Positions 1 to 64,000 of a DNA stretch of 64,000 nucleotides are shown here, one piece after another. Position numbers and translations under genes: made by a program. The stretch covers positions 187,927-251,926 of the forward strand of contig JAQUOT010000001.1 of assembly GCA_028716945.1 (NCBI GenBank), read 5' to 3'. The DNA is from Candidatus Nanoarchaeia archaeon. Its GTDB lineage: Archaea > Nanobdellota > Nanobdellia > SCGC-AAA011-G17 > JAFCDX01. The notes under the pieces were generated by a model. That model worked only from the letters and a program-made list of their open reading frames with translations. It made no database searches and had not been told where the DNA came from. Positions within the stretch are counted from its first letter, which is position 1. Each line of letters starts with the position of its first letter.

Positions 1-1146
1 GTGCACAAAAATTCCACTATACGGATTAAAATTTATAATTTGACTATAATAATAATTTCCAGAATTATCACCTGCCTCATCAACCCAAGTTTCTTTTTTT
101 AATAATCTTTTTAATTCTAAAGAAGTAATTGTAGGTTTGATATTAAATAATGATTTTCCAAGAGTTAATTTATTTTGAGGAGTTTCAATTAAATAAGAAT
201 CATCACAAATTTTGTTTCCTGTTTGAACATTATCAAGAGTAGAAATACATTCTACTTTTTTAGTTAAGGTTATACTATTTGTTCCTATATTTAATACTAA
301 TTTTGAATCTATATCTTGTATTGTTGTGGGTACATTTGGTGTAAAAGCTATATTTGAATATTCATCTCCAACACTTAAAATTTTAATATTTATTTTTTTA
401 GTATTCCAATTTACTTTTGTTATCATAAATTTATCCATTTTATTTTCATGACAAGATTCGAAACAAACTCCTACAGGTGTTGAAATAGCTACTCCTTTAC
501 CAGAAGATTCTAATAATGCAGTACAAGAAGTTAGACTTGAAATTTTACAAGCACCATTTTCACAACCATTTGGACAAGTATAATAATCCCAAGCAACATT
601 TCCTCCAGAACAATAAGCTTCTGCTAAACGATTTGGATATAAAATTTGATCAGAACAACCATCATAATAAACTGCTCCCAAAGTATCTTTAACATTTCCA
701 GCAGTAAAATAATCTTTTTCATTATCAGAATCTACACAAGTATTAGCTGCAGATGTTGATAATGTAACACATTTTCCTCCAACACATTTTTTATTATATT
801 GAGAACAATCTACTTCAGCAAAATTAGAATTAATACTTTTACAATACCCTTCTATTAAAATATTGGTGTTATCTCCATATTTACAATAATCCCATCCAGT
901 AGTAGACGTAAATAAATTAGTTCCCAAACCATTTTTTGCATCGATTTTACCTTGAACATCTAAATTCCAATAACTAGAACTAGAACCATCTGATTTTATA
1001 CATGAATAAGTAGAAGCTTCTAAAGTTCTTGTATTATCTGAATTTGTTCCAAATAAATTAGTTAAAAAATTATTTATTGAAAAAGCAAATACAATTGGAG
1101 TTACTAAGATTAATAATAAAGAAAGTACAATCAAGCTCTTTTTCAT
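1..1146 (-). CDS. Secreted cysteine-rich surface protein, partial (C-terminus lies beyond the left window edge)
   Basis: Hand translation of the minus strand from ATG at 1146 stays open to position 1 (382 codons). It has the signal peptide MKKSLIVLSLLLILVTPIVFAF. The first 61 aa are identical to the gene at 1187..3832. It contains the modules GWDYC..IEGYC..C..KCVGGKC and CVDSD..AEAYC..CPNGCENGAC. It is absent from the ORF track because it runs off the edge. Confidence 0.8.
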   Translation of the reverse strand, partial: MKKSLIVLSLLLILVTPIVFAFSINNFLTNLFGTNSDNTRTLEASTYSCIKSDGSSSSYWNLDVQGKIDAKNGLGTNLFTSTTGWDYCKYGDNTNILIEGYCKSINSNFAEVDCSQYNKKCVGGKCVTLSTSAANTCVDSDNEKDYFTAGNVKDTLGAVYYDGCSDQILYPNRLAEAYCSGGNVAWDYYTCPNGCENGACKISSLTSCTALLESSGKGVAISTPVGVCFESCHENKMDKFMITKVNWNTKKINIKILSVGDEYSNIAFTPNVPTTIQDIDSKLVLNIGTNSITLTKKVECISTLDNVQTGNKICDDSYLIETPQNKLTLGKSLFNIKPTITSLELKRLLKKETWVDEAGDNSGNYYYSQIINFNPYSGIFVH

Positions 1147-1182
1147 ATAAATAATATTAAAATTTATATATTTAAATCTTTT
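965..1182. repeat. 218-bp exact repeat, copy 1 (promoter, signal peptide and first 61 codons of a surface-protein gene)
   Basis: Base-by-base comparison shows 965..1182 is identical to 3651..3868 at an offset of 2686. Similarity decays within about 25 nt beyond the coding-side boundary. Confidence 0.9.
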
Positions 1183-1186
1183 GTTT

Positions 1187-3832
1187 TTATTTTTTAGAAG
1201 AAAGTTCAAGTCTAGCTTTTTGTTGGTTTCTTATTTTTTTGAAAATATAATCTAATTGGTTTTTCTTCCAACCTTTTTTAACCAAAGCATCTTTAATATC
1301 AATTTCAGATTTTTTATCTGCCAATTGTTTTTTAACATATGCTTCTAATTTTATTTCTTGTTCTTTATTTGAAATTGGAGATCCTCTTTTTATTATATAA
1401 TATTGCCAATATATGAAAACTCCAACAATTACAACTACTACAAATAATATTATTAAAATATACCATGGGAAACTTGATCCACAATCGGCCTTACACCATC
1501 CCTCTTCTAATGGATGACATACTCCATCTCCACATTGATATTCTGGTTCTTCAGTTATTTCTGTTTTAGTTGTAATAGAACATTGTTCTGAAGTAGAACT
1601 TAACTGATTTCCTGTGGTTGTATCATAAGTATAAACTGTTCTTGTTCCTATTCCATCTCCTTCGGGATCTATACAATCTCCTAATCTCTGTTCGTAAGAA
1701 CTTTGACTAGCCATAACAGAAGTTATTATACTACAAATTCCACCAATACAACATTTAACTGAATCTGATGAAGCTACAGAAATAAATTGTCCGGTTGTTC
1801 CAGTACATTGTTGATTTTCTAAACATATTTGTCCATCTAAATTATTACAAGTATAATCAGAATAATCTATTGTAAGTTCTTTACATTGCCCAGTACTAAG
1901 ATCTCTTGATTGACAAGACACACATTCTTCATCTTCTAAAGTACAAGTAGTAGTACAACTTGGATCACATGCATCTCCTTTCCCATCATTATCACAATCT
2001 GCTTGATCCTCATTATAAATGTATATGCAATTATCTTCATCATCACAAATTCCATCTTCATCATAATCATCTTCACATTCTAAGCAAGCAGCATTAGATA
2101 CACAAGCACTATCTGCACAATCTGTTAATCCATTACAATTATTATCAATATTATCAGTACAACTAGTTTCTGATTGAGCACAAGAAGAAGGGGTACATCC
2201 TCCATTATTACATCCATACCCATATGTTTGACAATCAACAACTAAAGTCCATACATTATTTTTACATTCTTGTACATTAGTTCCTAAACATCTTAACTGA
2301 TTTTCTTGACAAACAGCAGCTATACAACTTGTAGCAGATGTACAACAATTTAAACAATCACTTACTCCAGTTATAAGACTAGAACATGTTTGTCCAGATG
2401 TACAACAAACACCATTTTTTTGAGCACAAGTTTGTGAATTAGAAGAAGTAGTACCACATTGATTAGCAGTGCCTGCACCACCACAAGTTTCAGCAGCACT
2501 AACATTACAAGTTAATGTCCCTGTTTTAGATAGATTAGTTCCACAATTTGTTGAAACAATTTTATTTCCACAAAACGAACTTAGGTCTGGAGTAAATATA
2601 ATGGGAGTACATCCACTTCCTCCTACGCCTGCAGCACCACTAACAGTACAACTTTTAATTAATGAAAATTGATTAGTACATGCAGCATCTGTACAATATT
2701 GTTGCCCACCTATACCGGGATTAAAAACTTGACAAATAGACCAAGTTGAACAAGTTGATGTTGTACAAACTCCTTTAGATCCACTTCCTCCTGAAGAAGA
2801 AATATTTGAACTATTAATTTTTTTACAAAGGGTACCAATATCTCCTATATCTCCAACATTACATTTTGAATTTGGTACATATGTTGTACAATTATAAGTA
2901 GTATTTACCCACCTTGTTCCTCCACAATAATAAAAATTTCCAGAGGTACATAAATATTTTCCCCTCATACCAGCAGTACAATTTATTCCATTAAAGTTAA
3001 TTTGAGAAGTATCTCCACAAGTTTTAGCAGTAAATACTACTTTATTTGACAAAGCTCCATTCCATACCCAAACAACATATTTTTGTCCAGGTTCTAAAAC
3101 ATAACTTGGAGATAAGGGTTGTACATTTCCAGCTACATCTCCAGAACCGGTTAATTTTATATTAAACTCATTAAGTGTAAAGGTTTCGGTTGCTTTTGAT
3201 GTATCTTTTACTTCTATAGCATAATAGGTTGATGTAGAAGGATCTGCATTACTTATTTCTCCTTTAAAAACATCAATACTATAAGTTCCACTACTAGGAA
3301 CACTTCCACCACTAAAAGTTATATTTACTTTTGATTTAGTTCCTTCACAAGAAGTTGTAATAGTTGAAGATAAAGTTACGGGGGTTATTATACTTCCTGC
3401 TCCACCCGAAGTTGTGGGTGTAACACATTTTCCACTGCTACATATTTTACCATAATCAGAACAATCTATTTTTCCAATATAAAATGAATTTACAGTATTT
3501 CCACAATACCATTCTCCTAAAAGAGTACCTGTAGTATCTTGTCCAATATCTTTAAGACAATAATCAGAACCTACTACTTGGGTTGTAGAGCTAGAACCAA
3601 TCGCAGAAGTAGTTAATGTAATTTTACTAATTTTACCTTGGATATTATAATTCCAATAACTAGAACTAGAACCATCTGATTTTATACATGAATAAGTAGA
3701 AGCTTCTAAAGTTCTTGTATTATCTGAATTTGTTCCAAATAAATTAGTTAAAAAATTATTTATTGAAAAAGCAAATACAATTGGAGTTACTAAGATTAAT
3801 AATAAAGAAAGTACAATCAAGCTCTTTTTCAT
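1187..3832 (-). CDS. Giant cysteine-rich cell-surface protein with a thrombospondin type-3-like Ca-binding repeat, C-terminal TM anchor and cytoplasmic tail
   Basis: Taken from the 896-aa track ORF. I moved the start to MKKSLIV (3832) because that gives a signal peptide identical to the paralog at 1146. The protein has very many Cys and Thr/Ser-rich stretches. It contains DYDEDGICDDEDNCIYIYNEDQADCDNDGKGDACD, which fits the TSP type-3 consensus. It also has the TM segment WYILIILFVVVVIVGVFIYW followed by a basic tail. Confidence 0.85.
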   Translation of the reverse strand: MKKSLIVLSLLLILVTPIVFAFSINNFLTNLFGTNSDNTRTLEASTYSCIKSDGSSSSYWNYNIQGKISKITLTTSAIGSSSTTQVVGSDYCLKDIGQDTTGTLLGEWYCGNTVNSFYIGKIDCSDYGKICSSGKCVTPTTSGGAGSIITPVTLSSTITTSCEGTKSKVNITFSGGSVPSSGTYSIDVFKGEISNADPSTSTYYAIEVKDTSKATETFTLNEFNIKLTGSGDVAGNVQPLSPSYVLEPGQKYVVWVWNGALSNKVVFTAKTCGDTSQINFNGINCTAGMRGKYLCTSGNFYYCGGTRWVNTTYNCTTYVPNSKCNVGDIGDIGTLCKKINSSNISSSGGSGSKGVCTTSTCSTWSICQVFNPGIGGQQYCTDAACTNQFSLIKSCTVSGAAGVGGSGCTPIIFTPDLSSFCGNKIVSTNCGTNLSKTGTLTCNVSAAETCGGAGTANQCGTTSSNSQTCAQKNGVCCTSGQTCSSLITGVSDCLNCCTSATSCIAAVCQENQLRCLGTNVQECKNNVWTLVVDCQTYGYGCNNGGCTPSSCAQSETSCTDNIDNNCNGLTDCADSACVSNAACLECEDDYDEDGICDDEDNCIYIYNEDQADCDNDGKGDACDPSCTTTCTLEDEECVSCQSRDLSTGQCKELTIDYSDYTCNNLDGQICLENQQCTGTTGQFISVASSDSVKCCIGGICSIITSVMASQSSYEQRLGDCIDPEGDGIGTRTVYTYDTTTGNQLSSTSEQCSITTKTEITEEPEYQCGDGVCHPLEEGWCKADCGSSFPWYILIILFVVVVIVGVFIYWQYYIIKRGSPISNKEQEIKLEAYVKKQLADKKSEIDIKDALVKKGWKKNQLDYIFKKIRNQQKARLELSSKK

Positions 3833-3868
3833 ATAAATAATATTAAAATTTATATATTTAAATCTTTT
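3651..3868. repeat. 218-bp exact repeat, copy 2
   Basis: Identical to 965..1182. It covers 36 nt upstream of the ATG at 3832, including the AT-rich TATA-like tttaaatatataaa on the minus strand, plus the first 61 codons. Confidence 0.9.
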
Positions 3869-3873
3869 TATTT

Positions 3874-5895
3874 TCAAAATAAAGGTTTTATTCTGGTTTC
3901 TTTCAAAGCTTCCTTAATTTGTTCCTCTTTCCACCCTTTTATTCTTAAAGAACTTATAATTTGTTCTTTTGGAATACCTTGATTTATTTTAACTTGAATA
4001 TAATTTGATAATCTTGCTAAACTTAATTCTTTTTCAATATCGGATTGTGGCCAACCTGCTCTTTCTAATTCCTCTTTTATATTCTTCAAAGGAACTTTTG
4101 CATTTAAAGATTTTTGAATATATTCTTTCATTTTTTCAACATTAACAGGTCTTACTTTTATTGTAGGTTCTTGTTTTATTTCTTTTACAAAAGTTTGAGG
4201 AGCAACTTCTTTTGGTTGAACTATCGGACTTGATTCTTCAACAACTGCTCTTTTTCTTTGTACATAAGTATAAATTATAATTACTAAAATCATAATGAAA
4301 ACTATTCCAGAAATTAAACTTACTCCAATAAGCACCTTATTTGATTTATTTTCAAGATTAGTGTTAGTACCTAAATTAACATTTGTAGTTGTTCCTGCTA
4401 AAACAGTAGAAGTACAAGAAATAGAACAGCAAATTCCTGATCCCGAATGTAATAAAGTAGAACTACTACAAGTTTGATTACTTCCACAAACATAACCATT
4501 TTCTAAAGAGCAAGAACAATCTGAATCTCCTCCAACGCAAGATATAGAACAACCATCATTTATTCCACAAGTAGAACCAGTACAAGATTCATTAATTGCA
4601 GGTCTTCCTGTTAAAGTTCCACAATTATTTTCATCAATACAAGTTCTTGTTCTTACATTATTAACACAAGAAGTCCAATTTGTACAATTCCAAGTTTCAG
4701 AACAGGAAGAAGTAGAATTTGTAATATTAATTAAGAATAAATTACCAACAACATACAATCCTAAACTATCATTAGCACTAAATCTTATTAAATTGGTTCC
4801 AGTCCAGTTTGCTTTTGGAACAAATTCTGCTTCATCATTAGAATTTATAAAAATAGAAATAGAATTATTTCCGGTGAAATTATAAATTAATTTTTGTCCA
4901 TCTGGTTCTGAGAAATAATCCTCTAATTCTAAACTATCATTGGTATTTTTTCTCCAAGACATATTATCAAAATTATCTTTTAATATAGGAGGAGAATTTA
5001 ACATATCAATACTGCTTGAATTTACATAAGTTCCTTTAATCGTATCGTTAGCACTAATAGTACATGTCCATTCATCTATATGACTTTCAGTTATCTGTAC
5101 AGAAATATTACAAGATTTTCCATTTACCCAAGAATCTCCAGAACAAGATACATCTCCAGATTTAAATGGACTAGCAAAATTAGTTTCATTCCACAAAATG
5201 TATTTAACATTAACAGTACTACTATCCGTATCTTTAACAATAGAAGAACAATTTACATAATCTTTTACTCTAAACTTATTTGAACCAGTTAAATTAGTAA
5301 AAGAAACATCTGTTATTGTAGGAGGATTAGTTGTTACAGGAGCAGAAACTGTAAAACTTTTTGTATCTGAAATTAAAACATCTGCACTGTAATTTAAAAT
5401 GAATTCTAAAGTATAAGTTCCAGCACTTAAGGCAGATAATCCAGAAAAAGCAGATATAGGAGTACTTACAGTAACTTCAGAAAGCGTTGAAAATGCTCTT
5501 CCAGGTTGTTCAGGATTTTCCCAAGCCCAATCAGGACTATCATGACTTCCATCTTTAAAAATTTGACCATCAATACAATTTTTTGGATTTGCATTTGAGT
5601 TAGTTAAAAAATTTTCTAAAGTTAGAGTACTACGTTGTATAACTTGGTCTCCAGAATCTTTTATACCTATATAAACATTTGAAGACCCATTACAAGGAAT
5701 AACATCGCCTGCTAAAAATTTTATTGAAATATCTCCAGTTAATGATTGCCCTGCAGTTATAGTATCTAAATCAATATTATCTTTAACAACGTTTCCAGTA
5801 ATAGATGGCTTCATTAACATAAAAACTAAAAATGAGAATACAAATATTGCAAATATAAAAACGCTCAATTCTCTATCTTTTTTAATATGTACCAC
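3874..5895 (-). CDS. Large surface protein with N-terminal signal anchor, Cys-rich stalk, C-terminal TM and cytoplasmic tail carrying GW helical repeats
   Basis: 673-aa ORF. The N-terminal hydrophobic segment is followed by ITGNVV. A Cys-rich region reads CSETWNCTNWTSCVNNVRTRTCIDENNCG. The TM segment is VLIGVSLISGIVFIMILVIIIYTYV. The tail contains ELERAGWPQSDIEKEL and SSLRIKGWKEEQIKEAL. Confidence 0.8.
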   Translation of the reverse strand: MVHIKKDRELSVFIFAIFVFSFLVFMLMKPSITGNVVKDNIDLDTITAGQSLTGDISIKFLAGDVIPCNGSSNVYIGIKDSGDQVIQRSTLTLENFLTNSNANPKNCIDGQIFKDGSHDSPDWAWENPEQPGRAFSTLSEVTVSTPISAFSGLSALSAGTYTLEFILNYSADVLISDTKSFTVSAPVTTNPPTITDVSFTNLTGSNKFRVKDYVNCSSIVKDTDSSTVNVKYILWNETNFASPFKSGDVSCSGDSWVNGKSCNISVQITESHIDEWTCTISANDTIKGTYVNSSSIDMLNSPPILKDNFDNMSWRKNTNDSLELEDYFSEPDGQKLIYNFTGNNSISIFINSNDEAEFVPKANWTGTNLIRFSANDSLGLYVVGNLFLINITNSTSSCSETWNCTNWTSCVNNVRTRTCIDENNCGTLTGRPAINESCTGSTCGINDGCSISCVGGDSDCSCSLENGYVCGSNQTCSSSTLLHSGSGICCSISCTSTVLAGTTTNVNLGTNTNLENKSNKVLIGVSLISGIVFIMILVIIIYTYVQRKRAVVEESSPIVQPKEVAPQTFVKEIKQEPTIKVRPVNVEKMKEYIQKSLNAKVPLKNIKEELERAGWPQSDIEKELSLARLSNYIQVKINQGIPKEQIISSLRIKGWKEEQIKEALKETRIKPLF

Positions 5896-5934
5896 CTCTC
5901 CTTATATTTAATAACAATAAGCGGTATATAAAAT

Positions 5935-6486
5935 TTATTCTTTATGCTCTTTTATGATTTCTGCTTGAAATTTGTATATTTTTACAAATTTGTCCTTCCA
6001 AAAGTTCTCTGACAACCCTGCTTTATAACATAAGGAATCCAAAAACTCAGTCAAATTCATTTTATGTTCAATAGGAACTTGGGGCAATAACAATCCTTTT
6101 CTTCCCAAATATTCTATAATTAATCCATCTTTTCCAAGTTTTATTTTCTTCAAATATTCTTCTGGAGTTTTTACTTTGATTAATTTAGGAATTGTTAATA
6201 TTGAAATTTCTATGGAAAACTTTTCTCCTTGTTTTAAAGATTCAAATCTATTATCAGAGAATGCAGCAAATCTCGCGGCTTCTGCAATGCTTTTTCCAAG
6301 AATATTATAAGGTTCAATAAAACCAATACACCCTTTTAATTTTCTTTTGGAATATAAAGTAACAAAAACACCTTTTTTTTCTTTGAATTTATTTAATTCT
6401 TTTTCATCAATTTCCTTACCAGAAAAATAAGTTTCTATGGATTTTCTAGCTAACTCTAATAATTTCTTAGCTTGCAATTTATTCAT
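5935..6486 (-). CDS. AMMECR1 domain protein
   Basis: 183 aa. The stretch KGVFVTLYSKRKLKGCIGFIEP matches the AMMECR1 signature (GxFVTL...LRGCIG). Confidence 0.8.
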   Translation of the reverse strand: MNKLQAKKLLELARKSIETYFSGKEIDEKELNKFKEKKGVFVTLYSKRKLKGCIGFIEPYNILGKSIAEAARFAAFSDNRFESLKQGEKFSIEISILTIPKLIKVKTPEEYLKKIKLGKDGLIIEYLGRKGLLLPQVPIEHKMNLTEFLDSLCYKAGLSENFWKDKFVKIYKFQAEIIKEHKE

Positions 6487-6508
6487 ACAAAATTAAAGAA
6501 TTACAAAT

Positions 6509-6766
6509 TTATAATCTTTTAGATTCTTTTCTTAATTCATCTACTATTTTCTTAAGCGAAGAAATAGTGCTTGTTAATGATTTTTTAGGATCTTTGCTTT
6601 CTACTATAAATACTGGACTACTAGTTAAAGGATGTTCTACTTTATAACCTGCTATATCCGAATTTTTAGTTAATTCTTTTCTTAAAACATTACAAAGAGT
6701 ATGATTTTCTCCTTTGATTTCAAATTTTAACTTTGTTTTTGTTTGTTCTAAAATATTGAGTTCCAT
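6509..6766 (-). CDS. rpoL: DNA-directed RNA polymerase subunit L (Rpo11)
   Basis: 85 aa. The pattern FEIKGENHTLCNVLRKEL...AGYKVEHPL is typical of RpoL/Rpb11 (EDHTLGNxLR...Y..HP). Confidence 0.8.
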   Translation of the reverse strand: MELNILEQTKTKLKFEIKGENHTLCNVLRKELTKNSDIAGYKVEHPLTSSPVFIVESKDPKKSLTSTISSLKKIVDELRKESKRL

Positions 6767-6805
6767 TTTTCTTTTAATATATGTAATTCAGTATATAGTT
6801 CTTTT

Positions 6806-7282
6806 TTAAACCTTTCGTTTCTCTTTTATATTTAACAAATCCCCTATTTTTAAAGTACCATCTTTTAAATTTAAACTAGGTTTATGGGTTTCAGGATTGA
6901 CATAATATGCCTTAAAAGTGTCTATCAATTTTATACTTAATATTTTCTCTATATTTTTAGCCATTCTAAAAGTAGGTACTAATTTATTGGATTCTAAATT
7001 TCTAATAGTAATAATTCTATCATACATTTTATTTGCTAAATCTTCTTCTGTCCAGTTTAATTTTAATCTAGCATTTTTAATTCTTGAAGAGAAATCAGGA
7101 ACAATCATTTCATTTTCTTCTTCTTTTTGTAATTCCAGAATTTTTTCTTCTATTTCTTTTGGTTTTATTTCAACAGCTTTTCCAAGAGCAATACAATTAG
7201 AACAAGCTTTAATTAAAACTCCTTCAAAAATAGCTTCTCTTGTTTCGCATTCCTTTTTATTACAAACTGCACAATTATTCAT
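6806..7282 (-). CDS. Archaeal multiprotein bridging factor 1 (Zn-ribbon plus XRE-type HTH)
   Basis: 158 aa. The N-terminus carries CAVCN..C...CSNC and the C-terminus has an HTH (LNWTEEDLANKMYDRIITIRNLESNKLVP). Confidence 0.7.
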   Translation of the reverse strand: MNNCAVCNKKECETREAIFEGVLIKACSNCIALGKAVEIKPKEIEEKILELQKEEENEMIVPDFSSRIKNARLKLNWTEEDLANKMYDRIITIRNLESNKLVPTFRMAKNIEKILSIKLIDTFKAYYVNPETHKPSLNLKDGTLKIGDLLNIKEKRKV

Positions 7283-7925
7283 TTTTTACAAGAGCAAATA
7301 CTTCTCCAACGCTTGTAAAACCTTCTTTTTTATCTTTATTATTTACTATTATTGTTGGTGCTTTTGTAATATTATAATAATTCTTTACTAAATTCAAAGT
7401 TGGCTCATCAAATTGTCTATCTATAGAAAATATCTTAATATTAATATCTTGTCTATTTGCTAAATTATCTAAAACATAACCCTGCTTTATTGAATTATCC
7501 TCTTCCAAATCATAAAAATATAAAATAATATTTTGTTTATTATCACATTTTTTATTATAATCTATGAAAAGAGAATAAGCCCTTATTTCAAGTAAAAAAT
7601 ATTGTTCTCTTAATGAATCATATTCTTTTTCTTTTAATATATTTTTATCATCATATTCCATTAACCTCTGTCCTAAATCATATAAATTTCCAGAACTTGA
7701 AGAAAGTCTTTCTTTTATTAAATTACAATTTCCTATATCTAAGGATTCTAAGAATTGTTGCTCAACAAAAATGCTGATTATATCTAAATTATTTTGGTTT
7801 AAATTATAAGCAACATCACTTGTTCTTAAATCATCCCAAATTTTTGCAGTATAAAATCCTAATAGAAATATAGCTACAGTAATTACTAGCGCTGTTATGA
7901 AAATATCTTTTCTTATCTTTGGCAT
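7275..7925 (-). CDS. Membrane-anchored hypothetical protein (thioredoxin-fold-like C-terminal half without CxxC)
   Basis: Track ORF 7275..7949. I chose the start MPKIRKD at 7925 to avoid overlapping the upstream GT2 gene. It has a single N-terminal TM segment (IFITALVITVAIFLLGF). Confidence 0.6.
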   Translation of the reverse strand: MPKIRKDIFITALVITVAIFLLGFYTAKIWDDLRTSDVAYNLNQNNLDIISIFVEQQFLESLDIGNCNLIKERLSSSSGNLYDLGQRLMEYDDKNILKEKEYDSLREQYFLLEIRAYSLFIDYNKKCDNKQNIILYFYDLEEDNSIKQGYVLDNLANRQDINIKIFSIDRQFDEPTLNLVKNYYNITKAPTIIVNNKDKKEGFTSVGEVFALVKNE

Positions 7926-7926
7926 T

Positions 7927-9162
7927 TTACCATTTCCTCTTAGCCCCAAAAGCCTCTAAAACAAAGGCATTCATCCATTGCAGACTCCTTAACATAGGAT
8001 ATAACAATAAATATATAAGGGTAATGAAATGGAATTTCCACCTCTGATTAAAGTATTTATGGGCATAGATATAGATATAAAAACCAAATATAAAACTAGC
8101 AATTACAGGAAACCATATTCTTATATCTAAGCTTAAAATAAAATCTTTTACAGATGGCCATTCTATTATAAAATCAAATATTCCAAATCCCAACGTAATT
8201 ATCTTTGTTAAGGTTGTATAAACATATCTTAAAAATTGATAAGCAAATAATAAAAATGAAAATAAAACCATTAACATTGTTGTAACATTCAAAGGTAATT
8301 GGAACAACCCAATTAAACCATAATTTTTGTTAAAGAACATTTTTTTATATTTCCAGTTGTTTGTGATAAAACCTCTGAACCATCTTACTCTTTGTTTCCA
8401 GAAAGCCCTTATATTCAAAGGTCCATTTGTATAATTAATACTCCTTGGTTCTATAATTACATTATATTTATTATACCTCAATTTTAATGCAACTTCTAAG
8501 TCTTCTGTTAGATTGTTTTTGTCAAAACCCCCTAATTTTTTAATTAAATCTGTTCTGTAAACCGTCATAACTCCATGAGTCATGTGTAATGCTCCGATTC
8601 TAGATATTAATTTTCTAACAAAACTAGATAGAATATATTCTAATCTTTGTATTCTACCTAAATAGTTTATATCATTATTTATTAAAACAGAACTAATTAC
8701 CGCACCAATCTCCGGATCTGAGAAATGATTTACAATTAATTTCAAAGAATTTTTATCTACAAAAGAATCTGAATCAACTCTTGCAAAAAATTCAGTATCA
8801 ATTTGTTGCAAGGCAGCATTCAATGTTCCTGCTGCATTTCCACTATTGATTTTGTTTTGAATTAATTTAATATTTTTATGTTTTTTACAATATTCTTTAA
8901 TAATTAAAGGAGTATTATCTGTAGAAGCATCATCTGCTACAATTATTTTTAATTTATCTTTCGGATAATCCAGATTAAGTATAGAATCTAAGGTTTTTGC
9001 TATATTTTTTTCTTCATTATATGCAGGAACGACTACAGTAACTTTTGGAATTTCTTTTAATGGCTGCGGTTCTTTTGGTTCTCCTAAACCAACTATAATT
9101 AACCAAAAGATAGATACATATAGTGAAATGAAACACAATATCCATATATATATTTCAAACAT
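7927..9162 (-). CDS. Family 2 glycosyltransferase with integral membrane C-terminal half (processive synthase-like)
   Basis: 411 aa. It carries VTVVVPAYNEEKNIAKTLDSIL..YP, IIVADDASTDNT and QRVRWFRG (a QxxRW-like motif). Several C-terminal TM segments follow. Confidence 0.85.
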   Translation of the reverse strand: MFEIYIWILCFISLYVSIFWLIIVGLGEPKEPQPLKEIPKVTVVVPAYNEEKNIAKTLDSILNLDYPKDKLKIIVADDASTDNTPLIIKEYCKKHKNIKLIQNKINSGNAAGTLNAALQQIDTEFFARVDSDSFVDKNSLKLIVNHFSDPEIGAVISSVLINNDINYLGRIQRLEYILSSFVRKLISRIGALHMTHGVMTVYRTDLIKKLGGFDKNNLTEDLEVALKLRYNKYNVIIEPRSINYTNGPLNIRAFWKQRVRWFRGFITNNWKYKKMFFNKNYGLIGLFQLPLNVTTMLMVLFSFLLFAYQFLRYVYTTLTKIITLGFGIFDFIIEWPSVKDFILSLDIRIWFPVIASFIFGFYIYIYAHKYFNQRWKFHFITLIYLLLYPMLRSLQWMNAFVLEAFGAKRKW

Positions 9163-9178
9163 TTTAACCCCCTGAATA

Positions 9179-10642
9179 TTAACAAACTAATTTGTAAACC
9201 TGTAAATTTTTTTCAAAGCAATCTGTATCAAACTTCTTACTATCTATATTGTATAATTTTTTAACCTTTTCTGATAAAAAGATATATTTTATGTTATTTT
9301 CTTTCATTTTTGAAATGGTTCTCTCTCCTGAATTTGAACTAAATAAAATTCCTGCGTCTAACATCCTCTTCTCCGGATTTGGTGCTAATAAGAAATTTGT
9401 ATCAAAAAAGTTTTTCTTGCCTGAAAAATAATTAATCAAATTTCCTTCATAAATAGTACCAATGACTATATCATTTTTATCCTGAGAATCTTGTTTTATC
9501 CATTGCAAAGATTCAATTTCTATATTACTAGGAACCTGGCTTGCAGTGTTTTTTGCCATGGTAAATGAAGGGTAAACTGAAAATAATACTAATAAAATTA
9601 CAAATATACTTAAAAGTAATTTATTCCAATGTGCTACTTTTGTTAATTTTAGATATTTAAAAAAATTATAGATGGTTAATGCAGACAAAATTGAAGCAGA
9701 TAATCCTATAAAAACTAAAGCTGTATAAAAATTAATCATTTTCAACGAGAGCAAAATTAGATTGGTTATTAATAATGAAGATATTAAAAATATTGCTTTC
9801 TTTTTGTATTTTGTAATTCCTTTATAAATAGTTATAAATCCAAATATTAAAGGAATGTAACCTAAATGATACATTATAGAAAGGATATTTATTTGTTTAA
9901 AAGAAGCCACAGATAATGAGCTAGGCAAATTGTTCCATAATACACTTATTCCATAACTTAACAAAGAATCTTTATAAATTAATAAATTTGTTAGTAAAGT
10001 AATAATTAAAAAAGATAATATCAAGATTATTTCATTTTTATTTAATTCAGAATCTTCTGCATAAGAAAAAACTAAATAAATTATAAAAAATAAAATTACT
10101 AGAATAGAGATTGGACTTAATAAAGCCAAAATGAGTGAGGATAATAAAAATAGAGAAAAGTATGTTTTTTTATCAAGGTTTAAAATACAATAAATCATAA
10201 AAAATATTAAAGGAAATGCAATGCAATACACAGAAACCTTGTTTAATGTTTCTCTAATTGCTAAAGGGACAAAACCCACCATGAATGCAGAAATTAATGC
10301 AGATCTTTCATCGTTTATTATTTGTTTTGATATTAAATAAGCAAGTATTACTAATAAAGACATAAAAAATTGTAAGATTATTTTATCTGCCCAAGGAATA
10401 AATGAAATCGCAGCTAAAAAATATGAAAATAGGGGTGAATTATTTACAGGCCTTCCTGAATAACTCAGTTCATCATAAATCATGGGTTTTAAATTTTCCT
10501 TGACATAATCTGCTTGTCTTAAATTGGCATAAGAAGTATCATCTGAAAATGAATTTTCTGGGGTGGATAAAGAAAAGTTCAATCTAAATAAAAATACAAC
10601 CAAAAACAAAACCAACAAAATTATTTTATATATTTTATTCAT
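9179..10642 (-). CDS. Polytopic membrane protein, possibly a GT-C-type glycosyltransferase
   Basis: 487 aa with more than 10 predicted hydrophobic segments. An acidic first loop (FSDDTSYANL) and a soluble C-terminal domain are present. It lies adjacent to the GT2 gene. The function is inferred from architecture only. Confidence 0.5.
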   Translation of the reverse strand: MNKIYKIILLVLFLVVFLFRLNFSLSTPENSFSDDTSYANLRQADYVKENLKPMIYDELSYSGRPVNNSPLFSYFLAAISFIPWADKIILQFFMSLLVILAYLISKQIINDERSALISAFMVGFVPLAIRETLNKVSVYCIAFPLIFFMIYCILNLDKKTYFSLFLLSSLILALLSPISILVILFFIIYLVFSYAEDSELNKNEIILILSFLIITLLTNLLIYKDSLLSYGISVLWNNLPSSLSVASFKQINILSIMYHLGYIPLIFGFITIYKGITKYKKKAIFLISSLLITNLILLSLKMINFYTALVFIGLSASILSALTIYNFFKYLKLTKVAHWNKLLLSIFVILLVLFSVYPSFTMAKNTASQVPSNIEIESLQWIKQDSQDKNDIVIGTIYEGNLINYFSGKKNFFDTNFLLAPNPEKRMLDAGILFSSNSGERTISKMKENNIKYIFLSEKVKKLYNIDSKKFDTDCFEKNLQVYKLVC

Positions 10643-11114
10643 TTTTTAATTTTAAATTATTATCTACTACATCAAAATAATCAAAGAACTTTTGAGTTAA
10701 TTTTAACATTCTTGTTCTTCCAGATTTTTCCGAAGTAACAAAACTACTTTCTTTTAAGAAATGAATATGATCATATGCTTTATTTCCTCTTATTTTTATG
10801 ATTTCTGCTTGTAAAACAGGTTGTTTGTATGCGATTACTGCCAAAGTTTCTTGTGTAGGAAAATCCAACTCAGAATCCGATAACAATTTTTCACTCAAAT
10901 ATAAATATTCTTTCTTTAAACAGAGCTTCCATTTATCTGCTTCATTTACTAATTCTAATGGTCCTTGTCTTTTAGAGTATTCATCTTTTAATTCAAGTAA
11001 TTTTTGAGCGATTAATCCTTGAGAACCTATGCTTGTTAAACTAGCTATTTCTGGTACAGATACAGGTCTTCCTAATATGAATAATACCGACTCTATTTTA
11101 TTCCTATTTTCCAT
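10635..11114 (-). CDS. scpB: Segregation and condensation protein B (ScpB)
   Basis: 159 aa. It has IESVLFILGRPVSVPEIA and ETLAVIAYKQPVLQAEIIKIRG.KAYDHI, which form the tandem winged-helix pattern of ScpB. Confidence 0.75.
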   Translation of the reverse strand: MENRNKIESVLFILGRPVSVPEIASLTSIGSQGLIAQKLLELKDEYSKRQGPLELVNEADKWKLCLKKEYLYLSEKLLSDSELDFPTQETLAVIAYKQPVLQAEIIKIRGNKAYDHIHFLKESSFVTSEKSGRTRMLKLTQKFFDYFDVVDNNLKLKNE

Positions 11115-11216
11115 AGGTTTTTTATTAGAAATAAGTATAAAAAACTAACTATATTAGTTTTTATTTTTCGAAGAATATAATTTGCATTAGTTTAAGTATT
11201 ACTCAAGAAAAAGTTT

Positions 11217-11570
11217 TTAATTCAAATATATTGGTTTCTTATCTTTGTCTGGTGTACCTCTAGGATTTTTTGGAGGTTCTTGAGAATGACCAACATAAAA
11301 TCTTAATAGAACAGTTAATGCCAACAGTTCTTCCTGTTGTACATTCATATAATCACGAGGTTTATCTTTCACAGCCTCGAATAGATCATAAAAACAATAC
11401 CACATCTCATCCCATAAAACTCTTCCTCGTTCAACTGCTTCTTTCCAAGTTTGAGGATGTTCATTATACAACAATTCTCCTTTATGTCTAAGGTGGTTAT
11501 TCCAATCAAGTTCATAAACCTTTTTACTTAATGCTTCAATTCTACGTTCTAATTCAATTACTTGATTCAT
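11217..11570 (-). CDS. Hypothetical protein (Trp/His-rich, compositionally atypical)
   Basis: 117-aa ORF flanked by about 100-150 nt of non-coding sequence on both sides. I recognise no family. Confidence 0.55.
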   Translation of the reverse strand: MNQVIELERRIEALSKKVYELDWNNHLRHKGELLYNEHPQTWKEAVERGRVLWDEMWYCFYDLFEAVKDKPRDYMNVQQEELLALTVLLRFYVGHSQEPPKNPRGTPDKDKKPIYLN

Positions 11571-11721
11571 AACTTATTAATATTTACGATTGTTTATAAA
11601 TCTTTCGATTTGTTATTACTATAAAGTTATTAATATAAATTAACATTCGTCTAAAATTAATTCTTTAATAAAAAGGTTACTTTGAGGTTATTATTATTTA
11701 TAAAAACATTAACTTTAAATA

Positions 11722-12090
11722 TTACTCTAACCCTTGGTATTCTAAAGATTGTTTTTCGCTTAAACAAGCACCATCAAAACATCCTTCTTCACAATAAACT
11801 ATCATTGTTTGGAAATTAAAAGAATTTGTCGAATCACAATTATACTCTTTTAATCTATTTGCATCTACGCAATAATCTGTTCTTTCACGCAGATTACAAT
11901 CGTCTCCTCTTACTGAAACAGTTCCTTTTAGATTAATACTTCCTTGGTCTGTATCTTTACAAGATTTATCACAACCAACAAGAACATTACTAGTTGTTGT
12001 AAATTGAGTTACTCCCAAAGTTAATAAAAGAATTACTGCTATAAGTAATAAAGCAGATAATAAAACTTCTTTATTAAATTTCTTTGCCAT
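11722..12090 (-). CDS. Small membrane-anchored cysteine-rich protein, paralog 1 of 5
   Basis: 122 aa. N-terminal TM, then CKDTDQG...KGTVSV...TDYC...LKEYNC...YCEEGCFDGAC. Confidence 0.75.
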   Translation of the reverse strand: MAKKFNKEVLLSALLLIAVILLLTLGVTQFTTTSNVLVGCDKSCKDTDQGSINLKGTVSVRGDDCNLRERTDYCVDANRLKEYNCDSTNSFNFQTMIVYCEEGCFDGACLSEKQSLEYQGLE

Positions 12091-12091
12091 T

Positions 12092-12487
12092 TTATTTTAT
12101 GCAAGCTCCATCTTTACAACCTTTTTCACAAATAACCAATTTATCATTATATTCACTATAAGTAAAATCTTGAGAGTTAGAACTTTCTGGATCTGATCCA
12201 CAGAAATATTCTTTTACGGCAGAATATTTATTTTCTTCATTTGGTCCAACCTGTACATAAGCACAATAATCGGTTTTTGCTTCAAAAGCATAGCGTCCTT
12301 TGCTTACCGCAGTTACTGTACCTTTAACAAATTGATTATATCCTCCATCTGTATCATTACAACTTCTTTTTAGAAGAACGTTTCCAGTTGTAAAATTTAT
12401 AAAGCTTAATATAAAAAATGCGCAAACAGATACTATTAAAATTAGAATAATATAATCCCTAACATCCACTTCTTTTTTCTTTTTCAT
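12092..12487 (-). CDS. Small membrane-anchored cysteine-rich protein, paralog 2 of 5
   Basis: 131 aa. TM, then TTGNV, then CNDTDGG...KGTVTA...TDYC...VKEYFC...ICEKGCKDGAC. Confidence 0.75.
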   Translation of the reverse strand: MKKKKEVDVRDYIILILIVSVCAFFILSFINFTTGNVLLKRSCNDTDGGYNQFVKGTVTAVSKGRYAFEAKTDYCAYVQVGPNEENKYSAVKEYFCGSDPESSNSQDFTYSEYNDKLVICEKGCKDGACIK

Positions 12488-12561
12488 ATCTTATTTATAC
12501 ATTTAATTATTTATAAAGATTTCTATATAAATTAAAAAAATAAAAAATAAAAAATTTTAAT

Positions 12562-12891
12562 TTATTGTAAGCATGCTCCGTTTTGACAGCCATTTGCACA
12601 ATAAACTGAAGGATCTCTGTTATATCCGCTTGCATCTGCCACATTACAATTAAATTCTACTAATGTCTTTCCTGTTGAATCATCCATAGAACAATAATCT
12701 GTTTGTGGGTCAAAAGCAGTTCCTCCAGAATCAGTACCTGTTACAGTACCTTGCATGTAAATACTTCCACCATCAGTATCTTGACAAGAAACTTTTATAA
12801 CTTTTCCTGTTGTTAAAATACCTGATGCTAAAAGCACTGCTAAAACGAGCAAAACTACTAATCCGATTATAGTTTTGTCTTTTGTATCCAT
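12562..12891 (-). CDS. Small membrane-anchored cysteine-rich protein, paralog 3 of 5
   Basis: 109 aa. TM, then TTGKV, then CQDTDGG...QGTVTG...TDYC...LVEFNC...YCANGCQNGAC. Confidence 0.75.
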   Translation of the reverse strand: MDTKDKTIIGLVVLLVLAVLLASGILTTGKVIKVSCQDTDGGSIYMQGTVTGTDSGGTAFDPQTDYCSMDDSTGKTLVEFNCNVADASGYNRDPSVYCANGCQNGACLQ

Positions 12892-12931
12892 AATTTAATT
12901 AAGAACAATCTATATTTAAATGTTTCTAAAC

Positions 12932-13267
12932 TTATTCTATGCAAGCGCCGTCTTTACAACCCTTTTCACAAACAACTAATTCAGATTCCCAATTATTTGG
13001 AGTAAGCAAATTACAGTTATATTCTTTTAATTCCTTTGTATTTTCTAAAGAACAATAGTCTGTTTCTTCAAATTGGGCATTGTAATCAGTATATCCTGTT
13101 ACTATTCCTTTTACATAAATACTTCCACTATCTGTATCTTCACAATGTGCTTTAAAACTAAATCCAGTAACTTTCTCAAAAAATCCTGTTGCAAAAAATA
13201 ATAAATATAAAGACAGTATTACAAAAATTACCAATAATTTTCTTGAAAAACCTTCAAATAATTTCAT
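12932..13267 (-). CDS. Small membrane-anchored cysteine-rich protein, paralog 4 of 5
   Basis: Track ORF 12932..13309. I moved the start to MKLFEGF (13267) so that it no longer overlaps paralog 5. The domain reads CEDTDSG...KGIVTG...TDYC...LKEYNC...VCEKGCKDGAC. Confidence 0.7.
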   Translation of the reverse strand: MKLFEGFSRKLLVIFVILSLYLLFFATGFFEKVTGFSFKAHCEDTDSGSIYVKGIVTGYTDYNAQFEETDYCSLENTKELKEYNCNLLTPNNWESELVVCEKGCKDGACIE

Positions 13268-13281
13268 TTTGAAATAAAAAA

Positions 13282-13650
13282 TTATCTCTCGCAAGCCCCG
13301 TTCTTGCAACCATATTCACAAACAATAAATTTATAGGAATATGCGTTTTTGTCTGTTTCTTCTGGGTCAATATCATGCAAACAATAATATTCTTTTAAAA
13401 CATCGGTTTTTTCAGGATTATCTTCATAATATACACAATAGTCTACTTCATTAATCTGTATTTGAGAAGGATATTGGTGTCCTGAAAGCTTTCCTCTAGC
13501 AAATTCATTATCTCCACTATCAGTATCATAACAATAGCCTGCACGCATACTTTGCCCAGTAGTATAATTTATAGTATTATTTAGCACAATTAAAACTGCT
13601 AAAACAACTAAGATTGCAGAACCTATCACCACTTTATCTCTATTATCCAT
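13282..13650 (-). CDS. Small membrane-anchored cysteine-rich protein, paralog 5 of 5
   Basis: 122 aa. TM, then TTGQS, then CYDTDSG...RGKLSG...VDYC...LKEYYC...VCEYGCKNGAC. Confidence 0.75.
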   Translation of the reverse strand: MDNRDKVVIGSAILVVLAVLIVLNNTINYTTGQSMRAGYCYDTDSGDNEFARGKLSGHQYPSQIQINEVDYCVYYEDNPEKTDVLKEYYCLHDIDPEETDKNAYSYKFIVCEYGCKNGACER

Positions 13651-13690
13651 AATAAATATTAAATTTAATGAATATTTAAACTTTTTGTTT

Positions 13691-14782
13691 TTATTTAATA
13701 GGATATCTAAGTATAGCTGCTACTCCACCGATATCTTTTAGCTGTACCCCTTCTCTTGATTCTGTAGAAATCATTCTTACTTCGGTTTTGTATTTTTCTG
13801 CTTCTTCTTCAAGTTCTTCTATTTGTTTATCTGGAAGATTTTCAGATAATAATAAAACATCTACTGCACCCAAAGCCAAAGCTTTTTTGGTTTCAATTAA
13901 TCCATAAGTTGTTTTTTCTTCTTCCCTTGCTAATTTTTCGAAAAACTTTTGCATAATCTCTTTTTCTACAGTTATTTCTTCTTCTGCAAGAACTTCGTGA
14001 CTTCTTTCAACTAAATCATGTAATCCAGATTCTCCAGTATAAGATAAATCTTTTACAGCAATTATTTTTTTTCTTATTTCAGTTAATAAATAATTTCCAT
14101 CTACAAATTCTTGTTTTGTAGTACCAGGTCCACCAATTAATACTCCTTTTAAATCTGGTTTATTAAAAAATTCTTTGTTTGCAAATTCTGCAACCCTTTT
14201 ATAAAATTCGTGAGCTGCTTCTTCTCTTAAACGAGCATATCTTTGTTGTGAGAATCCACCTGTTTTTACTTTTCCTGGAACACCCGAAGTCATTGTAACT
14301 AGATTCTTAATATTTGTTCCTCTCAATAATCCAACATTGGCCTCTCTTTTATCAAGAACAATTAAACCAAATGTTTCTTTGATATTAATCATGTCTATCA
14401 AAGGTTCTAGTAAAAAAGTTTGATCACATCTATATACTCGCATGTTAATCGGTTCAGGAGGTTCTATAGACCAAACTTTAATATCAACTTTATTTTCTTT
14501 TTCAGAAGCATTTCCTGCAAAAACAGCCAATCCGTTCTCTGGAGTTCTTTTGTATAATCTTAAATGTTGTATCATCCTTTCAATAGAATCTATGACATGC
14601 ATTCTTGTTGTTTTATCTTTAATATTAGAAGCAGTTCCTTGTTCTTGAAATAAGTGATTCATAATTTTAACTAATTCATAACCTGCTGGAACATAAACAG
14701 AAACTAACTCAGTATGTCTTCCTCTAATTCCTTCTAATTCTTTTAATGTTTTCTTTAAAATATATCTTTCTTTTATATTCAT
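13691..14782 (-). CDS. prf1: Peptide chain release factor aRF1 homolog with non-canonical motifs (NIKD instead of NIKS, GGF instead of GGQ)
   Basis: 363 aa. The N-domain has GTASNIKDKTTR and YRCDQTF (YxCxxxF). The M-domain reads GVPGKVKTGGFSQQRYARLREEAAHEFY, which aligns without gaps to the usual ..GGQSxxRFxRLREE.. pattern. I re-read the codons ggt gga ttc from the DNA. Confidence 0.8.
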   Translation of the reverse strand: MNIKERYILKKTLKELEGIRGRHTELVSVYVPAGYELVKIMNHLFQEQGTASNIKDKTTRMHVIDSIERMIQHLRLYKRTPENGLAVFAGNASEKENKVDIKVWSIEPPEPINMRVYRCDQTFLLEPLIDMINIKETFGLIVLDKREANVGLLRGTNIKNLVTMTSGVPGKVKTGGFSQQRYARLREEAAHEFYKRVAEFANKEFFNKPDLKGVLIGGPGTTKQEFVDGNYLLTEIRKKIIAVKDLSYTGESGLHDLVERSHEVLAEEEITVEKEIMQKFFEKLAREEEKTTYGLIETKKALALGAVDVLLLSENLPDKQIEELEEEAEKYKTEVRMISTESREGVQLKDIGGVAAILRYPIK

Positions 14783-14783
14783 T

Positions 14784-17144
14784 TTAAAATTCTATTTTTA
14801 AGTTATCTCCAAATTTAATCTCTTTTGCATTTGTAACAGCTTTCAAATCATCAAAAAATTCTTTTATAATCTTTTCATTCTTTTTTTCTATAGTAATAAT
14901 AACAGGTTCTTTCATTGATTTGTTATTTTTAGTTTTGAATTGTCTTACTTCATTAATTATATCTAAAACTAAATCTCCATCTTTTTCTAAATCTGTGTCT
15001 TTTAACTTTTTATCATACTCTGGCCAAGAAGTTAAATGTATGCTTTCTTTTTTCTTTAAAGTTTCTTGATAAATTTCTTCTGTTATAAAAGGAGTAATTG
15101 GGCCTAACATTTTTAATAAACAGATTAAAGTCTTATGTAAAGTATATTGTGCAGACATTCTAGAATCTTTTCCTCTTTTATCTGGATTATATAATCTATC
15201 TTTAACAATTTCTAAATAATTATCACAAAATATATGCCAAAAGAAATTTTCTATTTTTTGTTTTGGTTTTGAATAAGAATAATTTTCAAAATCTTCTGTG
15301 CATTCTTTTACTAAATTATTTAGTTTTATCAATAACCATTCATCAAATTTCTCTAGTTTTTTATTTTCTTTTTCTTTGTAATCTTGTAAGTGCATTGCAA
15401 CGAATTTGGAAGCATTCCATAATTTTGTTATTAATTTTTGTCCTGTAACTAAATCTTTTTCCTGATAATCTAAATCCTCTCCCAATTTTGAACCTGCTGC
15501 CCAAAACCTCATAGCATCTGTACCAAATTTATCTAAAACTTGTTTAGGATCAATAACATTTCCTAAAGATTTAGACATTTTTTCTCCACCAATTGTAACA
15601 TAACCAGAAATTGTAATATCTTTCCAAGGAATCTCTTTTTCGTGTAAATAAGATTTAGTTATGGTATAAAATGCCCAAGTTCTTATAATATCATGTGCTT
15701 GTGGTCTAAGAGAAAATGGAATTTTTATTTTTCCATTTACTAGAGAAGAAGCAATTTGTGGTGTTAAAGAAGAAGTTGCCCAAGTATCCAAAACTTTTTC
15801 TTCTCCGTTTGCATCTTGTTTACATTTAGGACATTTCTTTTTTGTTTGTAAAGGATCTATAGGTAATTCTTTTTCTTCAGGCAAGATTATTTCTCCACAT
15901 TTTTTACATTCCCAAACCGGAATAGGAATACCAAAGTGCCTGTCTCTTGAAATAGACCAATCCCATTCTAACCCATTTACCCAATTTTCATATCTTTTAA
16001 ACATGAATTCAGGATACCATCTAACTTTCTTCCCTTGTTCAATTAATTTTTTCTTTTTATCTAATATTTTAATAAACCATTGTTTTGTTGGAAGAAGTTC
16101 TATTTCAGTTCCACATCTGTCGTGTACGTTAACTATATGACTTATTGGTTTTTGTTCAGTAATTAAATCTACATTTTTTAAATCTTCAAGAATTTGCTTT
16201 CTTGCTTCTTTTATTTTAAGCCCTTTATATTTTCCAAAGTTTAAAGTTCCATCTTGATTAAAAACTATTTTTGGAGTAAGTTTATGTTTTGTTATTGCTT
16301 GTGCATCATATTTATCTCCATAAGAACATATCATTAATACTCCTGTTCCTTTTCCTATATCTGCAGATTCGTCAGCAATTATAGGAACTTCGAAATTAAA
16401 TAAAGGAACTTTTGCTTTTTTACCAACTAAATTTTTATAACGTTCATCAGAAGGATTTACAAATACAGCAACACATGCGGGCAATAATTCTGGCCTTGTT
16501 GTTGCTATTAACAAATCTTTTCCATTTGCTTTAAATTTCAAAGTAGAAAATAAACTTTCTAAATTTTTGTCTTCTAATTCTGCTTGTGCAACAGTAGTTC
16601 TACAATCTGTACACCATAAAGTTGGAAAGTCTTTAACATAAATATCTCCTTGTTTAAACAAATCAATAAAAGATTTTTGAGAAACTTTTTGAGTTGGTTT
16701 ATCTATAGTAGAATAATATATATTAAAATCTGCACTCATTGCTATATCTTTCCAATCTTGTATAAACCCAGGAGTTTGTTCTTTTAAAGTTTTTAAACAT
16801 AATTCAATAAATGCTGCCCTAGATATAGATTTACTTTTAATATTATTTGTTTTTTCTACAAATCTTTCTGTAGGTAACCCATTATCATCTGTTCCGAAAG
16901 GATAAAATACATTTTTTCCAGACATTCTTTGGTATCTTGCTATAAAATCTTGTTGTGAATATGAAAAAGCATGACCAATGTGCATTTTACCAGAAATATA
17001 AGGAGGAGGCGTATCTATAGAATAAACTGGTTTCTTTGAATTTATATCAAACTTGTAAATCTTATTCTTTTCCCAGTATTCCTTCCACTTCTTCTCTGAT
17101 GCTTTAAAATCATAATTCTGACTTGTCATATTAATTATCTCCAA
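14784..17144 (-). CDS. valS: Valyl-tRNA synthetase
   Basis: 786 aa class I synthetase. It has DTPPPYISGKMHIGHAFSYSQQDFIARYQRMSG (archaeal ValRS-like HIGH region) and KMSKSLGN. The start may instead be the second Met at 17129. Confidence 0.8.
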   Translation of the reverse strand: MEIINMTSQNYDFKASEKKWKEYWEKNKIYKFDINSKKPVYSIDTPPPYISGKMHIGHAFSYSQQDFIARYQRMSGKNVFYPFGTDDNGLPTERFVEKTNNIKSKSISRAAFIELCLKTLKEQTPGFIQDWKDIAMSADFNIYYSTIDKPTQKVSQKSFIDLFKQGDIYVKDFPTLWCTDCRTTVAQAELEDKNLESLFSTLKFKANGKDLLIATTRPELLPACVAVFVNPSDERYKNLVGKKAKVPLFNFEVPIIADESADIGKGTGVLMICSYGDKYDAQAITKHKLTPKIVFNQDGTLNFGKYKGLKIKEARKQILEDLKNVDLITEQKPISHIVNVHDRCGTEIELLPTKQWFIKILDKKKKLIEQGKKVRWYPEFMFKRYENWVNGLEWDWSISRDRHFGIPIPVWECKKCGEIILPEEKELPIDPLQTKKKCPKCKQDANGEEKVLDTWATSSLTPQIASSLVNGKIKIPFSLRPQAHDIIRTWAFYTITKSYLHEKEIPWKDITISGYVTIGGEKMSKSLGNVIDPKQVLDKFGTDAMRFWAAGSKLGEDLDYQEKDLVTGQKLITKLWNASKFVAMHLQDYKEKENKKLEKFDEWLLIKLNNLVKECTEDFENYSYSKPKQKIENFFWHIFCDNYLEIVKDRLYNPDKRGKDSRMSAQYTLHKTLICLLKMLGPITPFITEEIYQETLKKKESIHLTSWPEYDKKLKDTDLEKDGDLVLDIINEVRQFKTKNNKSMKEPVIITIEKKNEKIIKEFFDDLKAVTNAKEIKFGDNLKIEF

Positions 17145-17188
17145 TTAGAAATATTTAAATATATTGTATTTAATTTTAAAGGTAGAAT

Positions 17189-17338
17189 GGAGCGGTAGCT
17201 CAGAAAGGTTTTGAAGTTTAAGACCTTGAGCAACCTGGGAGAGCATAGAAATATCTCAAACCACGCTGAAGCCGTGGATGAAAGGTTATACGTCTAGTAT
17301 ACCTTGCCAAATCGGGGGTTCAAATCCCCCTCGCTCCA
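17189..17338 (+). tRNA. tRNA-Phe (anticodon GAA) with three introns (17204..17233, 17245..17259, 17281..17311)
   Basis: The hand fold gives acceptor GGAGCGG/TCGCTCC plus A73. The D-arm is GCTC-AGCCTGGGA-GAGC after removal of a 30-nt insert. The anticodon arm is CCACG-CTGAAGC-CGTGG, the variable loop ATGTC, and the T-arm GGGGG-TTCAAAT-CCCCC. The spliced product is 74 nt. Each intron is bounded by a BHB-like motif with 3-nt bulges. An AT-rich TATA-like tttaaatatat lies about 30 nt upstream. Confidence 0.85.
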
Positions 17339-18026
17339 TTTTCTTTATATTTTTAATATTAGAACTTCTTATTAATTTAATAAAAGAGGAGGCATTATTA
17401 TAACCGCTTATTTGTATTTTATATTTTTCATACCTTTTATTAGTTCTTTTATCTATATAATTTTCATGTCCTACATAATGATCTATCTTTTGAATTTTAA
17501 TCCAATCAGATATTTTGTATATTAAATTTTTATCTTTTAGACCAAGATTAATAACTGGATAAAATTTATATTTTCCGTGATTCTTTTTTAAACACAAAGA
17601 ACCATCTGTATCAAAAATTCCTTTAATGAATGCTTTAGCATAAATTTTATTATCCCATATCCATCGAGGAACCTTATTTCTATAATTTATTTTTTTATAA
17701 CCTATAATATTAAGAAAAGATAATATCCCTTTAGATCTCTTTGTTAAGATTAAAGTATTAATCTTTTTCTTTTGATATAAATTCATCTTTACATTGAATA
17801 AAAACAAAACTTTATCTTTAATATAGTTTGAATAATTCCTCTCATCTTTGAGATTACTAAAAATAGAAAAAATATAATCATTGCTTCCTAAATTATAATA
17901 AACATGGCCATCTCCAGACAAAATACCTAAAAATTCTGACAAGTCTCTAGAAGAGGATTTAGGAAAAATAATTTTATTCTTAATATCTTGGTGACTTAGT
18001 TGAATATCTGATAAATCAAATTTCAT
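17286..18026 (-). CDS. LAGLIDADG family endonuclease (two-motif, free-standing), paralog A
   Basis: Track ORF 17286..18068. I chose the start MKFDLSD at 18026, matching paralog B. The two motifs are LGILSGDGHV and IKGIFDTDGSL. The last 53 nt are antisense to the tRNA-Phe 3' part. Confidence 0.8.
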   Translation of the reverse strand: MKFDLSDIQLSHQDIKNKIIFPKSSSRDLSEFLGILSGDGHVYYNLGSNDYIFSIFSNLKDERNYSNYIKDKVLFLFNVKMNLYQKKKINTLILTKRSKGILSFLNIIGYKKINYRNKVPRWIWDNKIYAKAFIKGIFDTDGSLCLKKNHGKYKFYPVINLGLKDKNLIYKISDWIKIQKIDHYVGHENYIDKRTNKRYEKYKIQISGYNNASSFIKLIRSSNIKNIKKMERGGFEPPIWQGILDV

Positions 18027-18048
18027 GATTAATAAAAAGCGAATTTGA

Positions 18049-18105
18049 TTTATAAATCTGGCGCGCACCCATCTGCAAGTTGCAATTTGTTAGAATATAT
18101 ATTTT
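18049..18105. repeat. Conserved 57-nt block upstream of LAGLIDADG paralog A (TATA-like box plus GC-rich and palindromic core)
   Basis: The sequence tttataaatctggcgcgcacccatctgcaagttgcaatttgttagaatatatatttt is nearly identical to 63404..63459, apart from a 2-nt indel and a local shift. It contains the palindrome tgcaaGttgca. Confidence 0.85.
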
Positions 18106-18163
18106 GTGGAATATAGATAGACGCCTTAGAAACCTTTAAATATAATCTAAGATTAATTAAGAT

Positions 18164-18676
18164 ATGCAAAATAAAAAAGGTGCAATTGAACTTTCTATGA
18201 CCACTATTATAGTTATTATTCTTGGAGTCACTTTATTGAGTTTAGGATTAATGTTTATTAAAGGAACATTTGGAAACATAACTGATATTACAGACAAAAC
18301 TTTTGATCAAGCTGATGATATAATAAAAGATTATATGGTAACTGGAACAACCAAAATGTACATTCTTGATTCAAACGTAGCAATGAAAGCAGGAACTATA
18401 AATACAATATATGTGGGTATTAAAAATCAACTAGGAAGAGATGATGAATTTTATTTGAAAGCAAAACCTGCAAATGATAAAAGCGATGTAGGTTGGTTAG
18501 AGCTTGCAACAGAACCACAAACTATAGAAGCTGGAAGTTATGCTACAATTGCTTTTTTCCTTAAAGTTCCTAAAAAAACGATTCCTGGAGAAACATATAT
18601 TTATTCTATAGAATCATATGCAAAGAGTCAAACAAAACCTTATGCTAATCAGCTTTTAACAGTTATAACAGAATAA
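18164..18676 (+). CDS. Archaeal type IV pilin-like protein (class III signal peptide)
   Basis: 170 aa. The N-terminus MQNKKGAIELSMTTIIVIILGVTLLSLGLMFI shows a basic-Gly cleavage context followed by a hydrophobic helix, as in archaeal prepilins. Confidence 0.6.
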   Translation: MQNKKGAIELSMTTIIVIILGVTLLSLGLMFIKGTFGNITDITDKTFDQADDIIKDYMVTGTTKMYILDSNVAMKAGTINTIYVGIKNQLGRDDEFYLKAKPANDKSDVGWLELATEPQTIEAGSYATIAFFLKVPKKTIPGETYIYSIESYAKSQTKPYANQLLTVITE

Positions 18677-18710
18677 ATAACTTTTTAAATTAAATTTCTT
18701 TCATTTTCTT

Positions 18711-20099
18711 ATGATAAAACTATTCAATACCTTAACAAGAAAAAAAGAAGAGTTTAAACCAATTAAAACTAAAGAAGTGGGAATTTATTCTTGTGGATTA
18801 ACCGTTTATAATTATGGGCATATAGGTAATTTTAGAGCTTTTGTATTTGCAGACTTATTGCATAGATATTTTGAATACAAAGGATTTAAAGTAAAACATA
18901 TTACAAATATAACTGATGTAGATGATAAAACCATTCGTGATTCACAAAAAGAAAAATTATCTTTAAAACAATTTACTTCTAAATATGAAAAAGCTTTTTT
19001 TGAGGATATTAAAACTTTGAATATTAAAGAATCTTTCAAATATCCTAAAGCTACAGAACACATTAAAGAAATGGTTTCTATAATAAAAAAATTATTAGAT
19101 AAAGGTTATGCTTACAAAACAGATGATGGAATTTATTTTAAAATTTCTAAAGATAAAGAATATGGTAAATTAGCTCATTTAAAATTTGCTGATTTAGAAG
19201 CAGGAGCATCTGAAAGAGTAACAAAAGACGAATATGATAAAGAAAATGTACAAGACTTTTGTTTATGGAAATTTTATGATAAATTAGATGGAGATGTTTT
19301 CTGGGATACAGAAATTGGAAAAGGAAGACCTGGATGGCATATAGAATGTTCTGCAATGTCAATGAAATATCTAGGAGAAACCTTTGATATTCATACTGGT
19401 GGAATTGATTTAATATTTCCTCATCATGAAAATGAAATTGCTCAATCAGAATGTGCAACAGGGAAAAAATTTGTAAATTATTGGTTGCATAATGAATTTA
19501 TTTTAGTTGATGGTAAAAAAATGTCTAAATCTCTGGGTAATTTTTATACTTATAGAGATGTTCTTGCAAAAGGGTATTCTGGAATGGAAATAAGATATTC
19601 CTTATTAAGCACACATTATAGAATCCCATTTAATTTTACTTTTGAGGGGCTTGATTCTGCTAGAAACTCGCTAAAAAGACTTAATGAATTTGTAAATAGA
19701 TTAAATTTTGTAAAATCAGACAAAGATAGCAAAAAAGTTTCTGATTTAATTAAAAACGTTAAAAAAGAATTTGAAGAATCCTTAGATGATGATTTAAATA
19801 TTGCAAATGCTCTTGCTTCAATCTTTGGTTTTATCAGTGAGATAAATAAATTAAAAATAAGTAAAAAAGAAGCAAAAGAAATATTAAAAACATTAAATGA
19901 ATTTGATCAAGTTCTTGGTTTAAACTTAATTTCAAAAAAAGAATCTATTCCAAAAGAAATAAAAGAATTAATGGATAAAAGAGAAAAATATAGAAAAGAA
20001 AAAGACTGGAAAAAGGCCGATGAAATTAGAGATAAATTAAAAGAAAAAGGATTTGTTCTTGAAGATACTAAAGAAGGAATTATTTGGAAAAAAGCTTAA
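18711..20099 (+). CDS. cysS: Cysteinyl-tRNA synthetase
   Basis: 462 aa. It has YSCGLTVYNYGHIGNFR (HIGH region), WHIECS and KMSKSLGNF. Confidence 0.9.
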   Translation: MIKLFNTLTRKKEEFKPIKTKEVGIYSCGLTVYNYGHIGNFRAFVFADLLHRYFEYKGFKVKHITNITDVDDKTIRDSQKEKLSLKQFTSKYEKAFFEDIKTLNIKESFKYPKATEHIKEMVSIIKKLLDKGYAYKTDDGIYFKISKDKEYGKLAHLKFADLEAGASERVTKDEYDKENVQDFCLWKFYDKLDGDVFWDTEIGKGRPGWHIECSAMSMKYLGETFDIHTGGIDLIFPHHENEIAQSECATGKKFVNYWLHNEFILVDGKKMSKSLGNFYTYRDVLAKGYSGMEIRYSLLSTHYRIPFNFTFEGLDSARNSLKRLNEFVNRLNFVKSDKDSKKVSDLIKNVKKEFEESLDDDLNIANALASIFGFISEINKLKISKKEAKEILKTLNEFDQVLGLNLISKKESIPKEIKELMDKREKYRKEKDWKKADEIRDKLKEKGFVLEDTKEGIIWKKA

Positions 20100-21598
20100 A
20101 ATTTATCATCATAAGGCACTAGTTCTATTTTACTTATCTCATCTACATGTTTTTTAGCTTTATCTAGTATTTGTTTAAACATATTTTCATAAGAAACTAT
20201 TTTTCCATCTAATTTTAATTTATAATTATGGAGTTCTGATTGTAGATTAATTTTGTCTCTGTTCAATTCTTGACAAACACCTGTTCTAGGTTTAAATTCT
20301 AAAGGTTTATCAAAAAATTTGTATAAATATTGTACTGCTCCAAAATAATCATCAGGAGATTCTCCAACAGTAATTTCATCCACTCTATTCATAAAATTAT
20401 TAAAATGACTTAATAATTGGTAAAAAGCATCTTGATGTATCCCTGTATATAGTTTTCCTGTAGGAACATCTAATTTTAAGTCCCATTTTTTAGTAAAAGA
20501 TAAAAAAAGTTCTTCAATAGTTTTTGGTGAATCTTGTTTTTTAGTTCCTTCTACTTCTGAAGCAGGTAATCCTTTTATTAATTCATAAAAAGTTTTTACG
20601 CTTTCCAAATTTTGGTAATTTAATAAATTATTTTTTAATTCTGGAATTAAATTTCTTTTTTTAACACCTTTGATATTAAATCTTTCTATTAATTCAGATA
20701 ATTCATTTTTATAATAATCTTCTGTTATATCTTTTTTAATAAATTTTTGTATTAAAGGACTTAATTCCATATCGAGAACTACTTCTAAAGTAGCTTGATC
20801 TTTTATTATATCTTGTAGAGAACGTGAAACAAATCCGTCTATATTTTCTAGAACATAACTAAGTGTCCATATTCTTAACTTTTTTAATTTATGATAATTT
20901 TTTTCTAAATTTTGTTTTAGATTATTCTGTAATCTTTGCTTTACTGAAAATTGTATTCCTACACCAAAATCTATTTTATCAACAACTTCTTTATAATTAT
21001 TTATTATAGCTTCTAATGTTTCAAAGGTACTCCCTAAAATAGTTTCTCTTTCTCCATATTCATGATTAGGATGATAATTATCAAAAGATTTTATATAAAC
21101 TTCTAAGGATTTTAAAAATTGAACATTATCAAATACAAATAAGTCTACAGGATCAATTATAGATTGTTCATCATTAATCATAAAAGTATGAATCTGTTTA
21201 ACAAATTTTAATGATTTAAGTTTGTTTAACCCAGTGGAAACTTCTTGAACCGGACGATGAAGAATGTCTGCTATTCCTTCTAAAGTTTCTCCTTTCTTAA
21301 TTAAAGACATTAATGAAATATAAAAAGGATCTTTTAGAATTTCTTCGTTAGATTGATTAATTTGTTTCAAATCTACTTCCCATTGGTCTGCTTGTTTAGA
21401 TATAGAACGTTCAGTATAAGATTGATAAAGGTTATTTAACCAAGGTAAATTATCTATTAAATTTGAAGTAGAATTTCCTTTAAGTGAAGCTATTTGTTCT
21501 GAATCTGTTTGAGTTGAAATTGGTTTTCCTAGAGCTAAAGCTAATTTTTCCAATTCTGCTTGCATTTCTTGATCTAACTTTTCTACCATTTTTATCAC
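20096..21598 (-). CDS. Hypothetical 500-aa protein with a possible winged-helix segment
   Basis: Long uninterrupted ORF. The stretch ISLMSLIKKGETLEGIADILHRPVQEVSTGLNKLKSLKFVKQ looks wHTH-like. I recognise no family. Confidence 0.65.
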   Translation of the reverse strand: MIKMVEKLDQEMQAELEKLALALGKPISTQTDSEQIASLKGNSTSNLIDNLPWLNNLYQSYTERSISKQADQWEVDLKQINQSNEEILKDPFYISLMSLIKKGETLEGIADILHRPVQEVSTGLNKLKSLKFVKQIHTFMINDEQSIIDPVDLFVFDNVQFLKSLEVYIKSFDNYHPNHEYGERETILGSTFETLEAIINNYKEVVDKIDFGVGIQFSVKQRLQNNLKQNLEKNYHKLKKLRIWTLSYVLENIDGFVSRSLQDIIKDQATLEVVLDMELSPLIQKFIKKDITEDYYKNELSELIERFNIKGVKKRNLIPELKNNLLNYQNLESVKTFYELIKGLPASEVEGTKKQDSPKTIEELFLSFTKKWDLKLDVPTGKLYTGIHQDAFYQLLSHFNNFMNRVDEITVGESPDDYFGAVQYLYKFFDKPLEFKPRTGVCQELNRDKINLQSELHNYKLKLDGKIVSYENMFKQILDKAKKHVDEISKIELVPYDDKF

Positions 21599-21679
21599 TA
21601 TATAATAGATACGCTATTTAAAAACTTTTCGATATTAAAAAATAAAAAAGAAATTTATTTATTGTTGCCCTGCTTGGGT

Positions 21680-22528
21680 TTATTGCTGATTTTGTTCTTG
21701 TATTTCTGTGTTTTCACCAGAATTTTCTTCTTGGTTTTCAACTTCGGCAGTTACTTGTTCTCCAGCAGCAGTTTGATTTCTCAATCTTTCTTGTTCTCTT
21801 TCTTGGATTGGTTCTTCAGTAGCAGCTTCGTCTCTTAATCTTTTTTGTTCTTTAGTTTCTTTCATTACTTTATTGGCTACTCTTTCTTGTTTAACTTCGC
21901 TCATATTGTTGTATCTTTCTTCTGCTGCCCTAAGTCTAGTCAAAGTCTTGTCAATACCTGGAGATGTAACATTTTTAGCTTGTAATTTTTGTTGAATTAT
22001 ATCCAGAACAGTAATATGCTTTTGCAAATTATATTCTAATCTTTCAGATTTAGTTACATTTTCTTTCGCAAATTGTTCTTTTAATTCAGAAAGTTCTTGG
22101 ACAAGTTGAGCATGAAATCCTTCAGCTTTTGCTAAAGATTTCAAATCTCCTTTCTTAGCCATTTCTTTCATTTCTGACAATCTTCTTTGAGCAAACTGTA
22201 ATTTCTTTTCTGCTTGCTTTTCTTTACTTATTGTCATCCACAAGCTTATTTTTTCTGCAAATCTTTTCCAACCATAAGCAACTGGCTGATCTGGTGTTGC
22301 TCCTACATTTTCTGTTTCGTTTGTAGTAGCATCATCTATGGATTCAGTTAATTCAGTTGTCTCACTAGGAGTTAGATTTTCAGAATCTGTTGAAATTTCA
22401 GTAATTTCTGGTGTAACAGTTTCTTCGTTTGTTCCAACAACATTTTCAGTAGTATCTTCTGCAAGAACTACGTTTAATGTTACTAAAACTAACAAAAGTG
22501 TTACAAAAATACTAAATATTTTTTTCAT
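21680..22528 (-). CDS. Secreted acidic coiled-coil protein, hypothetical
   Basis: 282 aa. It has the signal peptide MKKIFSIFVTLLLVLVTLNVVLA. Glu/Thr-rich low-complexity ends flank a helical core. Confidence 0.65.
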   Translation of the reverse strand: MKKIFSIFVTLLLVLVTLNVVLAEDTTENVVGTNEETVTPEITEISTDSENLTPSETTELTESIDDATTNETENVGATPDQPVAYGWKRFAEKISLWMTISKEKQAEKKLQFAQRRLSEMKEMAKKGDLKSLAKAEGFHAQLVQELSELKEQFAKENVTKSERLEYNLQKHITVLDIIQQKLQAKNVTSPGIDKTLTRLRAAEERYNNMSEVKQERVANKVMKETKEQKRLRDEAATEEPIQEREQERLRNQTAAGEQVTAEVENQEENSGENTEIQEQNQQ

Positions 22529-22701
22529 TTATTGCCTCCATCAAAATTTTTATTAATATTAGATTAATAAGATTATATATAAAGAAACTTTATTTGTAAA
22601 AAATTTAAAGCTTTACGAAGCTTCTTAACACTATTTGGAACTCATTTTAAGCTTCTTTTTATTAAAGAAAATTATATAAAGCTTTAATAGTTGTAGCTAC
22701 A

Positions 22702-23343
22702 ATGAAAAATATTGGTATAATTCTTACTTTATTAGGAATATTTTTAATTAGTTTAATCTCAGTTAATGCAATTACAGCAACAATACAAGGAAGTGTATAT
22801 GATCTAACTTTAGATAAAGTAAATAATGTAATTCTTGAAATTAATACTATTCCTGAACAAACTTATGTTGCAAAAATAGGAGATTATTCTTTTGAAAGCA
22901 TTCCTGTTGGAGATTATGTTATAAAAGCTTACACCCAAGATAGATCCTTAATAACTACTGAAAATATTACTATAAACCAAGAAGGAACTTACACTATAGA
23001 TTTATTTTTAATACCTGAATTCGAAGAAAAAGAAACCAAATCTACAAATTATCTTTATTATATAATCCCTTTTATATTAATCTTAATTTTAATAGCAATC
23101 ATTTACAAAAGATTAAAAATACCTAAAAAAGTAGAGCTAAAAATTGAAGGGGTAAAAGATGATCTTGAAAAAGTAATTGAAATAATCAAAAAAGAAGGTG
23201 GAAGAACTACTCAAAAGGATATTAGGGAAAAGATAGGCTTGTCTGAAGCCAAGGTAAGCTTAATGATAGTAGAACTAGAAGATAAAGGTATTATAAAAAA
23301 GATTAAAAAAGGAAGAGGCAATATCATCATTTTAAACAAATAA
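22702..23343 (+). CDS. Bitopic membrane protein with an extracellular carboxypeptidase-regulatory-like beta domain and a cytoplasmic winged-helix DNA-binding domain
   Basis: 213 aa. The order is signal peptide, a GSVYD...IPVGDYVIKAY beta-sandwich-like segment, the TM segment YLYYIIPFILILILIAIIY, then GGRTTQKDIREKIGLSEAKVSLMIVELEDKGIIKK. Confidence 0.6.
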   Translation: MKNIGIILTLLGIFLISLISVNAITATIQGSVYDLTLDKVNNVILEINTIPEQTYVAKIGDYSFESIPVGDYVIKAYTQDRSLITTENITINQEGTYTIDLFLIPEFEEKETKSTNYLYYIIPFILILILIAIIYKRLKIPKKVELKIEGVKDDLEKVIEIIKKEGGRTTQKDIREKIGLSEAKVSLMIVELEDKGIIKKIKKGRGNIIILNK

Positions 23344-23380
23344 AAACCTTTTTAAAGGGGTTATATCTTTCTAAATTAAT

Positions 23381-23794
23381 ATGTCAATCTACAATAAAGA
23401 TACAAATAAGTTGATAGAGAAAGCAGCAGAAGAGCTAAAAAATATTCCAGAAATTAAAGCTCCAATCTGGGCTCCATTTGTTAAAACCTGTGCTGGAAAG
23501 CAAAGGCCTCCTGCAAAGAAAGATTGGTGGTATCATAGAACAGCTTCATTATTAAGAAAATTATATATTGCTCAAGGTCCAATTGGTGTTTCTAAATTAA
23601 GAAAAAAATATGGGCATAGAAAACACAGAGGTTTTAGACCAGAAAAAGCATATACTGGTTCGGGAAATGTTATAAGAAAAATATTACAACAATTAGATAA
23701 AGCAGGATTCTCAAAACAAGTTGAAAAAGGAGTTCATAAAGGAAGAATAATTACTCCAAAAGGAAAATCTTTCTTGGATAAATTAGCAAAGTAA
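23381..23794 (+). CDS. rps19e: 30S ribosomal protein S19e
   Basis: 137 aa. APFVKTCAGKQRPPAKKDWWYHRTASLLRKLY is typical of S19e. Confidence 0.9.
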   Translation: MSIYNKDTNKLIEKAAEELKNIPEIKAPIWAPFVKTCAGKQRPPAKKDWWYHRTASLLRKLYIAQGPIGVSKLRKKYGHRKHRGFRPEKAYTGSGNVIRKILQQLDKAGFSKQVEKGVHKGRIITPKGKSFLDKLAK

Positions 23795-23795
23795 A

Positions 23796-23963
23796 ATGGT
23801 AAAAAGATTAATACAAAAATTAAGATTAGGAAAAAGATTAGCTCAAACAAAGTGGGCTCCATTCTGGACTATTCCAAAGAAATATGGAAAAGGTCGTAGA
23901 GTACATCCTTCAAGACATACTGAAATTAAAAGATCCTGGAGAAGAACCAAATTAAAAGTATAA
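23796..23963 (+). CDS. rpl39e: 50S ribosomal protein L39e
   Basis: Hand-translated 55-aa ORF, below the ORF-track cutoff: MVKRLIQKLRLGKRLAQTKWAPFWTIPKKYGKGRRVHPSRHTEIKRSWRRTKLKV. It is tightly packed between S19e and L31e. Confidence 0.85.
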   Translation: MVKRLIQKLRLGKRLAQTKWAPFWTIPKKYGKGRRVHPSRHTEIKRSWRRTKLKV

Positions 23964-23964
23964 A

Positions 23965-24489
23965 ATGGCAGACTTAGAAAGAAATTATGTTATACCTCTT
24001 AGAAAAGGTTTTTTAAAAGTACCAATTTACAAAAGAACTAAAAGAGCAATTTCTGAAGTAAGAAAATTCATTATAAGACATATGAAAGTTGAAGAAGTTA
24101 AAATCTGTGCTAATTTAAATCATTTCTTATGGGCAAAAGGTTGTACAAATCCTCCTACCAGAATTAAAATTAAAACAAGAAAAGAAGGAACTTATGCTTT
24201 AGTAGAATTACAAGATTATGATTTCCCTAAGAAAAAAGAAGAAGTTAAAGAAACTAAAATTGAAAAAGCTCTAAATGATAAAGACGTAGAAGGTAAAAAA
24301 GAAGAGAAATTATTAAAGAATGAACCTGAAAAGAAAGAAAATCTTGCTCCTGGTCCTGAGAAAAAAGAAGAATTAAAAACAAAACAGATAGAAGAAAGAT
24401 TAAAAAAAGAAAAAATTGTTAATAAATCACAAAAAAGAATGATTAAACACGAAAAACAGAACAAATCATTTATTAAAACAAGTCATTAA
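23965..24489 (+). CDS. rpl31e: 50S ribosomal protein L31e with a Lys/Glu-rich C-terminal extension
   Basis: 174 aa. The N-terminal 85 aa (YVIPLRKGFLKVPIYKRTKRAISEVRKFI...) are L31e-like. The rest is KE-rich low complexity. Confidence 0.85.
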   Translation: MADLERNYVIPLRKGFLKVPIYKRTKRAISEVRKFIIRHMKVEEVKICANLNHFLWAKGCTNPPTRIKIKTRKEGTYALVELQDYDFPKKKEEVKETKIEKALNDKDVEGKKEEKLLKNEPEKKENLAPGPEKKEELKTKQIEERLKKEKIVNKSQKRMIKHEKQNKSFIKTSH

Positions 24490-24520
24490 TTTTTATATTC
24501 ATAACTTATCTTTCACAAAT

Positions 24521-25513
24521 ATGAATAAATTGCCTTTTGAAGAAATTAAAAGAACTATTCTAATTAAGAAAGAAGCTAAAACTTCTGATAAATATGGAAG
24601 TTCTCCTGAAAATAGAACTATTCAAGAATTGTTTGATAAAGGAGTTATTTGTTTAAACAAACCTTCAGGACCTACAAGTCATCAAACAGTAGATTATCTA
24701 AAAAGAATTTTAAATACAAAAAAAGCAGGACATGGAGGAACTTTAGATCCAGGAGTTTCTGGAGTTTTACCAATTGCTTTAAACGAGGCAACAAGAATAT
24801 TACAAATTTTATTAAAAGGTGGAAAAGAATATGTTGCTTTAATGCATTTACATAAAGATATTCCTGAAAAAGAAATAAGAACTTCTGTAGAAAAAACCGT
24901 AGGAAAAATAAATCAGCTTCCTCCTGTAAGATCTGCAGTAAAAAGACAATTAAGACAAAGAGAAATTTATTATTTAGAAATTTTAGAAATAAAAGACCAG
25001 GATGTTTTATTCAAAGTAGGTTGTGAAGGAGGAACTTATATAAGAAAATTAATTGTTGATTGGGGTAAAATTTTAAAAACAAATGCACACATGGTAGAAT
25101 TAGTAAGGACTAAAGCAGGACCTTTTAATGAAAATGAATGGTATTCTTTACAAGACATACAAGATGCTTATACAGAATTTATAGAAAATAAAAATGATTC
25201 TTTATTAAAAAAAATAATAAAACCTGTTGAATTTACTATTTCTTTCTTGCCAAAAATTTGGGTTTTTGATTCTGCAATAGATAGTTTATGTCATGGAGCT
25301 AATTTAAATGTTCCAGGAATTTCTAAATTAGAATCAGATATTAAAGAAAACGATTTAGTTGCTGTTCTAAGTCTAAAAGATGAGTTAATATGCCTTGGAC
25401 AGGCTAAAATGACTTCTGAAGACATTTTAAAGAAAAGTAAAGGATTAGTTATAGAAACAAACAAAGTTTTTATGAAAATAGATACTTATAAAAAAGACGA
25501 TAGTCTTGAATAA
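24521..25513 (+). CDS. cbf5: H/ACA RNP pseudouridine synthase Cbf5 (TruB family) with PUA domain
   Basis: 330 aa. It has KPSGPTSHQ and GHGGTLDPGVSGVLPIAL (catalytic Asp motif), plus a C-terminal PUA-like region. Confidence 0.9.
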   Translation: MNKLPFEEIKRTILIKKEAKTSDKYGSSPENRTIQELFDKGVICLNKPSGPTSHQTVDYLKRILNTKKAGHGGTLDPGVSGVLPIALNEATRILQILLKGGKEYVALMHLHKDIPEKEIRTSVEKTVGKINQLPPVRSAVKRQLRQREIYYLEILEIKDQDVLFKVGCEGGTYIRKLIVDWGKILKTNAHMVELVRTKAGPFNENEWYSLQDIQDAYTEFIENKNDSLLKKIIKPVEFTISFLPKIWVFDSAIDSLCHGANLNVPGISKLESDIKENDLVAVLSLKDELICLGQAKMTSEDILKKSKGLVIETNKVFMKIDTYKKDDSLE

Positions 25514-25808
25514 AAACATGTTAAATAACATTTTATTTATGAGCAGAGTAAAGATTACTATAGAAGGTTCTGTACAAGGAGTTTTCTTCAGATATTTTAT
25601 GAAAAACCATGCAACTGCTTTAGGTTTAACAGGATATGTTAGAAATTTAAATAATAAAGTTGAAGCTGTTTTAGAAGGAAATACTGATAAAATAAAACAT
25701 TTAATTGAATTATGTAAAAAGGGACCAATTAGTGCTAAAGTAACTAAAATGGATATTAAAGACGAAATGTATAGAGGAGAATTCAGAAGTTTTAGAATTA
25801 TATATTAA
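25506..25808 (+). CDS. acyP: Acylphosphatase
   Basis: 100 aa. VKITIEGSVQGVFFRYFMKNHATALGLTGYVRNL..KVEAVLEG matches the acylphosphatase signature. The true start may be the internal Met (MSRVKI). Confidence 0.8.
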   Translation: MNKNMLNNILFMSRVKITIEGSVQGVFFRYFMKNHATALGLTGYVRNLNNKVEAVLEGNTDKIKHLIELCKKGPISAKVTKMDIKDEMYRGEFRSFRIIY

Positions 25809-25844
25809 AAAACTATTTAAACTAAATTAATTTGCTAATTCTAT

Positions 25845-27410
25845 ATGGCAAAAGAAATTCATTGGGCAGATTTAGCAGCAGAAAACTTAATTAAAATAAA
25901 AAATAAAGAAAGTTATGTCTGTGCATCCGGAATAACTCCTTCAGGAACCGTTCATTTCGGAAATTTTAGAGAAGTAATTACAACTGCTTTGATTATTAAA
26001 GCTTTAGAAGATAAAAGTAAAAAAGCTAAGTTCATTTATTCTTGGGATGATTATGATGTTTTTAGAAAAATCCCTAAAAATATGCCTAATCAAGAAATAC
26101 TACAAAAATATCTTAGACAACCTATAATAGATATTCCTGATACTTTTGGTTGTCATAAAAATTATGCTGAACATAATGAAAAAAAATTTGAAAATGATTT
26201 GCCTTTAGTAGGTATAAAACCTAAATTCATAAGCCAAGCTAAAATGTATAGAGAATGCAAATATGCTGAAGAAATTAAAACAGCTATGATTAACAGAAAA
26301 AAGATTGTTGTTATTTTAAATAAATACAGAGAAGAACCTTTAGAAGAAAATTGGTATCCTTTATCAATCTATTGCGAAAAATGTAATACTGATGACACAC
26401 AAATTACAGATTATGATGAAAAATATTCTGTTTCTTATGTTTGCAATGCTTGTAAATTTAAAGATACTTTTGATTTTAGGAAAAAAGGTATATCTAAATT
26501 AAGTTGGAGAGCAGATTGGCCAATGCGTTGGTATTATGAAAATGTTGACTTCGAACCTGGAGGAAAAGATCATTCTGTAGCAGGAGGTTCTTATTCAACT
26601 GCAAAAGAAATAGTAAAAGAAGTATGGAAAAAAGAAGCCCCATTTTATGTAATGTATGATTTTATAGGAATAAAAGGTATTGGAGGAAAAGTATCCAGTT
26701 CAAAAGGAAATGTAATAACCTTAGGTGAAGTCCTAGAGATATATGAACCGGAAATTACAAGATGGATATTTGCAGCATCAAGACCAAATGCAGAATTCTC
26801 CATATCTTTTGATTTAGATATCTTAAATGATTATGAAACTTTTGATAAATGCGAAAGAACTTATTTTGGAGAAGAAAAAATTGAAAATGAAGATAGACTA
26901 CAAAAAGAAAAAAGAATTTATGAATTATCCTGCATGGAAATTCCAAAGAAATTACCAATACAACCTTCATTCAGGCACTTAACAAATTTATTACAAATAC
27001 ACAATATGAATGAAAAAGAAGTTATAAAATCCTTTGAAAATGAAGTAAAAAATGAATTCGATAAAAAAAGAGTAAAAAACAGAACAATTTGTGCTAAAAA
27101 TTGGTTAGAAAAGTATGCTCCAGAAGAACTTAAATTTAAAGTCCAAGAAAATATTAATATAAAATTAGATAAGAAACAAAAAGATATTATAAAATCTTTA
27201 ATAAAAGTTTTAGAAAAGAAAAAATACAAAGAGCAGGATTTATTCAATGAATTTTATACTATAATCAATGAAAACAAAATAAAACCAGATGAATTTTTTA
27301 AATTAACTTATAATATTTTAATTAACAAAGAACGTGGTCCAAAACTAGCAACTTTAATCTTAGCAATAGGTCAAGAAAAAATCATTAACTTGCTTAAAAA
27401 GGTTTCTTAA
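25845..27410 (+). CDS. lysK: Lysyl-tRNA synthetase, class I
   Basis: 521 aa. SGITPSGTVHFGNFREV (HIGH-like region) and KVSSSKGN (KMSKS-like) are present. The length and layout fit class I LysRS. Confidence 0.85.
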   Translation: MAKEIHWADLAAENLIKIKNKESYVCASGITPSGTVHFGNFREVITTALIIKALEDKSKKAKFIYSWDDYDVFRKIPKNMPNQEILQKYLRQPIIDIPDTFGCHKNYAEHNEKKFENDLPLVGIKPKFISQAKMYRECKYAEEIKTAMINRKKIVVILNKYREEPLEENWYPLSIYCEKCNTDDTQITDYDEKYSVSYVCNACKFKDTFDFRKKGISKLSWRADWPMRWYYENVDFEPGGKDHSVAGGSYSTAKEIVKEVWKKEAPFYVMYDFIGIKGIGGKVSSSKGNVITLGEVLEIYEPEITRWIFAASRPNAEFSISFDLDILNDYETFDKCERTYFGEEKIENEDRLQKEKRIYELSCMEIPKKLPIQPSFRHLTNLLQIHNMNEKEVIKSFENEVKNEFDKKRVKNRTICAKNWLEKYAPEELKFKVQENINIKLDKKQKDIIKSLIKVLEKKKYKEQDLFNEFYTIINENKIKPDEFFKLTYNILINKERGPKLATLILAIGQEKIINLLKKVS

Positions 27411-27506
27411 GAATTTTAGTTGCAAAAGCTTTATAAATACTAAAAATCATTTAAACAGTAAATTAAGCCATTTAAAGGCAAAAAAACATAATAGGGAGGT
27501 AGAAAG

Positions 27507-27677
27507 ATGTCAGAATTACTTGTTGTTAGAGCAAAATTAAAAGATTACTGTAAAGGCATGAATGTTTCTGGAGAATTAGGAGAAGCATTAAGCAAGAAAG
27601 TTGAAAAAGTATTAGCTGATGCAGTAGAAAGAGCACAAGCTAATAAAAGAAAGACCGTAATGCCTTATGATTTATAA
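27507..27677 (+). CDS. Small conserved protein, tentatively DUF1931/histone-fold-like
   Basis: Hand-translated 56-aa ORF: MSELLVVRAKLKDYCKGMNVSGELGEALSKKVEKVLADAVERAQANKRKTVMPYDL. It is preceded by gggaggt 7 nt upstream. The family assignment is from memory of the ..AxxRAxxNxRKTVxxxDL ending. Confidence 0.5.
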   Translation: MSELLVVRAKLKDYCKGMNVSGELGEALSKKVEKVLADAVERAQANKRKTVMPYDL

Positions 27678-27754
27678 ATAATTTTTTGTTTTATTTTTTT
27701 ATTCTTTTTTTCATTAATCAAAAGATATAAATAGTTCTATAATTTTTATAAATT

Positions 27755-28144
27755 ATGTCTAAACAAAAGGGGAGTAGAGCAGAAAGAGAGCTTCTTCATA
27801 TGTTATTTGATGAATCTTTCCATGTGGTTCGTTCTGCAGGTTCGGGATCTATAGGATTACCAAATCCAGATTTAATAGCTGGAAGAGATGGAAGAATTCT
27901 AGCTATAGAATGTAAATCTCTCAAAAATACAAGTAAATACTTTAAAGAGCAAGAAATAAAAGAATTAAAACAATTTTCTAAGAAATTTGGTGCAGAAGCT
28001 TGGTTAGGAATAAGATTTGATAATATTGGTTGGTTTTTTATACATCCTGATAAATTAAACAAAACTAAATCTAATTATTATGCAATTTCATTAGAAGAAT
28101 TAAAAGAGAAAGGTTTAAATTTCAAGGAGCTAATCAAAAAGTAA
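27755..28144 (+). CDS. hjc: Holliday junction resolvase Hjc
   Basis: 129 aa. It has KGSRAERELLHML, VVRSAGSGS and PDLIAGRDGRILAIECKS, the archaeal Hjc nuclease motifs. Confidence 0.85.
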   Translation: MSKQKGSRAERELLHMLFDESFHVVRSAGSGSIGLPNPDLIAGRDGRILAIECKSLKNTSKYFKEQEIKELKQFSKKFGAEAWLGIRFDNIGWFFIHPDKLNKTKSNYYAISLEELKEKGLNFKELIKK

Positions 28145-28145
28145 G

Positions 28146-28532
28146 ATGGTAGATTTAACACAAAGAGGAATTAAGAATATTATAAGGTATTCTGGATTAA
28201 AAGACTTAAATTTACAAGAACAAACCATTCTAAAGAACATTGCTGAAACTGAATATGAAAGAATACATAGAATGTTATCTGGAAATGTTATGGATTTGTT
28301 ATTAAATGTTAAAGTTCATGAAAAAGGTGGAAAGAAAAAATATAGTGTTCATACCAAAATTGTTGGTGCTTCTGATGTAATAACTTCTGAAGCATTTGGA
28401 TGGGATATAAAAACCGTTACAAGAGATTCTATTATAAAATTAGGAAATAATATTAAAAAACAATTCAAAGAAGAAGGAAGAAAGTGGCCAAGAGGCATGA
28501 AAGAGTTAATAAGAAGATTTTGGAATAAATAA
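28146..28532 (+). CDS. Hypothetical protein
   Basis: 128-aa ORF tightly coupled to hjc with a 1-nt spacer. I recognise no family. A ribosome-hibernation-factor-like fold is only a guess. Confidence 0.55.
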   Translation: MVDLTQRGIKNIIRYSGLKDLNLQEQTILKNIAETEYERIHRMLSGNVMDLLLNVKVHEKGGKKKYSVHTKIVGASDVITSEAFGWDIKTVTRDSIIKLGNNIKKQFKEEGRKWPRGMKELIRRFWNK

Positions 28533-28533
28533 G

Positions 28534-28746
28534 ATGTGGAGTATAGACGCTTTATTAAATAGTATAGCAACTGATGCTGTTGAAGAAGGATCAAGAGACC
28601 ACTTTTATGATGAAGCAAGCAATAGAGAATTTATTCCTGAAAATCCAGAAAGATATAAAACAGATAAAAAGTCTAATCTTCCACCAATAAACTTTGATCT
28701 TGAACTTATTCGCGGCTCAGATGGGCATTTGTATTGGGTAGAATGA
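28534..28746 (+). CDS. Hypothetical small protein
   Basis: 70-aa ORF with a 1-nt spacer upstream and an ATGA stop/start overlap with the next gene. Confidence 0.5.
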   Translation: MWSIDALLNSIATDAVEEGSRDHFYDEASNREFIPENPERYKTDKKSNLPPINFDLELIRGSDGHLYWVE

Positions 28747-29744
28747 AAGAAGCTCTATTCTATAAAAAATTAAAGAATAAAATAGTTCAATGTCAATTAT
28801 GCCCTAATTTTTGTGTTTTAAAAGAAAATGAACCTGGAAAGTGCCTTGCTAGAAAGAATATTTCTGGAAAATTAATATCTTTGTCTTATGGAAAACCTAT
28901 TGCAATGAATATAGACCCAATTGAGAAAAAACCTTTCTTTCATTTTATGCCTGGAGAAAAAGTATTTTCTATTGGGACAGCGGGTTGTACATTTAAATGT
29001 TTAAACTGCCAAAATTTTGATATAAGTCAGATAAGTCCAGAAGATATTTCAACACAATTTGTTTCTCCAGAAGAAATAATTGATAAAGTTAAAAAATCTG
29101 GATGTAAAATTATTGCTTATACTTATTCTGAACCAACAACAATGTTTGAATATATGTTAGATATTTGTAAACTAGCAAAGAAAGAAAAAATAAAAAATGT
29201 TTTTGTAAGTAATGGATATATTAATGAAAAACCTTTACAAGAACTATGCAAATACATTGATACAGCAAATATCGATTTAAAATCAATAAATAATGAATTT
29301 TATGAGAAAATTTGCTCTGGAAAATTAGAACCAGTATTAAAAGCATTGAAAATATTACATAAAAATAAAGTTTGGATTGAAATTACAAATTTAATAATCC
29401 CAAGATTGAATGATTCTTCAAAAGACATTGAAAAATTGTGTAAATGGGTTAAAAATCTGGATAAAAACATTCCAATTCATTTTTCAAGATTCTTTCCAAT
29501 GTATAAATTATTAAATAAACCAGAAACCCCTAATAAAACACTTGAAAATGCTTATAAAATAGCAAAGAAACAAGGATTAAAGTATATTTACATTGGAAAC
29601 TTAGAAACCGATAAAGAAAATACCTATTGTCCTAAATGTAATTCATTATTGATAGAAAGAAATAGATACCAGATAATAAAAAATAATATAAAGGGAGATA
29701 AATGTTATAATTGTAATGCAAAAATACCAGGTGTTTTTAATTAG
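28743..29744 (+). CDS. AmmeMemoRadiSam system radical SAM enzyme
   Basis: Track ORF starts at 28734. I prefer the start at 28743 because of the ATGA overlap. It has CQLCPNFCVLKENEPGKC, IDPIEKKPFFHF and GTAGCTFKCLNCQN (CxxxCxxC-like cluster). Confidence 0.8.
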   Translation: MKEALFYKKLKNKIVQCQLCPNFCVLKENEPGKCLARKNISGKLISLSYGKPIAMNIDPIEKKPFFHFMPGEKVFSIGTAGCTFKCLNCQNFDISQISPEDISTQFVSPEEIIDKVKKSGCKIIAYTYSEPTTMFEYMLDICKLAKKEKIKNVFVSNGYINEKPLQELCKYIDTANIDLKSINNEFYEKICSGKLEPVLKALKILHKNKVWIEITNLIIPRLNDSSKDIEKLCKWVKNLDKNIPIHFSRFFPMYKLLNKPETPNKTLENAYKIAKKQGLKYIYIGNLETDKENTYCPKCNSLLIERNRYQIIKNNIKGDKCYNCNAKIPGVFN

Positions 29745-30855
29745 TATCTTTATAATTTTGTTTTCTAGTACAGTTCTTGCTGAATTAAGGATAAATGAAG
29801 TAGTATACAACCCTTTAGGAAAAGATAATTACAAGGAATTTGTAGAAATTTACTCTGATGAACCAATTAATCTAACAAATTGGACTATTTCAGATGGAGA
29901 TTCTGAAGATATTTTAAAAAAATTGAATGATATTGATTCAAATTACGCATTAATTGTAGAAACAGATTATATTTTAAACATTCCAGAAAATGTTGCTTTA
30001 TATTCTGCAGGTGCTTCAATAGGAAATGGTTTAAGTGAAGATGATAAAGTAACTTTATATGATTCATATAAAAAAGAAATTGCTTCAATGCAGATATTTA
30101 AAATAGATGAAGGATATTCTTTAGAATTTTTTGAAAATAATTATTATAAATCATTAAATTTAAATGGAACACCCGGTTCTGAAAATTCTATAAAAGAAAT
30201 TCCAAAAGAAGAACCAGAAGAAGAGATTGAAAATGAAAGTTCAGAAGAAGAAAAAGTTGATACAACAAATTTAGATCAAGAATCCACAATAGAAATAACA
30301 AAATATCCGGAAAAAATAGGATTTGGAGAAAATATCTCTATAGAAATTAATGTTTATAGAGGTTCTACAGCAAAATATGCAGTTTATTTTTATGTGGGTA
30401 AAGACAATAAAACTTTAATAACTAATAAAATTTCTGAGCATGCACGTATAAAATATATGAATTATACCTTTAATTTTACAATCCCTTTGAAATCTAATTG
30501 TAAAGATAAATATGAACCAGGAAAGTACTATATTTTTGTAGAAGGGCTTGAATTAAAAGAAAATAAAGAAATAGAGGTTTCTGAAGATACCCATTGTAAA
30601 ACCCTAGAAAATACCACTAATACCCCTTTAAAACAAGAATTAACGACAGAACAACAGATAGAAGAAGATATTCAAACCAAAACAGAAAGTAATATAAATA
30701 CCAATCCTGAAAAAGTTACTGGAAATGTTATTTATGAGTCTTCGGATTTTAAAGCCAAGAGATTATCAATATATTTCCTATGTGTAATACTAATATTACT
30801 TGTAATATTTTTATTTGCGAGAAAAAATGAAACTAAAGATCAAAGCAATAATTGA
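29716..30855 (+). CDS. Lamin-tail-domain (LTD) surface protein with C-terminal TM anchor
   Basis: 379 aa. The order is signal peptide, LRINEVVYNPLGKDNYKEFVEIYSDEPINLTNWTISDG (LTD-like), then C-terminal KVTGNVIYESS followed by the TM segment LSIYFLCVILILLVIFLF. Confidence 0.6.
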   Translation: MQKYQVFLISIFIILFSSTVLAELRINEVVYNPLGKDNYKEFVEIYSDEPINLTNWTISDGDSEDILKKLNDIDSNYALIVETDYILNIPENVALYSAGASIGNGLSEDDKVTLYDSYKKEIASMQIFKIDEGYSLEFFENNYYKSLNLNGTPGSENSIKEIPKEEPEEEIENESSEEEKVDTTNLDQESTIEITKYPEKIGFGENISIEINVYRGSTAKYAVYFYVGKDNKTLITNKISEHARIKYMNYTFNFTIPLKSNCKDKYEPGKYYIFVEGLELKENKEIEVSEDTHCKTLENTTNTPLKQELTTEQQIEEDIQTKTESNINTNPEKVTGNVIYESSDFKAKRLSIYFLCVILILLVIFLFARKNETKDQSNN

Positions 30856-31228
30856 AATAGCAGGTTTTCCAGAGGAACACATAAAAAAAGTAATGAATGA
30901 AGTAATGGAAAACTTGGAAAAAGAAAAAGGAATACAAGTTATCACAAAAGATGTAGCAGAAGTAAAAAAAGTACAAGAGACATTATGGAGTACTTTTGCT
31001 GATCTTGAATTACAATTAGATGATATGGAAGTGTTAACAAATTTTTGCTTTAATTATATGCCTTCATCTGTAGAAATAATAGAACCATTAAAACTTGATG
31101 GAGAAATAAAACCTATAGAAAATATGATAAATGATTTGTTAGCTAGATTACATAATTTTACTATGTATTTAAAGAATTTACAAGCAGAAAATATTTTACT
31201 TAAAAAACAATTAGAAGAAAGAAAATAA
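30815..31228 (+). CDS. Hypothetical cytoplasmic protein
   Basis: 137-aa ORF. The start could be the Met at 30827. I recognise no family. Confidence 0.5.
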   Translation: MREKMKLKIKAIIEIAGFPEEHIKKVMNEVMENLEKEKGIQVITKDVAEVKKVQETLWSTFADLELQLDDMEVLTNFCFNYMPSSVEIIEPLKLDGEIKPIENMINDLLARLHNFTMYLKNLQAENILLKKQLEERK

Positions 31229-32527
31229 AGATTTTTTCTGTTTTTTTGCCTTTCTTGCTTTATAATAAATTATGAAAGAAACTGCTACAACAAAAAATAT
31301 CCCTAAGAGAGCTAATACTCTTCCAGTATTTAGTTGAGTTTCAGTTTTATAAGAGATTTCTGATTTATTTGCAAAAATATCTTCATTTTTGGGTATAATT
31401 GTAGTTTTATTGGTTGTTCCTTCTGGTTCTTTGTAAAAATAAACATAAACCGGAATCTGTAATTTTGTATTTTCATATTCTAAAATTATAGCCCCTTCAT
31501 AATTTCTATATAAAGATTTGTCTTCATTTATCCGAACATATTGCTTTTTAATTTCTCCAGGAATTATAACATCAAAATTAGAAGTGTTTAATTTAACTAT
31601 ATCTTGTAAATTTCCTGTCACATAAAATTTAATATTTGTAATATTTTTTGTAAAAGTATTTTTAAATCTTAGTTCTCCTCTTCTTGTTTCTTCTTTAGCC
31701 AAACTAAAATTTATTTTACTTATAGAATCTACAAATTGTATTGCATTCTCCGGAGTTTTTTCTATTAAAAAAGTGTTTGTAAAATTAATTACTGGTTTGA
31801 TTATAGCTGTTATTATATTTGTTTTGTTGGCGGGAATAGTTATATTGCTCTTAACTGGAATAATTGTTTTATTAACAACCACTATTTCTTTCTTTGTTGT
31901 TAATATTGGAAGATTATATTCTTTATTATTATATTTTATGTTTAATGTTTTATATCCTGGTTCTGTAAAAGAAACAGATACTTGTTTTAACATCCCTGAA
32001 TTTAAAATAAAATTATTATAATTTAAGGTTCCATTTCCTTCTTTAAATTGCAAAGTAATGTTGGTTGAATTTTTTCCATTGTTTTTTATATTTAAATTAA
32101 AACTAGTTGAACTGTCTAAATTTAAATTTAATGCAGCCGGTTCTATAGAGATTATAGGCTCTTCTCTGAATTTTAAATTAAAATTTATTGCTTCCGTAGA
32201 AGATTTTAAAAGTCCATTTTCTAAATAGGTATATTCTCTTAATTTAAACTTGTATGAAGGAGCATCAAAGGTATTTGGTATTTTAAAATATATATAATAC
32301 AGGTTTGGAGTAAATTTTACTATATAGAAAGGGGCTGCAATATTTCTATCTTCATTGTCATATAAACTTAAATCAGAAACTCCAATAGAAGAGGAGGGAG
32401 CATTTTCAAACTGCAATTTAATTAAAACAGTTTCGTCTGTAGAATAAATATTTCGTTCTATGTTTATTGCAGAATTTACTAATGGAAACATAAATACGAA
32501 TAATACCAGAATAATAAATTTTTTCAT
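31211..32527 (-). CDS. Secreted beta-rich surface protein with C-terminal TM anchor, hypothetical
   Basis: 438 aa. It has the signal peptide MKKFIILVLFVFMFPLVNSA, many NxT/S sequons, and the C-terminal TM segment VLALLGIFFVVAVSFIIYY followed by a basic tail. Confidence 0.7.
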   Translation of the reverse strand: MKKFIILVLFVFMFPLVNSAINIERNIYSTDETVLIKLQFENAPSSSIGVSDLSLYDNEDRNIAAPFYIVKFTPNLYYIYFKIPNTFDAPSYKFKLREYTYLENGLLKSSTEAINFNLKFREEPIISIEPAALNLNLDSSTSFNLNIKNNGKNSTNITLQFKEGNGTLNYNNFILNSGMLKQVSVSFTEPGYKTLNIKYNNKEYNLPILTTKKEIVVVNKTIIPVKSNITIPANKTNIITAIIKPVINFTNTFLIEKTPENAIQFVDSISKINFSLAKEETRRGELRFKNTFTKNITNIKFYVTGNLQDIVKLNTSNFDVIIPGEIKKQYVRINEDKSLYRNYEGAIILEYENTKLQIPVYVYFYKEPEGTTNKTTIIPKNEDIFANKSEISYKTETQLNTGRVLALLGIFFVVAVSFIIYYKARKAKKQKKSLFSFF

Positions 32528-32532
32528 AATTA

Positions 32533-34485
32533 TTACTTGCCTAATAATTTTTTTGCTTCTGCTAATGATTTTTCTAATTCATCATCTACGCTTTTTTCTC
32601 TAGCAGATTTTTTTGGTGCAGCTTGTGTAGAGAAAGCAGGTAGTTGCCTTGCAGGCATTTGTTTTGGTCTTATTAATTCTGCACTGGGTCTAGGTCTTGT
32701 TGATAAATATTCCTCAAAACTTGGTTTCTTTTTTTTACCAAATTTAGCACCTAAATCTCCTGTAAAATCTTTAAAAGTTTTTCCTTTTTTAACATAATTT
32801 AAATAATAATAAGCTAAAAACATTAATAAAATTATCGCAATAATTATAATAATTATCCAAGGCCATATGCTTCCTTCTTCTGTAGTTGTTGTAGTTTCTT
32901 TTTCTATACAATCGCAACCAATACACTCGTATCCATCATCACAATCATAATCTGTAATACAATCATCACTAGAAGTACACTCTTCGGTTATGTCTGTAGA
33001 TAATTCACAACTACAACCAGCACTACACTCATATCCAACATCGCAACTACCTTCTTCACAAGCATCTCCAGCACTTAAAGAACATTCTCCCGTAGGTTCT
33101 GTTATAGTGGTTGTTCCACAAGTACAAGTTCTAAAATCACAAGTTCCAGTTTCACAAGCTAAATTAGGACCACACTCTACTGAATAATCATTACATAAAC
33201 AAGCATTATCATTTGAACAATCATTATCATAACAATCAACAAAAGTATCATTATCATTATCTATATTATCATTACAAACAGTTTCTATAGAGAGAGTAGC
33301 ATTTCCTCCTGTCTCTTCATTAGTTACTTCTTCTATATCTTCTTCACTTAAAGTAATAGAACTTTCTTTAAATCCTCCTGACAAAGCTATCAAAGCGGAG
33401 GCAGTATCTAAAATTTTATCATTCCAATTATGTTTTTTATTATTATATTTTAGAGTTAACCATTTTGTAGCATTTATGTAAGAGTCTGCATCATCTGGGG
33501 ATTGTATCATAGCTATTGCCCCAATCGAAGTAATATATACATCATCTAACCAAGAACCAGAAGATTTCTGATGTTCTTTCAACCAGTTAGAATAATAATC
33601 ACTTTCTGGAGTTACTAAATATAATAAAGATCTATGTAATGCATTTGTATCTTTATTTTCTTCTAGATAAGGTAAAGTGTTTACTTCTTCTCCGGCAATT
33701 GCTTTTAAAGCCCAAGTAGCATATAAAGTACTTTCATAATCACAAGTTCCTACTCCAGAAGCTATTGCAAAGCAAGCATTTTCTATTGTTAAAGTTGTTT
33801 TTTGTGTTTGTTCATCATGTAACAAATAATCTTCTGTAAAACCCGGTCTAACAATATGATATAATAAAGTAACACGTAAAGATTGATCTCCAACATTTAC
33901 ACAATCTATATCATATTTTTTAAATTTTTTATTCCCTATGGGCCCACATAAACTATCTGCATTTATCCAAGGTTTTGTTGGTCCAACTTCTACAGGTTTT
34001 GCAACAGTAGAACCTTCACAAGTTATTTGACAAGTACCATCTACACTAGAAGTAAATTGTATAATCCAACTACCGGCGGTTGCACCAGAAGCTATTTCCA
34101 TATTTTTAAGCCAGGTTGCAGTTTTATTAATATCTTGACCAGTTTTACCTAAAGCCAACAAAGCCAAAGCAGTATCTTTAACCTTACAAGAAGTTTTTGG
34201 AAAACATCCTCTTACCGAACTTTTATTTAATAATTTTAAAATACCTTGTTTAACCTCCGAATTATACTCTCCAAAGTTATTTATAGCCAATAACGAAAAT
34301 GTTAATTCAGGTATAGGTTTATTCCAAGAAGCATTTTTCATAGAATTTAATAACCAAGCATTCGCAACAGTATAATCTGTAATAGTTCCTTCTTCTGTAG
34401 CATTATCTATATCTTCTGCAAGGCATATAAAACTAGATATTATAAGTAAACTGGCTATTAAACACGTTAATCTTGGTAAACTCAT
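32533..34485 (-). CDS. Surface protein with prenyltransferase/terpenoid-cyclase-like alpha-alpha repeats, a Cys/Asp-rich stalk, TM anchor and cytoplasmic tail
   Basis: Track ORF runs to 34542. The start MSLPRLTCLIASLLIISSFICLA (34485) gives a signal peptide and leaves room for the divergent promoter. It has repeated WL.N/ALALLAL-type helices, the motif CNDNIDNDNDTFVDCYDNDCSNDNAC, and the TM segment PWIIIIIIAIILLMFLAYYY. Confidence 0.65.
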   Translation of the reverse strand: MSLPRLTCLIASLLIISSFICLAEDIDNATEEGTITDYTVANAWLLNSMKNASWNKPIPELTFSLLAINNFGEYNSEVKQGILKLLNKSSVRGCFPKTSCKVKDTALALLALGKTGQDINKTATWLKNMEIASGATAGSWIIQFTSSVDGTCQITCEGSTVAKPVEVGPTKPWINADSLCGPIGNKKFKKYDIDCVNVGDQSLRVTLLYHIVRPGFTEDYLLHDEQTQKTTLTIENACFAIASGVGTCDYESTLYATWALKAIAGEEVNTLPYLEENKDTNALHRSLLYLVTPESDYYSNWLKEHQKSSGSWLDDVYITSIGAIAMIQSPDDADSYINATKWLTLKYNNKKHNWNDKILDTASALIALSGGFKESSITLSEEDIEEVTNEETGGNATLSIETVCNDNIDNDNDTFVDCYDNDCSNDNACLCNDYSVECGPNLACETGTCDFRTCTCGTTTITEPTGECSLSAGDACEEGSCDVGYECSAGCSCELSTDITEECTSSDDCITDYDCDDGYECIGCDCIEKETTTTTEEGSIWPWIIIIIIAIILLMFLAYYYLNYVKKGKTFKDFTGDLGAKFGKKKKPSFEEYLSTRPRPSAELIRPKQMPARQLPAFSTQAAPKKSAREKSVDDELEKSLAEAKKLLGK

Positions 34486-34546
34486 CAAAGCACCTCTAAA
34501 ATAGTTTAATAGTAATATATTTAAAAAACTTTCTATTAGCATTTAT

Positions 34547-35164
34547 ATGATTTTTAAGGAAATAAAGGCATTAAAAGTCAAAAACATCGAATATTTAGCT
34601 CAAGGAAAGAGATCTATAATATATACTGGAATTTTTAGAAATAAAAAAGTTGCAATTAAAACTGAAAAACCAGGAATAAGCGCTAAAGATAGAATTTTAA
34701 ATGAAGCTAAATTTCTTAAAATAATTAACAAATATAAAATTGGACCAAGATTAATCACTTCTAGAAAAAAATTTATGATCTATGAGTTTGTAAAAGGAAG
34801 ATTTATTCTTGATTCTTTTCCTGAAAAGAGTAAAAAAGAGATTTTAAAACTAATTAAAAACGTTTTAGAGCAATGTTTTATTTTAGATAAATTAAAAATT
34901 AATAAACTTGAAATGCATCATCCCATAAAACACATAATCATCGATAAAAAACCTGTTTTAATAGACTTTGAAAGAAGTTATTTAACAAATAATCCAAAAA
35001 ATGTAACTCAATTCTGCCAGTTTATTATGTCTCATCCTTTGATTGACATTTTAAATAATAAAAAAATAAAAATTGATAGAAATAATTTCATAAATATTGT
35101 AAAAGAATATAAAAGAGATAAAACTAAAAATAATTTAAAAAAAATAAAAAAAGAAATAAATTAA
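34547..35164 (+). CDS. Small atypical protein kinase (Bud32/RIO-like)
   Basis: 205 aa. It has GKRSIIYTG..KKVAIK (Gly-loop plus Lys), EAKFLK and PVLIDFERS (DFG-like). The size fits a minimal kinase fold. Confidence 0.45.
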   Translation: MIFKEIKALKVKNIEYLAQGKRSIIYTGIFRNKKVAIKTEKPGISAKDRILNEAKFLKIINKYKIGPRLITSRKKFMIYEFVKGRFILDSFPEKSKKEILKLIKNVLEQCFILDKLKINKLEMHHPIKHIIIDKKPVLIDFERSYLTNNPKNVTQFCQFIMSHPLIDILNNKKIKIDRNNFINIVKEYKRDKTKNNLKKIKKEIN

Positions 35165-35895
35165 ATTAATCTACATGGCCTATTGCTTCTGTAAAACTGT
35201 CCTTGTGCATTTACACAAACATATGCATTACCGCCATTTGGTTTAGCCAAACTAGTAACTTTTAAACTATTGGTTTCACAAGTATTATCTGCATTACAAG
35301 AATTTGCTCTTACTTCTTCCAAAGTTTCTATATTTGTTGCACCTAACAAACCTTTAATTCCTGAAACGGCTGCATAAACTTCTTCATAAGTTATTAAAGC
35401 GTCCTTATTTGTATCTACAGAATTACAAAAGTCTGAACTAAATCCATACCCAATACAATCCTCTATTGAAATAGATTTTGTATAAGTATTAGAAACTTGT
35501 CCGAGAAGATTATTTGCTGCAGATAAATCAGGAATTTCTAATATTCCGTTTCCATCTGAATCATACAAAGTAATTCCAGCTATCTTACTTTTAATATAGT
35601 CATAAGCATATTGTGCTTCGGCAACAGTAATGTGATTATCATTATTTATATCTACCGAATTACAAAAGTTTAGACTTCTTTTTTCTGCACAATTATTAAC
35701 TAAAATAAATTGTACATTGGTATTATAAACCTGTCCAAGAAGACTAGTTGCTACACTTAAATCTGGAATTTCTAATATTCCGTTTCCATCTGAATCAAAT
35801 GGAACTGCTACTGCTTTTCCAGTATAACTAGCACCTATAATAAAAAGTGCTACCAATACTAAAACAATCGATAAGATTATAGTATTTCTTTCCAA
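35161..35895 (-). CDS. Secreted protein with two dockerin/EF-hand-like Ca-binding repeat pairs
   Basis: 244 aa. DSDGNGILEIPDLS occurs twice, each time followed by VD(I/T)N(N/K)D..IT..E. The internal duplication has a 234-nt period. Confidence 0.6.
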   Translation of the reverse strand: MERNTIILSIVLVLVALFIIGASYTGKAVAVPFDSDGNGILEIPDLSVATSLLGQVYNTNVQFILVNNCAEKRSLNFCNSVDINNDNHITVAEAQYAYDYIKSKIAGITLYDSDGNGILEIPDLSAANNLLGQVSNTYTKSISIEDCIGYGFSSDFCNSVDTNKDALITYEEVYAAVSGIKGLLGATNIETLEEVRANSCNADNTCETNSLKVTSLAKPNGGNAYVCVNAQGQFYRSNRPCRLI

Positions 35896-35955
35896 AATTT
35901 TTCACCTCCTTTTAAATTTAATATTAAGTATTGATACATTTTACTATATAAATGT

Positions 35956-37266
35956 TTATTTTTTATTCTTTTTAGAATCTTTTCTCATTCTTGATTTTCT
36001 TATAGCATAATTTACAGGATTTTTTATCATTTTACATAATCCATCAGGCACACAAATCGCCATGCTTTTATAATAAGCAGGATTATCACAATTAGCAGGT
36101 AAAATGATGTTAGATTGTTTTTTAGACCATTCTAACTGAGATTTAGCATAACCTTCTCTTAAAGGTTCATAATTTTTCTTATTCCACTCATTCAAAGTTT
36201 TCTCAATTTTATCCAAAGGCCAATTGCAATGCCTTAAAAAATTAATTAAAATGAAAACTGCTCTTTTTCTTCCATCTTCTTTTAATCCTTTTAATAATAA
36301 TTTAATACAGGGAGGAAAATCTTCTTCTAAAATCTCATCTGTAGAGTTTTCATAAGTTTTCTTTTCTAATATTTTAACATCGGCTTTTTGGTTTTTCATG
36401 TTCCAATCATAAGATTGTAATAATAAATTTCTTGCACTTTCTTTGGTAACATTTTCCATATCTAAAAATATTAATTTAACTTTTACATTTTCAATTTTTG
36501 CATCTTCTAGTTTGAAAGTTCTTAATGCTTCTTTAGTTGGATTTAAAGGAATACTAACTAAATTAGATTTTTCATTTATAGAATATGGAGCACGAAACAT
36601 ATGCCTTGAAGAAATTAAAACAGAATCTATATCTACAATAGAATAAGGATCAAATTTTCCCTCTTTAACTAAATCTTTCATATGTTTAGTAAATTTTAGA
36701 GAAAGTTTATCTAAAGAATAAATCTTTAAAATCCTTTCAGTTAAAAAAGGTTTTATCATTTCTTTCAGGTAATTTGCAACTATTCTAACTAATTCTGGAA
36801 ATAATAATCTTGTTTGTTTTCCATTTAATTGTTCAGGAAAAGATTCATAAGGTATTCCTATATGAAATCCATGATTACCTGAAAATTTCAAGGAGATATC
36901 TTTTACATCATGAAAGATTAATGCTTCTAATAATAATTCTGCAGTAATTCTTGATATTTCTACATCTTTACAATCTATATCTAATAATAAATCCCACCCA
37001 CTTCTATTTTCATCTAATTCTCTTTTATTCATTCCAGGTTTTAATTGTAAGGGATCATGCCACCTTTCTTCTGAAATATGAAAAGAAGTCATTCCTTTTT
37101 TAACTAAATCATCTATATCTCCAGGAAAATTGATTGTATCTGGTCTTTTACCTCTCACATCAGAAAACCAGGCTTGCACTTCCCTATTTTGTGCTATCTT
37201 TAATAATTCATCTTTTACATCTTTTCTAGAATAATATTCTCTTATTTTCTTATAATCCAATTGCAT
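35956..37266 (-). CDS. priS: DNA primase, fused PriS catalytic domain plus PriL-CTD-like Fe-S domain
   Basis: 436 aa. The AEP motifs are DLLLDIDC (DxD) and SGNHGFHI. The C-terminal part has FPPCIKLLLKGL...GRKRAVFILINFL plus CDN..C....C, like the PriL C-terminal domain. Confidence 0.7.
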   Translation of the reverse strand: MQLDYKKIREYYSRKDVKDELLKIAQNREVQAWFSDVRGKRPDTINFPGDIDDLVKKGMTSFHISEERWHDPLQLKPGMNKRELDENRSGWDLLLDIDCKDVEISRITAELLLEALIFHDVKDISLKFSGNHGFHIGIPYESFPEQLNGKQTRLLFPELVRIVANYLKEMIKPFLTERILKIYSLDKLSLKFTKHMKDLVKEGKFDPYSIVDIDSVLISSRHMFRAPYSINEKSNLVSIPLNPTKEALRTFKLEDAKIENVKVKLIFLDMENVTKESARNLLLQSYDWNMKNQKADVKILEKKTYENSTDEILEEDFPPCIKLLLKGLKEDGRKRAVFILINFLRHCNWPLDKIEKTLNEWNKKNYEPLREGYAKSQLEWSKKQSNIILPANCDNPAYYKSMAICVPDGLCKMIKNPVNYAIRKSRMRKDSKKNKK

Positions 37267-37309
37267 AGTTTTTATAGAAATTTTACGAGTTTAAATAGAT
37301 TATTATAAA

Positions 37310-37849
37310 CTAACTCTTCTTTATATTACTACAACAATTATAACAACTAGTATAACTACAACTATTACAAGTTTTAGTACAAGGAGTAGAACAACTAAAA
37401 ATAGCACAATTACTTGCTCCTCCGGAAGTAGGAGCACTTATTAATTTATTTACACAACTAAATGTAATGGTTTTACCAATCCCATCTAAATTTTTTTTAA
37501 CAGCAGGAGAACAAGTTTCAGTATATTTTGCTCCTTTTGCATTTATGTAAGTATAAGGTAAAACACTCCAAGTAATAGCTGCTCCTTTTCTTCCAGTAAC
37601 AGAAGTTAAACAACTAGTTTTACCAGTACAAGTTGCTAATTGTATATTTGAAGCATCAAGACCTTTACAAGTTTTAGAATTTAATGTATTTGAAAATTTA
37701 CAAGTTACTTTTTCACTAATAACATTTGTTGCTTCAAGCGTCCTTAAATTATCTTGAGAATTAAAACTAGATAATATATCAAATAAAAATAATCCTAATA
37801 CTGCAAAAAATAATACAACTAATAAAGTCTTTACCTCTTTTACCATCAA
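37310..37849 (-). CDS. Secreted cysteine-rich protein, hypothetical
   Basis: 179 aa. It has an N-terminal TM/signal segment and about 20 Cys, including the C-terminal CSTPCTKTCNSCSYTSCYNCC. Confidence 0.6.
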   Translation of the reverse strand: MMVKEVKTLLVVLFFAVLGLFLFDILSSFNSQDNLRTLEATNVISEKVTCKFSNTLNSKTCKGLDASNIQLATCTGKTSCLTSVTGRKGAAITWSVLPYTYINAKGAKYTETCSPAVKKNLDGIGKTITFSCVNKLISAPTSGGASNCAIFSCSTPCTKTCNSCSYTSCYNCCSNIKKS

Positions 37850-37885
37850 CTTATTAGAATATTTATATATTTAAATCTTTTTATA

Positions 37886-38332
37886 CTAATATTTATGCCC
37901 CTTTTTGTGGTCATGATGCATTTTGCAGTCTAATTGTATTATTTCTTCCTGTAATTCATGTGCTTTTAAGTCTGCAAATTTTAGATTATTATCAATATTC
38001 ATCAAAGCTTCTTGAAGTTCTTTAATTTGTTCTTGAATCAAAGATTTGGCTTCAGGTATTGTTTTTTTAACAGAAACATCAGCACCCACATTAATTAATA
38101 GTTCTTTTGTATTATTAATAGAACCTTCAACAAAAACTCCTGCACTCAAAGGAAAAAAAGCTTTGGAATTTTCTTTAACTTTTGTTAAATCATCTAAATC
38201 TATGTCTAATCTCATTAATTCTTCAACTTGTTGTTGTAAAATAGAATGTTGTTGTTGAACCTGTTTTATTTGTTGGTCAAGCATCTGTAATTCAATATAC
38301 TTTTGTTGTAGAATTTGTTCTTGGTCGCTCAT
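37886..38332 (-). CDS. pfdA: Prefoldin alpha subunit
   Basis: 148 aa. Coiled-coil ends flank FFPLSAGVFVEGSINNTKELLINVGADVSVKK (double beta-hairpin). The tail is His-rich. Confidence 0.7.
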   Translation of the reverse strand: MSDQEQILQQKYIELQMLDQQIKQVQQQHSILQQQVEELMRLDIDLDDLTKVKENSKAFFPLSAGVFVEGSINNTKELLINVGADVSVKKTIPEAKSLIQEQIKELQEALMNIDNNLKFADLKAHELQEEIIQLDCKMHHDHKKGHKY

Positions 38333-38706
38333 TTCTTCTTAGATTCTTTTTTAACTTTTTTATCAGTTTTTTTAGGAACTTCTTTTATAGGTTTATTTTT
38401 ATTTTTAATAACTTTTAATCTCTTTGGTCTTTCAGCTTTTTTCTTTTCTTTGCCTTTCTTAGCAATAACTTCAAGTTTTTCTTTTTTCATTGCTGCATGA
38501 ACATCTGAGCTAGAAGCACCTTTTTTTATTTTCAATATAATATCTAAAGGTTCTAAATGTTTTGTATTGCATAATTTTCTTTTTACGCTTCCATCAATTA
38601 AAACAAAATTCTTATTTTTTTTATCAAAATCTACTATTACTGCAATTTTTCCTGCTTCTCTTCCTGCAAGTTTTACACATGCTCTTCCAATATCAAATAA
38701 TACCAT
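38329..38706 (-). CDS. rpl14e: 50S ribosomal protein L14e with a Lys-rich tail
   Basis: 125 aa. IGRACVKLAGREAGKIAVIV (KOW) and VLIDG.VKRKLCNTKHLEP are present. Confidence 0.8.
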   Translation of the reverse strand: MVLFDIGRACVKLAGREAGKIAVIVDFDKKNKNFVLIDGSVKRKLCNTKHLEPLDIILKIKKGASSSDVHAAMKKEKLEVIAKKGKEKKKAERPKRLKVIKNKNKPIKEVPKKTDKKVKKESKKK

Positions 38707-38708
38707 TT

Positions 38709-38990
38709 TTATCTCCTAAATTTTGCTTTTATTAATTCTCTTGTACAATTTGAACATAAATATCCACCATAAGGCCTCGATGGTTTTTTATAAGTTTTAG
38801 GTAAATTTTTCATTACAGAAGGCAACTCACGTAAAGTTCCTTTCAAAGGTTTTTTGCAATTAGCACATTTTACATGAGAAGGTTTTCTTTTTCTATAATG
38901 TAAAGTTACTTTATTTCCAGGTAATTTTACATAAATCTTTCTTAATTTTCTTGATCTTGCTCTCTTCCTTGGTTGTTTAAAAGTTACCAT
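38709..38990 (-). CDS. rpl34e: 50S ribosomal protein L34e
   Basis: 93 aa. It has RKRARSRKLRKIYVKLPGNKV..HYRKRKPS..KCANCKKPL. Confidence 0.85.
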   Translation of the reverse strand: MVTFKQPRKRARSRKLRKIYVKLPGNKVTLHYRKRKPSHVKCANCKKPLKGTLRELPSVMKNLPKTYKKPSRPYGGYLCSNCTRELIKAKFRR

Positions 38991-39009
38991 TTTTTCTAAA
39001 TTTTTTGAT

Positions 39010-39783
39010 TTAATAAACCTTAAAAAGCTTTCTAAATATACTATTTAATATCACTGCCATAATAATATATACCCATAACCACCCCAATCCAAATATCTTT
39101 ATAGGGGCATTACTGACTGTAATTGTCTTAATATCTTGGTTTACAATTTCTATAGGGGTAAGATATTCTTTATTATTTGAAATTAGGATATCTTTACTAT
39201 AAGTTTTATTATTATAATCAAAAGTTAATGAATATTTCCCTTCTTGTTTGGCCTTTAATAAAAAACCTGCTTTTTTGTCTTCAACTTTTTTTGTATCTGA
39301 ATCTAAACTTTCTATATTTTCAGGAAGAATTATTTTTATATCTCCAAGATTTTCTTTGAAAGTTAAATTTACTGAAAATTCCTGGTCTGGAGTTATAGCA
39401 TTATAAGCTAAATGAGTTGAAAACCAACCAAATATTATCAAAATTGGAATCATAGTGATTAACATTGGTTTCATAGTTTGTTTCATTTGCACCATGCTTT
39501 TTTCCATAGAAATTTTTTGTAATTCCATTAATTTTTTAGAATCATTTTTAGATTCATCCATTTTTTTTCTGAGGTCTTTCATTTCATCTCTTATAGATTT
39601 TAATAATGCTTGATCTGTTAATTTTTTATAAGCAACTATAGAAATTAAAGTTACAATCAAAGTAATTATTAAAATAGCAAAGAAAGGATGTAATTTTAAT
39701 AAAGGTCCAAAAATTGGATTCAAAATTGGATTAAATATACTACCAAACCAATCAGTCATTGAAGAAGCCATTTTATTTTGCAA
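39010..39783 (-). CDS. DUF106/EMC3-TMCO1-like membrane protein (archaeal Oxa1-superfamily insertase candidate)
   Basis: 257 aa. The order is TM, a coiled basic loop (IRDEMKDLRKKMDESKN..KLMELQKISMEKSMVQMKQTMKPM), then TM. It sits directly downstream of secY, as in other archaea. It carries an extra C-terminal extracytoplasmic domain. Confidence 0.65.
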   Translation of the reverse strand: MQNKMASSMTDWFGSIFNPILNPIFGPLLKLHPFFAILIITLIVTLISIVAYKKLTDQALLKSIRDEMKDLRKKMDESKNDSKKLMELQKISMEKSMVQMKQTMKPMLITMIPILIIFGWFSTHLAYNAITPDQEFSVNLTFKENLGDIKIILPENIESLDSDTKKVEDKKAGFLLKAKQEGKYSLTFDYNNKTYSKDILISNNKEYLTPIEIVNQDIKTITVSNAPIKIFGLGWLWVYIIMAVILNSIFRKLFKVY

Positions 39784-41188
39784 TCATCTTCCTTAATGCA
39801 GGATACATATCCATCATATGTTGCTTTGCAATATCTTCGTACATTCTATAAACAATCATAACTGTTAATAATATTCCAGTACCTCTACCTAAAGCACCAG
39901 ATAAATCTGCAGCAGATGCAACAATACCTATTGTAACTGCTCCCATTATTGTTAAAGGTAGAATATATCTTTTTAATATTGATTCTAAAACTCTAGGATC
40001 TCTTCTAAACCCTGGAATTTGTAAACCAGACGCCATAATATTTTTTGCTTGTGATTCTGCATCCATTCCAGCAGTCTGCATCCAAAATAATGCAAAAATT
40101 ACTGATCCCACAACCATAAATATTAAATAAACAAAAGCATGGAATAAACTACTTGGAGTAAATGCGCCTGTCAAAATAGTTCTTAAAATATCTGGACTAT
40201 ATATCCAAGAGACTAAACCTGAAGCAGGAACGTTCCCTGAAAAAGTTCCTAGTATAGGGCGTCCCCAATTTTCAAAGAATCTTGCAATTAATTGAATATT
40301 TGCCATTAATGCCGCAGTTAAAATAACAGGAATATTGCTAGTATATAAGAAATTCAATGGCCACCTTATTCCATAACCTCTAACTCTTCCAAAACTTAAA
40401 GGAATTTCAATTTTAATTGCTTGAAAATATACCGACATAAAAAATACAGCTATTGTAGCAAGTATTGTTGATAATGCTAAAATTGCTCCAGTAGGATCTC
40501 CTCCAGATAGAGAAAGGAAGAAAACCCAAAGTGCTCCAACAGGAGATTGACCTGAACCAAATGCCCAAGTTCCAGTTGTTGTTAAAGGTGAGAAAGCTCT
40601 AATGAAAACTTCCATTGAAACATTAGCGGCTATGAATAATGAAATACCTGAACCAAATCCCCATTTCTGCATAATCTCATCCATATATAATACCATTAAT
40701 CCACCAAGAATTAATTGTCCAATCAAAACTAATTGCATTATGAAATAAGTTCCAGGAGCTAAACCATCTGCGGGAGCTAAACCTCCCATAAAAACATAAA
40801 TTGCTCCTTCAAAAATTATAAAAAAGATTGATAATAATTTTTGGAATCCTTGGAATTTTAGTCTTCCTTCTTTTGTATGAGTATCAAATTTCATTAATCC
40901 AGAACCATTCAATAATTGTAATACAATTGATGCAGTAACAATTGGCCCAATACCTAAAGACATTATAGAACCAAATTGTGCTCCTAAAATAATTGATAAT
41001 TGTTGAAATTGAGCTAATGAATTTTTACCAAGCCCAAATAAAGGAATAACTGATAAAACAAAGAATGAAATTAAAACTATTAAAGTCCATTTTAATTTTT
41101 CATTAAAACCTAATTTCTTTTCTAATGGACCTTTTACTTCAGGAAGATTCGCTAGAAACGTTTCTATTAGGGACAACCACTTCACCAC
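39773..41188 (-). CDS. secY: Preprotein translocase subunit SecY
   Basis: 471 aa. It has 10 hydrophobic segments, an N-terminal LANLPEVKGP...KLKWT motif, and the position after L15. Confidence 0.95.
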   Translation of the reverse strand: MVKWLSLIETFLANLPEVKGPLEKKLGFNEKLKWTLIVLISFFVLSVIPLFGLGKNSLAQFQQLSIILGAQFGSIMSLGIGPIVTASIVLQLLNGSGLMKFDTHTKEGRLKFQGFQKLLSIFFIIFEGAIYVFMGGLAPADGLAPGTYFIMQLVLIGQLILGGLMVLYMDEIMQKWGFGSGISLFIAANVSMEVFIRAFSPLTTTGTWAFGSGQSPVGALWVFFLSLSGGDPTGAILALSTILATIAVFFMSVYFQAIKIEIPLSFGRVRGYGIRWPLNFLYTSNIPVILTAALMANIQLIARFFENWGRPILGTFSGNVPASGLVSWIYSPDILRTILTGAFTPSSLFHAFVYLIFMVVGSVIFALFWMQTAGMDAESQAKNIMASGLQIPGFRRDPRVLESILKRYILPLTIMGAVTIGIVASAADLSGALGRGTGILLTVMIVYRMYEDIAKQHMMDMYPALRKMIAK

Positions 41189-41609
41189 CCATTGCTTCTA
41201 TTTTTTCTTTTGCTTTTTCTGAACAAGCATTACAGATAATTTTTAATTTATTTTTTACTTTTCCAGAACCAAGCAGTTTTTCATATCCAAATTCGTTTAA
41301 ATCAATAACATAAACAGAACCTTCTTTCTTTGCAAACTTTTCTAAGTTTTTTTCGAGATCTTCTATATTAATTGCTTCAAGTTTTGTTTGAGATCTTTTT
41401 ATTTTAATTGAATTAAAGCCGTGTTTACCATAATAATCTTTACCTTCATATTTTAAAATAGCAATTTTCTTATGAGCTGCTCTTTTTCCAGTTCCTGCCT
41501 TTCCAACTCCTCCACGGTTACCAGATCCTCTGTGTCTGTGCTTACCTCCCCATCCACAAGTTCTAGTTGCCCTAAATCTTGTATCTTTTCTTCTTTTTCT
41601 AACTACCAT
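41139..41609 (-). CDS. rpl15: 50S ribosomal protein L15 (uL15)
   Basis: 156 aa. RTCGWGGKHRHRGSGNRGGVGKAGTGKR is present, with operon position. Confidence 0.9.
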   Translation of the reverse strand: MVVRKRRKDTRFRATRTCGWGGKHRHRGSGNRGGVGKAGTGKRAAHKKIAILKYEGKDYYGKHGFNSIKIKRSQTKLEAINIEDLEKNLEKFAKKEGSVYVIDLNEFGYEKLLGSGKVKNKLKIICNACSEKAKEKIEAMGGEVVVPNRNVSSESS

Positions 41610-41610
41610 T

Positions 41611-42081
41611 TTATAACATCCTTTTTATTAAATCATTTATTTTATTTCCTCTATAACCTAAAGCACCACCCATACTAAAAGGAATTTTAATTCCGCCACG
41701 TTCAAAACCTTTTCTTGGAGGTGTTAATCTGAAATATTTTTTAAGACCAGGGATGTCTCTTAATTCTTTTTTTAATTTCATAAACTCTTCTGTAAATTCA
41801 TCAAAACTTAATTTTGCATTTTTTTTCAAATATTCTTCTGTTAATAATTGGTTTCCTGCAATTCTTCCTCTCTTTTTTAATAACTCTTTGAAAGTTTCTT
41901 TGTCTAATTCTCCCCAAGTAACAAAGTCCTTTACTAAAGTTAACATTCCAACACTTGAAGGATCTGCTCTTACAAGAACGCAAGAATTCTTTCTATGTAA
42001 ATTCAACATAGTTAAAGTATCCTTTACTGGTTTCTTTAGACCAATTATTCCTCTCACTTGAATTATTGCTATTCTTGACAT
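41611..42081 (-). CDS. rpl30: 50S ribosomal protein L30 (uL30)
   Basis: 156 aa. IAIIQVRGIIGLKKPVKDTLTMLNLHRKN is present, with operon position. Confidence 0.9.
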   Translation of the reverse strand: MSRIAIIQVRGIIGLKKPVKDTLTMLNLHRKNSCVLVRADPSSVGMLTLVKDFVTWGELDKETFKELLKKRGRIAGNQLLTEEYLKKNAKLSFDEFTEEFMKLKKELRDIPGLKKYFRLTPPRKGFERGGIKIPFSMGGALGYRGNKINDLIKRML

Positions 42082-42082
42082 T

Positions 42083-42910
42083 TTACTTCTGCACTTTCAT
42101 TTTATTTAATTGTTTTAAAGCTTCAAATCCAGCTTTTAATAAATTTAATTTGGTATTTGTTGTTCCAAAAGTTTTGGAATATACATCTTTTATTCCTGCC
42201 ATTTCTAATAAATTTCTTAATTCTTTTTCTACAATTAATCCTGTACCTTTTGGAGCAGGTTTAAATGTTACTCTTACTGAACCACATCCTCCAGAAACAG
42301 CGAATGGAATTGTATGATTTTCTCCACAACCACAAGCCCATGAACCACAACCAAATTTAATTTTAATTATATTTAATTTTGCATTTTTAATTGCTTTTTC
42401 TCTTGCTGGAACAGTTTCTTTTGCTTTTCCTAATCCAATTCCAACATAACCATTATGATTTCCAACAACTACGAGAGTTGAGAATTTAGGTTTGTTTCCT
42501 TCTTTAGTTTTTTTCTGGGTTTGTTTCCAAATACTTCTCTTTCCTCCACCGAATTTACCTTTAGATTGACCTATACAAATTAAAACGTGAGTTAAATTTG
42601 GAATTAATCTATCTGCTATTTCTGGTTCTAAGAAAGGTTTTGGATTATCTAGTATTTCATCAATATTAGTTATTTCTCCAGAAGCAACTTTTCTACCTAG
42701 CTCTGTTTTTGGTTTCCATTCTTTTTCAACAATTTTTATTCCACGTTCTTCTGCTGCTACATCGGTTACTTCTTTCAAAACTTCTATAATTGCCTTTTCT
42801 TCCAGAACTGCTTTTTCTTCTACAGCCAGTTCTTTCTGCATTCCATCTACCTTAGCAACATCTTCTCCGGGATGTTTTTCTCTTGGTGCTTTTCTTGTTA
42901 TTTTTTCCAT
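42083..42910 (-). CDS. rps5: 30S ribosomal protein S5 (uS5) with an acidic N-terminal extension
   Basis: 275 aa. GKRSIWKQTQKKTKEG, VVVGNHNGYVGIGLGKAKE and KPAPKGTGLI are present. Confidence 0.9.
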   Translation of the reverse strand: MEKITRKAPREKHPGEDVAKVDGMQKELAVEEKAVLEEKAIIEVLKEVTDVAAEERGIKIVEKEWKPKTELGRKVASGEITNIDEILDNPKPFLEPEIADRLIPNLTHVLICIGQSKGKFGGGKRSIWKQTQKKTKEGNKPKFSTLVVVGNHNGYVGIGLGKAKETVPAREKAIKNAKLNIIKIKFGCGSWACGCGENHTIPFAVSGGCGSVRVTFKPAPKGTGLIVEKELRNLLEMAGIKDVYSKTFGTTNTKLNLLKAGFEALKQLNKMKVQK

Positions 42911-42911
42911 T

Positions 42912-43454
42912 TTACATCTTCATTATTTTATTTTTTAAGTCTTCAAACTCCTCTTTTAATTTTTCTGGTTTGTTTTTTGAAAACTGTAATTTATTTTTTG
43001 TATTTTGAGAATAGTTTATTATATGTTTTCCTTGTATCCTATCTTCACTTGGGTAAATTTCATCTGTATGTGGAATTTCTATTTTTGAATCAACAACTCC
43101 TTTTAAAGCAGCATATATCCTTTCTCCAGCTCCGAATAAACCCATATCCAAAATTGCTTTTTTAATGTTTTTCTTTTTTGCTTCAGCTCCTGCTAATAGA
43201 CCTGTTAAATATGCTGCAGGAACATTACCTGTATTTGCCTTCCATCCTAATTTTTTTAATTCACAACTATTACAAGAAACTAAAACTTTGTCTCCTTTTG
43301 GAGAATAATCAACAAATTGAATAATTATATTATTAAGAGTTTTTCTTATGACTAATCTTGTCTTTCCAGAACTAAGTAATTTTAATCTAGTTCTATAATC
43401 CGTTCTTCTTTCAGATTTTCTCTTATATTCCTTAAATCTTTTCTGTTGTTTCAT
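42912..43454 (-). CDS. rpl18: 50S ribosomal protein L18 (uL18)
   Basis: 180 aa. RRTDYRTRLKLLSSGKTRLVIRKTLNNIIIQ is present, with operon position. Confidence 0.9.
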   Translation of the reverse strand: MKQQKRFKEYKRKSERRTDYRTRLKLLSSGKTRLVIRKTLNNIIIQFVDYSPKGDKVLVSCNSCELKKLGWKANTGNVPAAYLTGLLAGAEAKKKNIKKAILDMGLFGAGERIYAALKGVVDSKIEIPHTDEIYPSEDRIQGKHIINYSQNTKNKLQFSKNKPEKLKEEFEDLKNKIMKM

Positions 43455-43906
43455 TTTTTCTTATTTACCAAATTATATTCATTCATGAATAGTTTTATGT
43501 GTCTTACGCTTCTGAAAAATCCTCCCTTAGCCTTATTTCTTAAGATTCTATAATTATGTTTATTTACTATTTCTTTTTGTCTTAACTCTTTCAAGAATTT
43601 TCTTTGTGCTCTTATTCTTGAGATCCAATCGTGTTTTCTTGATAATCTTGCAGTTTTAAATCCTTGTCTTGAACCTTTTCCTTGACGTCTTCCTTTTCTT
43701 CTTTGAATAATAATTCTTCTTGCACCAGATCTTGAATGACCATCTTTTTGCTCTTTAATAATAACTCCTTGTTTAACCAAAGCATGAATATCTCTTCTTG
43801 TAATTGCTTCTTTTATTTCGGAGAGCTTTTCCTCATTAAATTTAACTCTCTTTCTGCCTACTCCAAGCAGTCTTATAGCTAATTTTTTCTTTGGTCCTAA
43901 TTTCAT
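43451..43906 (-). CDS. rpl19e: 50S ribosomal protein L19e
   Basis: 151 aa. KKLAIRLLGVGRKRVKF and GHSRSGARR are present. Confidence 0.9.
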   Translation of the reverse strand: MKLGPKKKLAIRLLGVGRKRVKFNEEKLSEIKEAITRRDIHALVKQGVIIKEQKDGHSRSGARRIIIQRRKGRRQGKGSRQGFKTARLSRKHDWISRIRAQRKFLKELRQKEIVNKHNYRILRNKAKGGFFRSVRHIKLFMNEYNLVNKKK

Positions 43907-43907
43907 T

Positions 43908-44435
43908 TTACATTCCCTTCTTTACCATATCTTTTAATTCTGATTCTTGTTCTTTTTTCTTGGTTTCTTCTTTTTCTTTTATTTCAGTTTCAGATTTTTC
44001 TTTAGCTTTCTTTTCAAGTTCTTCTTTTTTCTTTTGTTTTTTACTTAATTTTTCTTCCTTTATTTTTTTCTTAGCTTCAAATTCTTTTTTAACATCTTCA
44101 ATAAACTTATCAACGTTTTTTAAATTTAATATATTCAGTTTCTTTTCTTTTATTTTATGTAATAACTCTACTTTTTTCTTTAATCCTAAGTTTGAACTTA
44201 TAACAATGATATTTTCTTTTGTAACTTTTTCTAAATCTTTTATACTACTTACTAAAATCGGAGTTAAATTTTTAACTTTGAATTTTAATATATTTGAATT
44301 TCCGAAACCTATTGAAGGTATATTTGAGTGTCCTCTTCTGTGTCTTCTAATTTTATTATGCATTCCACGAGGCTTTCTCCAACTAGTAAAACCTTTCATA
44401 TTTTCATCTGTTCTTGTAAATTTTACTCTACTCAT
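43908..44435 (-). CDS. rpl32e: 50S ribosomal protein L32e with a Lys/Glu-rich C-terminal extension
   Basis: 175 aa. SWRKPRGMHNKIRRHRRGH..PSIGFG is present, followed by a KE-rich tail of about 65 aa. Confidence 0.85.
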   Translation of the reverse strand: MSRVKFTRTDENMKGFTSWRKPRGMHNKIRRHRRGHSNIPSIGFGNSNILKFKVKNLTPILVSSIKDLEKVTKENIIVISSNLGLKKKVELLHKIKEKKLNILNLKNVDKFIEDVKKEFEAKKKIKEEKLSKKQKKKEELEKKAKEKSETEIKEKEETKKKEQESELKDMVKKGM

Positions 44436-45001
44436 TGTTCACCTGGTTTCTTAATTATAAAACAACCATCTTGGAAACGTGTTTTATCTCTCTTACCAAC
44501 ATTAGTTAATTTTTCTAAGGTTGCTCCCATCAATCCTAATTTTTCTTTATTATTTCCAGTTAAAGTTATTATGTCTCCAGTTAATTTTGCATTAATATTA
44601 TCAAATAATTTCACTCTTCTTGGAACTTTTTCTCCTAAAAAGTTTTTAATTACAATATCTCTTCCTTCAATTATTGTAGTAATTGGGAAATGTCCTGAAC
44701 AAATTTTTACTTGACATTCATATCCTTCTTTAACGCCAAGTAACATATTTTTTATGTGAGCAGCAGTAGAATTAAGATGCATTTTATCTTTTTTATTTAC
44801 TTTTTTGCCTATAGGTTTAATTGAAATTTTATTTTCTTGTTTTTCCATTTTTAATCTAGGATTTATGAATTCTCTTTCTGAACTTCCTTTTGGACCATTC
44901 ACTTTTACTAAAAAGTTAGATATATCTACAGAAACTCCTTCAGGTATTACTATGTTTGGTAATTTTATCCTTACATGTTTCTTTTCTGTTTTTTGTTTCA
45001 T
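44432..45001 (-). CDS. rpl6: 50S ribosomal protein L6 (uL6)
   Basis: 189 aa. IPEGVSVDISNFLVKVNGPKGS is present, with operon position. Confidence 0.9.
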   Translation of the reverse strand: MKQKTEKKHVRIKLPNIVIPEGVSVDISNFLVKVNGPKGSSEREFINPRLKMEKQENKISIKPIGKKVNKKDKMHLNSTAAHIKNMLLGVKEGYECQVKICSGHFPITTIIEGRDIVIKNFLGEKVPRRVKLFDNINAKLTGDIITLTGNNKEKLGLMGATLEKLTNVGKRDKTRFQDGCFIIKKPGEQ

Positions 45002-45002
45002 T

Positions 45003-45395
45003 TTAGTAACAGTATGCGATTAATTTTCCTCCAATACCTTTCTCTTTAGCTTGTTTATTTGTCATCAAACCTTGTGAAGTTGACATAATTAAGATACCAA
45101 AATCTTTAGCAGGTAAAAATCTTTTTTCGAATTTTTCATATTCTGCTAGATTAACTGAAAATCTTGGTTTTATAACTTTACAATTATTAATGTGACCAAT
45201 CAAATTAATTTCTAATTCTCCGCCACGCGCTTCATTTACTACCTTAAATTCTCCGATATAATTATAATCTTTTAATATTTGTAAAACTAACTTCATTACT
45301 TTTGATACAGGTCTAGTTTTACATGTTGCTTTTCCACCTTTTTCACAATTCAACATATGTGAAAATACATTTGCTAAAGTATCGTTATTTGCCAT
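45003..45395 (-). CDS. rps8: 30S ribosomal protein S8 (uS8)
   Basis: 130 aa. DTLANVFSHMLNCEKGGK and GILIMSTSQGLMT are present. Confidence 0.9.
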   Translation of the reverse strand: MANNDTLANVFSHMLNCEKGGKATCKTRPVSKVMKLVLQILKDYNYIGEFKVVNEARGGELEINLIGHINNCKVIKPRFSVNLAEYEKFEKRFLPAKDFGILIMSTSQGLMTNKQAKEKGIGGKLIAYCY

Positions 45396-45396
45396 T

Positions 45397-45627
45397 TTAA
45401 CTATATTTTTTAAAGCCTATTGACGAAGCTACCTCCCTGAAACATTGTCTACAAAAATCTAAACCATATTTTTTATTATGTGCTCCAATTCTTCCGCATC
45501 TTTTACATTTTCTAACTGCTTTTCCATATTTTCTTGTTTTAGGAGCATTATGCTTAATGAACTTCTTATGTTTAGCCGGTTTTCCTACTAATTGTTTTAT
45601 TGCTTTATCATAGCTACTATAACTCAT
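45397..45627 (-). CDS. rps14: 30S ribosomal protein S14 (uS14, Zn-ribbon type)
   Basis: 76 aa. [25 protein letters not shown] is present. Confidence 0.9.
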
Positions 45628-46145
45628 TTTTCTCCTCCAGTTACTAAACCAAATTCTTTTTCCATAAATTTAATTGCTTCTTCTTTTGTGATTCTATGAC
45701 TTGCAGGTACTTTTCTTGATTGAATTTTTCTTTTTTTAATTCTAAATCCTGCTCTAATTAAAGTAACTGAAACTTCTAAACCAGACATACCAATATCTGG
45801 TTTATAATCAACACCAGGTATATCTATGTATTCTGAAATTCCAAATCCGAAATTACCTTCTTTATCGAATTTTCTTTCTGAAACTTTATTATCAATAGCT
45901 TTCAATAGATTTTTTAATAATTCTACTGCCTTTTTTCCTCTTATAGTTACTTTGCAAGCAACTTCTAAATTAGGTCTCAAACCCCAATCTGGAATTCTTT
46001 TTTGTGTTTTTGTTCTAACAGGTTTTCCTTTAGTAATATAATTTAATAATTTTATAGCTTTCTCTAGCTTTTCTCCAGGCTCTCCAACTCCAATATTTAT
46101 GGTTACCTTTTCAATTTTTATATTTCTCATTAAATTGTCTTTCAT
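45624..46145 (-). CDS. rpl5: 50S ribosomal protein L5 (uL5)
   Basis: 173 aa. [14 protein letters not shown] and [13 protein letters not shown] are present. Confidence 0.9.
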
Positions 46146-46146
46146 T

Positions 46147-46836
46147 TTATATATCTATTACTGGTTTTTCTTTTCCTATTACGAAAGCATAATCTTTTAG
46201 TGTTTCGTATTTTTTTGTTCCTATTGTAAAAATAATTTTAGCTTTCTTATCAAAAGTTCCATTTTCTATTTTATCAACTTTACCCACATTTCCTACATAA
46301 GAACCGTCTGTTAAATAAATCACAGCACCTTTCTCTAATTTTAAAGTATCTTTAATATCTCCTTTTTCTAAATCTAATACTATTGTATCTCCAACAGTAT
46401 AAGCATTTTTATCAAGAAGTTTATTTCTTCCGTCGTGAAGATGTATTTGTATTTTTTTATTTTTAACTACGGTTTTTCCAGTAACTTTACATAATTTTGT
46501 TTTTGAATCTTTGATTTCTTTTAAGATAAAATCTCCATTTTTATTATAAAGAACAATATTTTGTATTTTTAAATCAGGAACTTCAATAATATCCATAATT
46601 CCAACAGGGAATTTATATTCATTTCTTTTTATTTTATTAATAAATAATTTTCCATCTTGTAATATCTTTTTAACTTCTTTTGTTGTCTCTGCTATTTTCA
46701 AAATTTCTTTTAATATGATATTAACAGTTATACATTTATGTAAACCATGCGGACCAGGCAAAGGTCTTGCTGTCCAAGTATTTTCTTTTCTAGAGATTGG
46801 CCAATTCTTTGGTGAGGGTATTCTTTTTATGTGCAT
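46147..46836 (-). CDS. rps4e: 30S ribosomal protein S4e
   Basis: 229 aa. MHIKRIPSPKNWPISRKENTWTARPLPGPH is present. Confidence 0.9.
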   Translation of the reverse strand: MHIKRIPSPKNWPISRKENTWTARPLPGPHGLHKCITVNIILKEILKIAETTKEVKKILQDGKLFINKIKRNEYKFPVGIMDIIEVPDLKIQNIVLYNKNGDFILKEIKDSKTKLCKVTGKTVVKNKKIQIHLHDGRNKLLDKNAYTVGDTIVLDLEKGDIKDTLKLEKGAVIYLTDGSYVGNVGKVDKIENGTFDKKAKIIFTIGTKKYETLKDYAFVIGKEKPVIDI

Positions 46837-46837
46837 T

Positions 46838-47233
46838 TTATTTCTCCTTCTTCATATTCTGTTCTAATTTTATTTTTCTTTTTTTATCATCTAAATTTAA
46901 ACTTGTAATCATCAAATTTGAAGGGTATATTGGATAGTAAGATTTTGTTCCGTCTCTTCTTATATGTTGGACATTTTCTATTGTAACTTTACATTTTCTT
47001 AAGTTTACATTAACAATTTTTCCAGATATTTTTTTAAATTGCCCTTTCATAACTTTAACAGTATCTCCTTTTCTAATTCTTATTGATCTTTTATTATATT
47101 TTTTCTTTAAGTCTTTTGATAAATGAACATTCAAGAATTTTCCTTTAATATGTAATGGAGCATTGTATCTATACTTTCTCTGCTTTCTAGGTTGTTTACT
47201 AGATTTCCATGAAGTTGAAAATTCTTGTTTCAT
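46838..47233 (-). CDS. rpl24: 50S ribosomal protein L24 (uL24)
   Basis: 131 aa. SKQPRKQRKYRYNAPLH and the KOW segment IRKGDTVKVMKGQFK are present. Confidence 0.85.
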   Translation of the reverse strand: MKQEFSTSWKSSKQPRKQRKYRYNAPLHIKGKFLNVHLSKDLKKKYNKRSIRIRKGDTVKVMKGQFKKISGKIVNVNLRKCKVTIENVQHIRRDGTKSYYPIYPSNLMITSLNLDDKKRKIKLEQNMKKEK

Positions 47234-47235
47234 TT

Positions 47236-47637
47236 TTATAATATAATACTAGCCATTTTTGATATTGGTGGCCATCTATCTGCTGCCTCCTTAGCAATTG
47301 GTCCTTTAAACATAGTACCTTTTGGATTTCCTTTTTCATCTTTTAATACTACTGCGGCATTATCTTCGAATTTAACACGTTCTCCATTAGGTCTTCTGTA
47401 TTCTTTTTTCTGTCTAACAATAACTGCAAATACAACTTGTTTTCTCATTTCAGGATTTCCCTTACATACCGATGCTTGAATTAAATCTCCTACTCCACCA
47501 GTTGGAACTCTTCCTTTACTGGTATTTCTATTATAAAAGGAAATTATTCTCAATTCTTTAGCACCAGAGTTGTCACAAGTTGGAATCCTTGTTTCCTTCT
47601 GGAATGCATTTGTTACATTTGCTTTTAATGCTTTCAT
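47236..47637 (-). CDS. rpl14: 50S ribosomal protein L14 (uL14)
   Basis: 133 aa. CDNSGAKELRII and AVIVRQKKEYRRPNGERVKFEDNA are present. Confidence 0.9.
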   Translation of the reverse strand: MKALKANVTNAFQKETRIPTCDNSGAKELRIISFYNRNTSKGRVPTGGVGDLIQASVCKGNPEMRKQVVFAVIVRQKKEYRRPNGERVKFEDNAAVVLKDEKGNPKGTMFKGPIAKEAADRWPPISKMASIIL

Positions 47638-47969
47638 TTTTCATCCTTTGATTTTTCAATTACTATGAAATTTTTTGCTTTAGCTATAGGTCTACATTCA
47701 GCTATTTTTACTATATCCCCAATTTCTGCATTTATACAATCAGGATTATGAGCTTTTATTCTAGTTCTTTTCTTTTCGTATCTATCATATTTTTTAAGGA
47801 AAAATACTCTAGGCCATTCTACTGTAACGGTCTTATTAACATTTTTCTTGATAACTTTACCTGTAAATAGTCTTCCTCTTAGACTTATTGTTCCATGGAA
47901 AGCACAATTTACATCATTGCACTTTTCTTTTGGTGCTTGTACATCAATTCCGATTGATTTTTTTGCCAT
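47634..47969 (-). CDS. rps17: 30S ribosomal protein S17 (uS17)
   Basis: 111 aa. LRGRLFTGKVIKKNVNKTVTVEW and GDIVKIAECRPIAKAK are present. Confidence 0.9.
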   Translation of the reverse strand: MAKKSIGIDVQAPKEKCNDVNCAFHGTISLRGRLFTGKVIKKNVNKTVTVEWPRVFFLKKYDRYEKKRTRIKAHNPDCINAEIGDIVKIAECRPIAKAKNFIVIEKSKDEK

Positions 47970-47970
47970 T

Positions 47971-48219
47971 TTATTTTGTCCTTTTCTTTATCCTGTCTTC
48001 AGGTCTTGAAACAATTGACTTTCCGTCAATTTTTGTGACTTTGTTTCCTGTGAAAAGATCAAATTCGACTTGATCCTTTATTATTTTTTTATCACCCTTC
48101 TTTGTTGAAAGCAAAATTGTATTTCTTGTCTCATCAATTACCTTGCCCTCGACGTTCATCAGTGATTTGTTTTTTGATTTTGTGATCTTTATATCGCTAC
48201 CGATTAACTCTTCTTTCAT
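47971..48219 (-). CDS. rnp1: RNase P protein component 1 (Rpp29/Rnp1)
   Basis: 82 aa. VEGKVIDETRNTILL...IDGKSIVSRPEDRIKK is present. It sits in the conserved position between SUI1 and S17. Confidence 0.8.
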   Translation of the reverse strand: MKEELIGSDIKITKSKNKSLMNVEGKVIDETRNTILLSTKKGDKKIIKDQVEFDLFTGNKVTKIDGKSIVSRPEDRIKKRTK

Positions 48220-48524
48220 TGTACTTCAATTGTATCTGCATTAAAGCCAAATTTGACTAACCATTGTTTTACTTTTTCTTTATGATTTCCTTGTAATTCA
48301 ATTATTCCATCTTTCAAAGTTCCGCCACAAGCTAAACTTGATTTTAATTTTGTAGCTAATTCTTTGATGTTTACATCATTCTTGTTTAATCCTTCAACGA
48401 TTGTCATTTTTTTACCGTAGCTTCTTTCGACAGTTTTGATTTTTATCTTTTGTTTTTCTTTAGCCAAAACTTCGCATACGCAAAGGTCTTTTGGTAAACC
48501 ACACTTGTCACAAATCTCGCTCAC
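48216..48524 (-). CDS. Translation initiation factor SUI1 (aIF1)
   Basis: 102 aa. It has the Zn-knuckle-like CDKCGLPKDLCVC, then KMTIVEGL...LACGGTLKDGIIELQGNH. Confidence 0.9.
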   Translation of the reverse strand: MSEICDKCGLPKDLCVCEVLAKEKQKIKIKTVERSYGKKMTIVEGLNKNDVNIKELATKLKSSLACGGTLKDGIIELQGNHKEKVKQWLVKFGFNADTIEVQ

Positions 48525-48530
48525 TTACTC

Positions 48531-48731
48531 TTAACCTCCTTTAATTTTTTTTTCATTTAATAAAGTTAATATTTTTGCAATGGTTTTTCTTAATGATTTT
48601 ATTTTACCTGGATTTTCTGGACTAGTACCTGTAGCCACTTGAGCATTAAGTTTCATTAATTCCTTTTCTATTTCTTCTAATCTAGCTTTCATGGTTTTTT
48701 CATCTAATTTTCTAAGTTCTTTTGTTTTCAT
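48531..48731 (-). CDS. rpl29: 50S ribosomal protein L29 (uL29)
   Basis: 66 aa. ELRKLDEKTMKARLEEIEKELMKL is present, with operon position. Confidence 0.9.
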   Translation of the reverse strand: MKTKELRKLDEKTMKARLEEIEKELMKLNAQVATGTSPENPGKIKSLRKTIAKILTLLNEKKIKGG

Positions 48732-49558
48732 TTTTTATCTTCTGCTTTTTTCTCTGTTTTATGTTCTTTCTTTTTAACTTCTTTTTTTACTTTTTTCTCA
48801 ACGTTCTCAAGTTCTTTTTCAACTTTTTTTAATTCAGTTTCAATTTCTTTTTCTTCAATAGTTTCTTTTTTCAATTCTTTCTCAAATTTTTTAACATTTT
48901 CTTTGATTTCTTTTTCAATATCTTTTATTCCTTCTTTAACTGCTTCAACTTCTATAGGTTGTTCTTTTAATGTAACTTTATCAGGTAATTGAACATCTGG
49001 TTTTAGTATTGAAATTTTTACACCAATTGCTCCAGATCTTAACAAAGCAACAGCATAAGCTTTGTTTACTTTGTTCATTGAAACATCTCCTGATTTTTTC
49101 AAATAACCTGCTTTAAATCTCCAAGATTTTGCTCTTACACTAGGAAGTCCTCTTCCAGAGATTACTATTTCTGCTCCAAGAGCTCCTGCATTAATTATAT
49201 CTTCTAAAACTTTGTAACCAATTGATTTGAATCTCTTTGGACCGAATTTTTCGAATGAAGATACAATTCTTTTTGCAACAGATAAAGCATTCAAACTAGG
49301 ATTATCTATTTCTGCTACTTCTATTTGAGGATTTTCTAAATTAAAGTTTTTCTTCAATAATTTTGTTAAATCTTGGATGTTTGAACCTTTTCTTCCAACA
49401 ACTAATCCAGGTCTTGATGTGTAAATAATTATTTTTTCACCTAAAGGAGTTTTTTGTATTTCAGTATGCGAATAACTAGCTCTATTCAAATATTGGAAAA
49501 TAAATTCTTCTATTTGTTGCTTTCTCATTTTTTCACTAAGTATCTGTCTTTCAATCAT
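48728..49558 (-). CDS. rps3: 30S ribosomal protein S3 (uS3) with a Lys/Glu-rich C-terminal extension
   Basis: 276 aa. The KH domain is GLVVGRKGSNIQDL. GAEIVISGRG is also present, followed by a KE-rich tail of about 80 aa. Confidence 0.9.
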   Translation of the reverse strand: MIERQILSEKMRKQQIEEFIFQYLNRASYSHTEIQKTPLGEKIIIYTSRPGLVVGRKGSNIQDLTKLLKKNFNLENPQIEVAEIDNPSLNALSVAKRIVSSFEKFGPKRFKSIGYKVLEDIINAGALGAEIVISGRGLPSVRAKSWRFKAGYLKKSGDVSMNKVNKAYAVALLRSGAIGVKISILKPDVQLPDKVTLKEQPIEVEAVKEGIKDIEKEIKENVKKFEKELKKETIEEKEIETELKKVEKELENVEKKVKKEVKKKEHKTEKKAEDKK

Positions 49559-50004
49559 TTTTTAGTTTCCTTTTTTACTTCTTTCTTTTCTTCAGTTTTT
49601 TTCTCAACTTTTTCTTTTTCTTTAAGTACTAATTCAATATGAGTTGATTTCATTTGTCTTCTTCTTTTTCTACCAAAATGCCAGCTAGTAGGACCAAAAT
49701 TAGCAACTGCTTTTGCTATGAATAAATTTCCGGTTAATCCTTTGTTTTCTGCATTTTTTTCAACACTATTTAATAAATTTAATATTTCAGTACAAGCATT
49801 TATTGCAAATCTTCCTGCAGCCATTCCTCTTTTATGTCCCATATCTCTATTAAATGTTTTAAATGGAATTGGTTTTTTCAAATCTATTGAATCTTGCAAT
49901 ATTTTTTTAGCTTTATCTAATTCTTTATCTCTAATAGATTTACAAATTTCAATACTTTGTTTAGTTGAAATCCTTAATCCTTGTACGTTTAATTTAGCTT
50001 CCAT
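49555..50004 (-). CDS. rpl22: 50S ribosomal protein L22 (uL22)
   Basis: 149 aa. PFKTFNRDMGHKRGMAAGRF is present, with a KE-rich tail. Confidence 0.9.
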   Translation of the reverse strand: MEAKLNVQGLRISTKQSIEICKSIRDKELDKAKKILQDSIDLKKPIPFKTFNRDMGHKRGMAAGRFAINACTEILNLLNSVEKNAENKGLTGNLFIAKAVANFGPTSWHFGRKRRRQMKSTHIELVLKEKEKVEKKTEEKKEVKKETKK

Positions 50005-50011
50005 TTTTCAT

Positions 50012-50407
50012 TTATTTAACTGATGCTGAAGCACTTGATCTTGTAGCTCCAATACCTGGTGCTGAGTGTGCAACTTTCTTTCTTGTAGCAGCAAACTCTC
50101 CAAGATAATGTCCTACCATATCTTCAGCGATTAATGTAGGAATGTATTCTTTACCATTATAAATATGAATTGTTAAACCAACCATCTCTGGTAAAACTAT
50201 CATATCTCTGACTTGAGTTTTAACTGGTTTCTTTGTTCTTCCTTCTTTGAATTTTTTTACTTTTAATAATAATAATTTTTCTTGATCATTAAATCCTCTT
50301 GTTAAAGATCTTCTTTGTCTAGCTGGGAAAATCTTTGCTAATTCAGATAATGACATTTTCTGCATTTCTTCTATTGTCTTTCCTTTGTATGTAAATTTCT
50401 TTGCCAT
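50012..50407 (-). CDS. rps19: 30S ribosomal protein S19 (uS19)
   Basis: 131 aa. MVGLTIHIYNGKEYIPTLIAEDMVGHYLGEFA is present. Confidence 0.9.
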   Translation of the reverse strand: MAKKFTYKGKTIEEMQKMSLSELAKIFPARQRRSLTRGFNDQEKLLLLKVKKFKEGRTKKPVKTQVRDMIVLPEMVGLTIHIYNGKEYIPTLIAEDMVGHYLGEFAATRKKVAHSAPGIGATRSSASASVK

Positions 50408-50408
50408 T

Positions 50409-51134
50409 TTATCTTTGATGTCCTGTTCTTCTTGCTCTTATTAATCCAACTTTTGCTCCAGGTGGTGCTCCTTTTCTTGGAATAGTCTTTCTACCTTTAT
50501 GTCTTCCACGACCACAACCAAATGGATGGTTAATTGGATTCATGGAAACTCCTGAAACAATAGGATAAAATCTATTTTTAGCACGGAATGCAAAACGTTT
50601 AGTTCCTGCTTTAACAAATGGCTTTTCTTTTCTTCCACCACCAGCAATAACTCCAATAGTTGCTCTGCAATCTCCGTTTAAAGTTAAATTCTTCTTTGAA
50701 GGTAATTTTACTATGATTTCTCCAGATTCTAATTTTGAAACTAATCTTGCTGAAGAACCTGCTGTTCTTATTAATTTTCCACCATCGCCAGGCATTAATT
50801 CTAAATTATAAATGAAACTTCCTTCAGGAATATTTTTTAAAGGCAATATATTTCCATTTTTTGGTTGTGCTTTTGTTCCAGATTCAATTAAATCATTAAC
50901 AGCAACATTTTCTGGAGCAATAAATAAACAATCTTCTTTTGTATCAAACTGAACTTTTAATAAAGGTGCTGAATGACCTGCGCAATTTACTATATCAACA
51001 ATTTTTCCTTTTACAACTTCTTGTTCTTTATCATCATACTTTCTATACTTAACTTTTCCAATATAGTTGAAACTAGGTGCATTGAACCTTAAGGTTCCTC
51101 TTCCCCGTCTTTGCTGAATTAAATTCTTTCCCAT
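50409..51134 (-). CDS. rpl2: 50S ribosomal protein L2 (uL2)
   Basis: 241 aa. SMNPINHPFGCGRGRHKG and GAPPGAKVG are present. Confidence 0.95.
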   Translation of the reverse strand: MGKNLIQQRRGRGTLRFNAPSFNYIGKVKYRKYDDKEQEVVKGKIVDIVNCAGHSAPLLKVQFDTKEDCLFIAPENVAVNDLIESGTKAQPKNGNILPLKNIPEGSFIYNLELMPGDGGKLIRTAGSSARLVSKLESGEIIVKLPSKKNLTLNGDCRATIGVIAGGGRKEKPFVKAGTKRFAFRAKNRFYPIVSGVSMNPINHPFGCGRGRHKGRKTIPRKGAPPGAKVGLIRARRTGHQR

Positions 51135-51135
51135 T

Positions 51136-51387
51136 TTACATTAATCCCAATTTTGTAATAACATCCATCGCAGGAGTATCTGGAGATAATTTGATATATG
51201 CTCTCTTTTCTCCTTCAAGAGTTATGTAAGTATTTACTTTAACAACTTTTACTTTGAACATTTCTTCAATAGCTTTTTTTATTTCTGGTTTTGTAGCTTT
51301 AAATTCTACTGCGAATAGTAATTTGTTTTCAGATTCTATCAATCTTACAGCTTTTTCCGTTGTTAAAGGATATTTTAATATTCTCAT
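51136..51387 (-). CDS. rpl23: 50S ribosomal protein L23 (uL23)
   Basis: 83 aa. [24 protein letters not shown] and KVVKVNT are present. Confidence 0.9.
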
Positions 51388-52250
51388 TTCTTAGTAACCT
51401 TCTTCTTTTCTGTTTTCTTTTCAACTTTTTTAATTTGTTTTATTTCTTTTATAACTTCTTTAGGAATTTCTTTTATTGGAATAGTATCATTTGTGAATAA
51501 TTTGTTTTCTTTCAATTGATCAACTGCATTTTCAGTGTATAATGTTAATCTTCCAGGATTTGCTCCAGGTGCCAATAATTCTACATTTAAATTTCTTACA
51601 AAAGTTATATCTAACCCTGGTAAATTCAATGCTGATTTCAATAACTTACAGTTTTCATTTGAAACAACAATCAAAGGACCTTTTTTTGTAATGTATCTTC
51701 TTCCTCTTAATTTTCCTTTTCCTGCTCTTGTTTTTCTTTCTTCACATCTTTCTAATTCATTTTCTAATTTTAAATTCTTAAAAATATTATAAACTTCTTT
51801 TGTTTTTTGTAAATCTTCAAATTTATTTTCAATTATATAAGGTTTTGAACCTGCCAAAGCAGATCTTATTGCTTTTCTTCTTTCTTTTTTATTTATTTTT
51901 TCATCAAATATTTTTTCTGCTTTTGGAGGATGAGCTTTTCTTCCACCAACAGCATAAGGAGCAAATGCACCAACCCAACCAAATTGAGTTCCACGTCTCC
52001 ACATTGTTTTTCTTGGGGCTCTTGACATTCCCATACCATAAGCAGTTTTGTAATCTTTTCTTCTTCTAGATAATTTAGCAGAATTTCTTGTTCCTGCTTC
52101 ATACAAAGTACCATGACGTTGTCTGTTATGTGAAATTAAAGCAAAAAATGCTCTTTTAATTAAATCTGTTCTTACTTCTTCATCAAATTGTTCAGGTAAA
52201 TCTACTGATTTTGTTTTCTTTCCATCTAAATTATATACATCTGCTTTCAT
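51384..52250 (-). CDS. rpl4: 50S ribosomal protein L4 (uL4) with a Lys-rich tail
   Basis: 288 aa. [10 protein letters not shown] and GRKAHPPK are present, with operon position. Confidence 0.9.
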
Positions 52251-53203
52251 TTTTTAATAAATCTAACCTCAAATTGTGTATCTGGTTTTGATTTTCTTAA
52301 AGCATGAGTTAATTGAATAAATCTTTTCTTTGGTCCAGGGATAGAACCTCTTACTAATACAAAATCATTTTTAATAACCCCATAACTTCTAAATCCTTCT
52401 TTAGTCATATTTTCTGGCTTATCAGGATTTATTGCTACAATTAAATTATTATATTGTGTTCTTGAAAAGAATCCTAATTGTCCTTGTTGAGGTAATTTCC
52501 AATGAACCTTTCTAGGAGTAGTAGGACCTGAGTTACCTGCAGCTCTTCTTCTTTTTTCTGATTTATGTGATTTTAAATTAACCCCAAATCTTTTTACAAC
52601 ACCTTGTACACCTTTACCGGTTGTAACTGCATGAATATCCACAAATTCTCCTTGTTTAAAAGTATCTGATAATCTTATTTCTTTTCCCAATAAATTCTTA
52701 GCAAAATTTAATTTTTCATCTTTGTTTCCAGACAAAGCTAATTCTATAACTTCTGGTTTTTTCTTTCCAATAGTTGTTAATTTAGGATTAGCATGAACTA
52801 AAATTCTAACATCATCAAAATTAGTTGGAAATTCTTGTTTTATTTCTTTTTTCTTAGGAAGGTTTATTTTTCTTTTTAATTCTTTATCAAATTTATCAGC
52901 AATAACATCTTTAATAATTGTAGAACCATAACCTGCTTTTTTGTAAAATCTTAAGGAGAAAACGTTTAAGGGTGGACATTCAATAATAGTTGTTGGCCAC
53001 GCTATTTCCGTATTTTTTGTTATTGAAGTAGATTTAATATCTTGTACAATACAATGTGTCATTCCTACTTTATATCCTGCAAAACCAAGTATTTTTACTT
53101 CTGGTTTTTTAGCCCAAGATCTTATTCTAGGGTAGATTCTTTTAGCCCTCTTTCTAGGATAAAACTGCCAACTTCCGTGTTTTGGTCTATGTCCTTTAGG
53201 CAT
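52247..53203 (-). CDS. rpl3: 50S ribosomal protein L3 (uL3)
   Basis: 318 aa. HGSWQFYPRKRA, FAGYKVGMTH and TGKGVQGVVKRFG are present. It is the first gene of the cluster. Confidence 0.9.
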   Translation of the reverse strand: MPKGHRPKHGSWQFYPRKRAKRIYPRIRSWAKKPEVKILGFAGYKVGMTHCIVQDIKSTSITKNTEIAWPTTIIECPPLNVFSLRFYKKAGYGSTIIKDVIADKFDKELKRKINLPKKKEIKQEFPTNFDDVRILVHANPKLTTIGKKKPEVIELALSGNKDEKLNFAKNLLGKEIRLSDTFKQGEFVDIHAVTTGKGVQGVVKRFGVNLKSHKSEKRRRAAGNSGPTTPRKVHWKLPQQGQLGFFSRTQYNNLIVAINPDKPENMTKEGFRSYGVIKNDFVLVRGSIPGPKKRFIQLTHALRKSKPDTQFEVRFIKK

Positions 53204-53328
53204 TTTCTTTGATTATTTTTTAGTTTTATAGGCATTTATAAGCCTTTCTAGAATTAGCGACTAATTATTTTTATTACTGGTTGTGAAGTAAAGGTAATTT
53301 TAAAGTATTGATAAGATTTATATAGTTT

Positions 53329-53940
53329 TTGATTGTTTGGAGTTCTATGAAAACAAGGGGTTTAATTATATTTCCAATATTATTAGGATTGGTTTTATTT
53401 ATTTCTGGATGTAATACTATAACTGGAGAAGTTATTGGTTGTGGAGACCATTATTCATTTGTAGCAAATGCTTGTTGTTTAGATCAAAATGCAAATAAAA
53501 TATGTGATAAAGACGAATTTGCAATAAGAGAAGAATGTAGTATTAAAAGTGAATTTAAATGCTTATCTTACCAAGCAACCCCAGATAAAATAACTATAAA
53601 ATTAAAACCTGCTTTAAGTACAACAATTCCAATAGGTGACGGAGAAATAACTGCAGAGATGTTACCTGTTGCTGCTATATCCAAAATAACTCTACCTGAA
53701 GTAGGAATAAATGGTTGTAAAGGAGTTTACATTGATACTGTTGAAAATGGATTCAGAGGAACAGAAGAAAAAACATTTGAAATTCCTTGTGTAAGTGATA
53801 AAGGAGTTATTGATTCTGATATTATAATAGATTTCCTAGTTTACAAACCATCACATGCAAAAGGGCCATCAGCACCAACTTATAATTCTATAACTGCTTC
53901 TGTTAAAGGAACCTTTAGATCTTTAGTTGAAGAAGTTTAA
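53329..53940 (+). CDS. Secreted or lipid-anchored hypothetical protein
   Basis: 203-aa ORF. The likely start is MKTRGLIIFP at 53347. A hydrophobic segment ends in FISGC (lipobox-like), followed by NTITGEVIGC. Confidence 0.6.
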   Translation: MIVWSSMKTRGLIIFPILLGLVLFISGCNTITGEVIGCGDHYSFVANACCLDQNANKICDKDEFAIREECSIKSEFKCLSYQATPDKITIKLKPALSTTIPIGDGEITAEMLPVAAISKITLPEVGINGCKGVYIDTVENGFRGTEEKTFEIPCVSDKGVIDSDIIIDFLVYKPSHAKGPSAPTYNSITASVKGTFRSLVEEV

Positions 53941-54620
53941 ACCAATAATTCATGCTCTTTTTTTATTTCTTTTCCATCTAAATTTAGAATTCTAATTATT
54001 TTTCCTTTTCTTTTAGCTAATAATCTTGCTTTAGCAAAATCATCTTCACTTTCTTTAGGAATTATTAAATCTGTAATTTCATAAATATGTTTTATTATCA
54101 AATTACTAAAATCTTCTTTAACATCAAAAGTAAATTCTTTTGTAATATCTGTATTTTCAAATGAAGCAGAACAAAAATTATCTTTTAATGTACCTCCTGG
54201 TTTAGGTAAGGAATCTTTACAAGACAAATTGCAATTATCTGCTCTTAATTTCAATAATAAAAAATCAAACTTGAATTTTTCAATTATTTCTAATAATTTT
54301 TCTTTGGTAATTTCTTGTTCGGTAATGTCTGCCCTGTAAACTTTTCCCCTCTTAGAATATTCATTTTGTAAATCTAATTCTTTTTCAAAGTCTCTAAAAG
54401 CGACTATTGCTCCAGAAATATTAATTTTTGAAGAAGCTTCTTTAGCAATTAAGTAACATAAGAAGTTTGAAAACTCAAAACTTGTTTTTACAGATAATTT
54501 TTTAGATTTTTTTAAAGTAATTAAAGCTCTATCAGTATAATTACCTTTTCCAAATCTTTTAAATTGTTCATGAGCTAATTCGCTTCCTTTATTTTCAAAT
54601 ATTTCTTTTATGAAATTCAT
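53937..54620 (-). CDS. Hypothetical protein
   Basis: 227-aa ORF. I recognise no family. It is translationally coupled to a small upstream ORF by an ATGA overlap. Confidence 0.6.
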   Translation of the reverse strand: MNFIKEIFENKGSELAHEQFKRFGKGNYTDRALITLKKSKKLSVKTSFEFSNFLCYLIAKEASSKINISGAIVAFRDFEKELDLQNEYSKRGKVYRADITEQEITKEKLLEIIEKFKFDFLLLKLRADNCNLSCKDSLPKPGGTLKDNFCSASFENTDITKEFTFDVKEDFSNLIIKHIYEITDLIIPKESEDDFAKARLLAKRKGKIIRILNLDGKEIKKEHELLV

Positions 54621-54724
54621 TTTTCACCTTGAATCATTTTATTATATTTTCCTTGTCCTATTAAAACCCAGTAGATTACTCCAACTGCAGTTATTCCAAG
54701 CATTACTATAAGCCAATTATTCAT
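54617..54724 (-). CDS. Small single-TM protein (35 aa), hypothetical
   Basis: Hand translation gives MNNWLIVMLGITAVGVIYWVLIGQGKYNKMIQGEK. It exactly fills the gap between the deaminase stop (54727) and the next gene start (54620), with an ATGA overlap. Confidence 0.35.
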   Translation of the reverse strand: MNNWLIVMLGITAVGVIYWVLIGQGKYNKMIQGEK

Positions 54725-54726
54725 TT

Positions 54727-55221
54727 TTAAAGTTTTCCCATCTTACCTAAATGAAATTGGTAAGATAAATTATTAAATTCATTTGAATTATATAAATAAG
54801 ATTCTAATCTCCCACACAAAAATACATCTTTTATTTCATTTAATAAAATTATCCTACTACACGAAGTACAAGAAGGATCTCCTGGAAACTTACCAACCTC
54901 TCCCCCTTTATCTAATTTAACATGATATAATGTAGAATTTTTTATTTTAGAAGGATTATTTCTTAATGCTAATTGTATTGCATAATCCTCAGCATGTATT
55001 GCCCTACACAATTCTAAATGAGTTCCTCCTTCTAAATCAGTTCTTAAACAAGGATCACAAATATCTACACCAACAGGGAGATTATTTGCTTGAGATATTA
55101 AATTTCCATAAAAATCTACTATTATTACCCCTCGTTTAGATTTCTTACATTTAGAAAGTTTAGCTATACTTGTACAAATTTCTATATATTTTTTAATATC
55201 ATTAGAGTTAATTATTTCCAT
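54727..55221 (-). CDS. dCMP/cytidine deaminase family zinc enzyme
   Basis: 164 aa. It has HAEDYAI (the H(A/C)E motif) and PCTSCSRIIL (the PCxxC motif). Confidence 0.75.
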   Translation of the reverse strand: MEIINSNDIKKYIEICTSIAKLSKCKKSKRGVIIVDFYGNLISQANNLPVGVDICDPCLRTDLEGGTHLELCRAIHAEDYAIQLALRNNPSKIKNSTLYHVKLDKGGEVGKFPGDPSCTSCSRIILLNEIKDVFLCGRLESYLYNSNEFNNLSYQFHLGKMGKL

Positions 55222-55792
55222 TTTTGTCCACCAAATAATTTAATATTGTAATACATTGTGAAGTAAAATAGTTTGTTCTTCCTAAACTAAATACTTCTTT
55301 TGTGTATCTTTTTATAAATTTTTTGTTGTTTTTAGGAATTCCTTCATGGTCTCCTAAAATAAATATTGGATTTTCTTTTAATCCTATATTAGAAATATCT
55401 TTTCCTCTTTTATCCAATAAATAAAAGTTTTTCTTACCTGATTCAACTAATTCTTTTATTAAAGCTTGAAAAGATTTTTTCTCTACAAAGATTCCTGGAA
55501 AAGCTTTTATTTTTTTACCTTGTTTATACTTCCATAAAACACTTTTTAATAAATTACCTACATCTTTTTTAGATATAGGCATTTCAGAATCATAAATAAA
55601 TTCGATATGTCTTGGTGGATCTGGTGGTCCATTAAGAATTAAATGAAAAATTGTATCTTCACGCATGTTATTTGAAACAAAAAAAGCATTAATTATAGAA
55701 TGTATAACTATGTCTAAACGTCCTGCTTGCATTAAATCATTAAAATTTCCTGAGGTTTGTCCATGATTGGATATTAAGATAAATTCTCTCAT
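55208..55792 (-). CDS. trmY: tRNA (pseudouridine54-N1)-methyltransferase TrmY (SPOUT, DUF358)
   Basis: 194 aa. MREFILISNHGQTSGNF..L..AGRLDIVIHSIINAFFVS......LILNGPPDPPRHIEF resembles the Mj1640 family. Confidence 0.75.
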   Translation of the reverse strand: MREFILISNHGQTSGNFNDLMQAGRLDIVIHSIINAFFVSNNMREDTIFHLILNGPPDPPRHIEFIYDSEMPISKKDVGNLLKSVLWKYKQGKKIKAFPGIFVEKKSFQALIKELVESGKKNFYLLDKRGKDISNIGLKENPIFILGDHEGIPKNNKKFIKRYTKEVFSLGRTNYFTSQCITILNYLVDKNGNN

Positions 55793-55844
55793 AATTAATT
55801 CTAAATATTAACCTTTATAAATCTTAACTAAGTTTAAACATTAT

Positions 55845-55939
55845 AGCCCCTTAGTGTAGTGGCCAAATTGATTAAAAATCAAGGCTAGGCATACGAGACT
55901 CTGGATCTTGTGACGGAAGTTCGAATCTTCCAGGGGCTA
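55845..55939 (+). tRNA. tRNA-Gln (anticodon CTG) with a 22-nt D-loop intron (55867..55888)
   Basis: The acceptor is AGCCCCT/AGGGGCT (an A1-U72 pair as in archaeal tRNA-Gln) plus A73. The anticodon arm is CGAGA-CTCTGGA-TCTTG and the T-arm GGAAG-TTCGAAT-CTTCC. The BHB is GGCC|AAA|TTGA...TCAA|GGCT|AGG. The spliced D-arm is GTGT-AGTGGCCAA-GCAT, giving 73 nt. A TATA-like ctttataaat lies about 25 nt upstream. Confidence 0.85.
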
Positions 55940-55940
55940 C

Positions 55941-56013
55941 GCTCCCATAGTCTAGCGGTTAAGGATATGAGCTTCTCGAGCTCGTGACCTGGGTTCAAAT
56001 CCCAGTGGGAGCA
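55941..56013 (+). tRNA. tRNA-Glu (anticodon CTC), uninterrupted
   Basis: The acceptor is GCTCCCA/TGGGAGC plus A73. The D-arm is GTCT-AGCGGTTAA-GGAT, the anticodon arm TGAGC-TTCTCGA-GCTCG, and the T-arm CTGGG-TTCAAAT-CCCAG. Only 1 nt separates it from tRNA-Gln. Confidence 0.9.
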
Positions 56014-56183
56014 TAATCAACTTCATTCTTAACTCACAGCGCTCAAATAATTATCCCTTCTTATAAGACTTATAACCTTAGTTCTTAACTCTGAGAGTTA
56101 GCAACAGTTATGATGTTGCTCTAGTAAACTATTATATCCTAAATCACAATAATATTTAAAAAGATAATTGAACTAAATTTAGT

Positions 56184-56366
56184 ATGAAAAACTCGTTAAA
56201 TGAGCTACTTATTTATCTAGGGATATTGATAGGATTATTTAATACATTTATGATACCAAATATATTGGAGATATCTAAAATATTCTGGTGGATTTCTGGT
56301 ATCGCGGTATTAATATTTACTATACCTACGCTTATTAAAGCATATCAAGTTATTATAGGCAAATAA
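56184..56366 (+). CDS. Small two-TM membrane protein, hypothetical
   Basis: 60-aa ORF with two hydrophobic helices. I recognise no family. Confidence 0.4.
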   Translation: MKNSLNELLIYLGILIGLFNTFMIPNILEISKIFWWISGIAVLIFTIPTLIKAYQVIIGK

Positions 56367-56384
56367 ATTATAGGGGTTAAAAAG

Positions 56385-56636
56385 ATGTTTAATAAAAAAG
56401 ATTTATCAAATGTTAAAACAATATTCTTGAGCCCATTATTTTGGAAATATTCTACAATCACTTTATCAGAAATATTTTGTGTTTTTGTTATTTCCAATAT
56501 ATTATTTTCTACTGACCCTTGGTTTACAAATCTATATAAAACCCCCTATGTTATTTTCTTATTATTATTCCTCTTCCTTTATTATGTAATGGAAATATTT
56601 AAACAAAGGGAAAACTTACAAAAAGTAAAAATATAA
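56385..56636 (+). CDS. Small membrane protein, hypothetical
   Basis: 83-aa ORF with 2-3 hydrophobic segments, preceded by aggggt 8 nt upstream. Confidence 0.4.
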   Translation: MFNKKDLSNVKTIFLSPLFWKYSTITLSEIFCVFVISNILFSTDPWFTNLYKTPYVIFLLLFLFLYYVMEIFKQRENLQKVKI

Positions 56637-56653
56637 AATAGACATCTGTCGAT

Positions 56654-56681
56654 TTATCTTCTCGAAGATAATAATCTTTTT
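56654..56681 (+). terminator. Hairpin plus T-run, candidate transcription terminator
   Basis: The palindrome ttatcttc-tc-gaagataa is followed by aatcttttt about 20 nt after the stop at 56636. Confidence 0.35.
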
Positions 56682-56861
56682 ATACCTCTTTATCCTTATA
56701 CTAAAAACAGCGCACAAAAGTCTGATTAACAAAACAAAGGACAGGAAACTGACCTTAGTAGAGTTAAGGACAAAGTTGGTTCCGCACGGCGGGAGCATCT
56801 ATAATTTTACTATTTCTAAATTATAAATAAACTTTATATAGTTGCTTCACTTAATTATATT

Positions 56862-57827
56862 ATGTTAAGGTTAGAAATTCCTAAAGAAGATTTGGTAAAT
56901 CTATATGAAAAAGAGAAACTTACAACTTTTCAAATAGCGGAAAAACTTAATTGTTGTCAAGCAACAATCTGGAAAAGATTAAAAGAATATGATATAAAAA
57001 CAAGAATTTCTGGAATTGAGAGGGTTAAAATAACAAAAGAAAAACTTTTTGATTTATATATAAATAAAAAATATTCTACTTGGAAAATTGAAAAAATAAC
57101 TGAAATCCCAAGGGGAACGATACATAGAAAACTTAAAGAGTTTGGAATTCAATCAAGAGATATTTCCGACTCCCATATTATCTATGAAAAAAGAGATTTT
57201 TCTGGGGATCCTTTAGAAAAAGCTTACCTTATAGGATTTAGAATTGGGGATCTGGGAGTTAGAAAAAGAGGTGCTAAAAGTAAATTAATCTGTGTTGCTA
57301 GTGGAAGCACCATAGAAGAACAGATAATTCTAATAAAAAATTTATTTAAAAATTATGGAAAAGTTTGGATTAAAAAATCAAAAAATAATAAAATAAATGT
57401 ATATGTATACCTTAATTTATCTTTTGGTTTTTTATTAGATAAAAAGATTCCAAAAGAATTAGAAAAAAACAAAAAACTATTTTTTGCATTCCTGGGAGGA
57501 TTTACAGATGCGGAAGGGAGTATGAAATTAAATAAAAATATGGCTTATTATTCTTTAGGAAATTATGATAGTAAATTATTATTTAAGATATATAACTATC
57601 TAAATAAATATGGAATAAAATGTAATAAACCTCATTCAGATAATAGAATTGGAACTTTCAATAGTCAGGGATATAAATACAACTCAAATTATTGGACATT
57701 AAAAATTTGTAGAAAAGAAGAATTATACAAATTACTTAAAGAATTAAAACCTCACATTAAACATAAAAATAAAATAAAAGATTTAAATATAGTAGAAAAT
57801 AACCTAATCGAAAGGATTAAAAGTTAA
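56862..57827 (+). CDS. LAGLIDADG family endonuclease with two N-terminal HTH repeats
   Basis: 321 aa. A repeated HTH unit is present (LYEKEKLTTFQIAEKLNCCQATIWKRLKEYDIKTR and LYINKKYSTWKIEKITEIPRGTIHRKLKEFGIQSR). The LAGLIDADG motifs are AYLIGFRIGDLGV and AFLGGFTDAEGSM. Confidence 0.75.
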   Translation: MLRLEIPKEDLVNLYEKEKLTTFQIAEKLNCCQATIWKRLKEYDIKTRISGIERVKITKEKLFDLYINKKYSTWKIEKITEIPRGTIHRKLKEFGIQSRDISDSHIIYEKRDFSGDPLEKAYLIGFRIGDLGVRKRGAKSKLICVASGSTIEEQIILIKNLFKNYGKVWIKKSKNNKINVYVYLNLSFGFLLDKKIPKELEKNKKLFFAFLGGFTDAEGSMKLNKNMAYYSLGNYDSKLLFKIYNYLNKYGIKCNKPHSDNRIGTFNSQGYKYNSNYWTLKICRKEELYKLLKELKPHIKHKNKIKDLNIVENNLIERIKS

Positions 57828-57844
57828 AAAGATAATATATTAAC

Positions 57845-59371
57845 ATGAAAAAGTTTTACGTAACAACCCCAATATATTATGTAAATGATATAGCTAGTAT
57901 AGGCCATGCTTACACTACTTTTGCAGCAGATACCTTAGCTAGATGGCATAGATTAAAAGGAGAAGATGTTTTTTTCTTAACAGGTTTAGATGAAAACTCT
58001 CAAAAAACAGTCAAAGCAGCAGAAACTGCAGGTGTTAAAGATTTAAAAGAATATACTAATCAAATGGCTTTGAAATGGACTTCTACTTGGAAAAATCTAA
58101 ACATTTCTAATAATGGATTTATAAGAACTACTGAAGCTAAACATAAAAAATTAGTAAAAGAATTCTTTATGAAAGTGTATGAAAAAGGGGATATTTACAA
58201 AGGGAAATATGAAGGATTATATTGCGAAGGATGTGAATGTTTTTATACTGAATCAGACCTAGTAGAAGGAAAATGTCCTTTTCACAAAACAGAACCAAAG
58301 TTTATATCTGAAGAAAATTATTTTTTTAAATTAACAAAATATGCAGATAAAATATTAACTTACATAGAAAAAAATCCTGATTTTATTTTACCTAATTCCA
58401 GAAAAAATGAAGTTGTAGAATTTATTAAGATGGGATTAAAAGATATTAGTATTTCTAGACCAAATGTTGATTGGGGAATTCCCTTACCAATAGACAAAAA
58501 TCATCATTTCTGGGTATGGTTTGATGCTTTACCAAATTATATCACTGGAGCTCCAAAATATTGGCCTGCAAATTGTCATTTATTAGCAAAAGATATTTTA
58601 AGATTCCATTGCGTTATTTGGCCTGCTATGTTAATGAGTGCAGGTTATGACTTACCAAAACAATTATTTGTACATGGATTTTTAACTATTAATGGACAAA
58701 AGATGTCAAAATCTTTAGGCAATGCTATAGACCCAAATGTTTTAGCTCAAAAATATTCTGTAGATTCATTAAGATATTATTTAATGCGTAGCATTCCATT
58801 TGGAGAAGATGGAGATTTTTCAGAAAAAGCATTAATAACAAGAACAAATACAGAATTAGCAGATTCTCTGGGTAATTTATTAAATAGAGTTGTTTCTATG
58901 TGTGAAAAATATTATGATTCTAAAATACCAAAAGCAAAAGAAGACAAAGAATTAAGTTCAAAATTAGATTTTAAAAAAATTGATTCCTTAATATTAAATT
59001 ATAAGTTACATGAGGCTTTAGCAGAAATATTTTACTTTGTAGATCAATGTAATAAATATGTAAATGAAAAAGAACCTTGGAATTTAGCTAAAAATCAGAA
59101 AGAAGATGAACTTGAAAAGGTTTTATTTAATTTGGCAGAATCATTAAGAATAATTTCTCAATTAATTTATTCTTTTATGCCAGAAACAGCAGAAAAAATA
59201 AATGAACAGCTTGGATTTAAATTAAGAGATAGTTTTGACTTGAAATGGGGTAATGCAAAATCAAAAGGTATAAAAAAAGGAGAAACTTTGTTTAAAAAAA
59301 TTGGCCTAACTGATGGACTTAAAAAATCTTCAAATGATGGTTTAAAAGGGGGACCTAGAAATGGACTTTAA
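57845..59371 (+). CDS. metG: Methionyl-tRNA synthetase, catalytic core and anticodon-binding domain only
   Basis: 508 aa. It has TTPIYYVNDIASIGHAYT (HIGH-like), the CEGCECF...CPFH Zn knuckle and KMSKSLGN. It ends in a Gly/Lys-rich tail without the usual C-terminal tRNA-binding domain. Confidence 0.9.
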   Translation: MKKFYVTTPIYYVNDIASIGHAYTTFAADTLARWHRLKGEDVFFLTGLDENSQKTVKAAETAGVKDLKEYTNQMALKWTSTWKNLNISNNGFIRTTEAKHKKLVKEFFMKVYEKGDIYKGKYEGLYCEGCECFYTESDLVEGKCPFHKTEPKFISEENYFFKLTKYADKILTYIEKNPDFILPNSRKNEVVEFIKMGLKDISISRPNVDWGIPLPIDKNHHFWVWFDALPNYITGAPKYWPANCHLLAKDILRFHCVIWPAMLMSAGYDLPKQLFVHGFLTINGQKMSKSLGNAIDPNVLAQKYSVDSLRYYLMRSIPFGEDGDFSEKALITRTNTELADSLGNLLNRVVSMCEKYYDSKIPKAKEDKELSSKLDFKKIDSLILNYKLHEALAEIFYFVDQCNKYVNEKEPWNLAKNQKEDELEKVLFNLAESLRIISQLIYSFMPETAEKINEQLGFKLRDSFDLKWGNAKSKGIKKGETLFKKIGLTDGLKKSSNDGLKGGPRNGL

Positions 59372-59528
59372 CATAAAAAATTGTACTTTATGTTATTCAA
59401 TAAAAGGTGAACAAATTCTTTTAGGTATTAAAAAAAAGGGTTTTGGAAAAGGAAATTTAAATGGGTTTGGTGGGCATGTAGAAGATAATGAAACAATTAA
59501 AAATAGCAATATACAAGTAATAATGTGA
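59361..59528 (+). pseudogene. Truncated Nudix (MutT/MTH1-like) hydrolase fragment
   Basis: Hand-translated 55 codons: MDFNIKNCTLCYSIKGEQILLGIKKKGFGKGNLNGFGGHVEDNETIKNSNIQVIM. It matches the N-terminal part of Nudix proteins up to the start of the Nudix box (GGxVExxET). It then stops before the REUxEE core. Confidence 0.5.
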
Positions 59529-59534
59529 TCTAAA

Positions 59535-59900
59535 ATGGTAGAAGGCATAAAAAAAGCAGAACATTGTGGGGATAAAATAACTATAGATGAATTTGGAAAA
59601 GTAGATCTAAGAATTGCTCAAATTAAAGCAGTAAAAAATCATCCTAATGCAGATAAATTATATATTCTTGATGTAAGTTTAGGCAAAGGAGAACATGATG
59701 TTCAAATTGTAGCAGGAATAAGGCAAGCCTATACTGAAGATGAATTAATTGGAAAGAAAATTATAATGGTTAGAAACTTAGAACCTGCAGTATTAAGAGG
59801 AGTAGAAAGTGAAGGTATGTTATTAGCTGCAGAATTCAAAGGAAAAATAGTTCTTTTAACAGTTGATAAAGATATAGAAACTGGGGCTAAAATAAAATAA
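59535..59900 (+). CDS. Stand-alone tRNA-binding domain protein (Trbp111/MetRS C-terminal domain-like, OB fold)
   Basis: 121 aa. VDLRIAQIKAVKNHPNADKLYILDVSLG....QIVAGI......L.GKKIIMVRNLEPAVLRGVESEGMLLAA is present. Confidence 0.8.
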   Translation: MVEGIKKAEHCGDKITIDEFGKVDLRIAQIKAVKNHPNADKLYILDVSLGKGEHDVQIVAGIRQAYTEDELIGKKIIMVRNLEPAVLRGVESEGMLLAAEFKGKIVLLTVDKDIETGAKIK

Positions 59901-59902
59901 TT

Positions 59903-60304
59903 ATGAAAAAAGTTTTAGTTTGGGGAACCTTTGATGGATTACATAAAGGACATTTAGAATTTCTAAAAAATGCGAAGAGTTTAGGAGATAAATTATATAT
60001 TATAATTATCCCAGACAAAGCAGTAAAAGAAAACAAAGGGAAATACCCTATAAAAAATGCAGAAGAAAGAAAAAAAGAATTATTAAAATTAAAATTTGTA
60101 ACTGAAGTTTATAGCGGACTTTATGAGGAGAATTTAAAATACATTTTAAAATTAAAACCAGAGGTAGTTATCTTCGGATATGATCAAAAAACTAAATGGG
60201 AAGAAAATCTAAAGAAAACTCTTTCTTCAAAAGGAATTTTTCCAGAATATATTTATTTAGAAGAATATAATAATGGAATTCATTCTAGTGATTTAAATAA
60301 ATAA
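59903..60304 (+). CDS. Cytidylyltransferase-family nucleotidyltransferase (RibL/FAD synthetase-like)
   Basis: 133 aa. VLVWGTFDGLHKGHLEFLKNAKSLGDKLYIIIIPD contains the (T/H)xGH motif. Confidence 0.6.
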   Translation: MKKVLVWGTFDGLHKGHLEFLKNAKSLGDKLYIIIIPDKAVKENKGKYPIKNAEERKKELLKLKFVTEVYSGLYEENLKYILKLKPEVVIFGYDQKTKWEENLKKTLSSKGIFPEYIYLEEYNNGIHSSDLNK

Positions 60305-60323
60305 AAAAAAGAAAAAAATAAAT

Positions 60324-60506
60324 TTATTTACAACATTTTGATGCCCACATTAATTTATGTAGTCCCATCAAAATTATTAAAACAGCAAATAATTGTACTA
60401 TAGTTGGTTGTTTAAGCCAAGCCCAAAGACCAATTGCTATTAAAATTAGTCCACCAACTAAAATCATTGGTTTAGAATGTTTGCACATTCCCATTTCTTT
60501 TGCCAT
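60324..60506 (-). CDS. Small two-TM membrane protein ending in CCK, hypothetical
   Basis: 60-aa ORF that appears paralogous to the adjacent 56-aa ORF (shared GLW...G..KL pattern). Confidence 0.4.
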   Translation of the reverse strand: MAKEMGMCKHSKPMILVGGLILIAIGLWAWLKQPTIVQLFAVLIILMGLHKLMWASKCCK

Positions 60507-60510
60507 TTTC

Positions 60511-60681
60511 TTATTTCATTAACTTATAATTTCTTACAAGTTTACCTATACCTATTACTAAAACTACTAAAGCTACAATCCAACCTTGCAAATTAAGCAA
60601 TGAAGCAGGTATTACACCTAATTGTGCTAGAACTAGCCATAGACCAAGTATAGTTACTAACCAAGCTGTTAGTTTTGCCAT
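60511..60681 (-). CDS. Small two-TM membrane protein, hypothetical
   Basis: Hand-translated 56 aa: MAKLTAWLVTILGLWLVLAQLGVIPASLLNLQGWIVALVVLVIGIGKLVRNYKLMK. It is preceded by aaggagg on the minus strand. Confidence 0.4.
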   Translation of the reverse strand: MAKLTAWLVTILGLWLVLAQLGVIPASLLNLQGWIVALVVLVIGIGKLVRNYKLMK

Positions 60682-60786
60682 TTTTTCCTCCTTTTATTGA
60701 GTTATATGAGAGAAATGACTCCCAACCACCTAAGAATCTAAAGGACTTTAGGTTTATAAAGATTTTTATAAGGTTTTAAAAGTATA

Positions 60787-60882
60787 TGAGCCCGCGGAGA
60801 TTTGAACTCCGGGCCCCCACCAATGATTTGGTTTAAATCCAATTTATCAGAGTGGTGCGCTACCAGGCTGCGCCACGGGCTC
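60787..60882 (-). tRNA. tRNA-Ile (anticodon GAT) with a 22-nt anticodon-loop intron (60822..60843)
   Basis: Read on the minus strand, the acceptor is GAGCCCG/CGGGCTC plus A73. The D-arm is GCGC-AGCCTGGTA-GCGC, the anticodon arm CCACT-CTGATAA-GGTGG after splicing, and the T-arm CGGAG-TTCAAAT-CTCCG. The BHB is TGAT|AAA|TTGG...CCAA|ATCA|TTG. The mature product is 74 nt. Confidence 0.85.
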
Positions 60883-60961
60883 ATGAGATATATTGTTAAA
60901 AGATAATTTATAAGGTTTTTGAATTGATAAAGTTTAAATAATATTAAATTTTAACTATCCT

Positions 60962-61630
60962 ATGCAGAGGTGGCTACATAAATTAGAACATTGGGTAGAT
61001 AAATTAATACCTATCTCTTTAATTGTTTTAATTGGTTTAATCATAGGAGAATTATTCTATAAAGAACAAATACATCCTTATTTAACTTTTGTAACAATAG
61101 CAGATTGGGGTATAATAGGTTTATTTGTTATAGATTTAACTTTTAAATGGTTCAGAGTAAGAAATATTCCAAAATTCTTAAAAAAATATTGGTTAGATAT
61201 TTTAGCTATATTTCCGTTTTTTTTAGTTTTTAGAGCTTTAGAAGGAGTTGGAGAATTAATTACTGTAGTAAGCGAATACTTTACTCCTACACAAAAAGTA
61301 GTTCATGCTGGAACAGAAATAGGTAAAGAAGTTATAATAATAGAGGAAGGTACTGCTAAAATAATTAAAGAAGCTGAAGCAGCAGGAAAATTATCAAGAA
61401 CAGAAAGATTTGCAAGATTTTTAAGACCTTTAGCAAGGGCTCCAAGATTTTTACATTTAACAGATAAAGATACAAAAAAAGAATTTAAAAAAGAGATTAA
61501 ATTTATAGAAAAAGAAGAAAGAAAAGTAGTTAAAAAAGAAGAATCTTTCTTTGTAAGATTATATAAACATATAGTAAAAGTAATTGTCTTCTTTGAAAAA
61601 CCTTCTCATCATAAAAAGAGAAAGATTTAA
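60962..61630 (+). CDS. Voltage-sensor-domain-like membrane protein without a pore domain
   Basis: 222 aa. Three N-terminal TM helices include YWLDILAIFPFFLVF (S3-like). After a soluble insert of about 50 aa comes an Arg-repeat segment, RFARFLRPLARAPRFL (S4-like). I see no pore or selectivity-filter sequence. The tail is basic. Confidence 0.5.
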   Translation: MQRWLHKLEHWVDKLIPISLIVLIGLIIGELFYKEQIHPYLTFVTIADWGIIGLFVIDLTFKWFRVRNIPKFLKKYWLDILAIFPFFLVFRALEGVGELITVVSEYFTPTQKVVHAGTEIGKEVIIIEEGTAKIIKEAEAAGKLSRTERFARFLRPLARAPRFLHLTDKDTKKEFKKEIKFIEKEERKVVKKEESFFVRLYKHIVKVIVFFEKPSHHKKRKI

Positions 61631-61673
61631 AAGAAGCGGCAGTTAACAACCACCGTCAAATTTTAAATAAAAA

Positions 61674-62687
61674 ATGGAAAAAAAAGAAATACTTGCACAT
61701 TTTAGTTATGGAAGTGCTATAAGAAATGCTATAGAAAAAATAACTAATGCTAATCGTGGAGTTTTAGTTGTTTTTGTTAAAGATAAGGGTATTAAAAAAA
61801 TAAGTGTTGGTGGTTTTAAAATAAATGAAGAGTTTTCTGAAGAAAGACTTGCTGAATTAGCAAAATTAGATGGAGCAATATTGGTAGATAATAAACTACA
61901 AAAAATAATTAGTGCTAATGTCTTATTAAATCCGAGTATAAAAATTCCTAGTACAGAAACAGGTACAAGACATCAAGCAGCAGAAAGAACTGCAAGACAA
62001 TTAGATACAATGGTTCTTGCTATTTCTGCAAAAACAGGAACTGCAATGGTATATCATGGAAATGGTAAATTAAAATTAAATAATTTAGGTAAAATATTCA
62101 CAAAGACTGGAGAAGCACTAAGAATTATTGAAAAGCATAGAGAATTATTTAAAGTTTTAATAAAAAAGTTTGATACTTTTGAATTATTAGAAATGGTTAC
62201 ATTAGAAGACCTTGCTTCTATATTTCAAAGAGAAAAAATAATGGATTCTGTTGCAGATATAATCTCTGTTTATTTAAGCGAATTAGGTGATGAAGGAGAA
62301 TTAACAGAATTACAATTAAAAGAAATTATAACTTATGTTCATGCAGAATTAGCTGCAATTATGGCAGATTATCATGATTATTTTAATTTTGATAAGATAA
62401 TTGAAGAATTAAAAGACTTAAAACGTGATGAAATTGTAGTTAAAGAAAACATTTTTAAAATATTCTTAGATAATAGAAAAAAAGAAGATACATTAATACC
62501 GAAAGGTTATAGAATATTAAAGAACATCCCTATTTTAACAGAAGAAAATATAAAGTTATTAATGGAAACTTTCCCAAGTTTAAAAGAATTAATTTCTGCT
62601 CAAGAAGAAGAATTAGCTGCTATCAAATCTATAGGAAATAAAAAGGCTAAAGCTATAAGAGAATATCTATTAAAAGCACAGATTTAA
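61674..62687 (+). CDS. disA: DisA-type diadenylate cyclase (DAC domain, helical linker and C-terminal HhH)
   Basis: 337 aa. The DAC motifs are LDGAILVD and ETGTRHQAAERTARQ. The layout is collinear with bacterial DisA, and the C-terminus has IKSIGNKKAKAIREYL (HhH). Confidence 0.8.
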   Translation: MEKKEILAHFSYGSAIRNAIEKITNANRGVLVVFVKDKGIKKISVGGFKINEEFSEERLAELAKLDGAILVDNKLQKIISANVLLNPSIKIPSTETGTRHQAAERTARQLDTMVLAISAKTGTAMVYHGNGKLKLNNLGKIFTKTGEALRIIEKHRELFKVLIKKFDTFELLEMVTLEDLASIFQREKIMDSVADIISVYLSELGDEGELTELQLKEIITYVHAELAAIMADYHDYFNFDKIIEELKDLKRDEIVVKENIFKIFLDNRKKEDTLIPKGYRILKNIPILTEENIKLLMETFPSLKELISAQEEELAAIKSIGNKKAKAIREYLLKAQI

Positions 62688-63382
62688 GAATTATTTCTAA
62701 AATAATAATATTTTTTCCAATGTTTGGGGTTATTAGGAGAGATAATTTTCATCCATTTATTTAACATAAATTCTCCTCTAATTGAAACCTTATATAAATC
62801 TAACCAATTATGATTTTTATGTTTATAAGAATAGATTGTAGAACGAATTCCTAATTTGTTTATTAAATTATTTAATTGTAATCCTAAAGGTTTAGAAGTG
62901 GTGCTTATCTCTAAACGAGGATATAATTTTTTATATTTTGGTTGTAAATATAAAGTTCCATCCGTATCAAAGATTCCTTTAACCACATTAATAGTATACT
63001 CCTTTCTATTTAAGAAACAAGAAGGTATACAAATATCAAATTTTTTACCAAGAGGTAATTTAAGAATTTTATTTTTAAATTCGATTAATGAATCATCCCA
63101 AATTTGAAATCCAAATACTTTTGTAGAAGGCATTTCTTTTGGTTTTATTTTTAAATCATAAACTTTTTTATATAAATCTATAATTTTATTATTATAATGT
63201 TCTTTATCATCAAACATATGCCCCCTTAAAGAATAAAGTCCTTTAGACGTATTTCCGTTTTTGTAAAAATTCATACTTCCATCTCCAATATGCAATCCTG
63301 TTTCTTCTGCTAATTCTATTATTGGTTTTTCTGGAAGTATAAGTTTAGTGCTTTGCTTAATGTCAGATAAATCAAACTTCAT
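62684..63382 (-). CDS. LAGLIDADG family endonuclease (two-motif, free-standing), paralog B
   Basis: 232 aa. It starts MKFDLSDIKQS like paralog A. The motifs are TGLHIGDGSM and VKGIFDTDGTL. Confidence 0.8.
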   Translation of the reverse strand: MKFDLSDIKQSTKLILPEKPIIELAEETGLHIGDGSMNFYKNGNTSKGLYSLRGHMFDDKEHYNNKIIDLYKKVYDLKIKPKEMPSTKVFGFQIWDDSLIEFKNKILKLPLGKKFDICIPSCFLNRKEYTINVVKGIFDTDGTLYLQPKYKKLYPRLEISTTSKPLGLQLNNLINKLGIRSTIYSYKHKNHNWLDLYKVSIRGEFMLNKWMKIISPNNPKHWKKYYYFRNNS

Positions 63383-63403
63383 AATTAAGATAAGTAAATT
63401 TCA

Positions 63404-63459
63404 TTTATAAATCTGGCGCGCACATCTTGCAAGTTGCAATTTGTTAGAATATATATTTT
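63404..63459. repeat. Conserved 56-nt block upstream of LAGLIDADG paralog B
   Basis: tttataaatctggcgcgcacatcttgcaagttgcaatttgttagaatatatatttt is the counterpart of 18049..18105. It lies between tRNA-Asn and the endonuclease gene. Confidence 0.85.
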
Positions 63460-63488
63460 AGAGAATATATTTTAAATAAAAAGAAAAG

Positions 63489-63618
63489 CGCCTTAGGGAG
63501 GACTCGAACCTCCGACCACCTGATTAACAGTCTCACCTTTCCATATTGGAAAACAGGTGCTCTACCCTTCAGATCTTCTGAACCTAAAAGGCCAGATGGT
63601 TTGCTGAGCTACTAAGGC
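63489..63618 (-). tRNA. tRNA-Asn (anticodon GTT) with two introns (63567..63601 in the D-loop, 63532..63553 in the anticodon stem at 30/31)
   Basis: Read on the minus strand, the acceptor is GCCTTAG/CTAAGGC plus G73. After splicing the D-arm is GCTC-AGCAGGTA-GAGC and the anticodon arm CCTGA-CTGTTAA-TCAGG. The variable loop is TGGTC and the T-arm GGAGG-TTCGAGT-CCTCC, giving 73 nt. Both introns are bounded by BHB motifs (TCAG|CAA...CTGA|AGG and CACC|TGT|TTTCCA-ATA-TGGAAA|GGTG|AGA). Confidence 0.85.
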
Positions 63619-63657
63619 ATGATTTAAAAGACTTAGAATTAATTTAAAAAGGTTTCC

Positions 63658-64000
63658 TTAATCAATAAAGTCTTTATTCTTTATCTTTTCAGGCAGATAT
63701 TTATCAGAAATAAAGCTTATAATACCACTTCTTAATTTATAACTATCCGCCCATTTAGCATAAGCATTCCATCCATTAAAACTTTCTAATAGATTATCAT
63801 AAATAATTTCATTGTTTTTGTATTGAGATATTCTAAATAATATTTTTCTTATATTTCTTTTTCTTAATAATTTATGATAATAGAAATTTCTAAAACCTAC
63901 AAAGTCTATGCCTTTTGATAAAGAGATTATTTTTGATTTTTCTGAATGCAACTCTAGTTTTAGCTCTTTATTTAGGAAATTATTTATTTGTTCCTTCCAA
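63658..64000 (-). CDS. Reverse transcriptase, C-terminal part (N-terminus beyond the right window edge); compact DGR/retron-like rather than group II maturase-like
   Basis: The track ORF 63658..63951 begins at a TTG. The same frame stays open to the window edge (WKEQINNFLNKELKLELHSEKSKIISLSKGIDFVGF...). It shows the L.L..EK(T/S).I.....G..F(L/V)GF RT motif 6-7 pattern. Only about 75 aa follow the FVGF motif. Confidence 0.65.
   Translation of the reverse strand, partial: WKEQINNFLNKELKLELHSEKSKIISLSKGIDFVGFRNFYYHKLLRKRNIRKILFRISQYKNNEIIYDNLLESFNGWNAYAKWADSYKLRSGIISFISDKYLPEKIKNKDFID

Follow-up and report, generated by a model that had tools for sequence, protein, structure and literature searches.

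BHB-Type Introns in Four of Five tRNA Genes of a Low-GC Nanoarchaeia Archaeon and the LAGLIDADG Genes beside Them

tRNA Genes of the Window

The window, by which we mean the whole 64-kb stretch of DNA analyzed here (27% GC), comes from a tiny DPANN archaeon of the class Nanoarchaeia. A scan for T-arms and acceptor stems found exactly five tRNA genes in it, for Phe, Gln, Glu, Ile, and Asn. Since it has only five GC-containing T-arms, the window holds no orphan tRNA halves; nor does it contain further copies of the four interrupted tRNAs. Seven insertions are distributed over four of the five genes (three in Phe, two in Asn, and one each in Gln and Ile), with Glu intact. This count, already given in the first-pass annotation, was confirmed by the scan, by the register of the BHB motifs, and by alignments with a sister genome.

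Applied to the unspliced window, ARAGORN detected Glu and Ile and missed the others, and the Rfam tRNA model placed Glu, Ile, and Phe above the gathering score, with Gln below it and Asn missed. After splicing in silico, clean cloverleaves of 73–74 nt are obtained, and all four are recognized by ARAGORN. The GC content is 20–43% in the introns versus 52–66% in the exons. Promoter-like AAACCTT(T)ATAAAT boxes lie ~25–37 nt upstream of the Gln, Ile, and Asn genes, a promoter-like TTTAAATA box precedes tRNA-Phe, and T-rich stretches are found downstream of Phe, Ile, and Asn. Independent assemblies, made from three sequencing runs, contain identical copies of the Gln and Ile genes with their introns, and the insertions are therefore not an assembly artifact.

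Introns and Their BHB Motifs

The tRNA-Phe(GAA) gene (17189..17338, plus strand; 150 nt, 74 nt when spliced) was identified by Rfam (31.6 bits), by the T-arm/acceptor scan, by ARAGORN on the spliced form, and by alignment to the intronless sister orthologue. Its three introns lie on the same strand. The first, of 30 nt at position 15/16 (17204..17233), forms an HBh' motif with the central helix GCTC/GAGC and a 10-bp inner helix, without an outer helix; the second, of 15 nt at position 25/26 (17245..17259), forms a full hBHBh' motif (h 3, H 4, h' 2); and the third, of 31 nt at position 46/47 in the variable loop (17281..17311), forms a BHB with a central helix of 3/4 bp (h 3, h' 5). The 15/16 and 46/47 introns are significantly alike, with 0 of 1000 shuffles reaching their score, and the former is a paralogue of the latter, which directly supports the intron mobility suggested by the first-pass annotation.

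The tRNA-Gln(CUG) gene (55845..55939, plus strand; 95 nt) has an Rfam score of 26.9 bits, below the gathering score, and is supported by the scan, by ARAGORN on the spliced form, and by the sister alignment. Its single 22-nt intron (55867..55888, plus strand) had been placed in the D-loop; the BHB register and sister alignment now refine this to position 21/22 at the D-loop/D-stem junction, where an HBh' motif forms (central helix GGCC/GGCU, h' 6, no outer helix). After a gap of 1 nt follows the uninterrupted tRNA-Glu(CUC) gene (55941..56013, plus strand; 73 nt; ARAGORN, Rfam 63 bits). Inspection of its upstream sequence showed no promoter of its own, and it is probably co-transcribed with tRNA-Gln.

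On the minus strand, the tRNA-Ile(GAU) gene (60787..60882; 96 nt; ARAGORN, Rfam 53.3 bits, sister alignment) carries a 22-nt intron (60822..60843) whose best register is 38/39, with the central helix UGAU/AUCA, the 5' bulge AAA, and a weak or absent outer helix. The motif is weak: with the normal anticodon stem formed, its 3' bulge, opposite C32, measures 2 nt.

The tRNA-Asn(GUU) gene (63489..63618, minus strand; 130 nt), missed unspliced by both ARAGORN and Rfam, was recovered by the scan, by ARAGORN after splicing, and by the sister alignment. Its 35-nt intron at position 17/18 in the D-loop (63567..63601, minus strand) has a central helix of 4 bp, h 2, and a relaxed 5' bulge and inner helix; this motif is also weak, with an inner helix of 1 bp in the strict register and a 5' bulge that can be read by eye as enlarged. 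The 22-nt intron at position 30/31 in the anticodon stem (63532..63553, minus strand) forms a full hBHBh' motif (h 2, H 4, h' 6) and is a member of a widespread 30/31 class with the ends ..AAGGTGA; other DPANN contigs also have 30/31 introns with similar ends, namely in their tRNA-Asn, Ile, and Lys genes.

Overall, each insertion shows a 4-bp central helix and 3-nt bulges in the canonical-tRNA register, the Phe 46/47 helix being the one of 3/4 bp. Compared with shuffled introns, a BHB in the exact register has per-intron p values from <5e-5 to 8e-3 (Fisher-combined ~6e-18). The outer helix is absent (HBh'-type) in Phe 15/16, Gln 21/22, and Ile 38/39, and Asn 17/18 is relaxed in a different way. 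The earlier description of several motifs as relaxed is thus supported, as is that of all seven introns as BHB-type with none at the strict 37/38 site, the Ile site lying 1 nt off the canonical one. The seven insertions are very probably ordinary archaeal protein-spliced BHB tRNA introns in a low-GC Nanoarchaeia DPANN host; introns of this kind are already known from Thermoproteales, ARMAN, and other DPANN.

Comparison with Relatives

The sister, Ca. Nanoarchaeia archaeon SO_2017_LW4_109 (L005/L084), is 84–96% (~90%) identical to the window in DNA, 92% in ValRS, and 98% in TrmY. It has no introns in the orthologous Gln, Glu, Ile, Asn, and Phe genes at the matching loci, and all seven alignment gaps fall exactly on the predicted junctions. 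The outgroup L170 (ValRS 74% identical) has both the 25/26 and the 46/47 introns in tRNA-Phe, and the 15/16 intron is absent from it. Its 25/26 intron is identical at 14 of 15 nt; its 46/47 intron has the same position and the same ends, a conserved BHB, and, as read by eye, compensating changes in the inner helix.

Since L170 shares these two Phe introns, the sister has lost them. The first-pass annotation regarded tRNA fragmentation as a genome-wide trait, which is not shown: with zero introns in the same five genes of a sister at ~90% DNA identity, the trait is volatile rather than fixed. The Phe 25/26 and 46/47 introns predate the split from L170, Phe 15/16 would have arisen as a copy of the 46/47 intron, and the sister would have either precisely lost all seven introns or had intronless alleles swapped in. 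Intron turnover is fast; the molecular steps by which introns came and went are our reading of these comparisons. As to direction, the outgroup resolves Phe only, and distant relatives resolve Asn 30/31. Many DPANN tRNAs carry comparable introns at 30/31, 21/22, and 37/38. Related contigs show these intron classes again; 35 of their 82 unique tRNAs are longer than 92 nt, and most of the long ones tested were confirmed by Rfam.

LAGLIDADG Genes beside the tRNA Genes

The tRNA genes have three free-standing LAGLIDADG ORFs as neighbors, and each ORF retains the two acidic residues of the motif. The first (17286..18026, minus strand; Pfam LAGLIDADG_3, 20.2 bits, just under the cut-off) is convergent with tRNA-Phe, covering the last 53 nt of that gene; its cassette (~17340–18126), at the 3' end of tRNA-Phe, is missing in the sister, which has an empty site. 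The second (56862..57827, plus strand; Pfam and synteny) has N-terminal HTH repeats and lies within a 1.83-kb insertion (56014–57844) between tRNA-Glu and MetRS that the sister does not have. The third (62684..63382, minus strand; Pfam 37.6 bits) starts 106 nt downstream of tRNA-Asn, and its subfamily is found in other loci directly upstream of tRNA-Ile(GAU). A conserved upstream element of these genes (..TTCTAACAAATTGCAACTTGCAAGATGTGCGCGCCAGATTTATAAAT..) occupies 63383..63469 on the minus strand, with a second copy at 18027–18115; both were recognized as repeats and in a four-way alignment including the sister and L170.

A tRNA gene, confirmed by ARAGORN and Rfam, starts within 150 nt of the end of a related LAGLIDADG ORF in 55 of 72 informative metagenomic loci. 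Clusters of the encoded proteins follow the isotype of the tRNA (Ile-GAU, Arg-CCU, Arg-UCG, Leu-CAA, Ala-CGC, and Phe) across hosts of 25–49% GC. The family is nearest to archaeal intein endonuclease domains and I-DmoI, with 7qsu, 7qss, 1dq3, and 5ak9 as the best PDB matches. In our opinion, these tRNA-adjacent, isotype-tracking genes are a more novel lead than the introns.

It is conceivable, though rather unlikely, that the introns are tied to these neighboring free-standing genes as homing-endonuclease genes, whose products would be putative cutters of specific intronless tRNA genes. Introns, together with compensated substitutions in stems, would destroy the DNA target while the mature tRNA stays the same; the introns would be kept as immunity or co-converted with the gene of the endonuclease during homing. 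This would account for the sharp contrast between the window's alleles, with many introns and an endonuclease gene, and those of the sister, which are free of introns: the Phe locus has three introns and the cassette, the Gln/Glu locus has an intron and the gene-bearing insertion, and the sister has neither at both loci, the identity of the Gln and Glu exons to the sister being 79% and 78% versus ~95% in the flanks. The proximity to tRNA genes and the isotype tracking described above are consistent with this reading, as is the fact that the sister's own gene at the Asn site is only ~30% identical to that of the window and falls into a different cluster. The tRNAs adjacent to such genes are also more often long (32/64 vs. 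3/18; Fisher p = 0.015, uncorrected for isotype or phylogeny). However, the tRNA-Ile introns of L026 and L038 have no LAGLIDADG gene nearby, the sister pairs such a gene with an intronless tRNA-Asn, introns are lacking in about half of the tRNAs adjacent to an endonuclease gene, and the isotype tracking might also stem from old vertical synteny.

T4 SegB, a GIY-YIG homing endonuclease whose free-standing gene lies next to its target in a phage tRNA gene cluster, has reportedly been shown by experiment to home. It is similar to the present case in the position of the endonuclease gene by tRNA genes, in presence or absence between close relatives, and in the divergence of neighboring sequence; here, by contrast, the proteins are putative endonucleases of the LAGLIDADG type, and the hosts are cellular archaea. 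I-DmoI and PI-PfuI, of archaeal rRNA introns and inteins, share with our genes the LAGLIDADG fold family, archaeal hosts, and a link to BHB-spliced RNA genes. Their genes, however, lie inside the intron or intein, whereas here the ORFs are outside the tRNA genes and the introns, at 15–35 nt, are much too small to contain such reading frames.

Alternative Explanations

If the Ile intron were a canonical 37/38 intron, the statement that none is canonical would fail for one of the seven. The tRNA-Ile(GAU) introns of the relatives L090, L094, and L108 do fit 37/38, and excising 22 nt there likewise gives a 74-nt tRNA, with U38 replacing A38. We nevertheless consider this assignment doubtful, because it offers no 4-bp central helix with 3-nt bulges, whereas UGAU/AUCA with the bulge AAA fits 38/39, and because the intronless sister and most relatives have A at position 38 (the locus reads CTGATAA/GG in the sister and other relatives).

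The first-pass annotation also raised the possibility of a defence against integrating elements. According to this idea (after Randau and Soll 2008), introns shield tRNA genes from virus and plasmid integrases by interrupting the att-like sequence. The hypothesis has been put forward in the literature, mobile elements have been implicated in the disruption of a Caldiarchaeum tRNA gene, and the insertions in the window do fall in the D-arm, anticodon stem, and variable loop. We found no direct support for it and regard it as improbable: the most fragmented gene, the three-intron tRNA-Phe, has the foreign LAGLIDADG cassette immediately at its 3' end; the usual att sites, namely the 3' halves, are unbroken in Gln, Ile, and Asn and broken in Phe only at 46/47; the subset of window ORFs scanned against Pfam gave no integrase family match; and the window holds no duplicated tRNA 3' fragment.

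A reading of the interrupted genes as decaying pseudogenes or as an assembly artifact, with insertions that are never removed, would fit the fact that three of them are missed or under-scored by standard tRNA finders, but it is hardly credible given a BHB register far beyond chance, sister differences that are mostly paired stem changes (by eye), the presence of promoters and downstream T-rich stretches, two introns with BHBs conserved in L170, and the lack of other copies in the window together with identical sequence in independent assemblies.

Comparison with Known Systems

The multi-intron tRNAs of Thermoproteales (Sugahara 2007, 2008; Fujishima 2010; PMC4033280) are similar to those of the window in having up to three non-canonical BHB introns per gene, relaxed HBh' motifs, related introns at different sites, which point to transposition, and rapid change between relatives. 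Unlike that crenarchaeal case, the host here is a 27%-GC Nanoarchaeia DPANN archaeon with one paralogous intron pair and 0 of 7 introns at 37/38, and its enzyme is probably not the CSL-bearing alpha2beta2 type.

The DPANN lineages with loop-bearing EndA (ARMAN-2, epsilon2; N. equitans, alpha2beta2; alpha4 with L3; PMC5829648) belong to the same superphylum, and their disrupted tRNAs likewise show an excess of non-canonical and multiple introns, with incomplete tRNA sets given by standard predictors. Kaneta et al. 2018 (PMC5829648) map EndA types and intron classes per genome, whereas here the sister and outgroup comparison dates individual introns. The tRNA-Thr(GGU) of Caldiarchaeum subterraneum (Sugahara 2012, PMC3293823) also combines quick intron gain or loss between close genomes with an adjoining mobile-element gene; that case involves a single locus, a 1.8-kb element encoding a recombinase, and a scattered tRNA fragment, in contrast to five loci, seven introns versus none, LAGLIDADG genes, and no tRNA fragments here.

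Splicing Model and Endonuclease

As BHB introns, which is the reading we prefer, the insertions would be removed as follows. A separate BRE/TATA promoter would drive each pre-tRNA, with Gln and Glu probably sharing one transcript. The central helix would arise when four nucleotides from the 3' part of the intron pair with four from the 5' exon, leaving a 3-nt bulge on each strand. On both strands, EndA would then cleave behind the second nucleotide of the bulge, and the exons would be joined by an RtcB-type ligase into canonical tRNAs of 73–74 nt. The cut sites and the type of EndA are predictions of the same order. Since three motifs have no outer helix, the enzyme would have to accept relaxed HBh' substrates outside the anticodon loop. 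Multi-intron tRNAs, intron transposition, and EndA loops permitting relaxed BHB cleavage are documented in the literature (including PMC5829648).

No EndA gene was found in the 64-kb window, and an EndA of the host genus was absent among the database matches retrieved. The restriction of the enzyme to the alpha2beta2 or epsilon2 type, as predicted by the first-pass annotation, is too narrow: alpha4-type EndAs with an extra L3 loop occur in several DPANN lineages rich in disrupted tRNA genes, and subunit type matters least according to the same authors (Kaneta et al. 2018, PMC5829648). The pattern seen here would therefore be compatible with a homotetrameric EndA as well.

The only EndAs that turned up lie on Aenigmarchaeota contigs, adjoining an intron-bearing tRNA-Asn. 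They are single-unit proteins, the complete one being 213 aa long, and in both of them a Lys-rich insertion separates the catalytic Tyr from the catalytic His.

tRNA Genes of the Window

The window has a GC content of 26–30% along its whole length; its translations, read by eye, include an archaeal ribosomal-protein/SecY cluster, and it also codes for a fused PriS–PriL primase and a TrmY-like methyltransferase. Its nearest public relatives are MAGs labelled Candidatus Nanoarchaeia, Woesearchaeota, and Nanoarchaeota.

A scan for T-arms with a downstream acceptor strand pairing with an upstream 7-mer gave exactly five tRNA genes: tRNA-Phe (17189–17338, forward strand), tRNA-Gln (55845–55939, forward), tRNA-Glu (55941–56013, forward), tRNA-Ile (60787–60882, reverse), and tRNA-Asn (63489–63618, reverse). 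ARAGORN reported tRNA-Glu and tRNA-Ile and no others; Rfam added the 150-nt tRNA at 17189–17338, barely over the gathering score, and a partial match below that score directly upstream of tRNA-Glu. At normal thresholds, two of the five genes thus escape both programs, and misses of this kind distort the tRNA counts and completeness estimates of MAGs.

The entire window contains five GC-containing T-arms, each with a collinear 5′ acceptor strand at most 150 nt away, and since there are just five of them, the window is free of orphan tRNA halves. Split or permuted tRNA genes, in which separate halves or parts in 3′–5′ order are joined at a bulge–helix–bulge (BHB) motif, are ruled out by these five collinear genes, and Rfam reported no group I or group II intron family in the window.

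Intron Motifs and Predicted Splicing

Four of the five genes are interrupted by seven introns, in tRNA-Phe at 15/16, 25/26, and 46/47, in tRNA-Gln at 21/22, in tRNA-Ile at 38/39, and in tRNA-Asn at 17/18 and 30/31; tRNA-Glu is intact. The T-arm scan, the BHB register, and the alignments with a sister genome described below all confirm these counts, which the first-pass annotation had right throughout. The register comprised an outer helix (h), a 4-bp central helix (H), a 3-nt bulge cut after its second base, and an inner helix (h′), with both strands treated alike. Every surplus segment has a BHB motif at exactly the pair of cuts that gives a canonical tRNA, and the intron coordinates in the window were verified.

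The central helix is complete (4/4 bp) in six introns and has 3/4 bp in Phe 46/47, and the outer and inner helices are mixed. The strict form is found in Phe 25/26 (15 nt; h 3, h′ 2), Phe 46/47 (31 nt; h 3, h′ 5), and Asn 30/31 (22 nt; h 2, h′ 6). The relaxed HBh′ form, which the first-pass annotation had described for several of the motifs, is found in Phe 15/16 (30 nt; h 0, h′ 10), Gln 21/22 (22 nt; h 0, h′ 6), and Ile 38/39 (22 nt; h 1, h′ 4), and Asn 17/18 (35 nt; h 2, h′ 1) has a weak inner helix. The 3′ bulge of the Ile intron and the 5′ bulge of Asn 17/18 are irregular. When the intron was shuffled while the exons and the register were held fixed, a motif as good or better was rare for all seven introns (combined p ~ 6 × 10^−18). 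This conclusion stands even though a few of the registers had been selected from a set of two or three placements of equal standing.

Splicing in silico at these sites yields complete cloverleaves of 73–74 nt by ARAGORN for all four genes, with the anticodons GAA (Phe), CTG (Gln), GAT (Ile), and GTT (Asn). The GC content is 20–43% in the introns and 52–66% in the exons. BRE/TATA promoters are visible upstream of tRNA-Phe, -Gln, -Ile, and -Asn and not upstream of tRNA-Glu, which begins 1 nt past the end of tRNA-Gln. In the standard reading, which is the best supported, the pre-tRNAs would be transcribed from these promoters, and an EndA of relaxed specificity would cut both bulges before ligation. 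The introns are of a known type, the archaeal BHB tRNA intron; what is new is the Nanoarchaeia case, a well-documented example of a phenomenon already known in DPANN.

Comparison with the Sister Genome

The sister genome, Ca. Nanoarchaeia archaeon SO_2017_LW4_109, is represented by contig JBAZJB010000001.1 (L005), syntenic with the window, and by an ENA contig with the same ValRS protein (L084). Its identity to the window is 92–98% at the protein level (ValRS, L3, L4, TrmY, and a DisA-like protein) and 84–96% at the DNA level. The sister carries tRNA-Gln, -Glu, -Ile, -Asn, and -Phe at the same loci, with zero introns. In pairwise alignments, all seven gaps fall at the predicted junctions, and the D-loops, variable loop, and anticodon loops of the sister are the spliced sequences of the window. 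The intron-bearing tRNA-Gln and tRNA-Ile genes are identical across the Logan assemblies of three separate runs and are therefore not an assembly artefact.

The same comparison bears on the claim that no intron lies at the canonical site 37/38, to which the Ile intron comes nearest. In the sister and most relatives tRNA-Ile reads CTGATAA|GG, so that A38, together with the fit of the BHB motif, favours the register 38/39 over 37/38, which would leave U38; the claim therefore probably holds.

Two genomes of ~90% DNA identity, with seven introns versus none in five orthologous tRNA genes, amount to a natural experiment on intron gain and loss, and with an outgroup added, they make this open question of archaeal tRNA evolution directly testable.

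The Gln/Glu region (window 55845–56013; L005 9816–9962) differs in further respects. By ARAGORN coordinates the two genes abut in the sister, without the 1-nt spacer, and the Gln and Glu exons are 79% and 78% identical to those of the sister, with flanks at about 95%; the exon differences, judged by eye, are mostly paired and lie in stems. In the adjoining MetRS segment (window 56014–59371; L005 9963–11482), the window has a 1.83-kb insertion in which a LAGLIDADG gene is accompanied by two small ORFs. The MetRS of the window is of bacterial type and 71% identical to that of the sister, while neighbouring genes are 95–99% identical, which suggests replacement of this segment. As an anchor in the search for relatives, MetRS performed poorly, with 74 of the 80 loci returned being bacterial.

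Gain, Loss, and Copying of Introns

The direction of change was read from an outgroup contig for the Phe introns and from related contigs for Asn 30/31. The outgroup (L170, GCA_018816395.1, 74% ValRS identity) has a three-intron tRNA-Phe gene adjoining ValRS. Its 25/26 intron, ATAGAAATATCTTAA, is the same as that of the window at 14 of 15 nt, and its 46/47 intron shares the ends of the window's intron (AAAG...CTTGCCAAA); on our reading of both sequences, the inner helix of the latter is preserved by paired changes (AAGGT/ACCTT versus AAGAC/GTCTT). Present in the outgroup, the 25/26 and 46/47 introns are therefore older than the split between the window and the sister. We infer that the sister lost both of them precisely or took up an intronless allele. 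A 30/31 intron is likewise found in the tRNA-Asn of a related Nanoarchaeia contig (L089), of an Aenigmarchaeota contig (L124), and of L146, a distribution which suggests that the sister lost Asn 30/31 too.

The 15/16 intron is absent from the outgroup tRNA-Phe. It resembles the 46/47 intron of the same window gene (AAAGGTT...ACCTTGAGCAA and AAAGGTT...ACCTTGCCAAA, respectively), with a score reached in 0 of 1000 shuffles, and its final bases are adapted for pairing with the D-stem; Phe 15/16 is a new intron, a copy of 46/47. The other 20 intron pairs of the window had no significant likeness in the shuffle test. Intron mobility, which the first-pass annotation had raised, is thus borne out for one copied pair (Phe 15/16 and 46/47); on the other side, the presence of the introns is unstable, with zero in the sister.

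The third insertion of the outgroup tRNA-Phe, 29–30 nt long (~2405–2435, reverse strand), lies inside the T-loop at about 59/60; a strict BHB was sought for it and none was found.

Two genes of the window resemble the multi-intron genes of Thermoproteales in having at least two non-canonical introns each (three in Phe and two in Asn), and the likeness between Phe 15/16 and 46/47 matches the transposing introns of that order, with alike sequences at different sites. The turnover agrees with the intron copying reported for Thermoproteales (PMC4033280) and with the short-term locus heterogeneity reported for Caldiarchaeum (PMC3293823). To these reports our data add a seven-versus-none comparison with an outgroup, an intron-copy event, and a tRNA-linked LAGLIDADG family.

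Spread of Introns in DPANN

A set of 80 metagenomic loci of DPANN, retrieved for a different purpose, holds 82 unique tRNA genes, of which 35 exceed 92 nt in length, and Rfam confirmed most of the long tRNAs submitted to it, with matching coordinates. Among the clear cases in related contigs, 30/31 introns ending in AAGGTGA occur in tRNA-Ile, -Asn, and -Lys, part of this likeness being imposed by exon pairing; 21/22 introns occur in tRNA-Ala, -Arg, and -Thr, and 37/38 introns in tRNA-Ile. These classes rest on cases clear by eye and on gene length, not on the output of the automatic BHB-splicing solver, which was ambiguous or wrong for several long metagenomic tRNAs (e.g., those of L088, L095, and L127). 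Given the long tRNAs and the recurrence of the same classes in related contigs, multiple and non-canonical introns are common in this part of DPANN, and they are unstable within a genus. Their abundance agrees with Kaneta et al. 2018 (PMC5829648).

In a Woesearchaeota contig (L004, 2596–2744, reverse strand), a tRNA of 149 nt with multiple introns lies near MetRS and appears to be an Ile-GAU of the GGGCCC... type; this contig has 43% GC, and the trait is therefore not confined to very AT-rich genomes.

Splicing Endonuclease

From the non-canonical introns, the first-pass annotation had predicted an EndA of the α2β2 or ε2 type. The literature does not support such a restriction, as α4-type enzymes with an extra L3 loop, which count as broad-specificity forms alongside α2β2 with CSL and ε2 with ASL, are reported in several DPANN lineages rich in disrupted tRNA genes (Kaneta 2018, PMC5829648), and the prediction is partly outdated. 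Neither phmmer with the M. jannaschii EndA, a query checked against PDB 1a79, nor an EndA HMM detected an EndA in the window. When proteins of the window were looked up by exact match, the sole records found were short Logan contigs from the same strain.

Two EndA genes were met by chance, each adjoining an intron-bearing tRNA-Asn and a LAGLIDADG gene. The one in L124 (4234–4905, forward strand) is complete, with 213 aa, and belongs to Aenigmarchaeota by its closest EndA homologues; the one in L146 (2–415, reverse) is partial. Both are single-unit enzymes in which, relative to the M. jannaschii EndA, a Lys-rich stretch of 6 aa is inserted between the catalytic residues Tyr and His. Because the phylum differs, an enzyme of the L124 type is an indication at most for the window. 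A search seeded with the L124 EndA gave Aenigmarchaeota proteins only, with zero from the 766-kb contig of the sister, and a weak match beside MetRS in another locus (L033) is not EndA.

The adjacency of EndA and LAGLIDADG genes in L124 and L146 was considered as a functional link and set aside; it probably reflects a conserved top6B–top6A–tRNA–endA synteny of Aenigmarchaeota. The order top6B–top6A–(gap with small ORFs)–endA is kept in two further loci (L168 and L169), with a LAGLIDADG remnant in the gap of L169.

LAGLIDADG Genes Adjoining tRNA Genes

The window has three free-standing LAGLIDADG genes. Gene 1 (17286–18026, reverse strand) is oriented convergently to tRNA-Phe and extends into the tRNA-Phe gene, gene 2 (56862–57827, forward) lies within the 1.83-kb insertion between tRNA-Glu and MetRS, and gene 3 (62684–63382, reverse) follows tRNA-Asn. 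Two of the products match Pfam LAGLIDADG_3 at 37.6 and 23.9 bits, over the cut-off of 22.5, and the product of gene 1 falls under it at 20.2 bits. Both acidic motif residues are kept in all three proteins, and the alignment columns of G33–D34 and G136–D139 (numbered after the first sequence) do not vary. Their PDB matches are intein endonuclease domains, I-DmoI, and I-AniI, and their likeness is to I-DmoI and to the endonuclease domains of archaeal inteins.

Between these close relatives, the Phe and Glu/MetRS sites exist as occupied (window) and empty (sister) alleles: the ~790-nt gene 1 cassette is missing in the sister, where a short spacer parts tRNA-Phe from the next gene, and so is the gene 2 insertion. 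The gene 3 site is occupied in the sister too, by a LAGLIDADG protein just ~30% identical, between flanks of about 93–97% identity.

A conserved element of ~75 nt (...TTCTAACAAATTGCAACTTGCAAGATGTGCGCGCCAGATTTATAAAT...) stands upstream of LAGLIDADG ORFs in the window (63383–63469 and 18027–18115) and in the sister (L005, 17104–17190). In the outgroup contig L170 (~2880–2960), it stands upstream of tRNA-Phe, apparently with no intact LAGLIDADG ORF behind it. Independent short-read contigs terminate near the element, consistent with a repeat.

A metagenome scan with an alignment of the window LAGLIDADG proteins gave 80 loci, 72 of them with enough downstream sequence. In 55 of these 72, the LAGLIDADG ORF is followed by a tRNA gene whose start lies no more than 150 nt from the ORF end, usually at 30–100 nt and on the same strand, and the adjoining tRNAs were confirmed by ARAGORN and Rfam. 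By protein clustering, the subfamilies follow the isotype of the adjoining tRNA across hosts of 25–49% GC. About 35 family members adjoin Ile-GAU, further subfamilies adjoin Arg-CCU, Arg-UCG, Leu-CAA, and Ala-CGC, and a looser group, neighbours in the tree, adjoins Phe (among them window gene 1, L146, and L158). The adjacency of LAGLIDADG and tRNA genes is solid, and a limited search of the literature found no description of this pairing in DPANN.

Long tRNAs are more frequent beside LAGLIDADG genes (32 of 64) than among the other tRNAs of the same loci (3 of 18; p = 0.015, uncorrected for isotype and phylogeny). The LAGLIDADG genes might be causally tied to the introns, but tRNA-Ile introns occur with no LAGLIDADG gene nearby in two loci (L026 and L038), and in the sister a LAGLIDADG gene adjoins an intronless tRNA-Asn. 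Because of these counter-examples, we keep such a tie as a hypothesis and think it improbable.

The pairing may connect intron turnover with homing endonucleases. As a tentative proposal, to which we give rather low credence, the free-standing DPANN LAGLIDADG subfamilies would be putative homing endonucleases dedicated to one tRNA gene each, with Ile-GAU, Arg-CCU, Arg-UCG, Leu-CAA, Phe, and others among the targets, and the introns and stem changes would be the result on the host side. An intron would break the DNA target and then vanish from the RNA through EndA, conferring immunity, and it would spread by co-conversion with the endonuclease gene; the compensated changes in tRNA stems, unusual in their speed, would likewise arise from this conflict. 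If true, homing conflict would explain, both by selection and by a vehicle at the DNA level, why non-canonical tRNA introns are gained, lost, and scattered in archaea, a pattern that has long lacked an explanation.

Two ORFs next to ValRS were also noted. In a relative with 73% ValRS identity (L085, 9732–12110; 792 aa), the aRF1 beside ValRS has an intein that contains a LAGLIDADG_3 domain. The sister (L084, 12378–14309) has an ORF of 643 aa, matching nothing in Pfam, inserted between the genes of ValRS and aRF1, which abut in the window.

Other Features of the Window

At the 3′ end of the gene for topoisomerase VI subunit A (Top6A; 63658–64000, reverse strand, running off the window), 80 or more codons are inserted in frame; the sister Top6A lacks them, and the last ~21 residues alone match the sister C-terminus. 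A reading of this insertion by eye as a reverse-transcriptase/maturase fragment is unsupported, Pfam giving no match.

The primase is a single 436-aa ORF (35956–37266, reverse strand) matching both subunit families of DNA primase, small and large; fused PriS–PriL primases are known from Nanoarchaeum-like archaea.

A direct repeat of 245 nt (944–1188 and 3630–3874, 97% identity) reaches from the upstream region across the start codon in each of two ORFs (1187–3877 and 3874–5895), whose products are very large proteins, rich in Cys and secreted or membrane-bound. Five small tandem ORFs (11722–13650; 109–131 aa) share a common Cys-rich sequence and an N-terminal hydrophobic stretch.

What the first reader, a model, noticed from the sequence alone, without database searches (positions are those of the whole stretch)
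18024..18129. Two LAGLIDADG paralogs next to multi-intron tRNAs share a conserved upstream block better preserved than their coding sequence
Paralog A (17286..18026) and paralog B (62684..63382) both begin MKFDLSDI and have diverged considerably as proteins. Their upstream regions nevertheless keep a near-identical block (18049..18105 versus 63404..63459). The block is TTTATAAAT (a TATA-like box about 22 nt from the ATG, implying a leaderless mRNA), then CTGGCGCGCAC, then the 11-bp palindrome TGCAAGTTGCA, then ATTTGTTAGAATATATATTTT. In copy B the block is followed by the 3' end of tRNA-Asn (GCGCCTTAG at 63488..63496). Copy A has ACGCCTTAG at 18121..18129 with no tRNA there, as if a fragment of the tRNA-Asn end travelled with the cassette. 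Possible roles for the block are an endonuclease operator or homing-site half, the terminus of a small mobile cassette, or a short plus-strand ncRNA ending in the T-run.
Basis: seen in the sequence. Interest (0 to 1): 0.65.

Follow-up and report, generated by a model that had tools for sequence, protein, structure and literature searches.

The report
Shared promoter module of endonuclease genes
The conserved block is most likely a specialised promoter and regulator-binding region that several very different homing-endonuclease genes of this tiny archaeon share, and the same module drives the radA recombinase operon in related archaea, so DNA cutting and DNA repair may be switched on together.

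Summary
Two LAGLIDADG genes on the minus strand (28% identical proteins) are each preceded by a 66-67 nt block, at 18049-18115 and 63404-63469. The block holds two invariant runs of 32 and 20 nt. It occurs only twice in the 64 kb window.

A sister species carries two more copies, in front of two further LAGLIDADG genes (28-34% identical to the others). Across the four copies, 0 of 52 core columns vary, against 29 of 44 neighbouring columns (p = 7e-14).

In gene orientation the block reads: AT-rich box, 5-3-5 dyad (TTGCA-ACT-TGCAA), GC box (GTGCGCGCC), AGA, TTTATAAA. The start codon follows 21-23 nt later, which is the normal leaderless promoter geometry of this genome.

A profile of the block also matches, over its full length, the promoter of a small-protein/radA operon in related Nanoarchaeia (E from 1e-7 to 6e-3). 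Spacing is the same and a different dyad (TGTCC-NNN-GGACA) sits at the same offset.

There is no RNA-structure signal. I read the block as a specialised promoter/operator module, spread among endonuclease paralogs by duplication or gene conversion; copy A still carries a tRNA-Asn 3' relic. It is probably not a homing site, a cassette end or an ncRNA. Co-regulation with radA is plausible but untested. The radA promoter of this lineage was not seen.

The parts
18049..18115 (-). Block copy A (67 nt). Read on the minus strand: TATATTC-CAC-AAAATATATATT-CTAACAAA-TTGCAACTTGCA-GATGG-GTGCGCGCC-AGA-TTTATAAA.
   Evidence: (nhmmer E 5e-21)
63404..63469 (-). Block copy B (66 nt), same architecture. It is 100% identical over 74 nt to the copy at a non-syntenic locus of the sister species (L011).
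18049..18056 (-). Proximal TATA box TTTATAAA of gene A, 22 nt before the ATG. Inferred core promoter of a leaderless mRNA.
63404..63411 (-). Proximal TATA box TTTATAAA of gene B, 21 nt before the ATG.
18057..18068 (-). GC box plus BRE-position AGA (GTGCGCGCCAGA on the minus strand), copy A. GCGCGC is otherwise absent from the window.
63412..63423 (-). GC box plus AGA, copy B.
18073..18085 (-). Dyad TTGCA-ACT-TGCAg, copy A (right arm 4 of 5), at -28..-16 from the TATA box. Putative regulator binding site.
63427..63439 (-). Dyad TTGCA-ACT-TGCAA, copy B. It has the same offset as TGTCC-NNN-GGACA in the radA-operon promoters.
18094..18115 (-). Distal AT-rich box TATATTCcacAAAATATATATT, copy A. This is the most deeply conserved piece (also in L001, L014, L019-L022).
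63448..63469 (-). Distal AT-rich box TATATTCTCTAAAATATATATT, copy B.
18121..18129 (-). Relic of the tRNA-Asn 3' acceptor end (CTAAGGCGT), with no tRNA attached. It marks the origin of copy A's upstream region.
17286..18026 (-). LAGLIDADG gene A (246 aa), from a rare family of 15 homologs. Both catalytic Asp are kept. The last ~17 codons are antisense to the 3' end of a tRNA gene.
62684..63382 (-). LAGLIDADG gene B (232 aa), from a widespread Nanoarchaeia family (>500 homologs at 50-62% identity). The family is always found just downstream of tRNA-Asn.
63488..63625 (-). tRNA-Asn(GUU) with two insertions (35 nt in the D-loop, 22 nt in the anticodon stem), directly upstream of block B.
17189..17338 (+). 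Intron-bearing tRNA, convergent with gene A and overlapping its 3' end.

Best explanation
The block is a DNA-level promoter and regulatory module for the LAGLIDADG endonuclease genes.

Components:
- The proximal TTTATAAA, with AGA at the BRE position, is the core promoter. It would bind TBP/TFB and start a leaderless mRNA at or next to the ATG.
- The GC box, the 5-3-5 dyad just upstream of it, and the distal AT-rich box are binding sites for one or more host transcription factors. They lie upstream of BRE/TATA, which is the usual position of archaeal activators.

Origin and spread: the module belongs to the same promoter class as the small-protein/radA recombinase operon of related Nanoarchaeia. 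It has been propagated among endonuclease paralogs of this lineage by duplication or gene conversion. Copy A's upstream region came from a tRNA-Asn-linked copy and kept 9 nt of the tRNA end.

Why it is so well kept: selection on the protein-binding boxes holds 52 positions invariant while the coding regions, the spacer and the flanks diverge or are swapped.

Likely consequence: the endonucleases are expressed under the same control as recombination functions.

What is shown and what is inferred: sequence architecture, copy number, gene association, cross-lineage homology and the relic are shown. Transcription start, factor binding and co-regulation are inferred.
For: 1. All six full-length block matches in 214 kb (four distinct copies, because the sister contig was fetched twice) lie upstream of LAGLIDADG genes: window A and B, and L010 and L011 of the sister species JBAZJB01. 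The four proteins are only 28-34% identical to one another.
2. TTTATAAA lies 21-23 nt before the ATG in all four. In the window, TATA-like octamers peak sharply at -29/-30 from start codons: 13 of 27 octamer hits within 80 nt upstream of 50 long ORFs.
3. Conservation is box-like: 0 of 52 core columns vary against 29 of 44 other columns between the block start and the ATG, Fisher p = 7e-14. The spacer between the cores varies in both sequence and length.
4. The 20-mer GTGCGCGCCAGATTTATAAA was also found in an unrelated metagenome contig (L014/L015), upstream of a 94-aa gene plus radA. That contig also has TATATTCTATAAAATATAT at the identical 46-nt spacing.
5. Orthologous operons were retrieved only through the 94-aa protein, so independently of the DNA motif. 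They show the same module: nhmmer full-length E = 3e-5 (L020), 6.5e-4 (L019) and 5.6e-3 (L021). L016, L017 and L022 keep only parts of it (GC box plus TTTATAAA; L017 and L022 also the AT-rich box), seen in the alignment only.
6. A dyad sits at the same offset, -28..-16 from the TATA box: TTGCA-ACT-TGCAA here, TGTCC-ACC/TGC-GGACA in the radA promoters.
7. A-type LAGLIDADG orthologs found by protein homology carry CTGGACAA(C/G) plus a GC box plus CAGA plus TATA. L008 shares the 13-mer GGACAACCGCGCG with the radA promoter of L019.
8. Similarity to the radA promoters ends at the TATA box, as expected for an untranscribed control region.
9. The tRNA-Asn relic is at 18121-18129.
Against: - No transcription start, expression or binding data exist for these organisms.
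- The radA promoter of the window's own lineage was not seen. In the sister genome's 766-kb contig each exact 20-mer core occurs only at the two LAGLIDADG loci, so any radA promoter on that contig is at best a diverged version.
- Orthologs of gene B in other lineages (L003, L005, L027) lack the module and use a different palindrome, so the link between gene and module is lineage-specific.
- radA promoters of close relatives (L014 vs L019) differ at about 14 of 58 positions. Promoter function alone therefore does not explain 100% identity among four copies; recent copying or gene conversion must contribute.
- No candidate regulator was identified.
Confidence: 0.6

Rival explanations
1. The block is mainly a recombination handle, the conserved 5' flank of an exchangeable endonuclease cassette. 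Identical blocks at several loci would provide the homology that lets endonuclease coding regions be swapped or copied between loci and genomes after a double-strand break.
For: At the syntenic tRNA-Asn/DisA locus the window and the sister species are 89-93% identical in both flanks. Yet they carry endonuclease genes that do not align at the DNA level (30% protein identity). The breakpoints fall in the first ~18 nt of the gene and at its 3' end. L011's block is 74/74 identical to window B although the two loci are not orthologous. The tRNA relic shows that the upstream region moved between loci.
Against: A homologous module precedes radA operons with no endonuclease gene. Conservation is in discrete boxes that match promoter geometry, with a variable spacer; a pure homology arm would not need that. 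No second conserved arm exists 3' of the genes. This reading is compatible with the promoter explanation as a side effect.
Confidence: 0.15
2. The block is a neutral leftover of a recent duplication or gene conversion and has no function of its own.
For: A non-functional tRNA 3' relic is preserved next to copy A, so at least part of the region was copied recently.
Against: Within the same tract the non-core positions have diverged (29 of 44 variable) while the 52 core positions have not. The first 8 codons already carry 3 synonymous changes. The architecture is conserved in distant lineages in front of a different operon.
Confidence: 0.07
3. The block is the recognition or operator site of the LAGLIDADG enzymes themselves, serving as a homing-site half or for autoregulation.
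For: The block contains a dyad of suitable size next to each endonuclease gene. Autorepression at the enzyme's own promoter is known for phage I-TevI (own knowledge).
Against: Four enzymes that are 28-34% identical are unlikely to read one invariant site. Two-domain monomeric LAGLIDADG enzymes use asymmetric sites. The module also occurs at radA operons without such genes.
Confidence: 0.05
4. The dyad plus G/C string is an ORB-like site bound by an Orc1/Cdc6-family protein, acting either in replication or as a damage-response regulator like Orc1-2 in Sulfolobales.
For: The layout (5-nt inverted arms, a short spacer, then a GC string) resembles origin recognition boxes (own knowledge). In L020 an Orc1/Cdc6 gene lies immediately upstream of the block. 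Orc1-2 controls damage-response promoters in Sulfolobales (PMC6061795).
Against: This is a resemblance from memory only. The Orc1-2 motif (ANTTTC) is different. In L019 and L021 the neighbour is not Orc1/Cdc6. No clustered repeats or unwinding element were seen, and GC skew follows gene orientation.
Confidence: 0.08
5. The block encodes a small non-coding RNA or a structured 5' leader.
For: A T-run lies on the plus strand, and a distal TATA-like box could start a transcript that includes the GC box.
Against: Folding energies are no better than shuffles on either strand (z from -0.62 to +0.67). Nothing in Rfam matches beyond noise. There is no consistent upstream promoter for the plus strand. 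Similarity to the radA promoters stops at the TATA box, and the transcribed parts differ.
Confidence: 0.03

Closest known systems
Archaeal BRE/TATA promoters with upstream activator sites (for example Ptr2-, TFB-RF1- and Lrp-type control; own knowledge) driving leaderless mRNAs
   Same: An AT-rich octamer starts 29-30 nt before the start codon, as for other genes of this genome. AGA sits at the BRE-proximal position. A dyad lies immediately upstream, where archaeal activators usually bind.
   Different: The GC box GTGCGCGCC and the second AT-rich box 44 nt upstream are absent from ordinary promoters of the window. No regulator is known. Nothing has been tested experimentally in these uncultured DPANN archaea.
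Putative mobile promoters / promoter propagation in prokaryotes (PMC3488235, PMC3575422)
   Same: Near-identical upstream sequence sits in front of genes whose coding parts are very different. There is evidence that the promoter piece moved between loci (the tRNA relic).
   Different: Here the downstream genes are distant paralogs of one superfamily, not unrelated genes. The module is also conserved vertically in front of radA operons in other lineages.
Damage-response or recombination regulons with a shared operator: the Orc1-2 regulon of Sulfolobales (PMC6061795) and bacterial SOS boxes (own knowledge)
   Same: One cis-motif is shared by a recombinase operon and other DNA-transaction genes. 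The idea that mobile elements tie their expression to the host repair response also fits.
   Different: The motif sequence is unrelated to ANTTTC or to LexA boxes. The regulator and the inducing signal are unknown. radA and endonuclease promoters have not been shown to share the module within a single genome.
Free-standing homing endonuclease genes of T4-like phages with their own promoters, some inside the tRNA gene cluster (PMC2988022)
   Same: The endonuclease genes are free-standing, lie next to tRNA genes, have dedicated promoters, and are replaced between close relatives at a fixed locus.
   Different: These are cellular archaeal genomes, the enzymes are LAGLIDADG rather than GIY-YIG or HNH, and the conserved element is shared with a host recombinase operon.

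Membership tests
Archaeal core promoter of a leaderless mRNA | An AT-rich TATA octamer centred about 26-27 nt upstream of the transcription start, which here is the start codon. | tested here: met
   TTTATAAA starts at -29..-31 from the ATG in all four genes. This matches the genome-wide mode at -29/-30.
Archaeal core promoter of a leaderless mRNA | A BRE-like purine-rich element directly upstream of the TATA box. | tested here: inconclusive
   AGA precedes the TATA box as in other window promoters (..AAGA|TTTAAATA). The positions further upstream are GC-rich rather than A-rich.
Archaeal core promoter of a leaderless mRNA | An experimentally mapped transcription start. | not testable with these tools
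   No transcript data were available.
Transcription-factor operator shared by a regulon | The same motif at a fixed position in promoters of several genes. | tested here: met
   It is found in four LAGLIDADG promoters in two species and in the radA-operon promoters L014, L019, L020 and L021, with the same spacing. Only 2 copies occur in the 64 kb window.
Transcription-factor operator shared by a regulon | Dyad symmetry of the site. | tested here: met
   TTGCA-ACT-TGCAA and TGTCC-NNN-GGACA sit at the same offset. In A-type promoters only a half-site, GGACAA, is clear.
Transcription-factor operator shared by a regulon | The functionally linked target genes carry the motif within one genome. | not tested
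Exact cores occur only at the 2 LAGLIDADG loci in the sister contig.
Transcription-factor operator shared by a regulon | An identified regulator that binds the site. | not testable with these tools
   No candidate was established. The 94-aa operon protein has an inconclusive fold.
LAGLIDADG homing endonuclease (the downstream genes) | Two LAGLIDADG motifs with their catalytic acidic residues. | tested here: met
   A has GILSGDG and GIFDTDG. B has GLHIGDG and GIFDTDG. The L010 and L011 proteins likewise keep both Asp. Pfam LAGLIDADG_3 gives E 2.6e-9 for B and 5.9e-4 for A, the latter below the gathering score.
LAGLIDADG homing endonuclease (the downstream genes) | Mobility: presence/absence or replacement at a conserved locus. 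| tested here: met
   Different endonuclease genes lie between conserved flanks in the window and the sister species. However, family B is syntenic with tRNA-Asn across many lineages, which looks vertical.
LAGLIDADG homing endonuclease (the downstream genes) | Site-specific DNA cleavage. | not testable with these tools
   This needs biochemistry.
Homing site / terminus of a mobile cassette | The element is found only with the endonuclease gene; empty alleles show a contiguous target. | tested here: not met
   A homologous module lies upstream of radA operons that lack a free-standing endonuclease. No empty site was found in two collection scans.
Structured non-coding RNA | A stable or conserved secondary structure, or a match to a known family. 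| tested here: not met
   z-scores are -0.62 to +0.67. Rfam gives only sub-threshold noise.
Putative mobile promoter (PMC3488235) | Highly similar upstream sequence in front of non-homologous genes. | tested here: inconclusive
   The blocks are near-identical in front of paralogs that are 28-34% identical. The truly non-homologous case (radA operon) is only a diverged relative (E 1e-7).

The most novel reading that the evidence does not exclude
Nanoarchaeia (Woese-/Pacearchaeota-like DPANN archaea) have a so far undescribed recombination regulon. Its operator/promoter module (AT-rich box, 5-3-5 dyad, GC box, TATA) controls the radA recombinase operon. Selfish free-standing LAGLIDADG endonuclease genes beside tRNA genes have captured this module, and it is homogenised among their copies. 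As a result the cell makes double-strand breaks only when the recombinase needed to repair and copy them is also induced. This would be an archaeal counterpart of mobile elements wired into the bacterial SOS response.
Probability: 0.3. Interest if true: 0.7.

Novelty: new variant of a known kind. Interest (0 to 1): 0.45.

Why it matters
Almost nothing is known about gene regulation in DPANN archaea, and no damage or recombination regulon has been described for them. A compact, sharply defined cis-module shared by radA operons and homing-endonuclease genes gives a concrete, testable handle: a motif for regulon scans and a bait for finding the regulator. It also suggests how free-standing endonuclease genes can persist in very small genomes, by borrowing the control region of the host's recombination machinery. 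Finally, it shows promoter pieces being copied between loci in an archaeon, with a tRNA fragment as a footprint.

Tried and rejected
- ncRNA: I folded both strands of both copies and ran an Rfam E-value search. There was no signal.
- Generic promoter: GCGCGC, each core and the distal box were searched in the window and in 27 loci. They occur only at LAGLIDADG and radA-operon promoters. My loose GC-plus-TATA regular expression was too permissive to be useful.
- Viral origin: a scan of viral contigs found nothing.
- Replication origin: the composition profile follows gene orientation and was uninformative.
- Short upstream ORF: ATGTGCGCGCCAGATTTATAA is present in two copies only and is not conserved, so I rejected it by eye.
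- C/D-box sRNA: no C or D boxes were seen by eye.
- PDB sequence search for proteins A and B: only marginal LAGLIDADG hits (I-HjeMI, E 0.005, for A) and none for B.
- RT-like reading of ORF 63658-63951: no Pfam support, so I dropped it.
- The source genome is not in the genome collection. The genome scan hit only a sister species, so the genome-wide copy number for the source itself could not be obtained.

Full report
**The observation**

The window is very AT-rich (about 27% GC). Its protein B is 100% identical to a protein of an NCBI MAG named Candidatus Nanoarchaeia archaeon.

Both LAGLIDADG genes lie on the minus strand: A at 17286-18026 and B at 62684-63382. Both hit Pfam LAGLIDADG_3, and the proteins are 28% identical.

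- A 20-nt run, TTTATAAATCTGGCGCGCAC, and a 32-nt run, TGCAAGTTGCAATTTGTTAGAATATATATTTT, are identical in both copies.
- The two runs are separated by a 4-5 nt variable spacer.
- Each run occurs exactly twice in 64 kb, with none expected from shuffles.
- GCGCGC occurs nowhere else in the window.

The tRNA-Asn remnant next to copy A is real. CTAAGGCG[C/T] with at most one mismatch is found only at 18121 and at the true tRNA-Asn end, 63488.

tRNA-Asn(GUU) at 63488-63625 carries two insertions, of 35 and 22 nt, relative to the intron-less gene of a sister species.

**More copies**

I scanned one genome per species with a 20-mer from the distal core. It hit only one genome, JBAZJB010000001.1, at two places. 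That genome is a sister species, 89-96% identical to the window in syntenic genes.
- Copy L010 sits at the orthologous locus: an intron-less tRNA-Asn, then the block, then a LAGLIDADG gene, then a convergent DisA gene. The endonuclease gene there does not align with B at the DNA level and is 30% identical as protein.
- Copy L011 sits between a divergent LeuRS gene and a fourth LAGLIDADG gene whose 3' end overlaps a tRNA.

The four endonucleases are 28-34% identical pairwise, and all keep both catalytic aspartates. In the four-way alignment, 0 of 52 core columns vary. By contrast, 29 of the 44 other columns between the block's start and the ATG vary (Fisher p = 7e-14).

The spacer between the cores differs in sequence and length. 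The first eight codons of A and B already carry three synonymous differences. The block is therefore constrained in discrete boxes and is not merely young.

**Anatomy in gene orientation**

On the minus strand the block reads: TATATTC-NNN-AAAATATATATT (distal AT-rich box), CTAACAAA, TTGCA-ACT-TGCAA (dyad), a 4-5 nt spacer, GTGCGCGCC (GC box), AGA, TTTATAAA. The ATG follows 21-23 nt later.

Among 50 long ORFs of the window, TATA-like octamers show a sharp peak starting at -29/-30 from the start codon, usually preceded by ..AAGA. The proximal TTTATAAA of the block sits exactly there.

This is the ordinary leaderless promoter geometry of this genome. The GC box, the dyad and the second AT-rich box are what set this promoter apart from the others.

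**The same module elsewhere**

I scanned metagenome contigs with the proximal 20-mer. Besides the sister genome, this found L014/L015. There the 20-mer is preceded, at exactly the same 46-nt distance, by TATATTCTATAAAATATAT. The dyad TGTCC-ACC-GGACA occupies the same offset as the window's dyad.

The downstream genes are not a free-standing endonuclease. They are a 94-aa protein of unknown function followed by radA, which contains an intein.

I then retrieved homologs of the 94-aa protein by protein search, independently of the DNA motif. In every case they head a radA operon.
- Their upstream regions show the GC box next to TTTATAAA.
- In most, the distal AT-rich box is also present.
- In L019-L021 the dyad is TGTCC-TGC-GGACA.

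It matches at full length only the block copies (E about 1e-21) and these radA-operon promoters: L014/15 at 1e-7, L020 at 3e-5, L019 at 6.5e-4 and L021 at 5.6e-3.

Orthologs of gene A from other lineages (L006-L008) carry CTGGACAA(C/G), a GC box, CAGA and a TATA box 22 nt before the ATG. L008 shares the 13-mer GGACAACCGCGCG with the radA promoter of L019.

Similarity between the LAGLIDADG and radA promoters stops at the TATA box. The radA operons then have 40-100 nt leaders with a Shine-Dalgarno sequence, whereas the endonuclease genes are leaderless.

**Interpretation**

The block behaves as an untranscribed control region: a core promoter plus upstream factor-binding sites. It belongs to a promoter class that serves the radA operon in related Nanoarchaeia and the LAGLIDADG genes in this lineage.

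The dyad and GC box lie just upstream of the BRE/TATA position. In archaea that position is typical for activators (established knowledge; not tested here).

Promoter function alone does not explain the perfect identity of four copies. radA promoters of close relatives differ at about 14 of 58 positions. Copying between loci must also have occurred. Three results point that way.
- The tRNA-Asn relic next to copy A.
- The fact that A-type orthologs elsewhere have a diverged version without the relic.
- The 74/74 identity between non-orthologous copies in two species.

All copies in this lineage share the TTGCA dyad while relatives have the GGACA type. This fits co-evolution with a lineage-specific regulator, or homogenisation by gene conversion.

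**Rivals**

- A homing site or operator read by the endonucleases is unlikely. Four enzymes this different would not share one invariant site, and the module exists without free-standing endonuclease genes (L019-L021).
- A cassette terminus or homology arm is compatible with the coding-region swap seen between the two species. It does not explain the box structure or the radA link. I treat it as a possible side effect.
- An ncRNA is not supported.
- A neutral remnant is contradicted by the uneven divergence and by the deep conservation.
- An ORB-like site bound by an Orc1/Cdc6 paralog is an attractive guess. An Orc1/Cdc6 gene abuts the block in L020, and Orc1-2 regulates damage genes in Sulfolobales (PMC6061795). 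It rests on resemblance only.

**Limits**

- No transcript or binding data exist.
- The radA promoter of the window's own lineage was not seen. The exact cores occur only twice in the sister genome's 766-kb contig, so co-regulation of radA and the endonucleases within one cell is inferred, not shown.
- Orthologs of B in L003, L005 and L027 lack the module and instead carry TTTTCG(G)AAAA palindromes.

**Comparison with known systems and verdict**

The closest known concepts are:
- archaeal activator-dependent BRE/TATA promoters;
- promoter propagation, or 'mobile promoters' (PMC3488235);
- shared-operator damage regulons (PMC6061795);
- free-standing endonuclease genes with their own promoters in the tRNA region of T4-like phages (PMC2988022).

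The finding is a real and unusually well-defined cis-regulatory module with an unexpected link to radA. I rate it a new variant of a known kind, of moderate interest.

Noticed in passing
L005 2692-2887 (within the tRNA at about 2668-2932): Rfam calls a group I intron (RF00028, 84.8 bits, E 3e-20) inside the tRNA-Asn-like gene of a Nanoarchaeia MAG. The neighbours are Topo VI A/B, so the genome is archaeal. By eye, the intron interrupts the anticodon at about position 35/36 (..CTGT|intron|TAATC..). That is the site reported for group I introns in tRNA-Asn of Patescibacteria (PMC13011429), a paper that states archaea use BHB introns. This could be an inter-domain transfer between episymbiont lineages.
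   Followed up: partly
window 63488-63625 versus L010 1186-1258: tRNA-Asn has two insertions (35 nt in the D-loop, 22 nt in the anticodon stem) in the window but none in the sister species. The adjacent endonuclease gene has been replaced by a 30%-identical one between conserved flanks. Introns might protect the tRNA gene from the neighbouring endonuclease; this was not tested.
   Followed up: partly
window 17286-17338; also L006 3689-3774, L007 about 3690-3741, L008 3698-3732: The last ~15-17 codons of A-type LAGLIDADG genes are encoded antisense to the 3' end (T-arm and acceptor) of a convergent tRNA gene, giving the peptide ..GGFEPP.. This holds in the window and in three other lineages. 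The exact protein A is on record only from Logan contigs and has no NCBI source.
   Followed up: partly
L016 2889-3000, L017 2881-3000, L022 1388-1500, L014 5504-5563 (minus strand), L019 2942-3000: The 5' leaders of the small-protein/radA operons contain one or two copies of a motif (C/T)(A/T)TGAAA(A/T)A..(T)CCGA(A/T)A..GG. Its closing stems differ but stay complementary (GCCG/CGGC, AGCC/GGCT, CCTC/GAGG). The last copy abuts the Shine-Dalgarno sequence. It may be a conserved leader RNA structure.
   Followed up: no
L017/L018 3269-5240; L014 2779-5250; L016 3257-5737; L024/L025 1776 onward: radA in these archaea is repeatedly associated with LAGLIDADG elements. There are one or two inteins inside radA (products of 823, 826 and 1324 aa), or a free-standing 322-aa LAGLIDADG gene overlapping the radA stop codon in the same operon.
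   Followed up: no
L003 2925-2965, L005 2935-2960, L027 about 1440-1465: Orthologs of gene B in other lineages lack the GC-box module. They carry TTTTCG(G)AAAA / TTTCGAAA palindromes 40-60 nt before the ATG, which suggests a different, also conserved, operator.
   Followed up: no
window 61674-62687 (+): A full-length DisA homolog (DAC domain, DisA linker and HhH; Pfam E 2e-23) is convergent with endonuclease gene B and overlaps its end by 4 nt. It is conserved at the same place in the sister species.
   Followed up: no
L020 1825-2874 versus L019/L021: Synteny between close relatives breaks exactly at the distal edge (TATATTC) of the module. An Orc1/Cdc6-type gene lies upstream in L020, and an RPA-like gene plus a 68-aa gene lie upstream in L019/L021.
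   Followed up: no

What the first reader, a model, noticed from the sequence alone, without database searches (positions are those of the whole stretch)
55845..55939. tRNA-Gln(CUG) with a clean BHB intron inside the D-loop
The 22 nt at 55867..55888 interrupt the D-loop. The flanks fold as central helix GGCC (55861-64) with GGCU (55883-86), bulges AAA and AGG, and inner helix UUGA with UCAA closing a UUAAAAA loop. Splicing restores GUGU-AGUGGCCAA-GCAU, a typical archaeal tRNA-Gln D-arm. The gene is separated by a single nucleotide from an intron-less tRNA-Glu, so both are probably processed from one precursor.
Basis: partly seen in the sequence, partly recalled or inferred. Interest (0 to 1): 0.5.

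Follow-up and report, generated by a model that had tools for sequence, protein, structure and literature searches.

The report
D-loop intron in archaeal tRNA-Gln gene
This is a real glutamine tRNA gene of a tiny DPANN archaeon, interrupted in its D-loop by a 22-base protein-spliced intron; this is a known kind of archaeal tRNA intron, so the finding is correct but ordinary.

Summary
55845-55939 (+) encodes tRNA-Gln(CUG) with a 22-nt insert (55867-55888) between positions 21 and 22, and tRNA-Glu(CUC) follows after one nucleotide. ARAGORN and Rfam at gathering score miss the gene. After in-silico splicing, ARAGORN calls tRNA-Gln(CUG). A reference-genome scan found 24 other tRNA-Gln(CUG) genes, mostly DPANN-labelled, with a 14-36 nt insert at or within 3 nt of this site. 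The bulge-helix-bulge cleavage rule gives the same mature D-arm in all of them, and the helices covary. Intron-less genes also exist: 105 metagenomic genes carry exactly the predicted junction sequence. The syntenic orthologues in two relatives (TrmY 98 % and 66 % identical) are also intron-less. The motif is not a strict "clean" BHB, because the outer helix is missing here and in 24 of 25 genes. It is the relaxed HBh' form already described for D-loop introns in Methanopyrus kandleri, and D-loop intron splicing has been shown in vitro there and in Aeropyrum pernix. This is a new member of a known kind. Actual splicing and the endonuclease were not testable here. Side finding: the intron-bearing allele begins a ~3.7-kb tract that diverges sharply from an otherwise 97-100 % identical relative and carries a LAGLIDADG gene.

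The parts
55814..55821 (+). TTTATAAA, a candidate archaeal TATA box centred about 27 nt upstream of the tRNA-Gln 5' end (inferred promoter of the Gln-Glu pair)
   Evidence: Read directly. It is identical in the relative L131 (alignment). In a 27 % GC genome such A/T-rich strings are common, so this is an inference only.
55845..55866 (+). tRNA-Gln(CUG) exon 1: acceptor 5' strand, U8 A9, D-stem 5' strand GUGU, D-loop AGUGGCCAA up to A21
55861..55864 (+). 5' strand (GGCC, nt 18-20a, exonic) of the 4-bp central helix of the bulge-helix-bulge motif
   Evidence: Pairs with 55883-55886. In homologues the third pair covaries: C-G in 11, U-A in 6.
55865..55867 (+). 5' bulge AAA; predicted cleavage between A55866 and A55867
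   Evidence: The rule 'cut after the second bulge nucleotide' is established knowledge of archaeal EndA substrates.
55867..55888 (+). 22-nt intron between tRNA positions 21 and 22
55868..55882 (+).
   Evidence: 6 inner pairs. The first three inner pairs covary freely among homologues.
55883..55886 (+). 3' strand (GGCU, intronic) of the central helix
55887..55889 (+). 3' 'bulge' AGG; predicted cleavage between G55888 and G55889. It is not closed by an adjacent outer helix and is really part of an internal loop next to the D-stem.
   Evidence: outer = 0; 24 of 25 homologues also lack the outer pair
55889..55939 (+). tRNA-Gln(CUG) exon 2: D-stem 3' strand GCAU, anticodon arm (anticodon CUG at 55901-55903), 4-nt variable region, T-arm, acceptor 3' strand, discriminator A; no encoded CCA
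55940..55940 (+). Single-nucleotide spacer (C) between the two tRNA genes
   Evidence: The same 1-nt C spacer is present in L131.
55941..56013 (+). Intron-less tRNA-Glu(CUC)
   Evidence: ARAGORN; Rfam 63 bits

Best explanation
55845-55939 is a functional tRNA-Gln(CUG) gene of a DPANN archaeon (class Nanoarchaeia by the label of its nearest relative). It is interrupted between nucleotides 21 and 22, at the 3' edge of the D-loop, by a 22-nt archaeal protein-spliced intron. In the precursor, D-loop nucleotides G18 G19 C20 C20a pair with the intron's GGCU to form the 4-bp central helix. An intron hairpin closes the 5' bulge. The 3' splice site lies in an internal loop next to the D-stem, which makes this the relaxed HBh' motif. 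By inference, the tRNA splicing endonuclease (EndA) cuts after the second nucleotide of each bulge (A55866|A55867 and G55888|G55889), and an RtcB-type ligase joins the exons, restoring GUGU-AGUGGCCAA-GCAU. Also by inference, the gene is transcribed together with tRNA-Glu(CUC), which starts 1 nt downstream. RNase P and/or RNase Z would separate the two, and CCA would be added afterwards. Shown here: the sequence anatomy, the cloverleaf after splicing, covariation of the motif, and intron-less orthologues matching the predicted junction. Inferred: the cleavage itself, the enzymes, and co-transcription.
For: (1) ARAGORN calls the in-silico spliced product tRNA-Gln(ctg), 73 nt. The Rfam tRNA model aligns the gene with one 26-nt D-loop insertion. 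(2) The precursor MFE fold is a cloverleaf plus a D-loop hairpin, z = -3.0. (3) The reference-genome scan found 24 tRNA-Gln(CUG) genes with a 14-36 nt D-loop insert, in MAGs labelled Woesearchaeota, Nanoarchaeota, Aenigmatarchaeota and Iainarchaeum, plus 5 labelled Methanosarcinales and 1 unclassified. Applying the BHB cut rule gives the mature D-arm GTGT-AGYGGYCAA-KCAT in all 25 genes, including five where the intron lies 1-3 nt upstream. (4) Covariation across the 20 genes in the same register: 90.7 % of cells pair against 71.6 % in shuffles (0 of 500 reach it) and 29-54 % when partners are slid. 29 cells are changed on both sides against 8.5 expected. The central-helix pair C20:G switches to U:A in 6 genes. 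(5) All 105 metagenomic tRNA-Gln(CUG) genes matching the D-arm pattern are intron-less and carry exactly GTGTAGTGGCCAAGCAT. The nearest matches the spliced product at 64 of 73 positions. (6) The syntenic gene next to trmY is intron-less in L131 (TrmY 98 %) and in L133 (TrmY 66 %). In L133 the D-arm and 5' anticodon arm are identical to the prediction. (7) Published work shows D-loop introns are spliced: A. pernix tRNA-Thr2 (PMC3241643) and M. kandleri tRNA-Glu 20b/21, HBh' type (PMC5829648). (8) Other tRNA genes in the window are also interrupted, so the organism must splice such introns: tRNA-Phe has three introns and tRNA-Ile has one.
Against: There are no expression data, so excision in this organism is inferred. 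The motif lacks the outer helix, and its 3' bulge can partly pair (U55860-A55887). Strict-specificity EndA enzymes cleave such substrates poorly (PMC5829648), and the EndA of this lineage was not identified. None was found among the 30 window ORFs scanned. Only 64 kb of the genome is visible, so a second, intact tRNA-Gln(CUG) elsewhere cannot be excluded. For genes whose junction is ambiguous, I chose the splice pair using the mature D-arm and the best pairing, which slightly favours the structure in the covariation count.
Confidence: 0.88

Rival explanations
1. The 22 nt are not removed; the mature tRNA-Gln keeps an enlarged D-arm with an extra hairpin.
For: The MFE fold of the unspliced RNA still forms a cloverleaf, with the insert as a self-contained hairpin. 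The covariance model tolerates the insert as a D-loop insertion at 26.9 bits.
Against: Among homologues the insert varies from 14 to 36 nt and shares no sequence outside the motif edges. What is conserved is the 4-bp helix and bulge geometry that defines EndA cleavage sites. The insert separates G18/G19 and A21 from the D-stem, which would disturb the D-loop/T-loop core. Closely related genomes do without it entirely.
Confidence: 0.03
2. The gene is a disrupted, non-functional copy (pseudogene), and another tRNA-Gln elsewhere in the genome does the decoding.
For: Only 64 kb of the genome is visible. The allele lies in a tract that looks recombinant relative to the nearest relative. Standard predictors do not call it.
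Against: All four stems, the anticodon loop, the T-loop GTTCGAATC, the A1:U72 pair and the A73 discriminator are intact. It occupies the same trmY-adjacent slot as the only tRNA-Gln(CUG) seen in L131 and L133. The insert has precise splice-motif geometry shared with 24 other species, which random disruption would not produce. It is fused by 1 nt to an intact tRNA-Glu.
Confidence: 0.05
3. The gene is spliced as described, but the allele is a recent import. The tRNA-Gln(intron)-tRNA-Glu pair arrived by homologous recombination together with the adjacent 1.8-kb insertion carrying a free-standing LAGLIDADG gene and a divergent MetRS gene. This would be homing-endonuclease-style co-conversion. It adds to the best explanation rather than excluding it.
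For: Window versus L131: 97-100 % identity over 53936-55835, an abrupt drop at the tRNA-Gln 5' end to about 80 % in both tRNAs, 1.8 kb present only in the window (56015-57835, with the LAGLIDADG_3 ORF at 56862-57827), MetRS at 76.6 %, then 95.9 % again from 59532. A MetRS 88 % identical exists in another Nanoarchaeia lineage whose TrmY gene is only 72 % identical at the DNA level.
Against: The direction is unknown; L131 could be the recombinant. The candidate donor-like contig L136 has no tRNA-Gln next to its MetRS gene. ORFs at this locus in L131, L132, L133 and L135 are not LAGLIDADG-type. The LAGLIDADG match is near threshold (23.9 bits against a 22.5 cut-off), and no target site is known.
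Confidence: 0.3

Closest known systems
Methanopyrus kandleri pre-tRNA-Glu(UUC) D-loop intron at 20b/21, relaxed HBh' motif (PMC5829648)
   Same: It is a non-canonical intron at the 3' side of the D-loop, within 1 nt of this one. It has the same relaxed HBh' architecture: central helix, one well-closed bulge and an inner helix, with no closing outer helix. Two homologues here (L012, L025) have the intron at exactly 20b/21.
   Different: The tRNA differs (Glu versus Gln), as does the organism (a hyperthermophilic euryarchaeon versus a low-GC DPANN archaeon). The M. kandleri tRNA also has a canonical intron, whereas this gene has only the D-loop intron. Splicing was tested in vitro there and not here.
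Aeropyrum pernix pre-tRNA-Thr2(UGU) D-loop intron (PMC3241643)
   Same: [quoted passage not shown] It shows that the D-loop position is compatible with splicing.
   Different: That intron is described as a canonical BHB at a non-standard position and is cut by a crenarchaeal (alpha-beta)2 EndA that has the Crenarchaea-specific loop. Here the motif is relaxed and the enzyme is unknown.
Non-canonical tRNA introns of Crenarchaeota, Nanoarchaeota and ARMAN-2 at positions such as 20/21, 22/23, 25/26, 45/46 and 59/60 (PMC4090602, PMC3239211)
   Same: The general phenomenon and mechanism are the same. Multiple introns per gene also occur in this window, where tRNA-Phe has three.
   Different: The review's illustrative list of positions (which ends with 'etc.') names 20/21 and 22/23 but not 21/22. 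I found no description, in the papers searchable here, of a tRNA-Gln(CUG) D-loop intron recurring across several DPANN lineages.

Membership tests
Archaeal EndA-spliced (bulge-helix-bulge) tRNA intron | The host is a tRNA gene whose cloverleaf and conserved nucleotides are restored by removing the insert | tested here: met
   ARAGORN calls tRNA-Gln(ctg) on the spliced sequence. The D-loop becomes AGUGGCCAA, with G18 G19 and A21 in place.
Archaeal EndA-spliced (bulge-helix-bulge) tRNA intron | A 4-bp central helix with the two splice sites two nucleotides beyond its opposite ends on opposite strands | tested here: met
   GGCC 55861-64 pairs with GGCU 55883-86, and the cuts fall after A55866 and G55888. 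The same geometry holds in all 25 genes, with 4 of 4 pairs in 16, 3 of 4 in 8 and 2 of 4 in 1.
Archaeal EndA-spliced (bulge-helix-bulge) tRNA intron | The helices are maintained by compensatory substitutions in homologues | tested here: met
   covariation score 0.598 against 0.202 in shuffles (0 of 500 reach it). Slid controls score 0.045-0.199.
Archaeal EndA-spliced (bulge-helix-bulge) tRNA intron | Intron-less orthologues have the exon-exon junction sequence predicted by the splice rule | tested here: met
   105 metagenomic genes and the syntenic L133 gene carry that junction sequence. The syntenic L131 gene is also intron-less at this site.
Archaeal EndA-spliced (bulge-helix-bulge) tRNA intron | The intron is excised in vivo or in vitro by the splicing endonuclease | not testable with these tools
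   No transcript data and no enzyme assay were available. The inference rests on analogy with PMC3241643 and PMC5829648.
Archaeal EndA-spliced (bulge-helix-bulge) tRNA intron | The genome encodes EndA and an RtcB-type ligase | tested here: inconclusive
   Neither was found among 30 window ORFs scanned with Pfam, but the window is only a small part of the genome. A related lineage has RtcB and archease beside trmY (L135).
Strict hBHBh' ('clean' canonical BHB) motif | Both 3-nt bulges are closed by flanking helices h and h' | tested here: not met
   The inner helix h' is present (6 bp). The outer helix h is absent, with U55860 facing C55890, and 24 of 25 homologues also lack the outer pair. The MFE fold pairs U55860 with A55887 instead. 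The motif is therefore the relaxed HBh' type.
Canonical-position tRNA intron (37/38) | The intron lies one nucleotide 3' of the anticodon | tested here: not met
   The intron lies between positions 21 and 22, and the anticodon loop CUCUGGA is uninterrupted.
Archaeal tRNA-Gln | Anticodon CUG in a 7-nt loop, an A1:U72 first pair and an A73 discriminator, as in the homologues collected here | tested here: met
   A1, U72 and A73 are shared with the collected homologues, with one exception at position 73 and a few genes cut off at contig ends. That these act as identity elements is background knowledge and was not tested.

The most novel reading that the evidence does not exclude
The D-loop intron of tRNA-Gln(CUG) recurs across several DPANN lineages yet is present or absent between genomes whose flanks are 97-100 % identical. 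In the window it sits exactly at the edge of a ~3.7-kb recombinant tract that carries a free-standing LAGLIDADG gene. The most novel reading not excluded is that such protein-spliced tRNA introns spread among DPANN archaea as whole alleles by homologous recombination. That spread may be driven by a neighbouring homing endonuclease, and the intron might protect the tRNA gene from cleavage or integration. The palindromic D-loop sequence GGCC would make this site a hot spot, because a nearby copy of GGCYAR automatically creates the 4-bp helix and both bulges.
Probability: 0.12. Interest if true: 0.6.

Novelty: new member of a known kind. Interest (0 to 1): 0.3.

Why it matters
For annotation, this matters directly. 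The gene is invisible to ARAGORN and to Rfam at gathering score. ARAGORN calls only 3 of the 24 homologues tRNA-Gln; 9 are mis-called as tRNA-Cys, Ser, Ile, Leu or Thr and 12 get no call at that position. DPANN genomes will therefore look as if they lack tRNA-Gln(CUG) or carry odd extra tRNAs unless an intron-aware predictor is used. Biologically, it adds a well-supported case of a non-canonical intron recurring at one site of one tRNA across several DPANN lineages. The splice site slides by 1-3 nt between lineages, and the intron is present or absent between near-identical genomes. That is useful material for the open question of how archaeal tRNA introns are gained, lost and moved. It also implies that these Nanoarchaeia have an endonuclease able to cut relaxed motifs. 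It does not reveal a new mechanism.

Tried and rejected
(1) ARAGORN on the window and Rfam at gathering score did not find the gene. Rfam in E-value mode gave only a sub-threshold local hit. (2) I designed the metagenome scan to catch both intron-bearing (up to 30 nt) and intron-less alleles with this D-arm. It returned only intron-less genes. That validates the junction but gives no close intron-bearing relatives. (3) I looked for the tract's donor through the nearest MetRS (P0121, L136). That contig has no tRNA-Gln near its MetRS gene. (4) I tested whether LAGLIDADG genes accompany this locus in relatives. ORFs at the locus in L131, L132, L133 and L135 gave no LAGLIDADG match, so the association is specific to the window. 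(5) Comparing the spliced tRNA sequences showed no grouping of intron-bearing alleles, because 73 nt carry too little signal. (6) MAFFT re-registered the five homologues with shifted splice sites, so the formal covariation test used only the 20 same-register genes. (7) I searched 30 window ORFs for EndA, RtcB or archease and found none. (8) The supplement of PMC5829648, which might list DPANN tRNA intron positions, is not held as text. (9) I did not resolve the exact splice register of the tRNA-Ile intron (37/38 or 38/39). (10) Five homologue loci are labelled 'uncultured Methanosarcinales'. I could not verify or reject that label; their GC content is 32-43 %.

Full report
**1. The observation**

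A single C (55940) separates the gene from tRNA-Glu(CUC) at 55941-56013. ARAGORN and Rfam both find that tRNA-Glu (63 bits). Neither finds the Gln gene by default settings.

In permissive mode the Rfam tRNA model aligns positions 9-63 at 26.9 bits, just under the 29-bit gathering score. It places one 26-nt insertion in the D-loop. Deleting 55867-55888 gives a 73-nt sequence that ARAGORN calls tRNA-Gln(ctg).

The unspliced RNA folds into a cloverleaf with an extra hairpin in the D-loop (-33.2 kcal/mol, z = -3.0).

**2. Anatomy of the motif**

- The central helix is G55861-U55886, G55862-C55885, C55863-G55884, C55864-G55883.
- The 5' bulge is AAA (55865-67).
- The intron hairpin UUGAUU/AAUCAA closes that bulge.
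- Applying the archaeal rule (cut after the second nucleotide of each 3-nt bulge) gives cuts at A55866|A55867 and G55888|G55889. In tRNA numbering that is between A21 and G22.

U55860 faces C55890, so there is no adjoining outer helix (outer = 0). The MFE fold pairs U55860 with A55887 instead. The nearest closing helix is the D-stem itself. This is the relaxed HBh' form, not a strict hBHBh' motif.

**3. Comparative evidence for the intron**

One scan of 185,579 reference genomes looked for tRNA-Gln(CUG) with a 14-44 nt gap in the D-loop. It returned 24 loci:

| MAG label | Loci |
|---|---|
| Woesearchaeota | 10 |
| Nanoarchaeota | 3 |
| Aenigmatarchaeota | 2 |
| Iainarchaeum | 3 |
| "uncultured Methanosarcinales" (unverified) | 5 |
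| "uncultured archaeon" | 1 |

The inserts are 14-36 nt and share no sequence apart from their edges.

For each gene I selected the splice pair that restores the shared 9-nt D-loop, taking the best-paired one where more than one qualified. In all 25 genes that pair also has bulge-helix-bulge geometry, and the mature D-arm is GTGT-AGYGGYCAA-KCAT.

Intron positions are:
- 21/22 in 20 genes, including the window
- 20b/21 in two Iainarchaeum genes
- 20a/20b in two genes
- 20/20a in one gene

So the splice site has slid while the product stayed the same.

On the 20 same-register genes the structure pairs in 90.7 % of cells. Shuffles give 71.6 % (0 of 500 reach the observed value) and slid partners give 29-54 %. 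29 cells are changed on both sides against 8.5 expected. The C20:G pair is replaced by U:A in six genes, and the inner-helix pairs take four to five different pair types. The outer pair fails in 24 of 25 genes, so the relaxed form is the rule for this intron.

**4. Comparative evidence for the junction**

It returned 105 genes, all intron-less. By design of the pattern, all carry GTGTAGTGGCCAAGCAT, which is the predicted exon-exon junction. The best are 64 of 73 identical to the spliced product and come from contigs of 27-30 % GC.

The flanking gene trmY led to the true neighbours:
- **L131.** TrmY is 98 % identical. The contig is 447 kb (766 kb in the NCBI copy) and is labelled Candidatus Nanoarchaeia. 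At the same place it has an intron-less tRNA-Gln(CUG), one C, then tRNA-Glu(CUC).
- **L133.** TrmY is 66 % identical. Beside trmY it has an intron-less tRNA-Gln whose D-arm and 5' anticodon arm equal the prediction.

**5. Mechanism**

- **Shown:** gene identity, motif geometry, covariation, and natural intron-less equivalents.
- **Inferred from established knowledge of archaeal tRNA splicing:** EndA cleavage at the two sites, RtcB-type ligation, CCA addition (none is encoded), and separation of Gln and Glu from one transcript by RNase P and/or RNase Z.

A TTTATAAA box lies about 27 nt upstream (55814-21) and is conserved in L131. However, A/T-rich strings are common in a 27 % GC genome.

Published experiments show that D-loop introns are spliced. 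In A. pernix tRNA-Thr2, splicing is slower than at 37/38 (PMC3241643). For the M. kandleri tRNA-Glu 20b/21 intron (HBh' type), the broad-specificity A. pernix EndA removes it well, while the strict A. fulgidus enzyme and M. kandleri's own loop-less enzyme cut it poorly (PMC5829648). The same paper links DPANN alpha4 enzymes carrying an 'L3' insertion to heavy tRNA gene disruption.

No EndA or RtcB gene was found among 30 window ORFs. RtcB and archease lie beside trmY in a related lineage (L135).

**6. Comparison with what is known, and novelty**

Non-canonical tRNA introns, including D-loop ones at 20/21, 20b/21 and 22/23, are well documented (PMC4090602, PMC5829648, PMC3241643). This is therefore a new member of a known kind.

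I found no description, in the searchable literature, of the recurrence of a tRNA-Gln(CUG) D-loop intron across several DPANN lineages. That literature is incomplete, and intron-aware predictors would probably report these genes.

**7. Beyond the finding**

The window and L131 compare as follows:

| Window region | Content | Identity to L131 |
|---|---|---|
| 53936-55835 | 227-aa ORF, dCMP deaminase, trmY, promoter | 97-100 % |
| from the tRNA-Gln 5' end | both tRNAs | ~80 % |
| 56015-57835 | extra 1.8 kb including the LAGLIDADG_3 ORF at 56862-57827 | absent from L131 |
| 57836-59301 | MetRS gene | 76.6 % |
| 59532-59900 | tRNA-binding protein gene | 95.9 % |

The intron-bearing allele therefore begins a ~3.7-kb block that looks exchanged by recombination. 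A MetRS 88 % identical occurs in another Nanoarchaeia lineage, but that contig has no tRNA-Gln nearby, so neither the source nor the direction of exchange is resolved.

The window also holds a tRNA-Phe(GAA) with three introns, one of them again in the D-loop, and a tRNA-Ile with an anticodon-loop intron. There are two further LAGLIDADG-domain ORFs, one next to tRNA-Phe and one about 1.8 kb from tRNA-Ile.

**8. Verdict**

Confidence that this is a spliced, functional tRNA-Gln gene is about 0.88. Interest is 0.3: it is a solid and useful annotation with some evolutionary colour, but not a new kind of system.

Noticed in passing
window 17189-17338 (+): This is a 150-nt tRNA-Phe(GAA) gene that appears to carry three introns: 17204-17233 (30 nt, position 15/16, again in the D-loop), 17245-17259 (15 nt, 25/26) and 17281-17311 (31 nt, 46/47). 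Each has a 3-4 bp central helix in bulge-helix-bulge register. Removing all three gives a clean 74-nt cloverleaf that ARAGORN calls tRNA-Phe(gaa). Rfam scores the unspliced gene at only 31.6 bits, and ARAGORN misses it.
   Followed up: partly
window 55836-59500, compared with L131: A block of ~3.7 kb diverges sharply from a relative that is 97-100 % identical on both sides. It holds both tRNAs (~80 % identity), a 1.8-kb insertion (56015-57835) and the MetRS gene (76.6 %). L131 instead has a NUDIX gene after its MetRS gene. This looks like allele replacement by recombination, with one breakpoint right at the tRNA-Gln 5' end.
   Followed up: partly
window 17286-18068 (-), 56862-57827 (+), 62684-63382 (-): There are three free-standing ORFs with a LAGLIDADG_3 domain (20.2, 23.9 and 37.6 bits; cut-off 22.5). 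Each lies near an intron-bearing tRNA gene. The first overlaps the 3' end of tRNA-Phe, the second lies 850 nt downstream of tRNA-Glu, and the third is 1.8 kb from tRNA-Ile. ORFs at the trmY locus in four relatives gave no LAGLIDADG match.
   Followed up: partly
window 60787-60882 (-): tRNA-Ile(GAU) has a ~22-nt intron in the anticodon loop. By hand, the helix register fits 38/39 (giving A38) better than 37/38, but I did not resolve this. The orthologous tRNA-Ile in L136 (8117-8190) is intron-less.
   Followed up: partly
L002-L025 (tRNA-Gln loci of other genomes): ARAGORN calls only 3 of the 24 homologous intron-bearing tRNA-Gln genes as tRNA-Gln. It mis- as tRNA-Cys(aca), Ser(gct), Ile(aat), Leu(gag/aag) or Thr(agt), and makes no call at that position in 12. 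This is an annotation hazard for DPANN genomes.
   Followed up: yes
window 55861-55866 and 55883-55888; same positions in homologues: The intron is flanked by an imperfect direct repeat, GGCCAA ... GGCTAG (exactly GGCCAA ... GGCCAA in L021). GGCC is a palindrome, so a nearby copy of this D-loop hexamer creates both the 4-bp central helix and the two bulges. This may explain why the site is intron-prone. In genes with GGTC the partner is GACC or GACT, so pairing, not repetition, is what is kept.
   Followed up: no
L133 2899-3948: In this relative (TrmY 66 %), a 262-aa ORF with a weak nucleotidyltransferase match sits between tRNA-Gln and tRNA-Glu, which are adjacent in the window and in L131. 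The Gln-Glu junction is therefore a repeated site of insertion.
   Followed up: no
window 35956-37266 (-) and 61674-62687 (+): One ORF matches both the small and the large DNA primase subunit, suggesting a fused PriS-PriL. Another ORF is a full-length DisA-type protein (DAC, linker and HhH domains), a family best known from bacteria.
   Followed up: no
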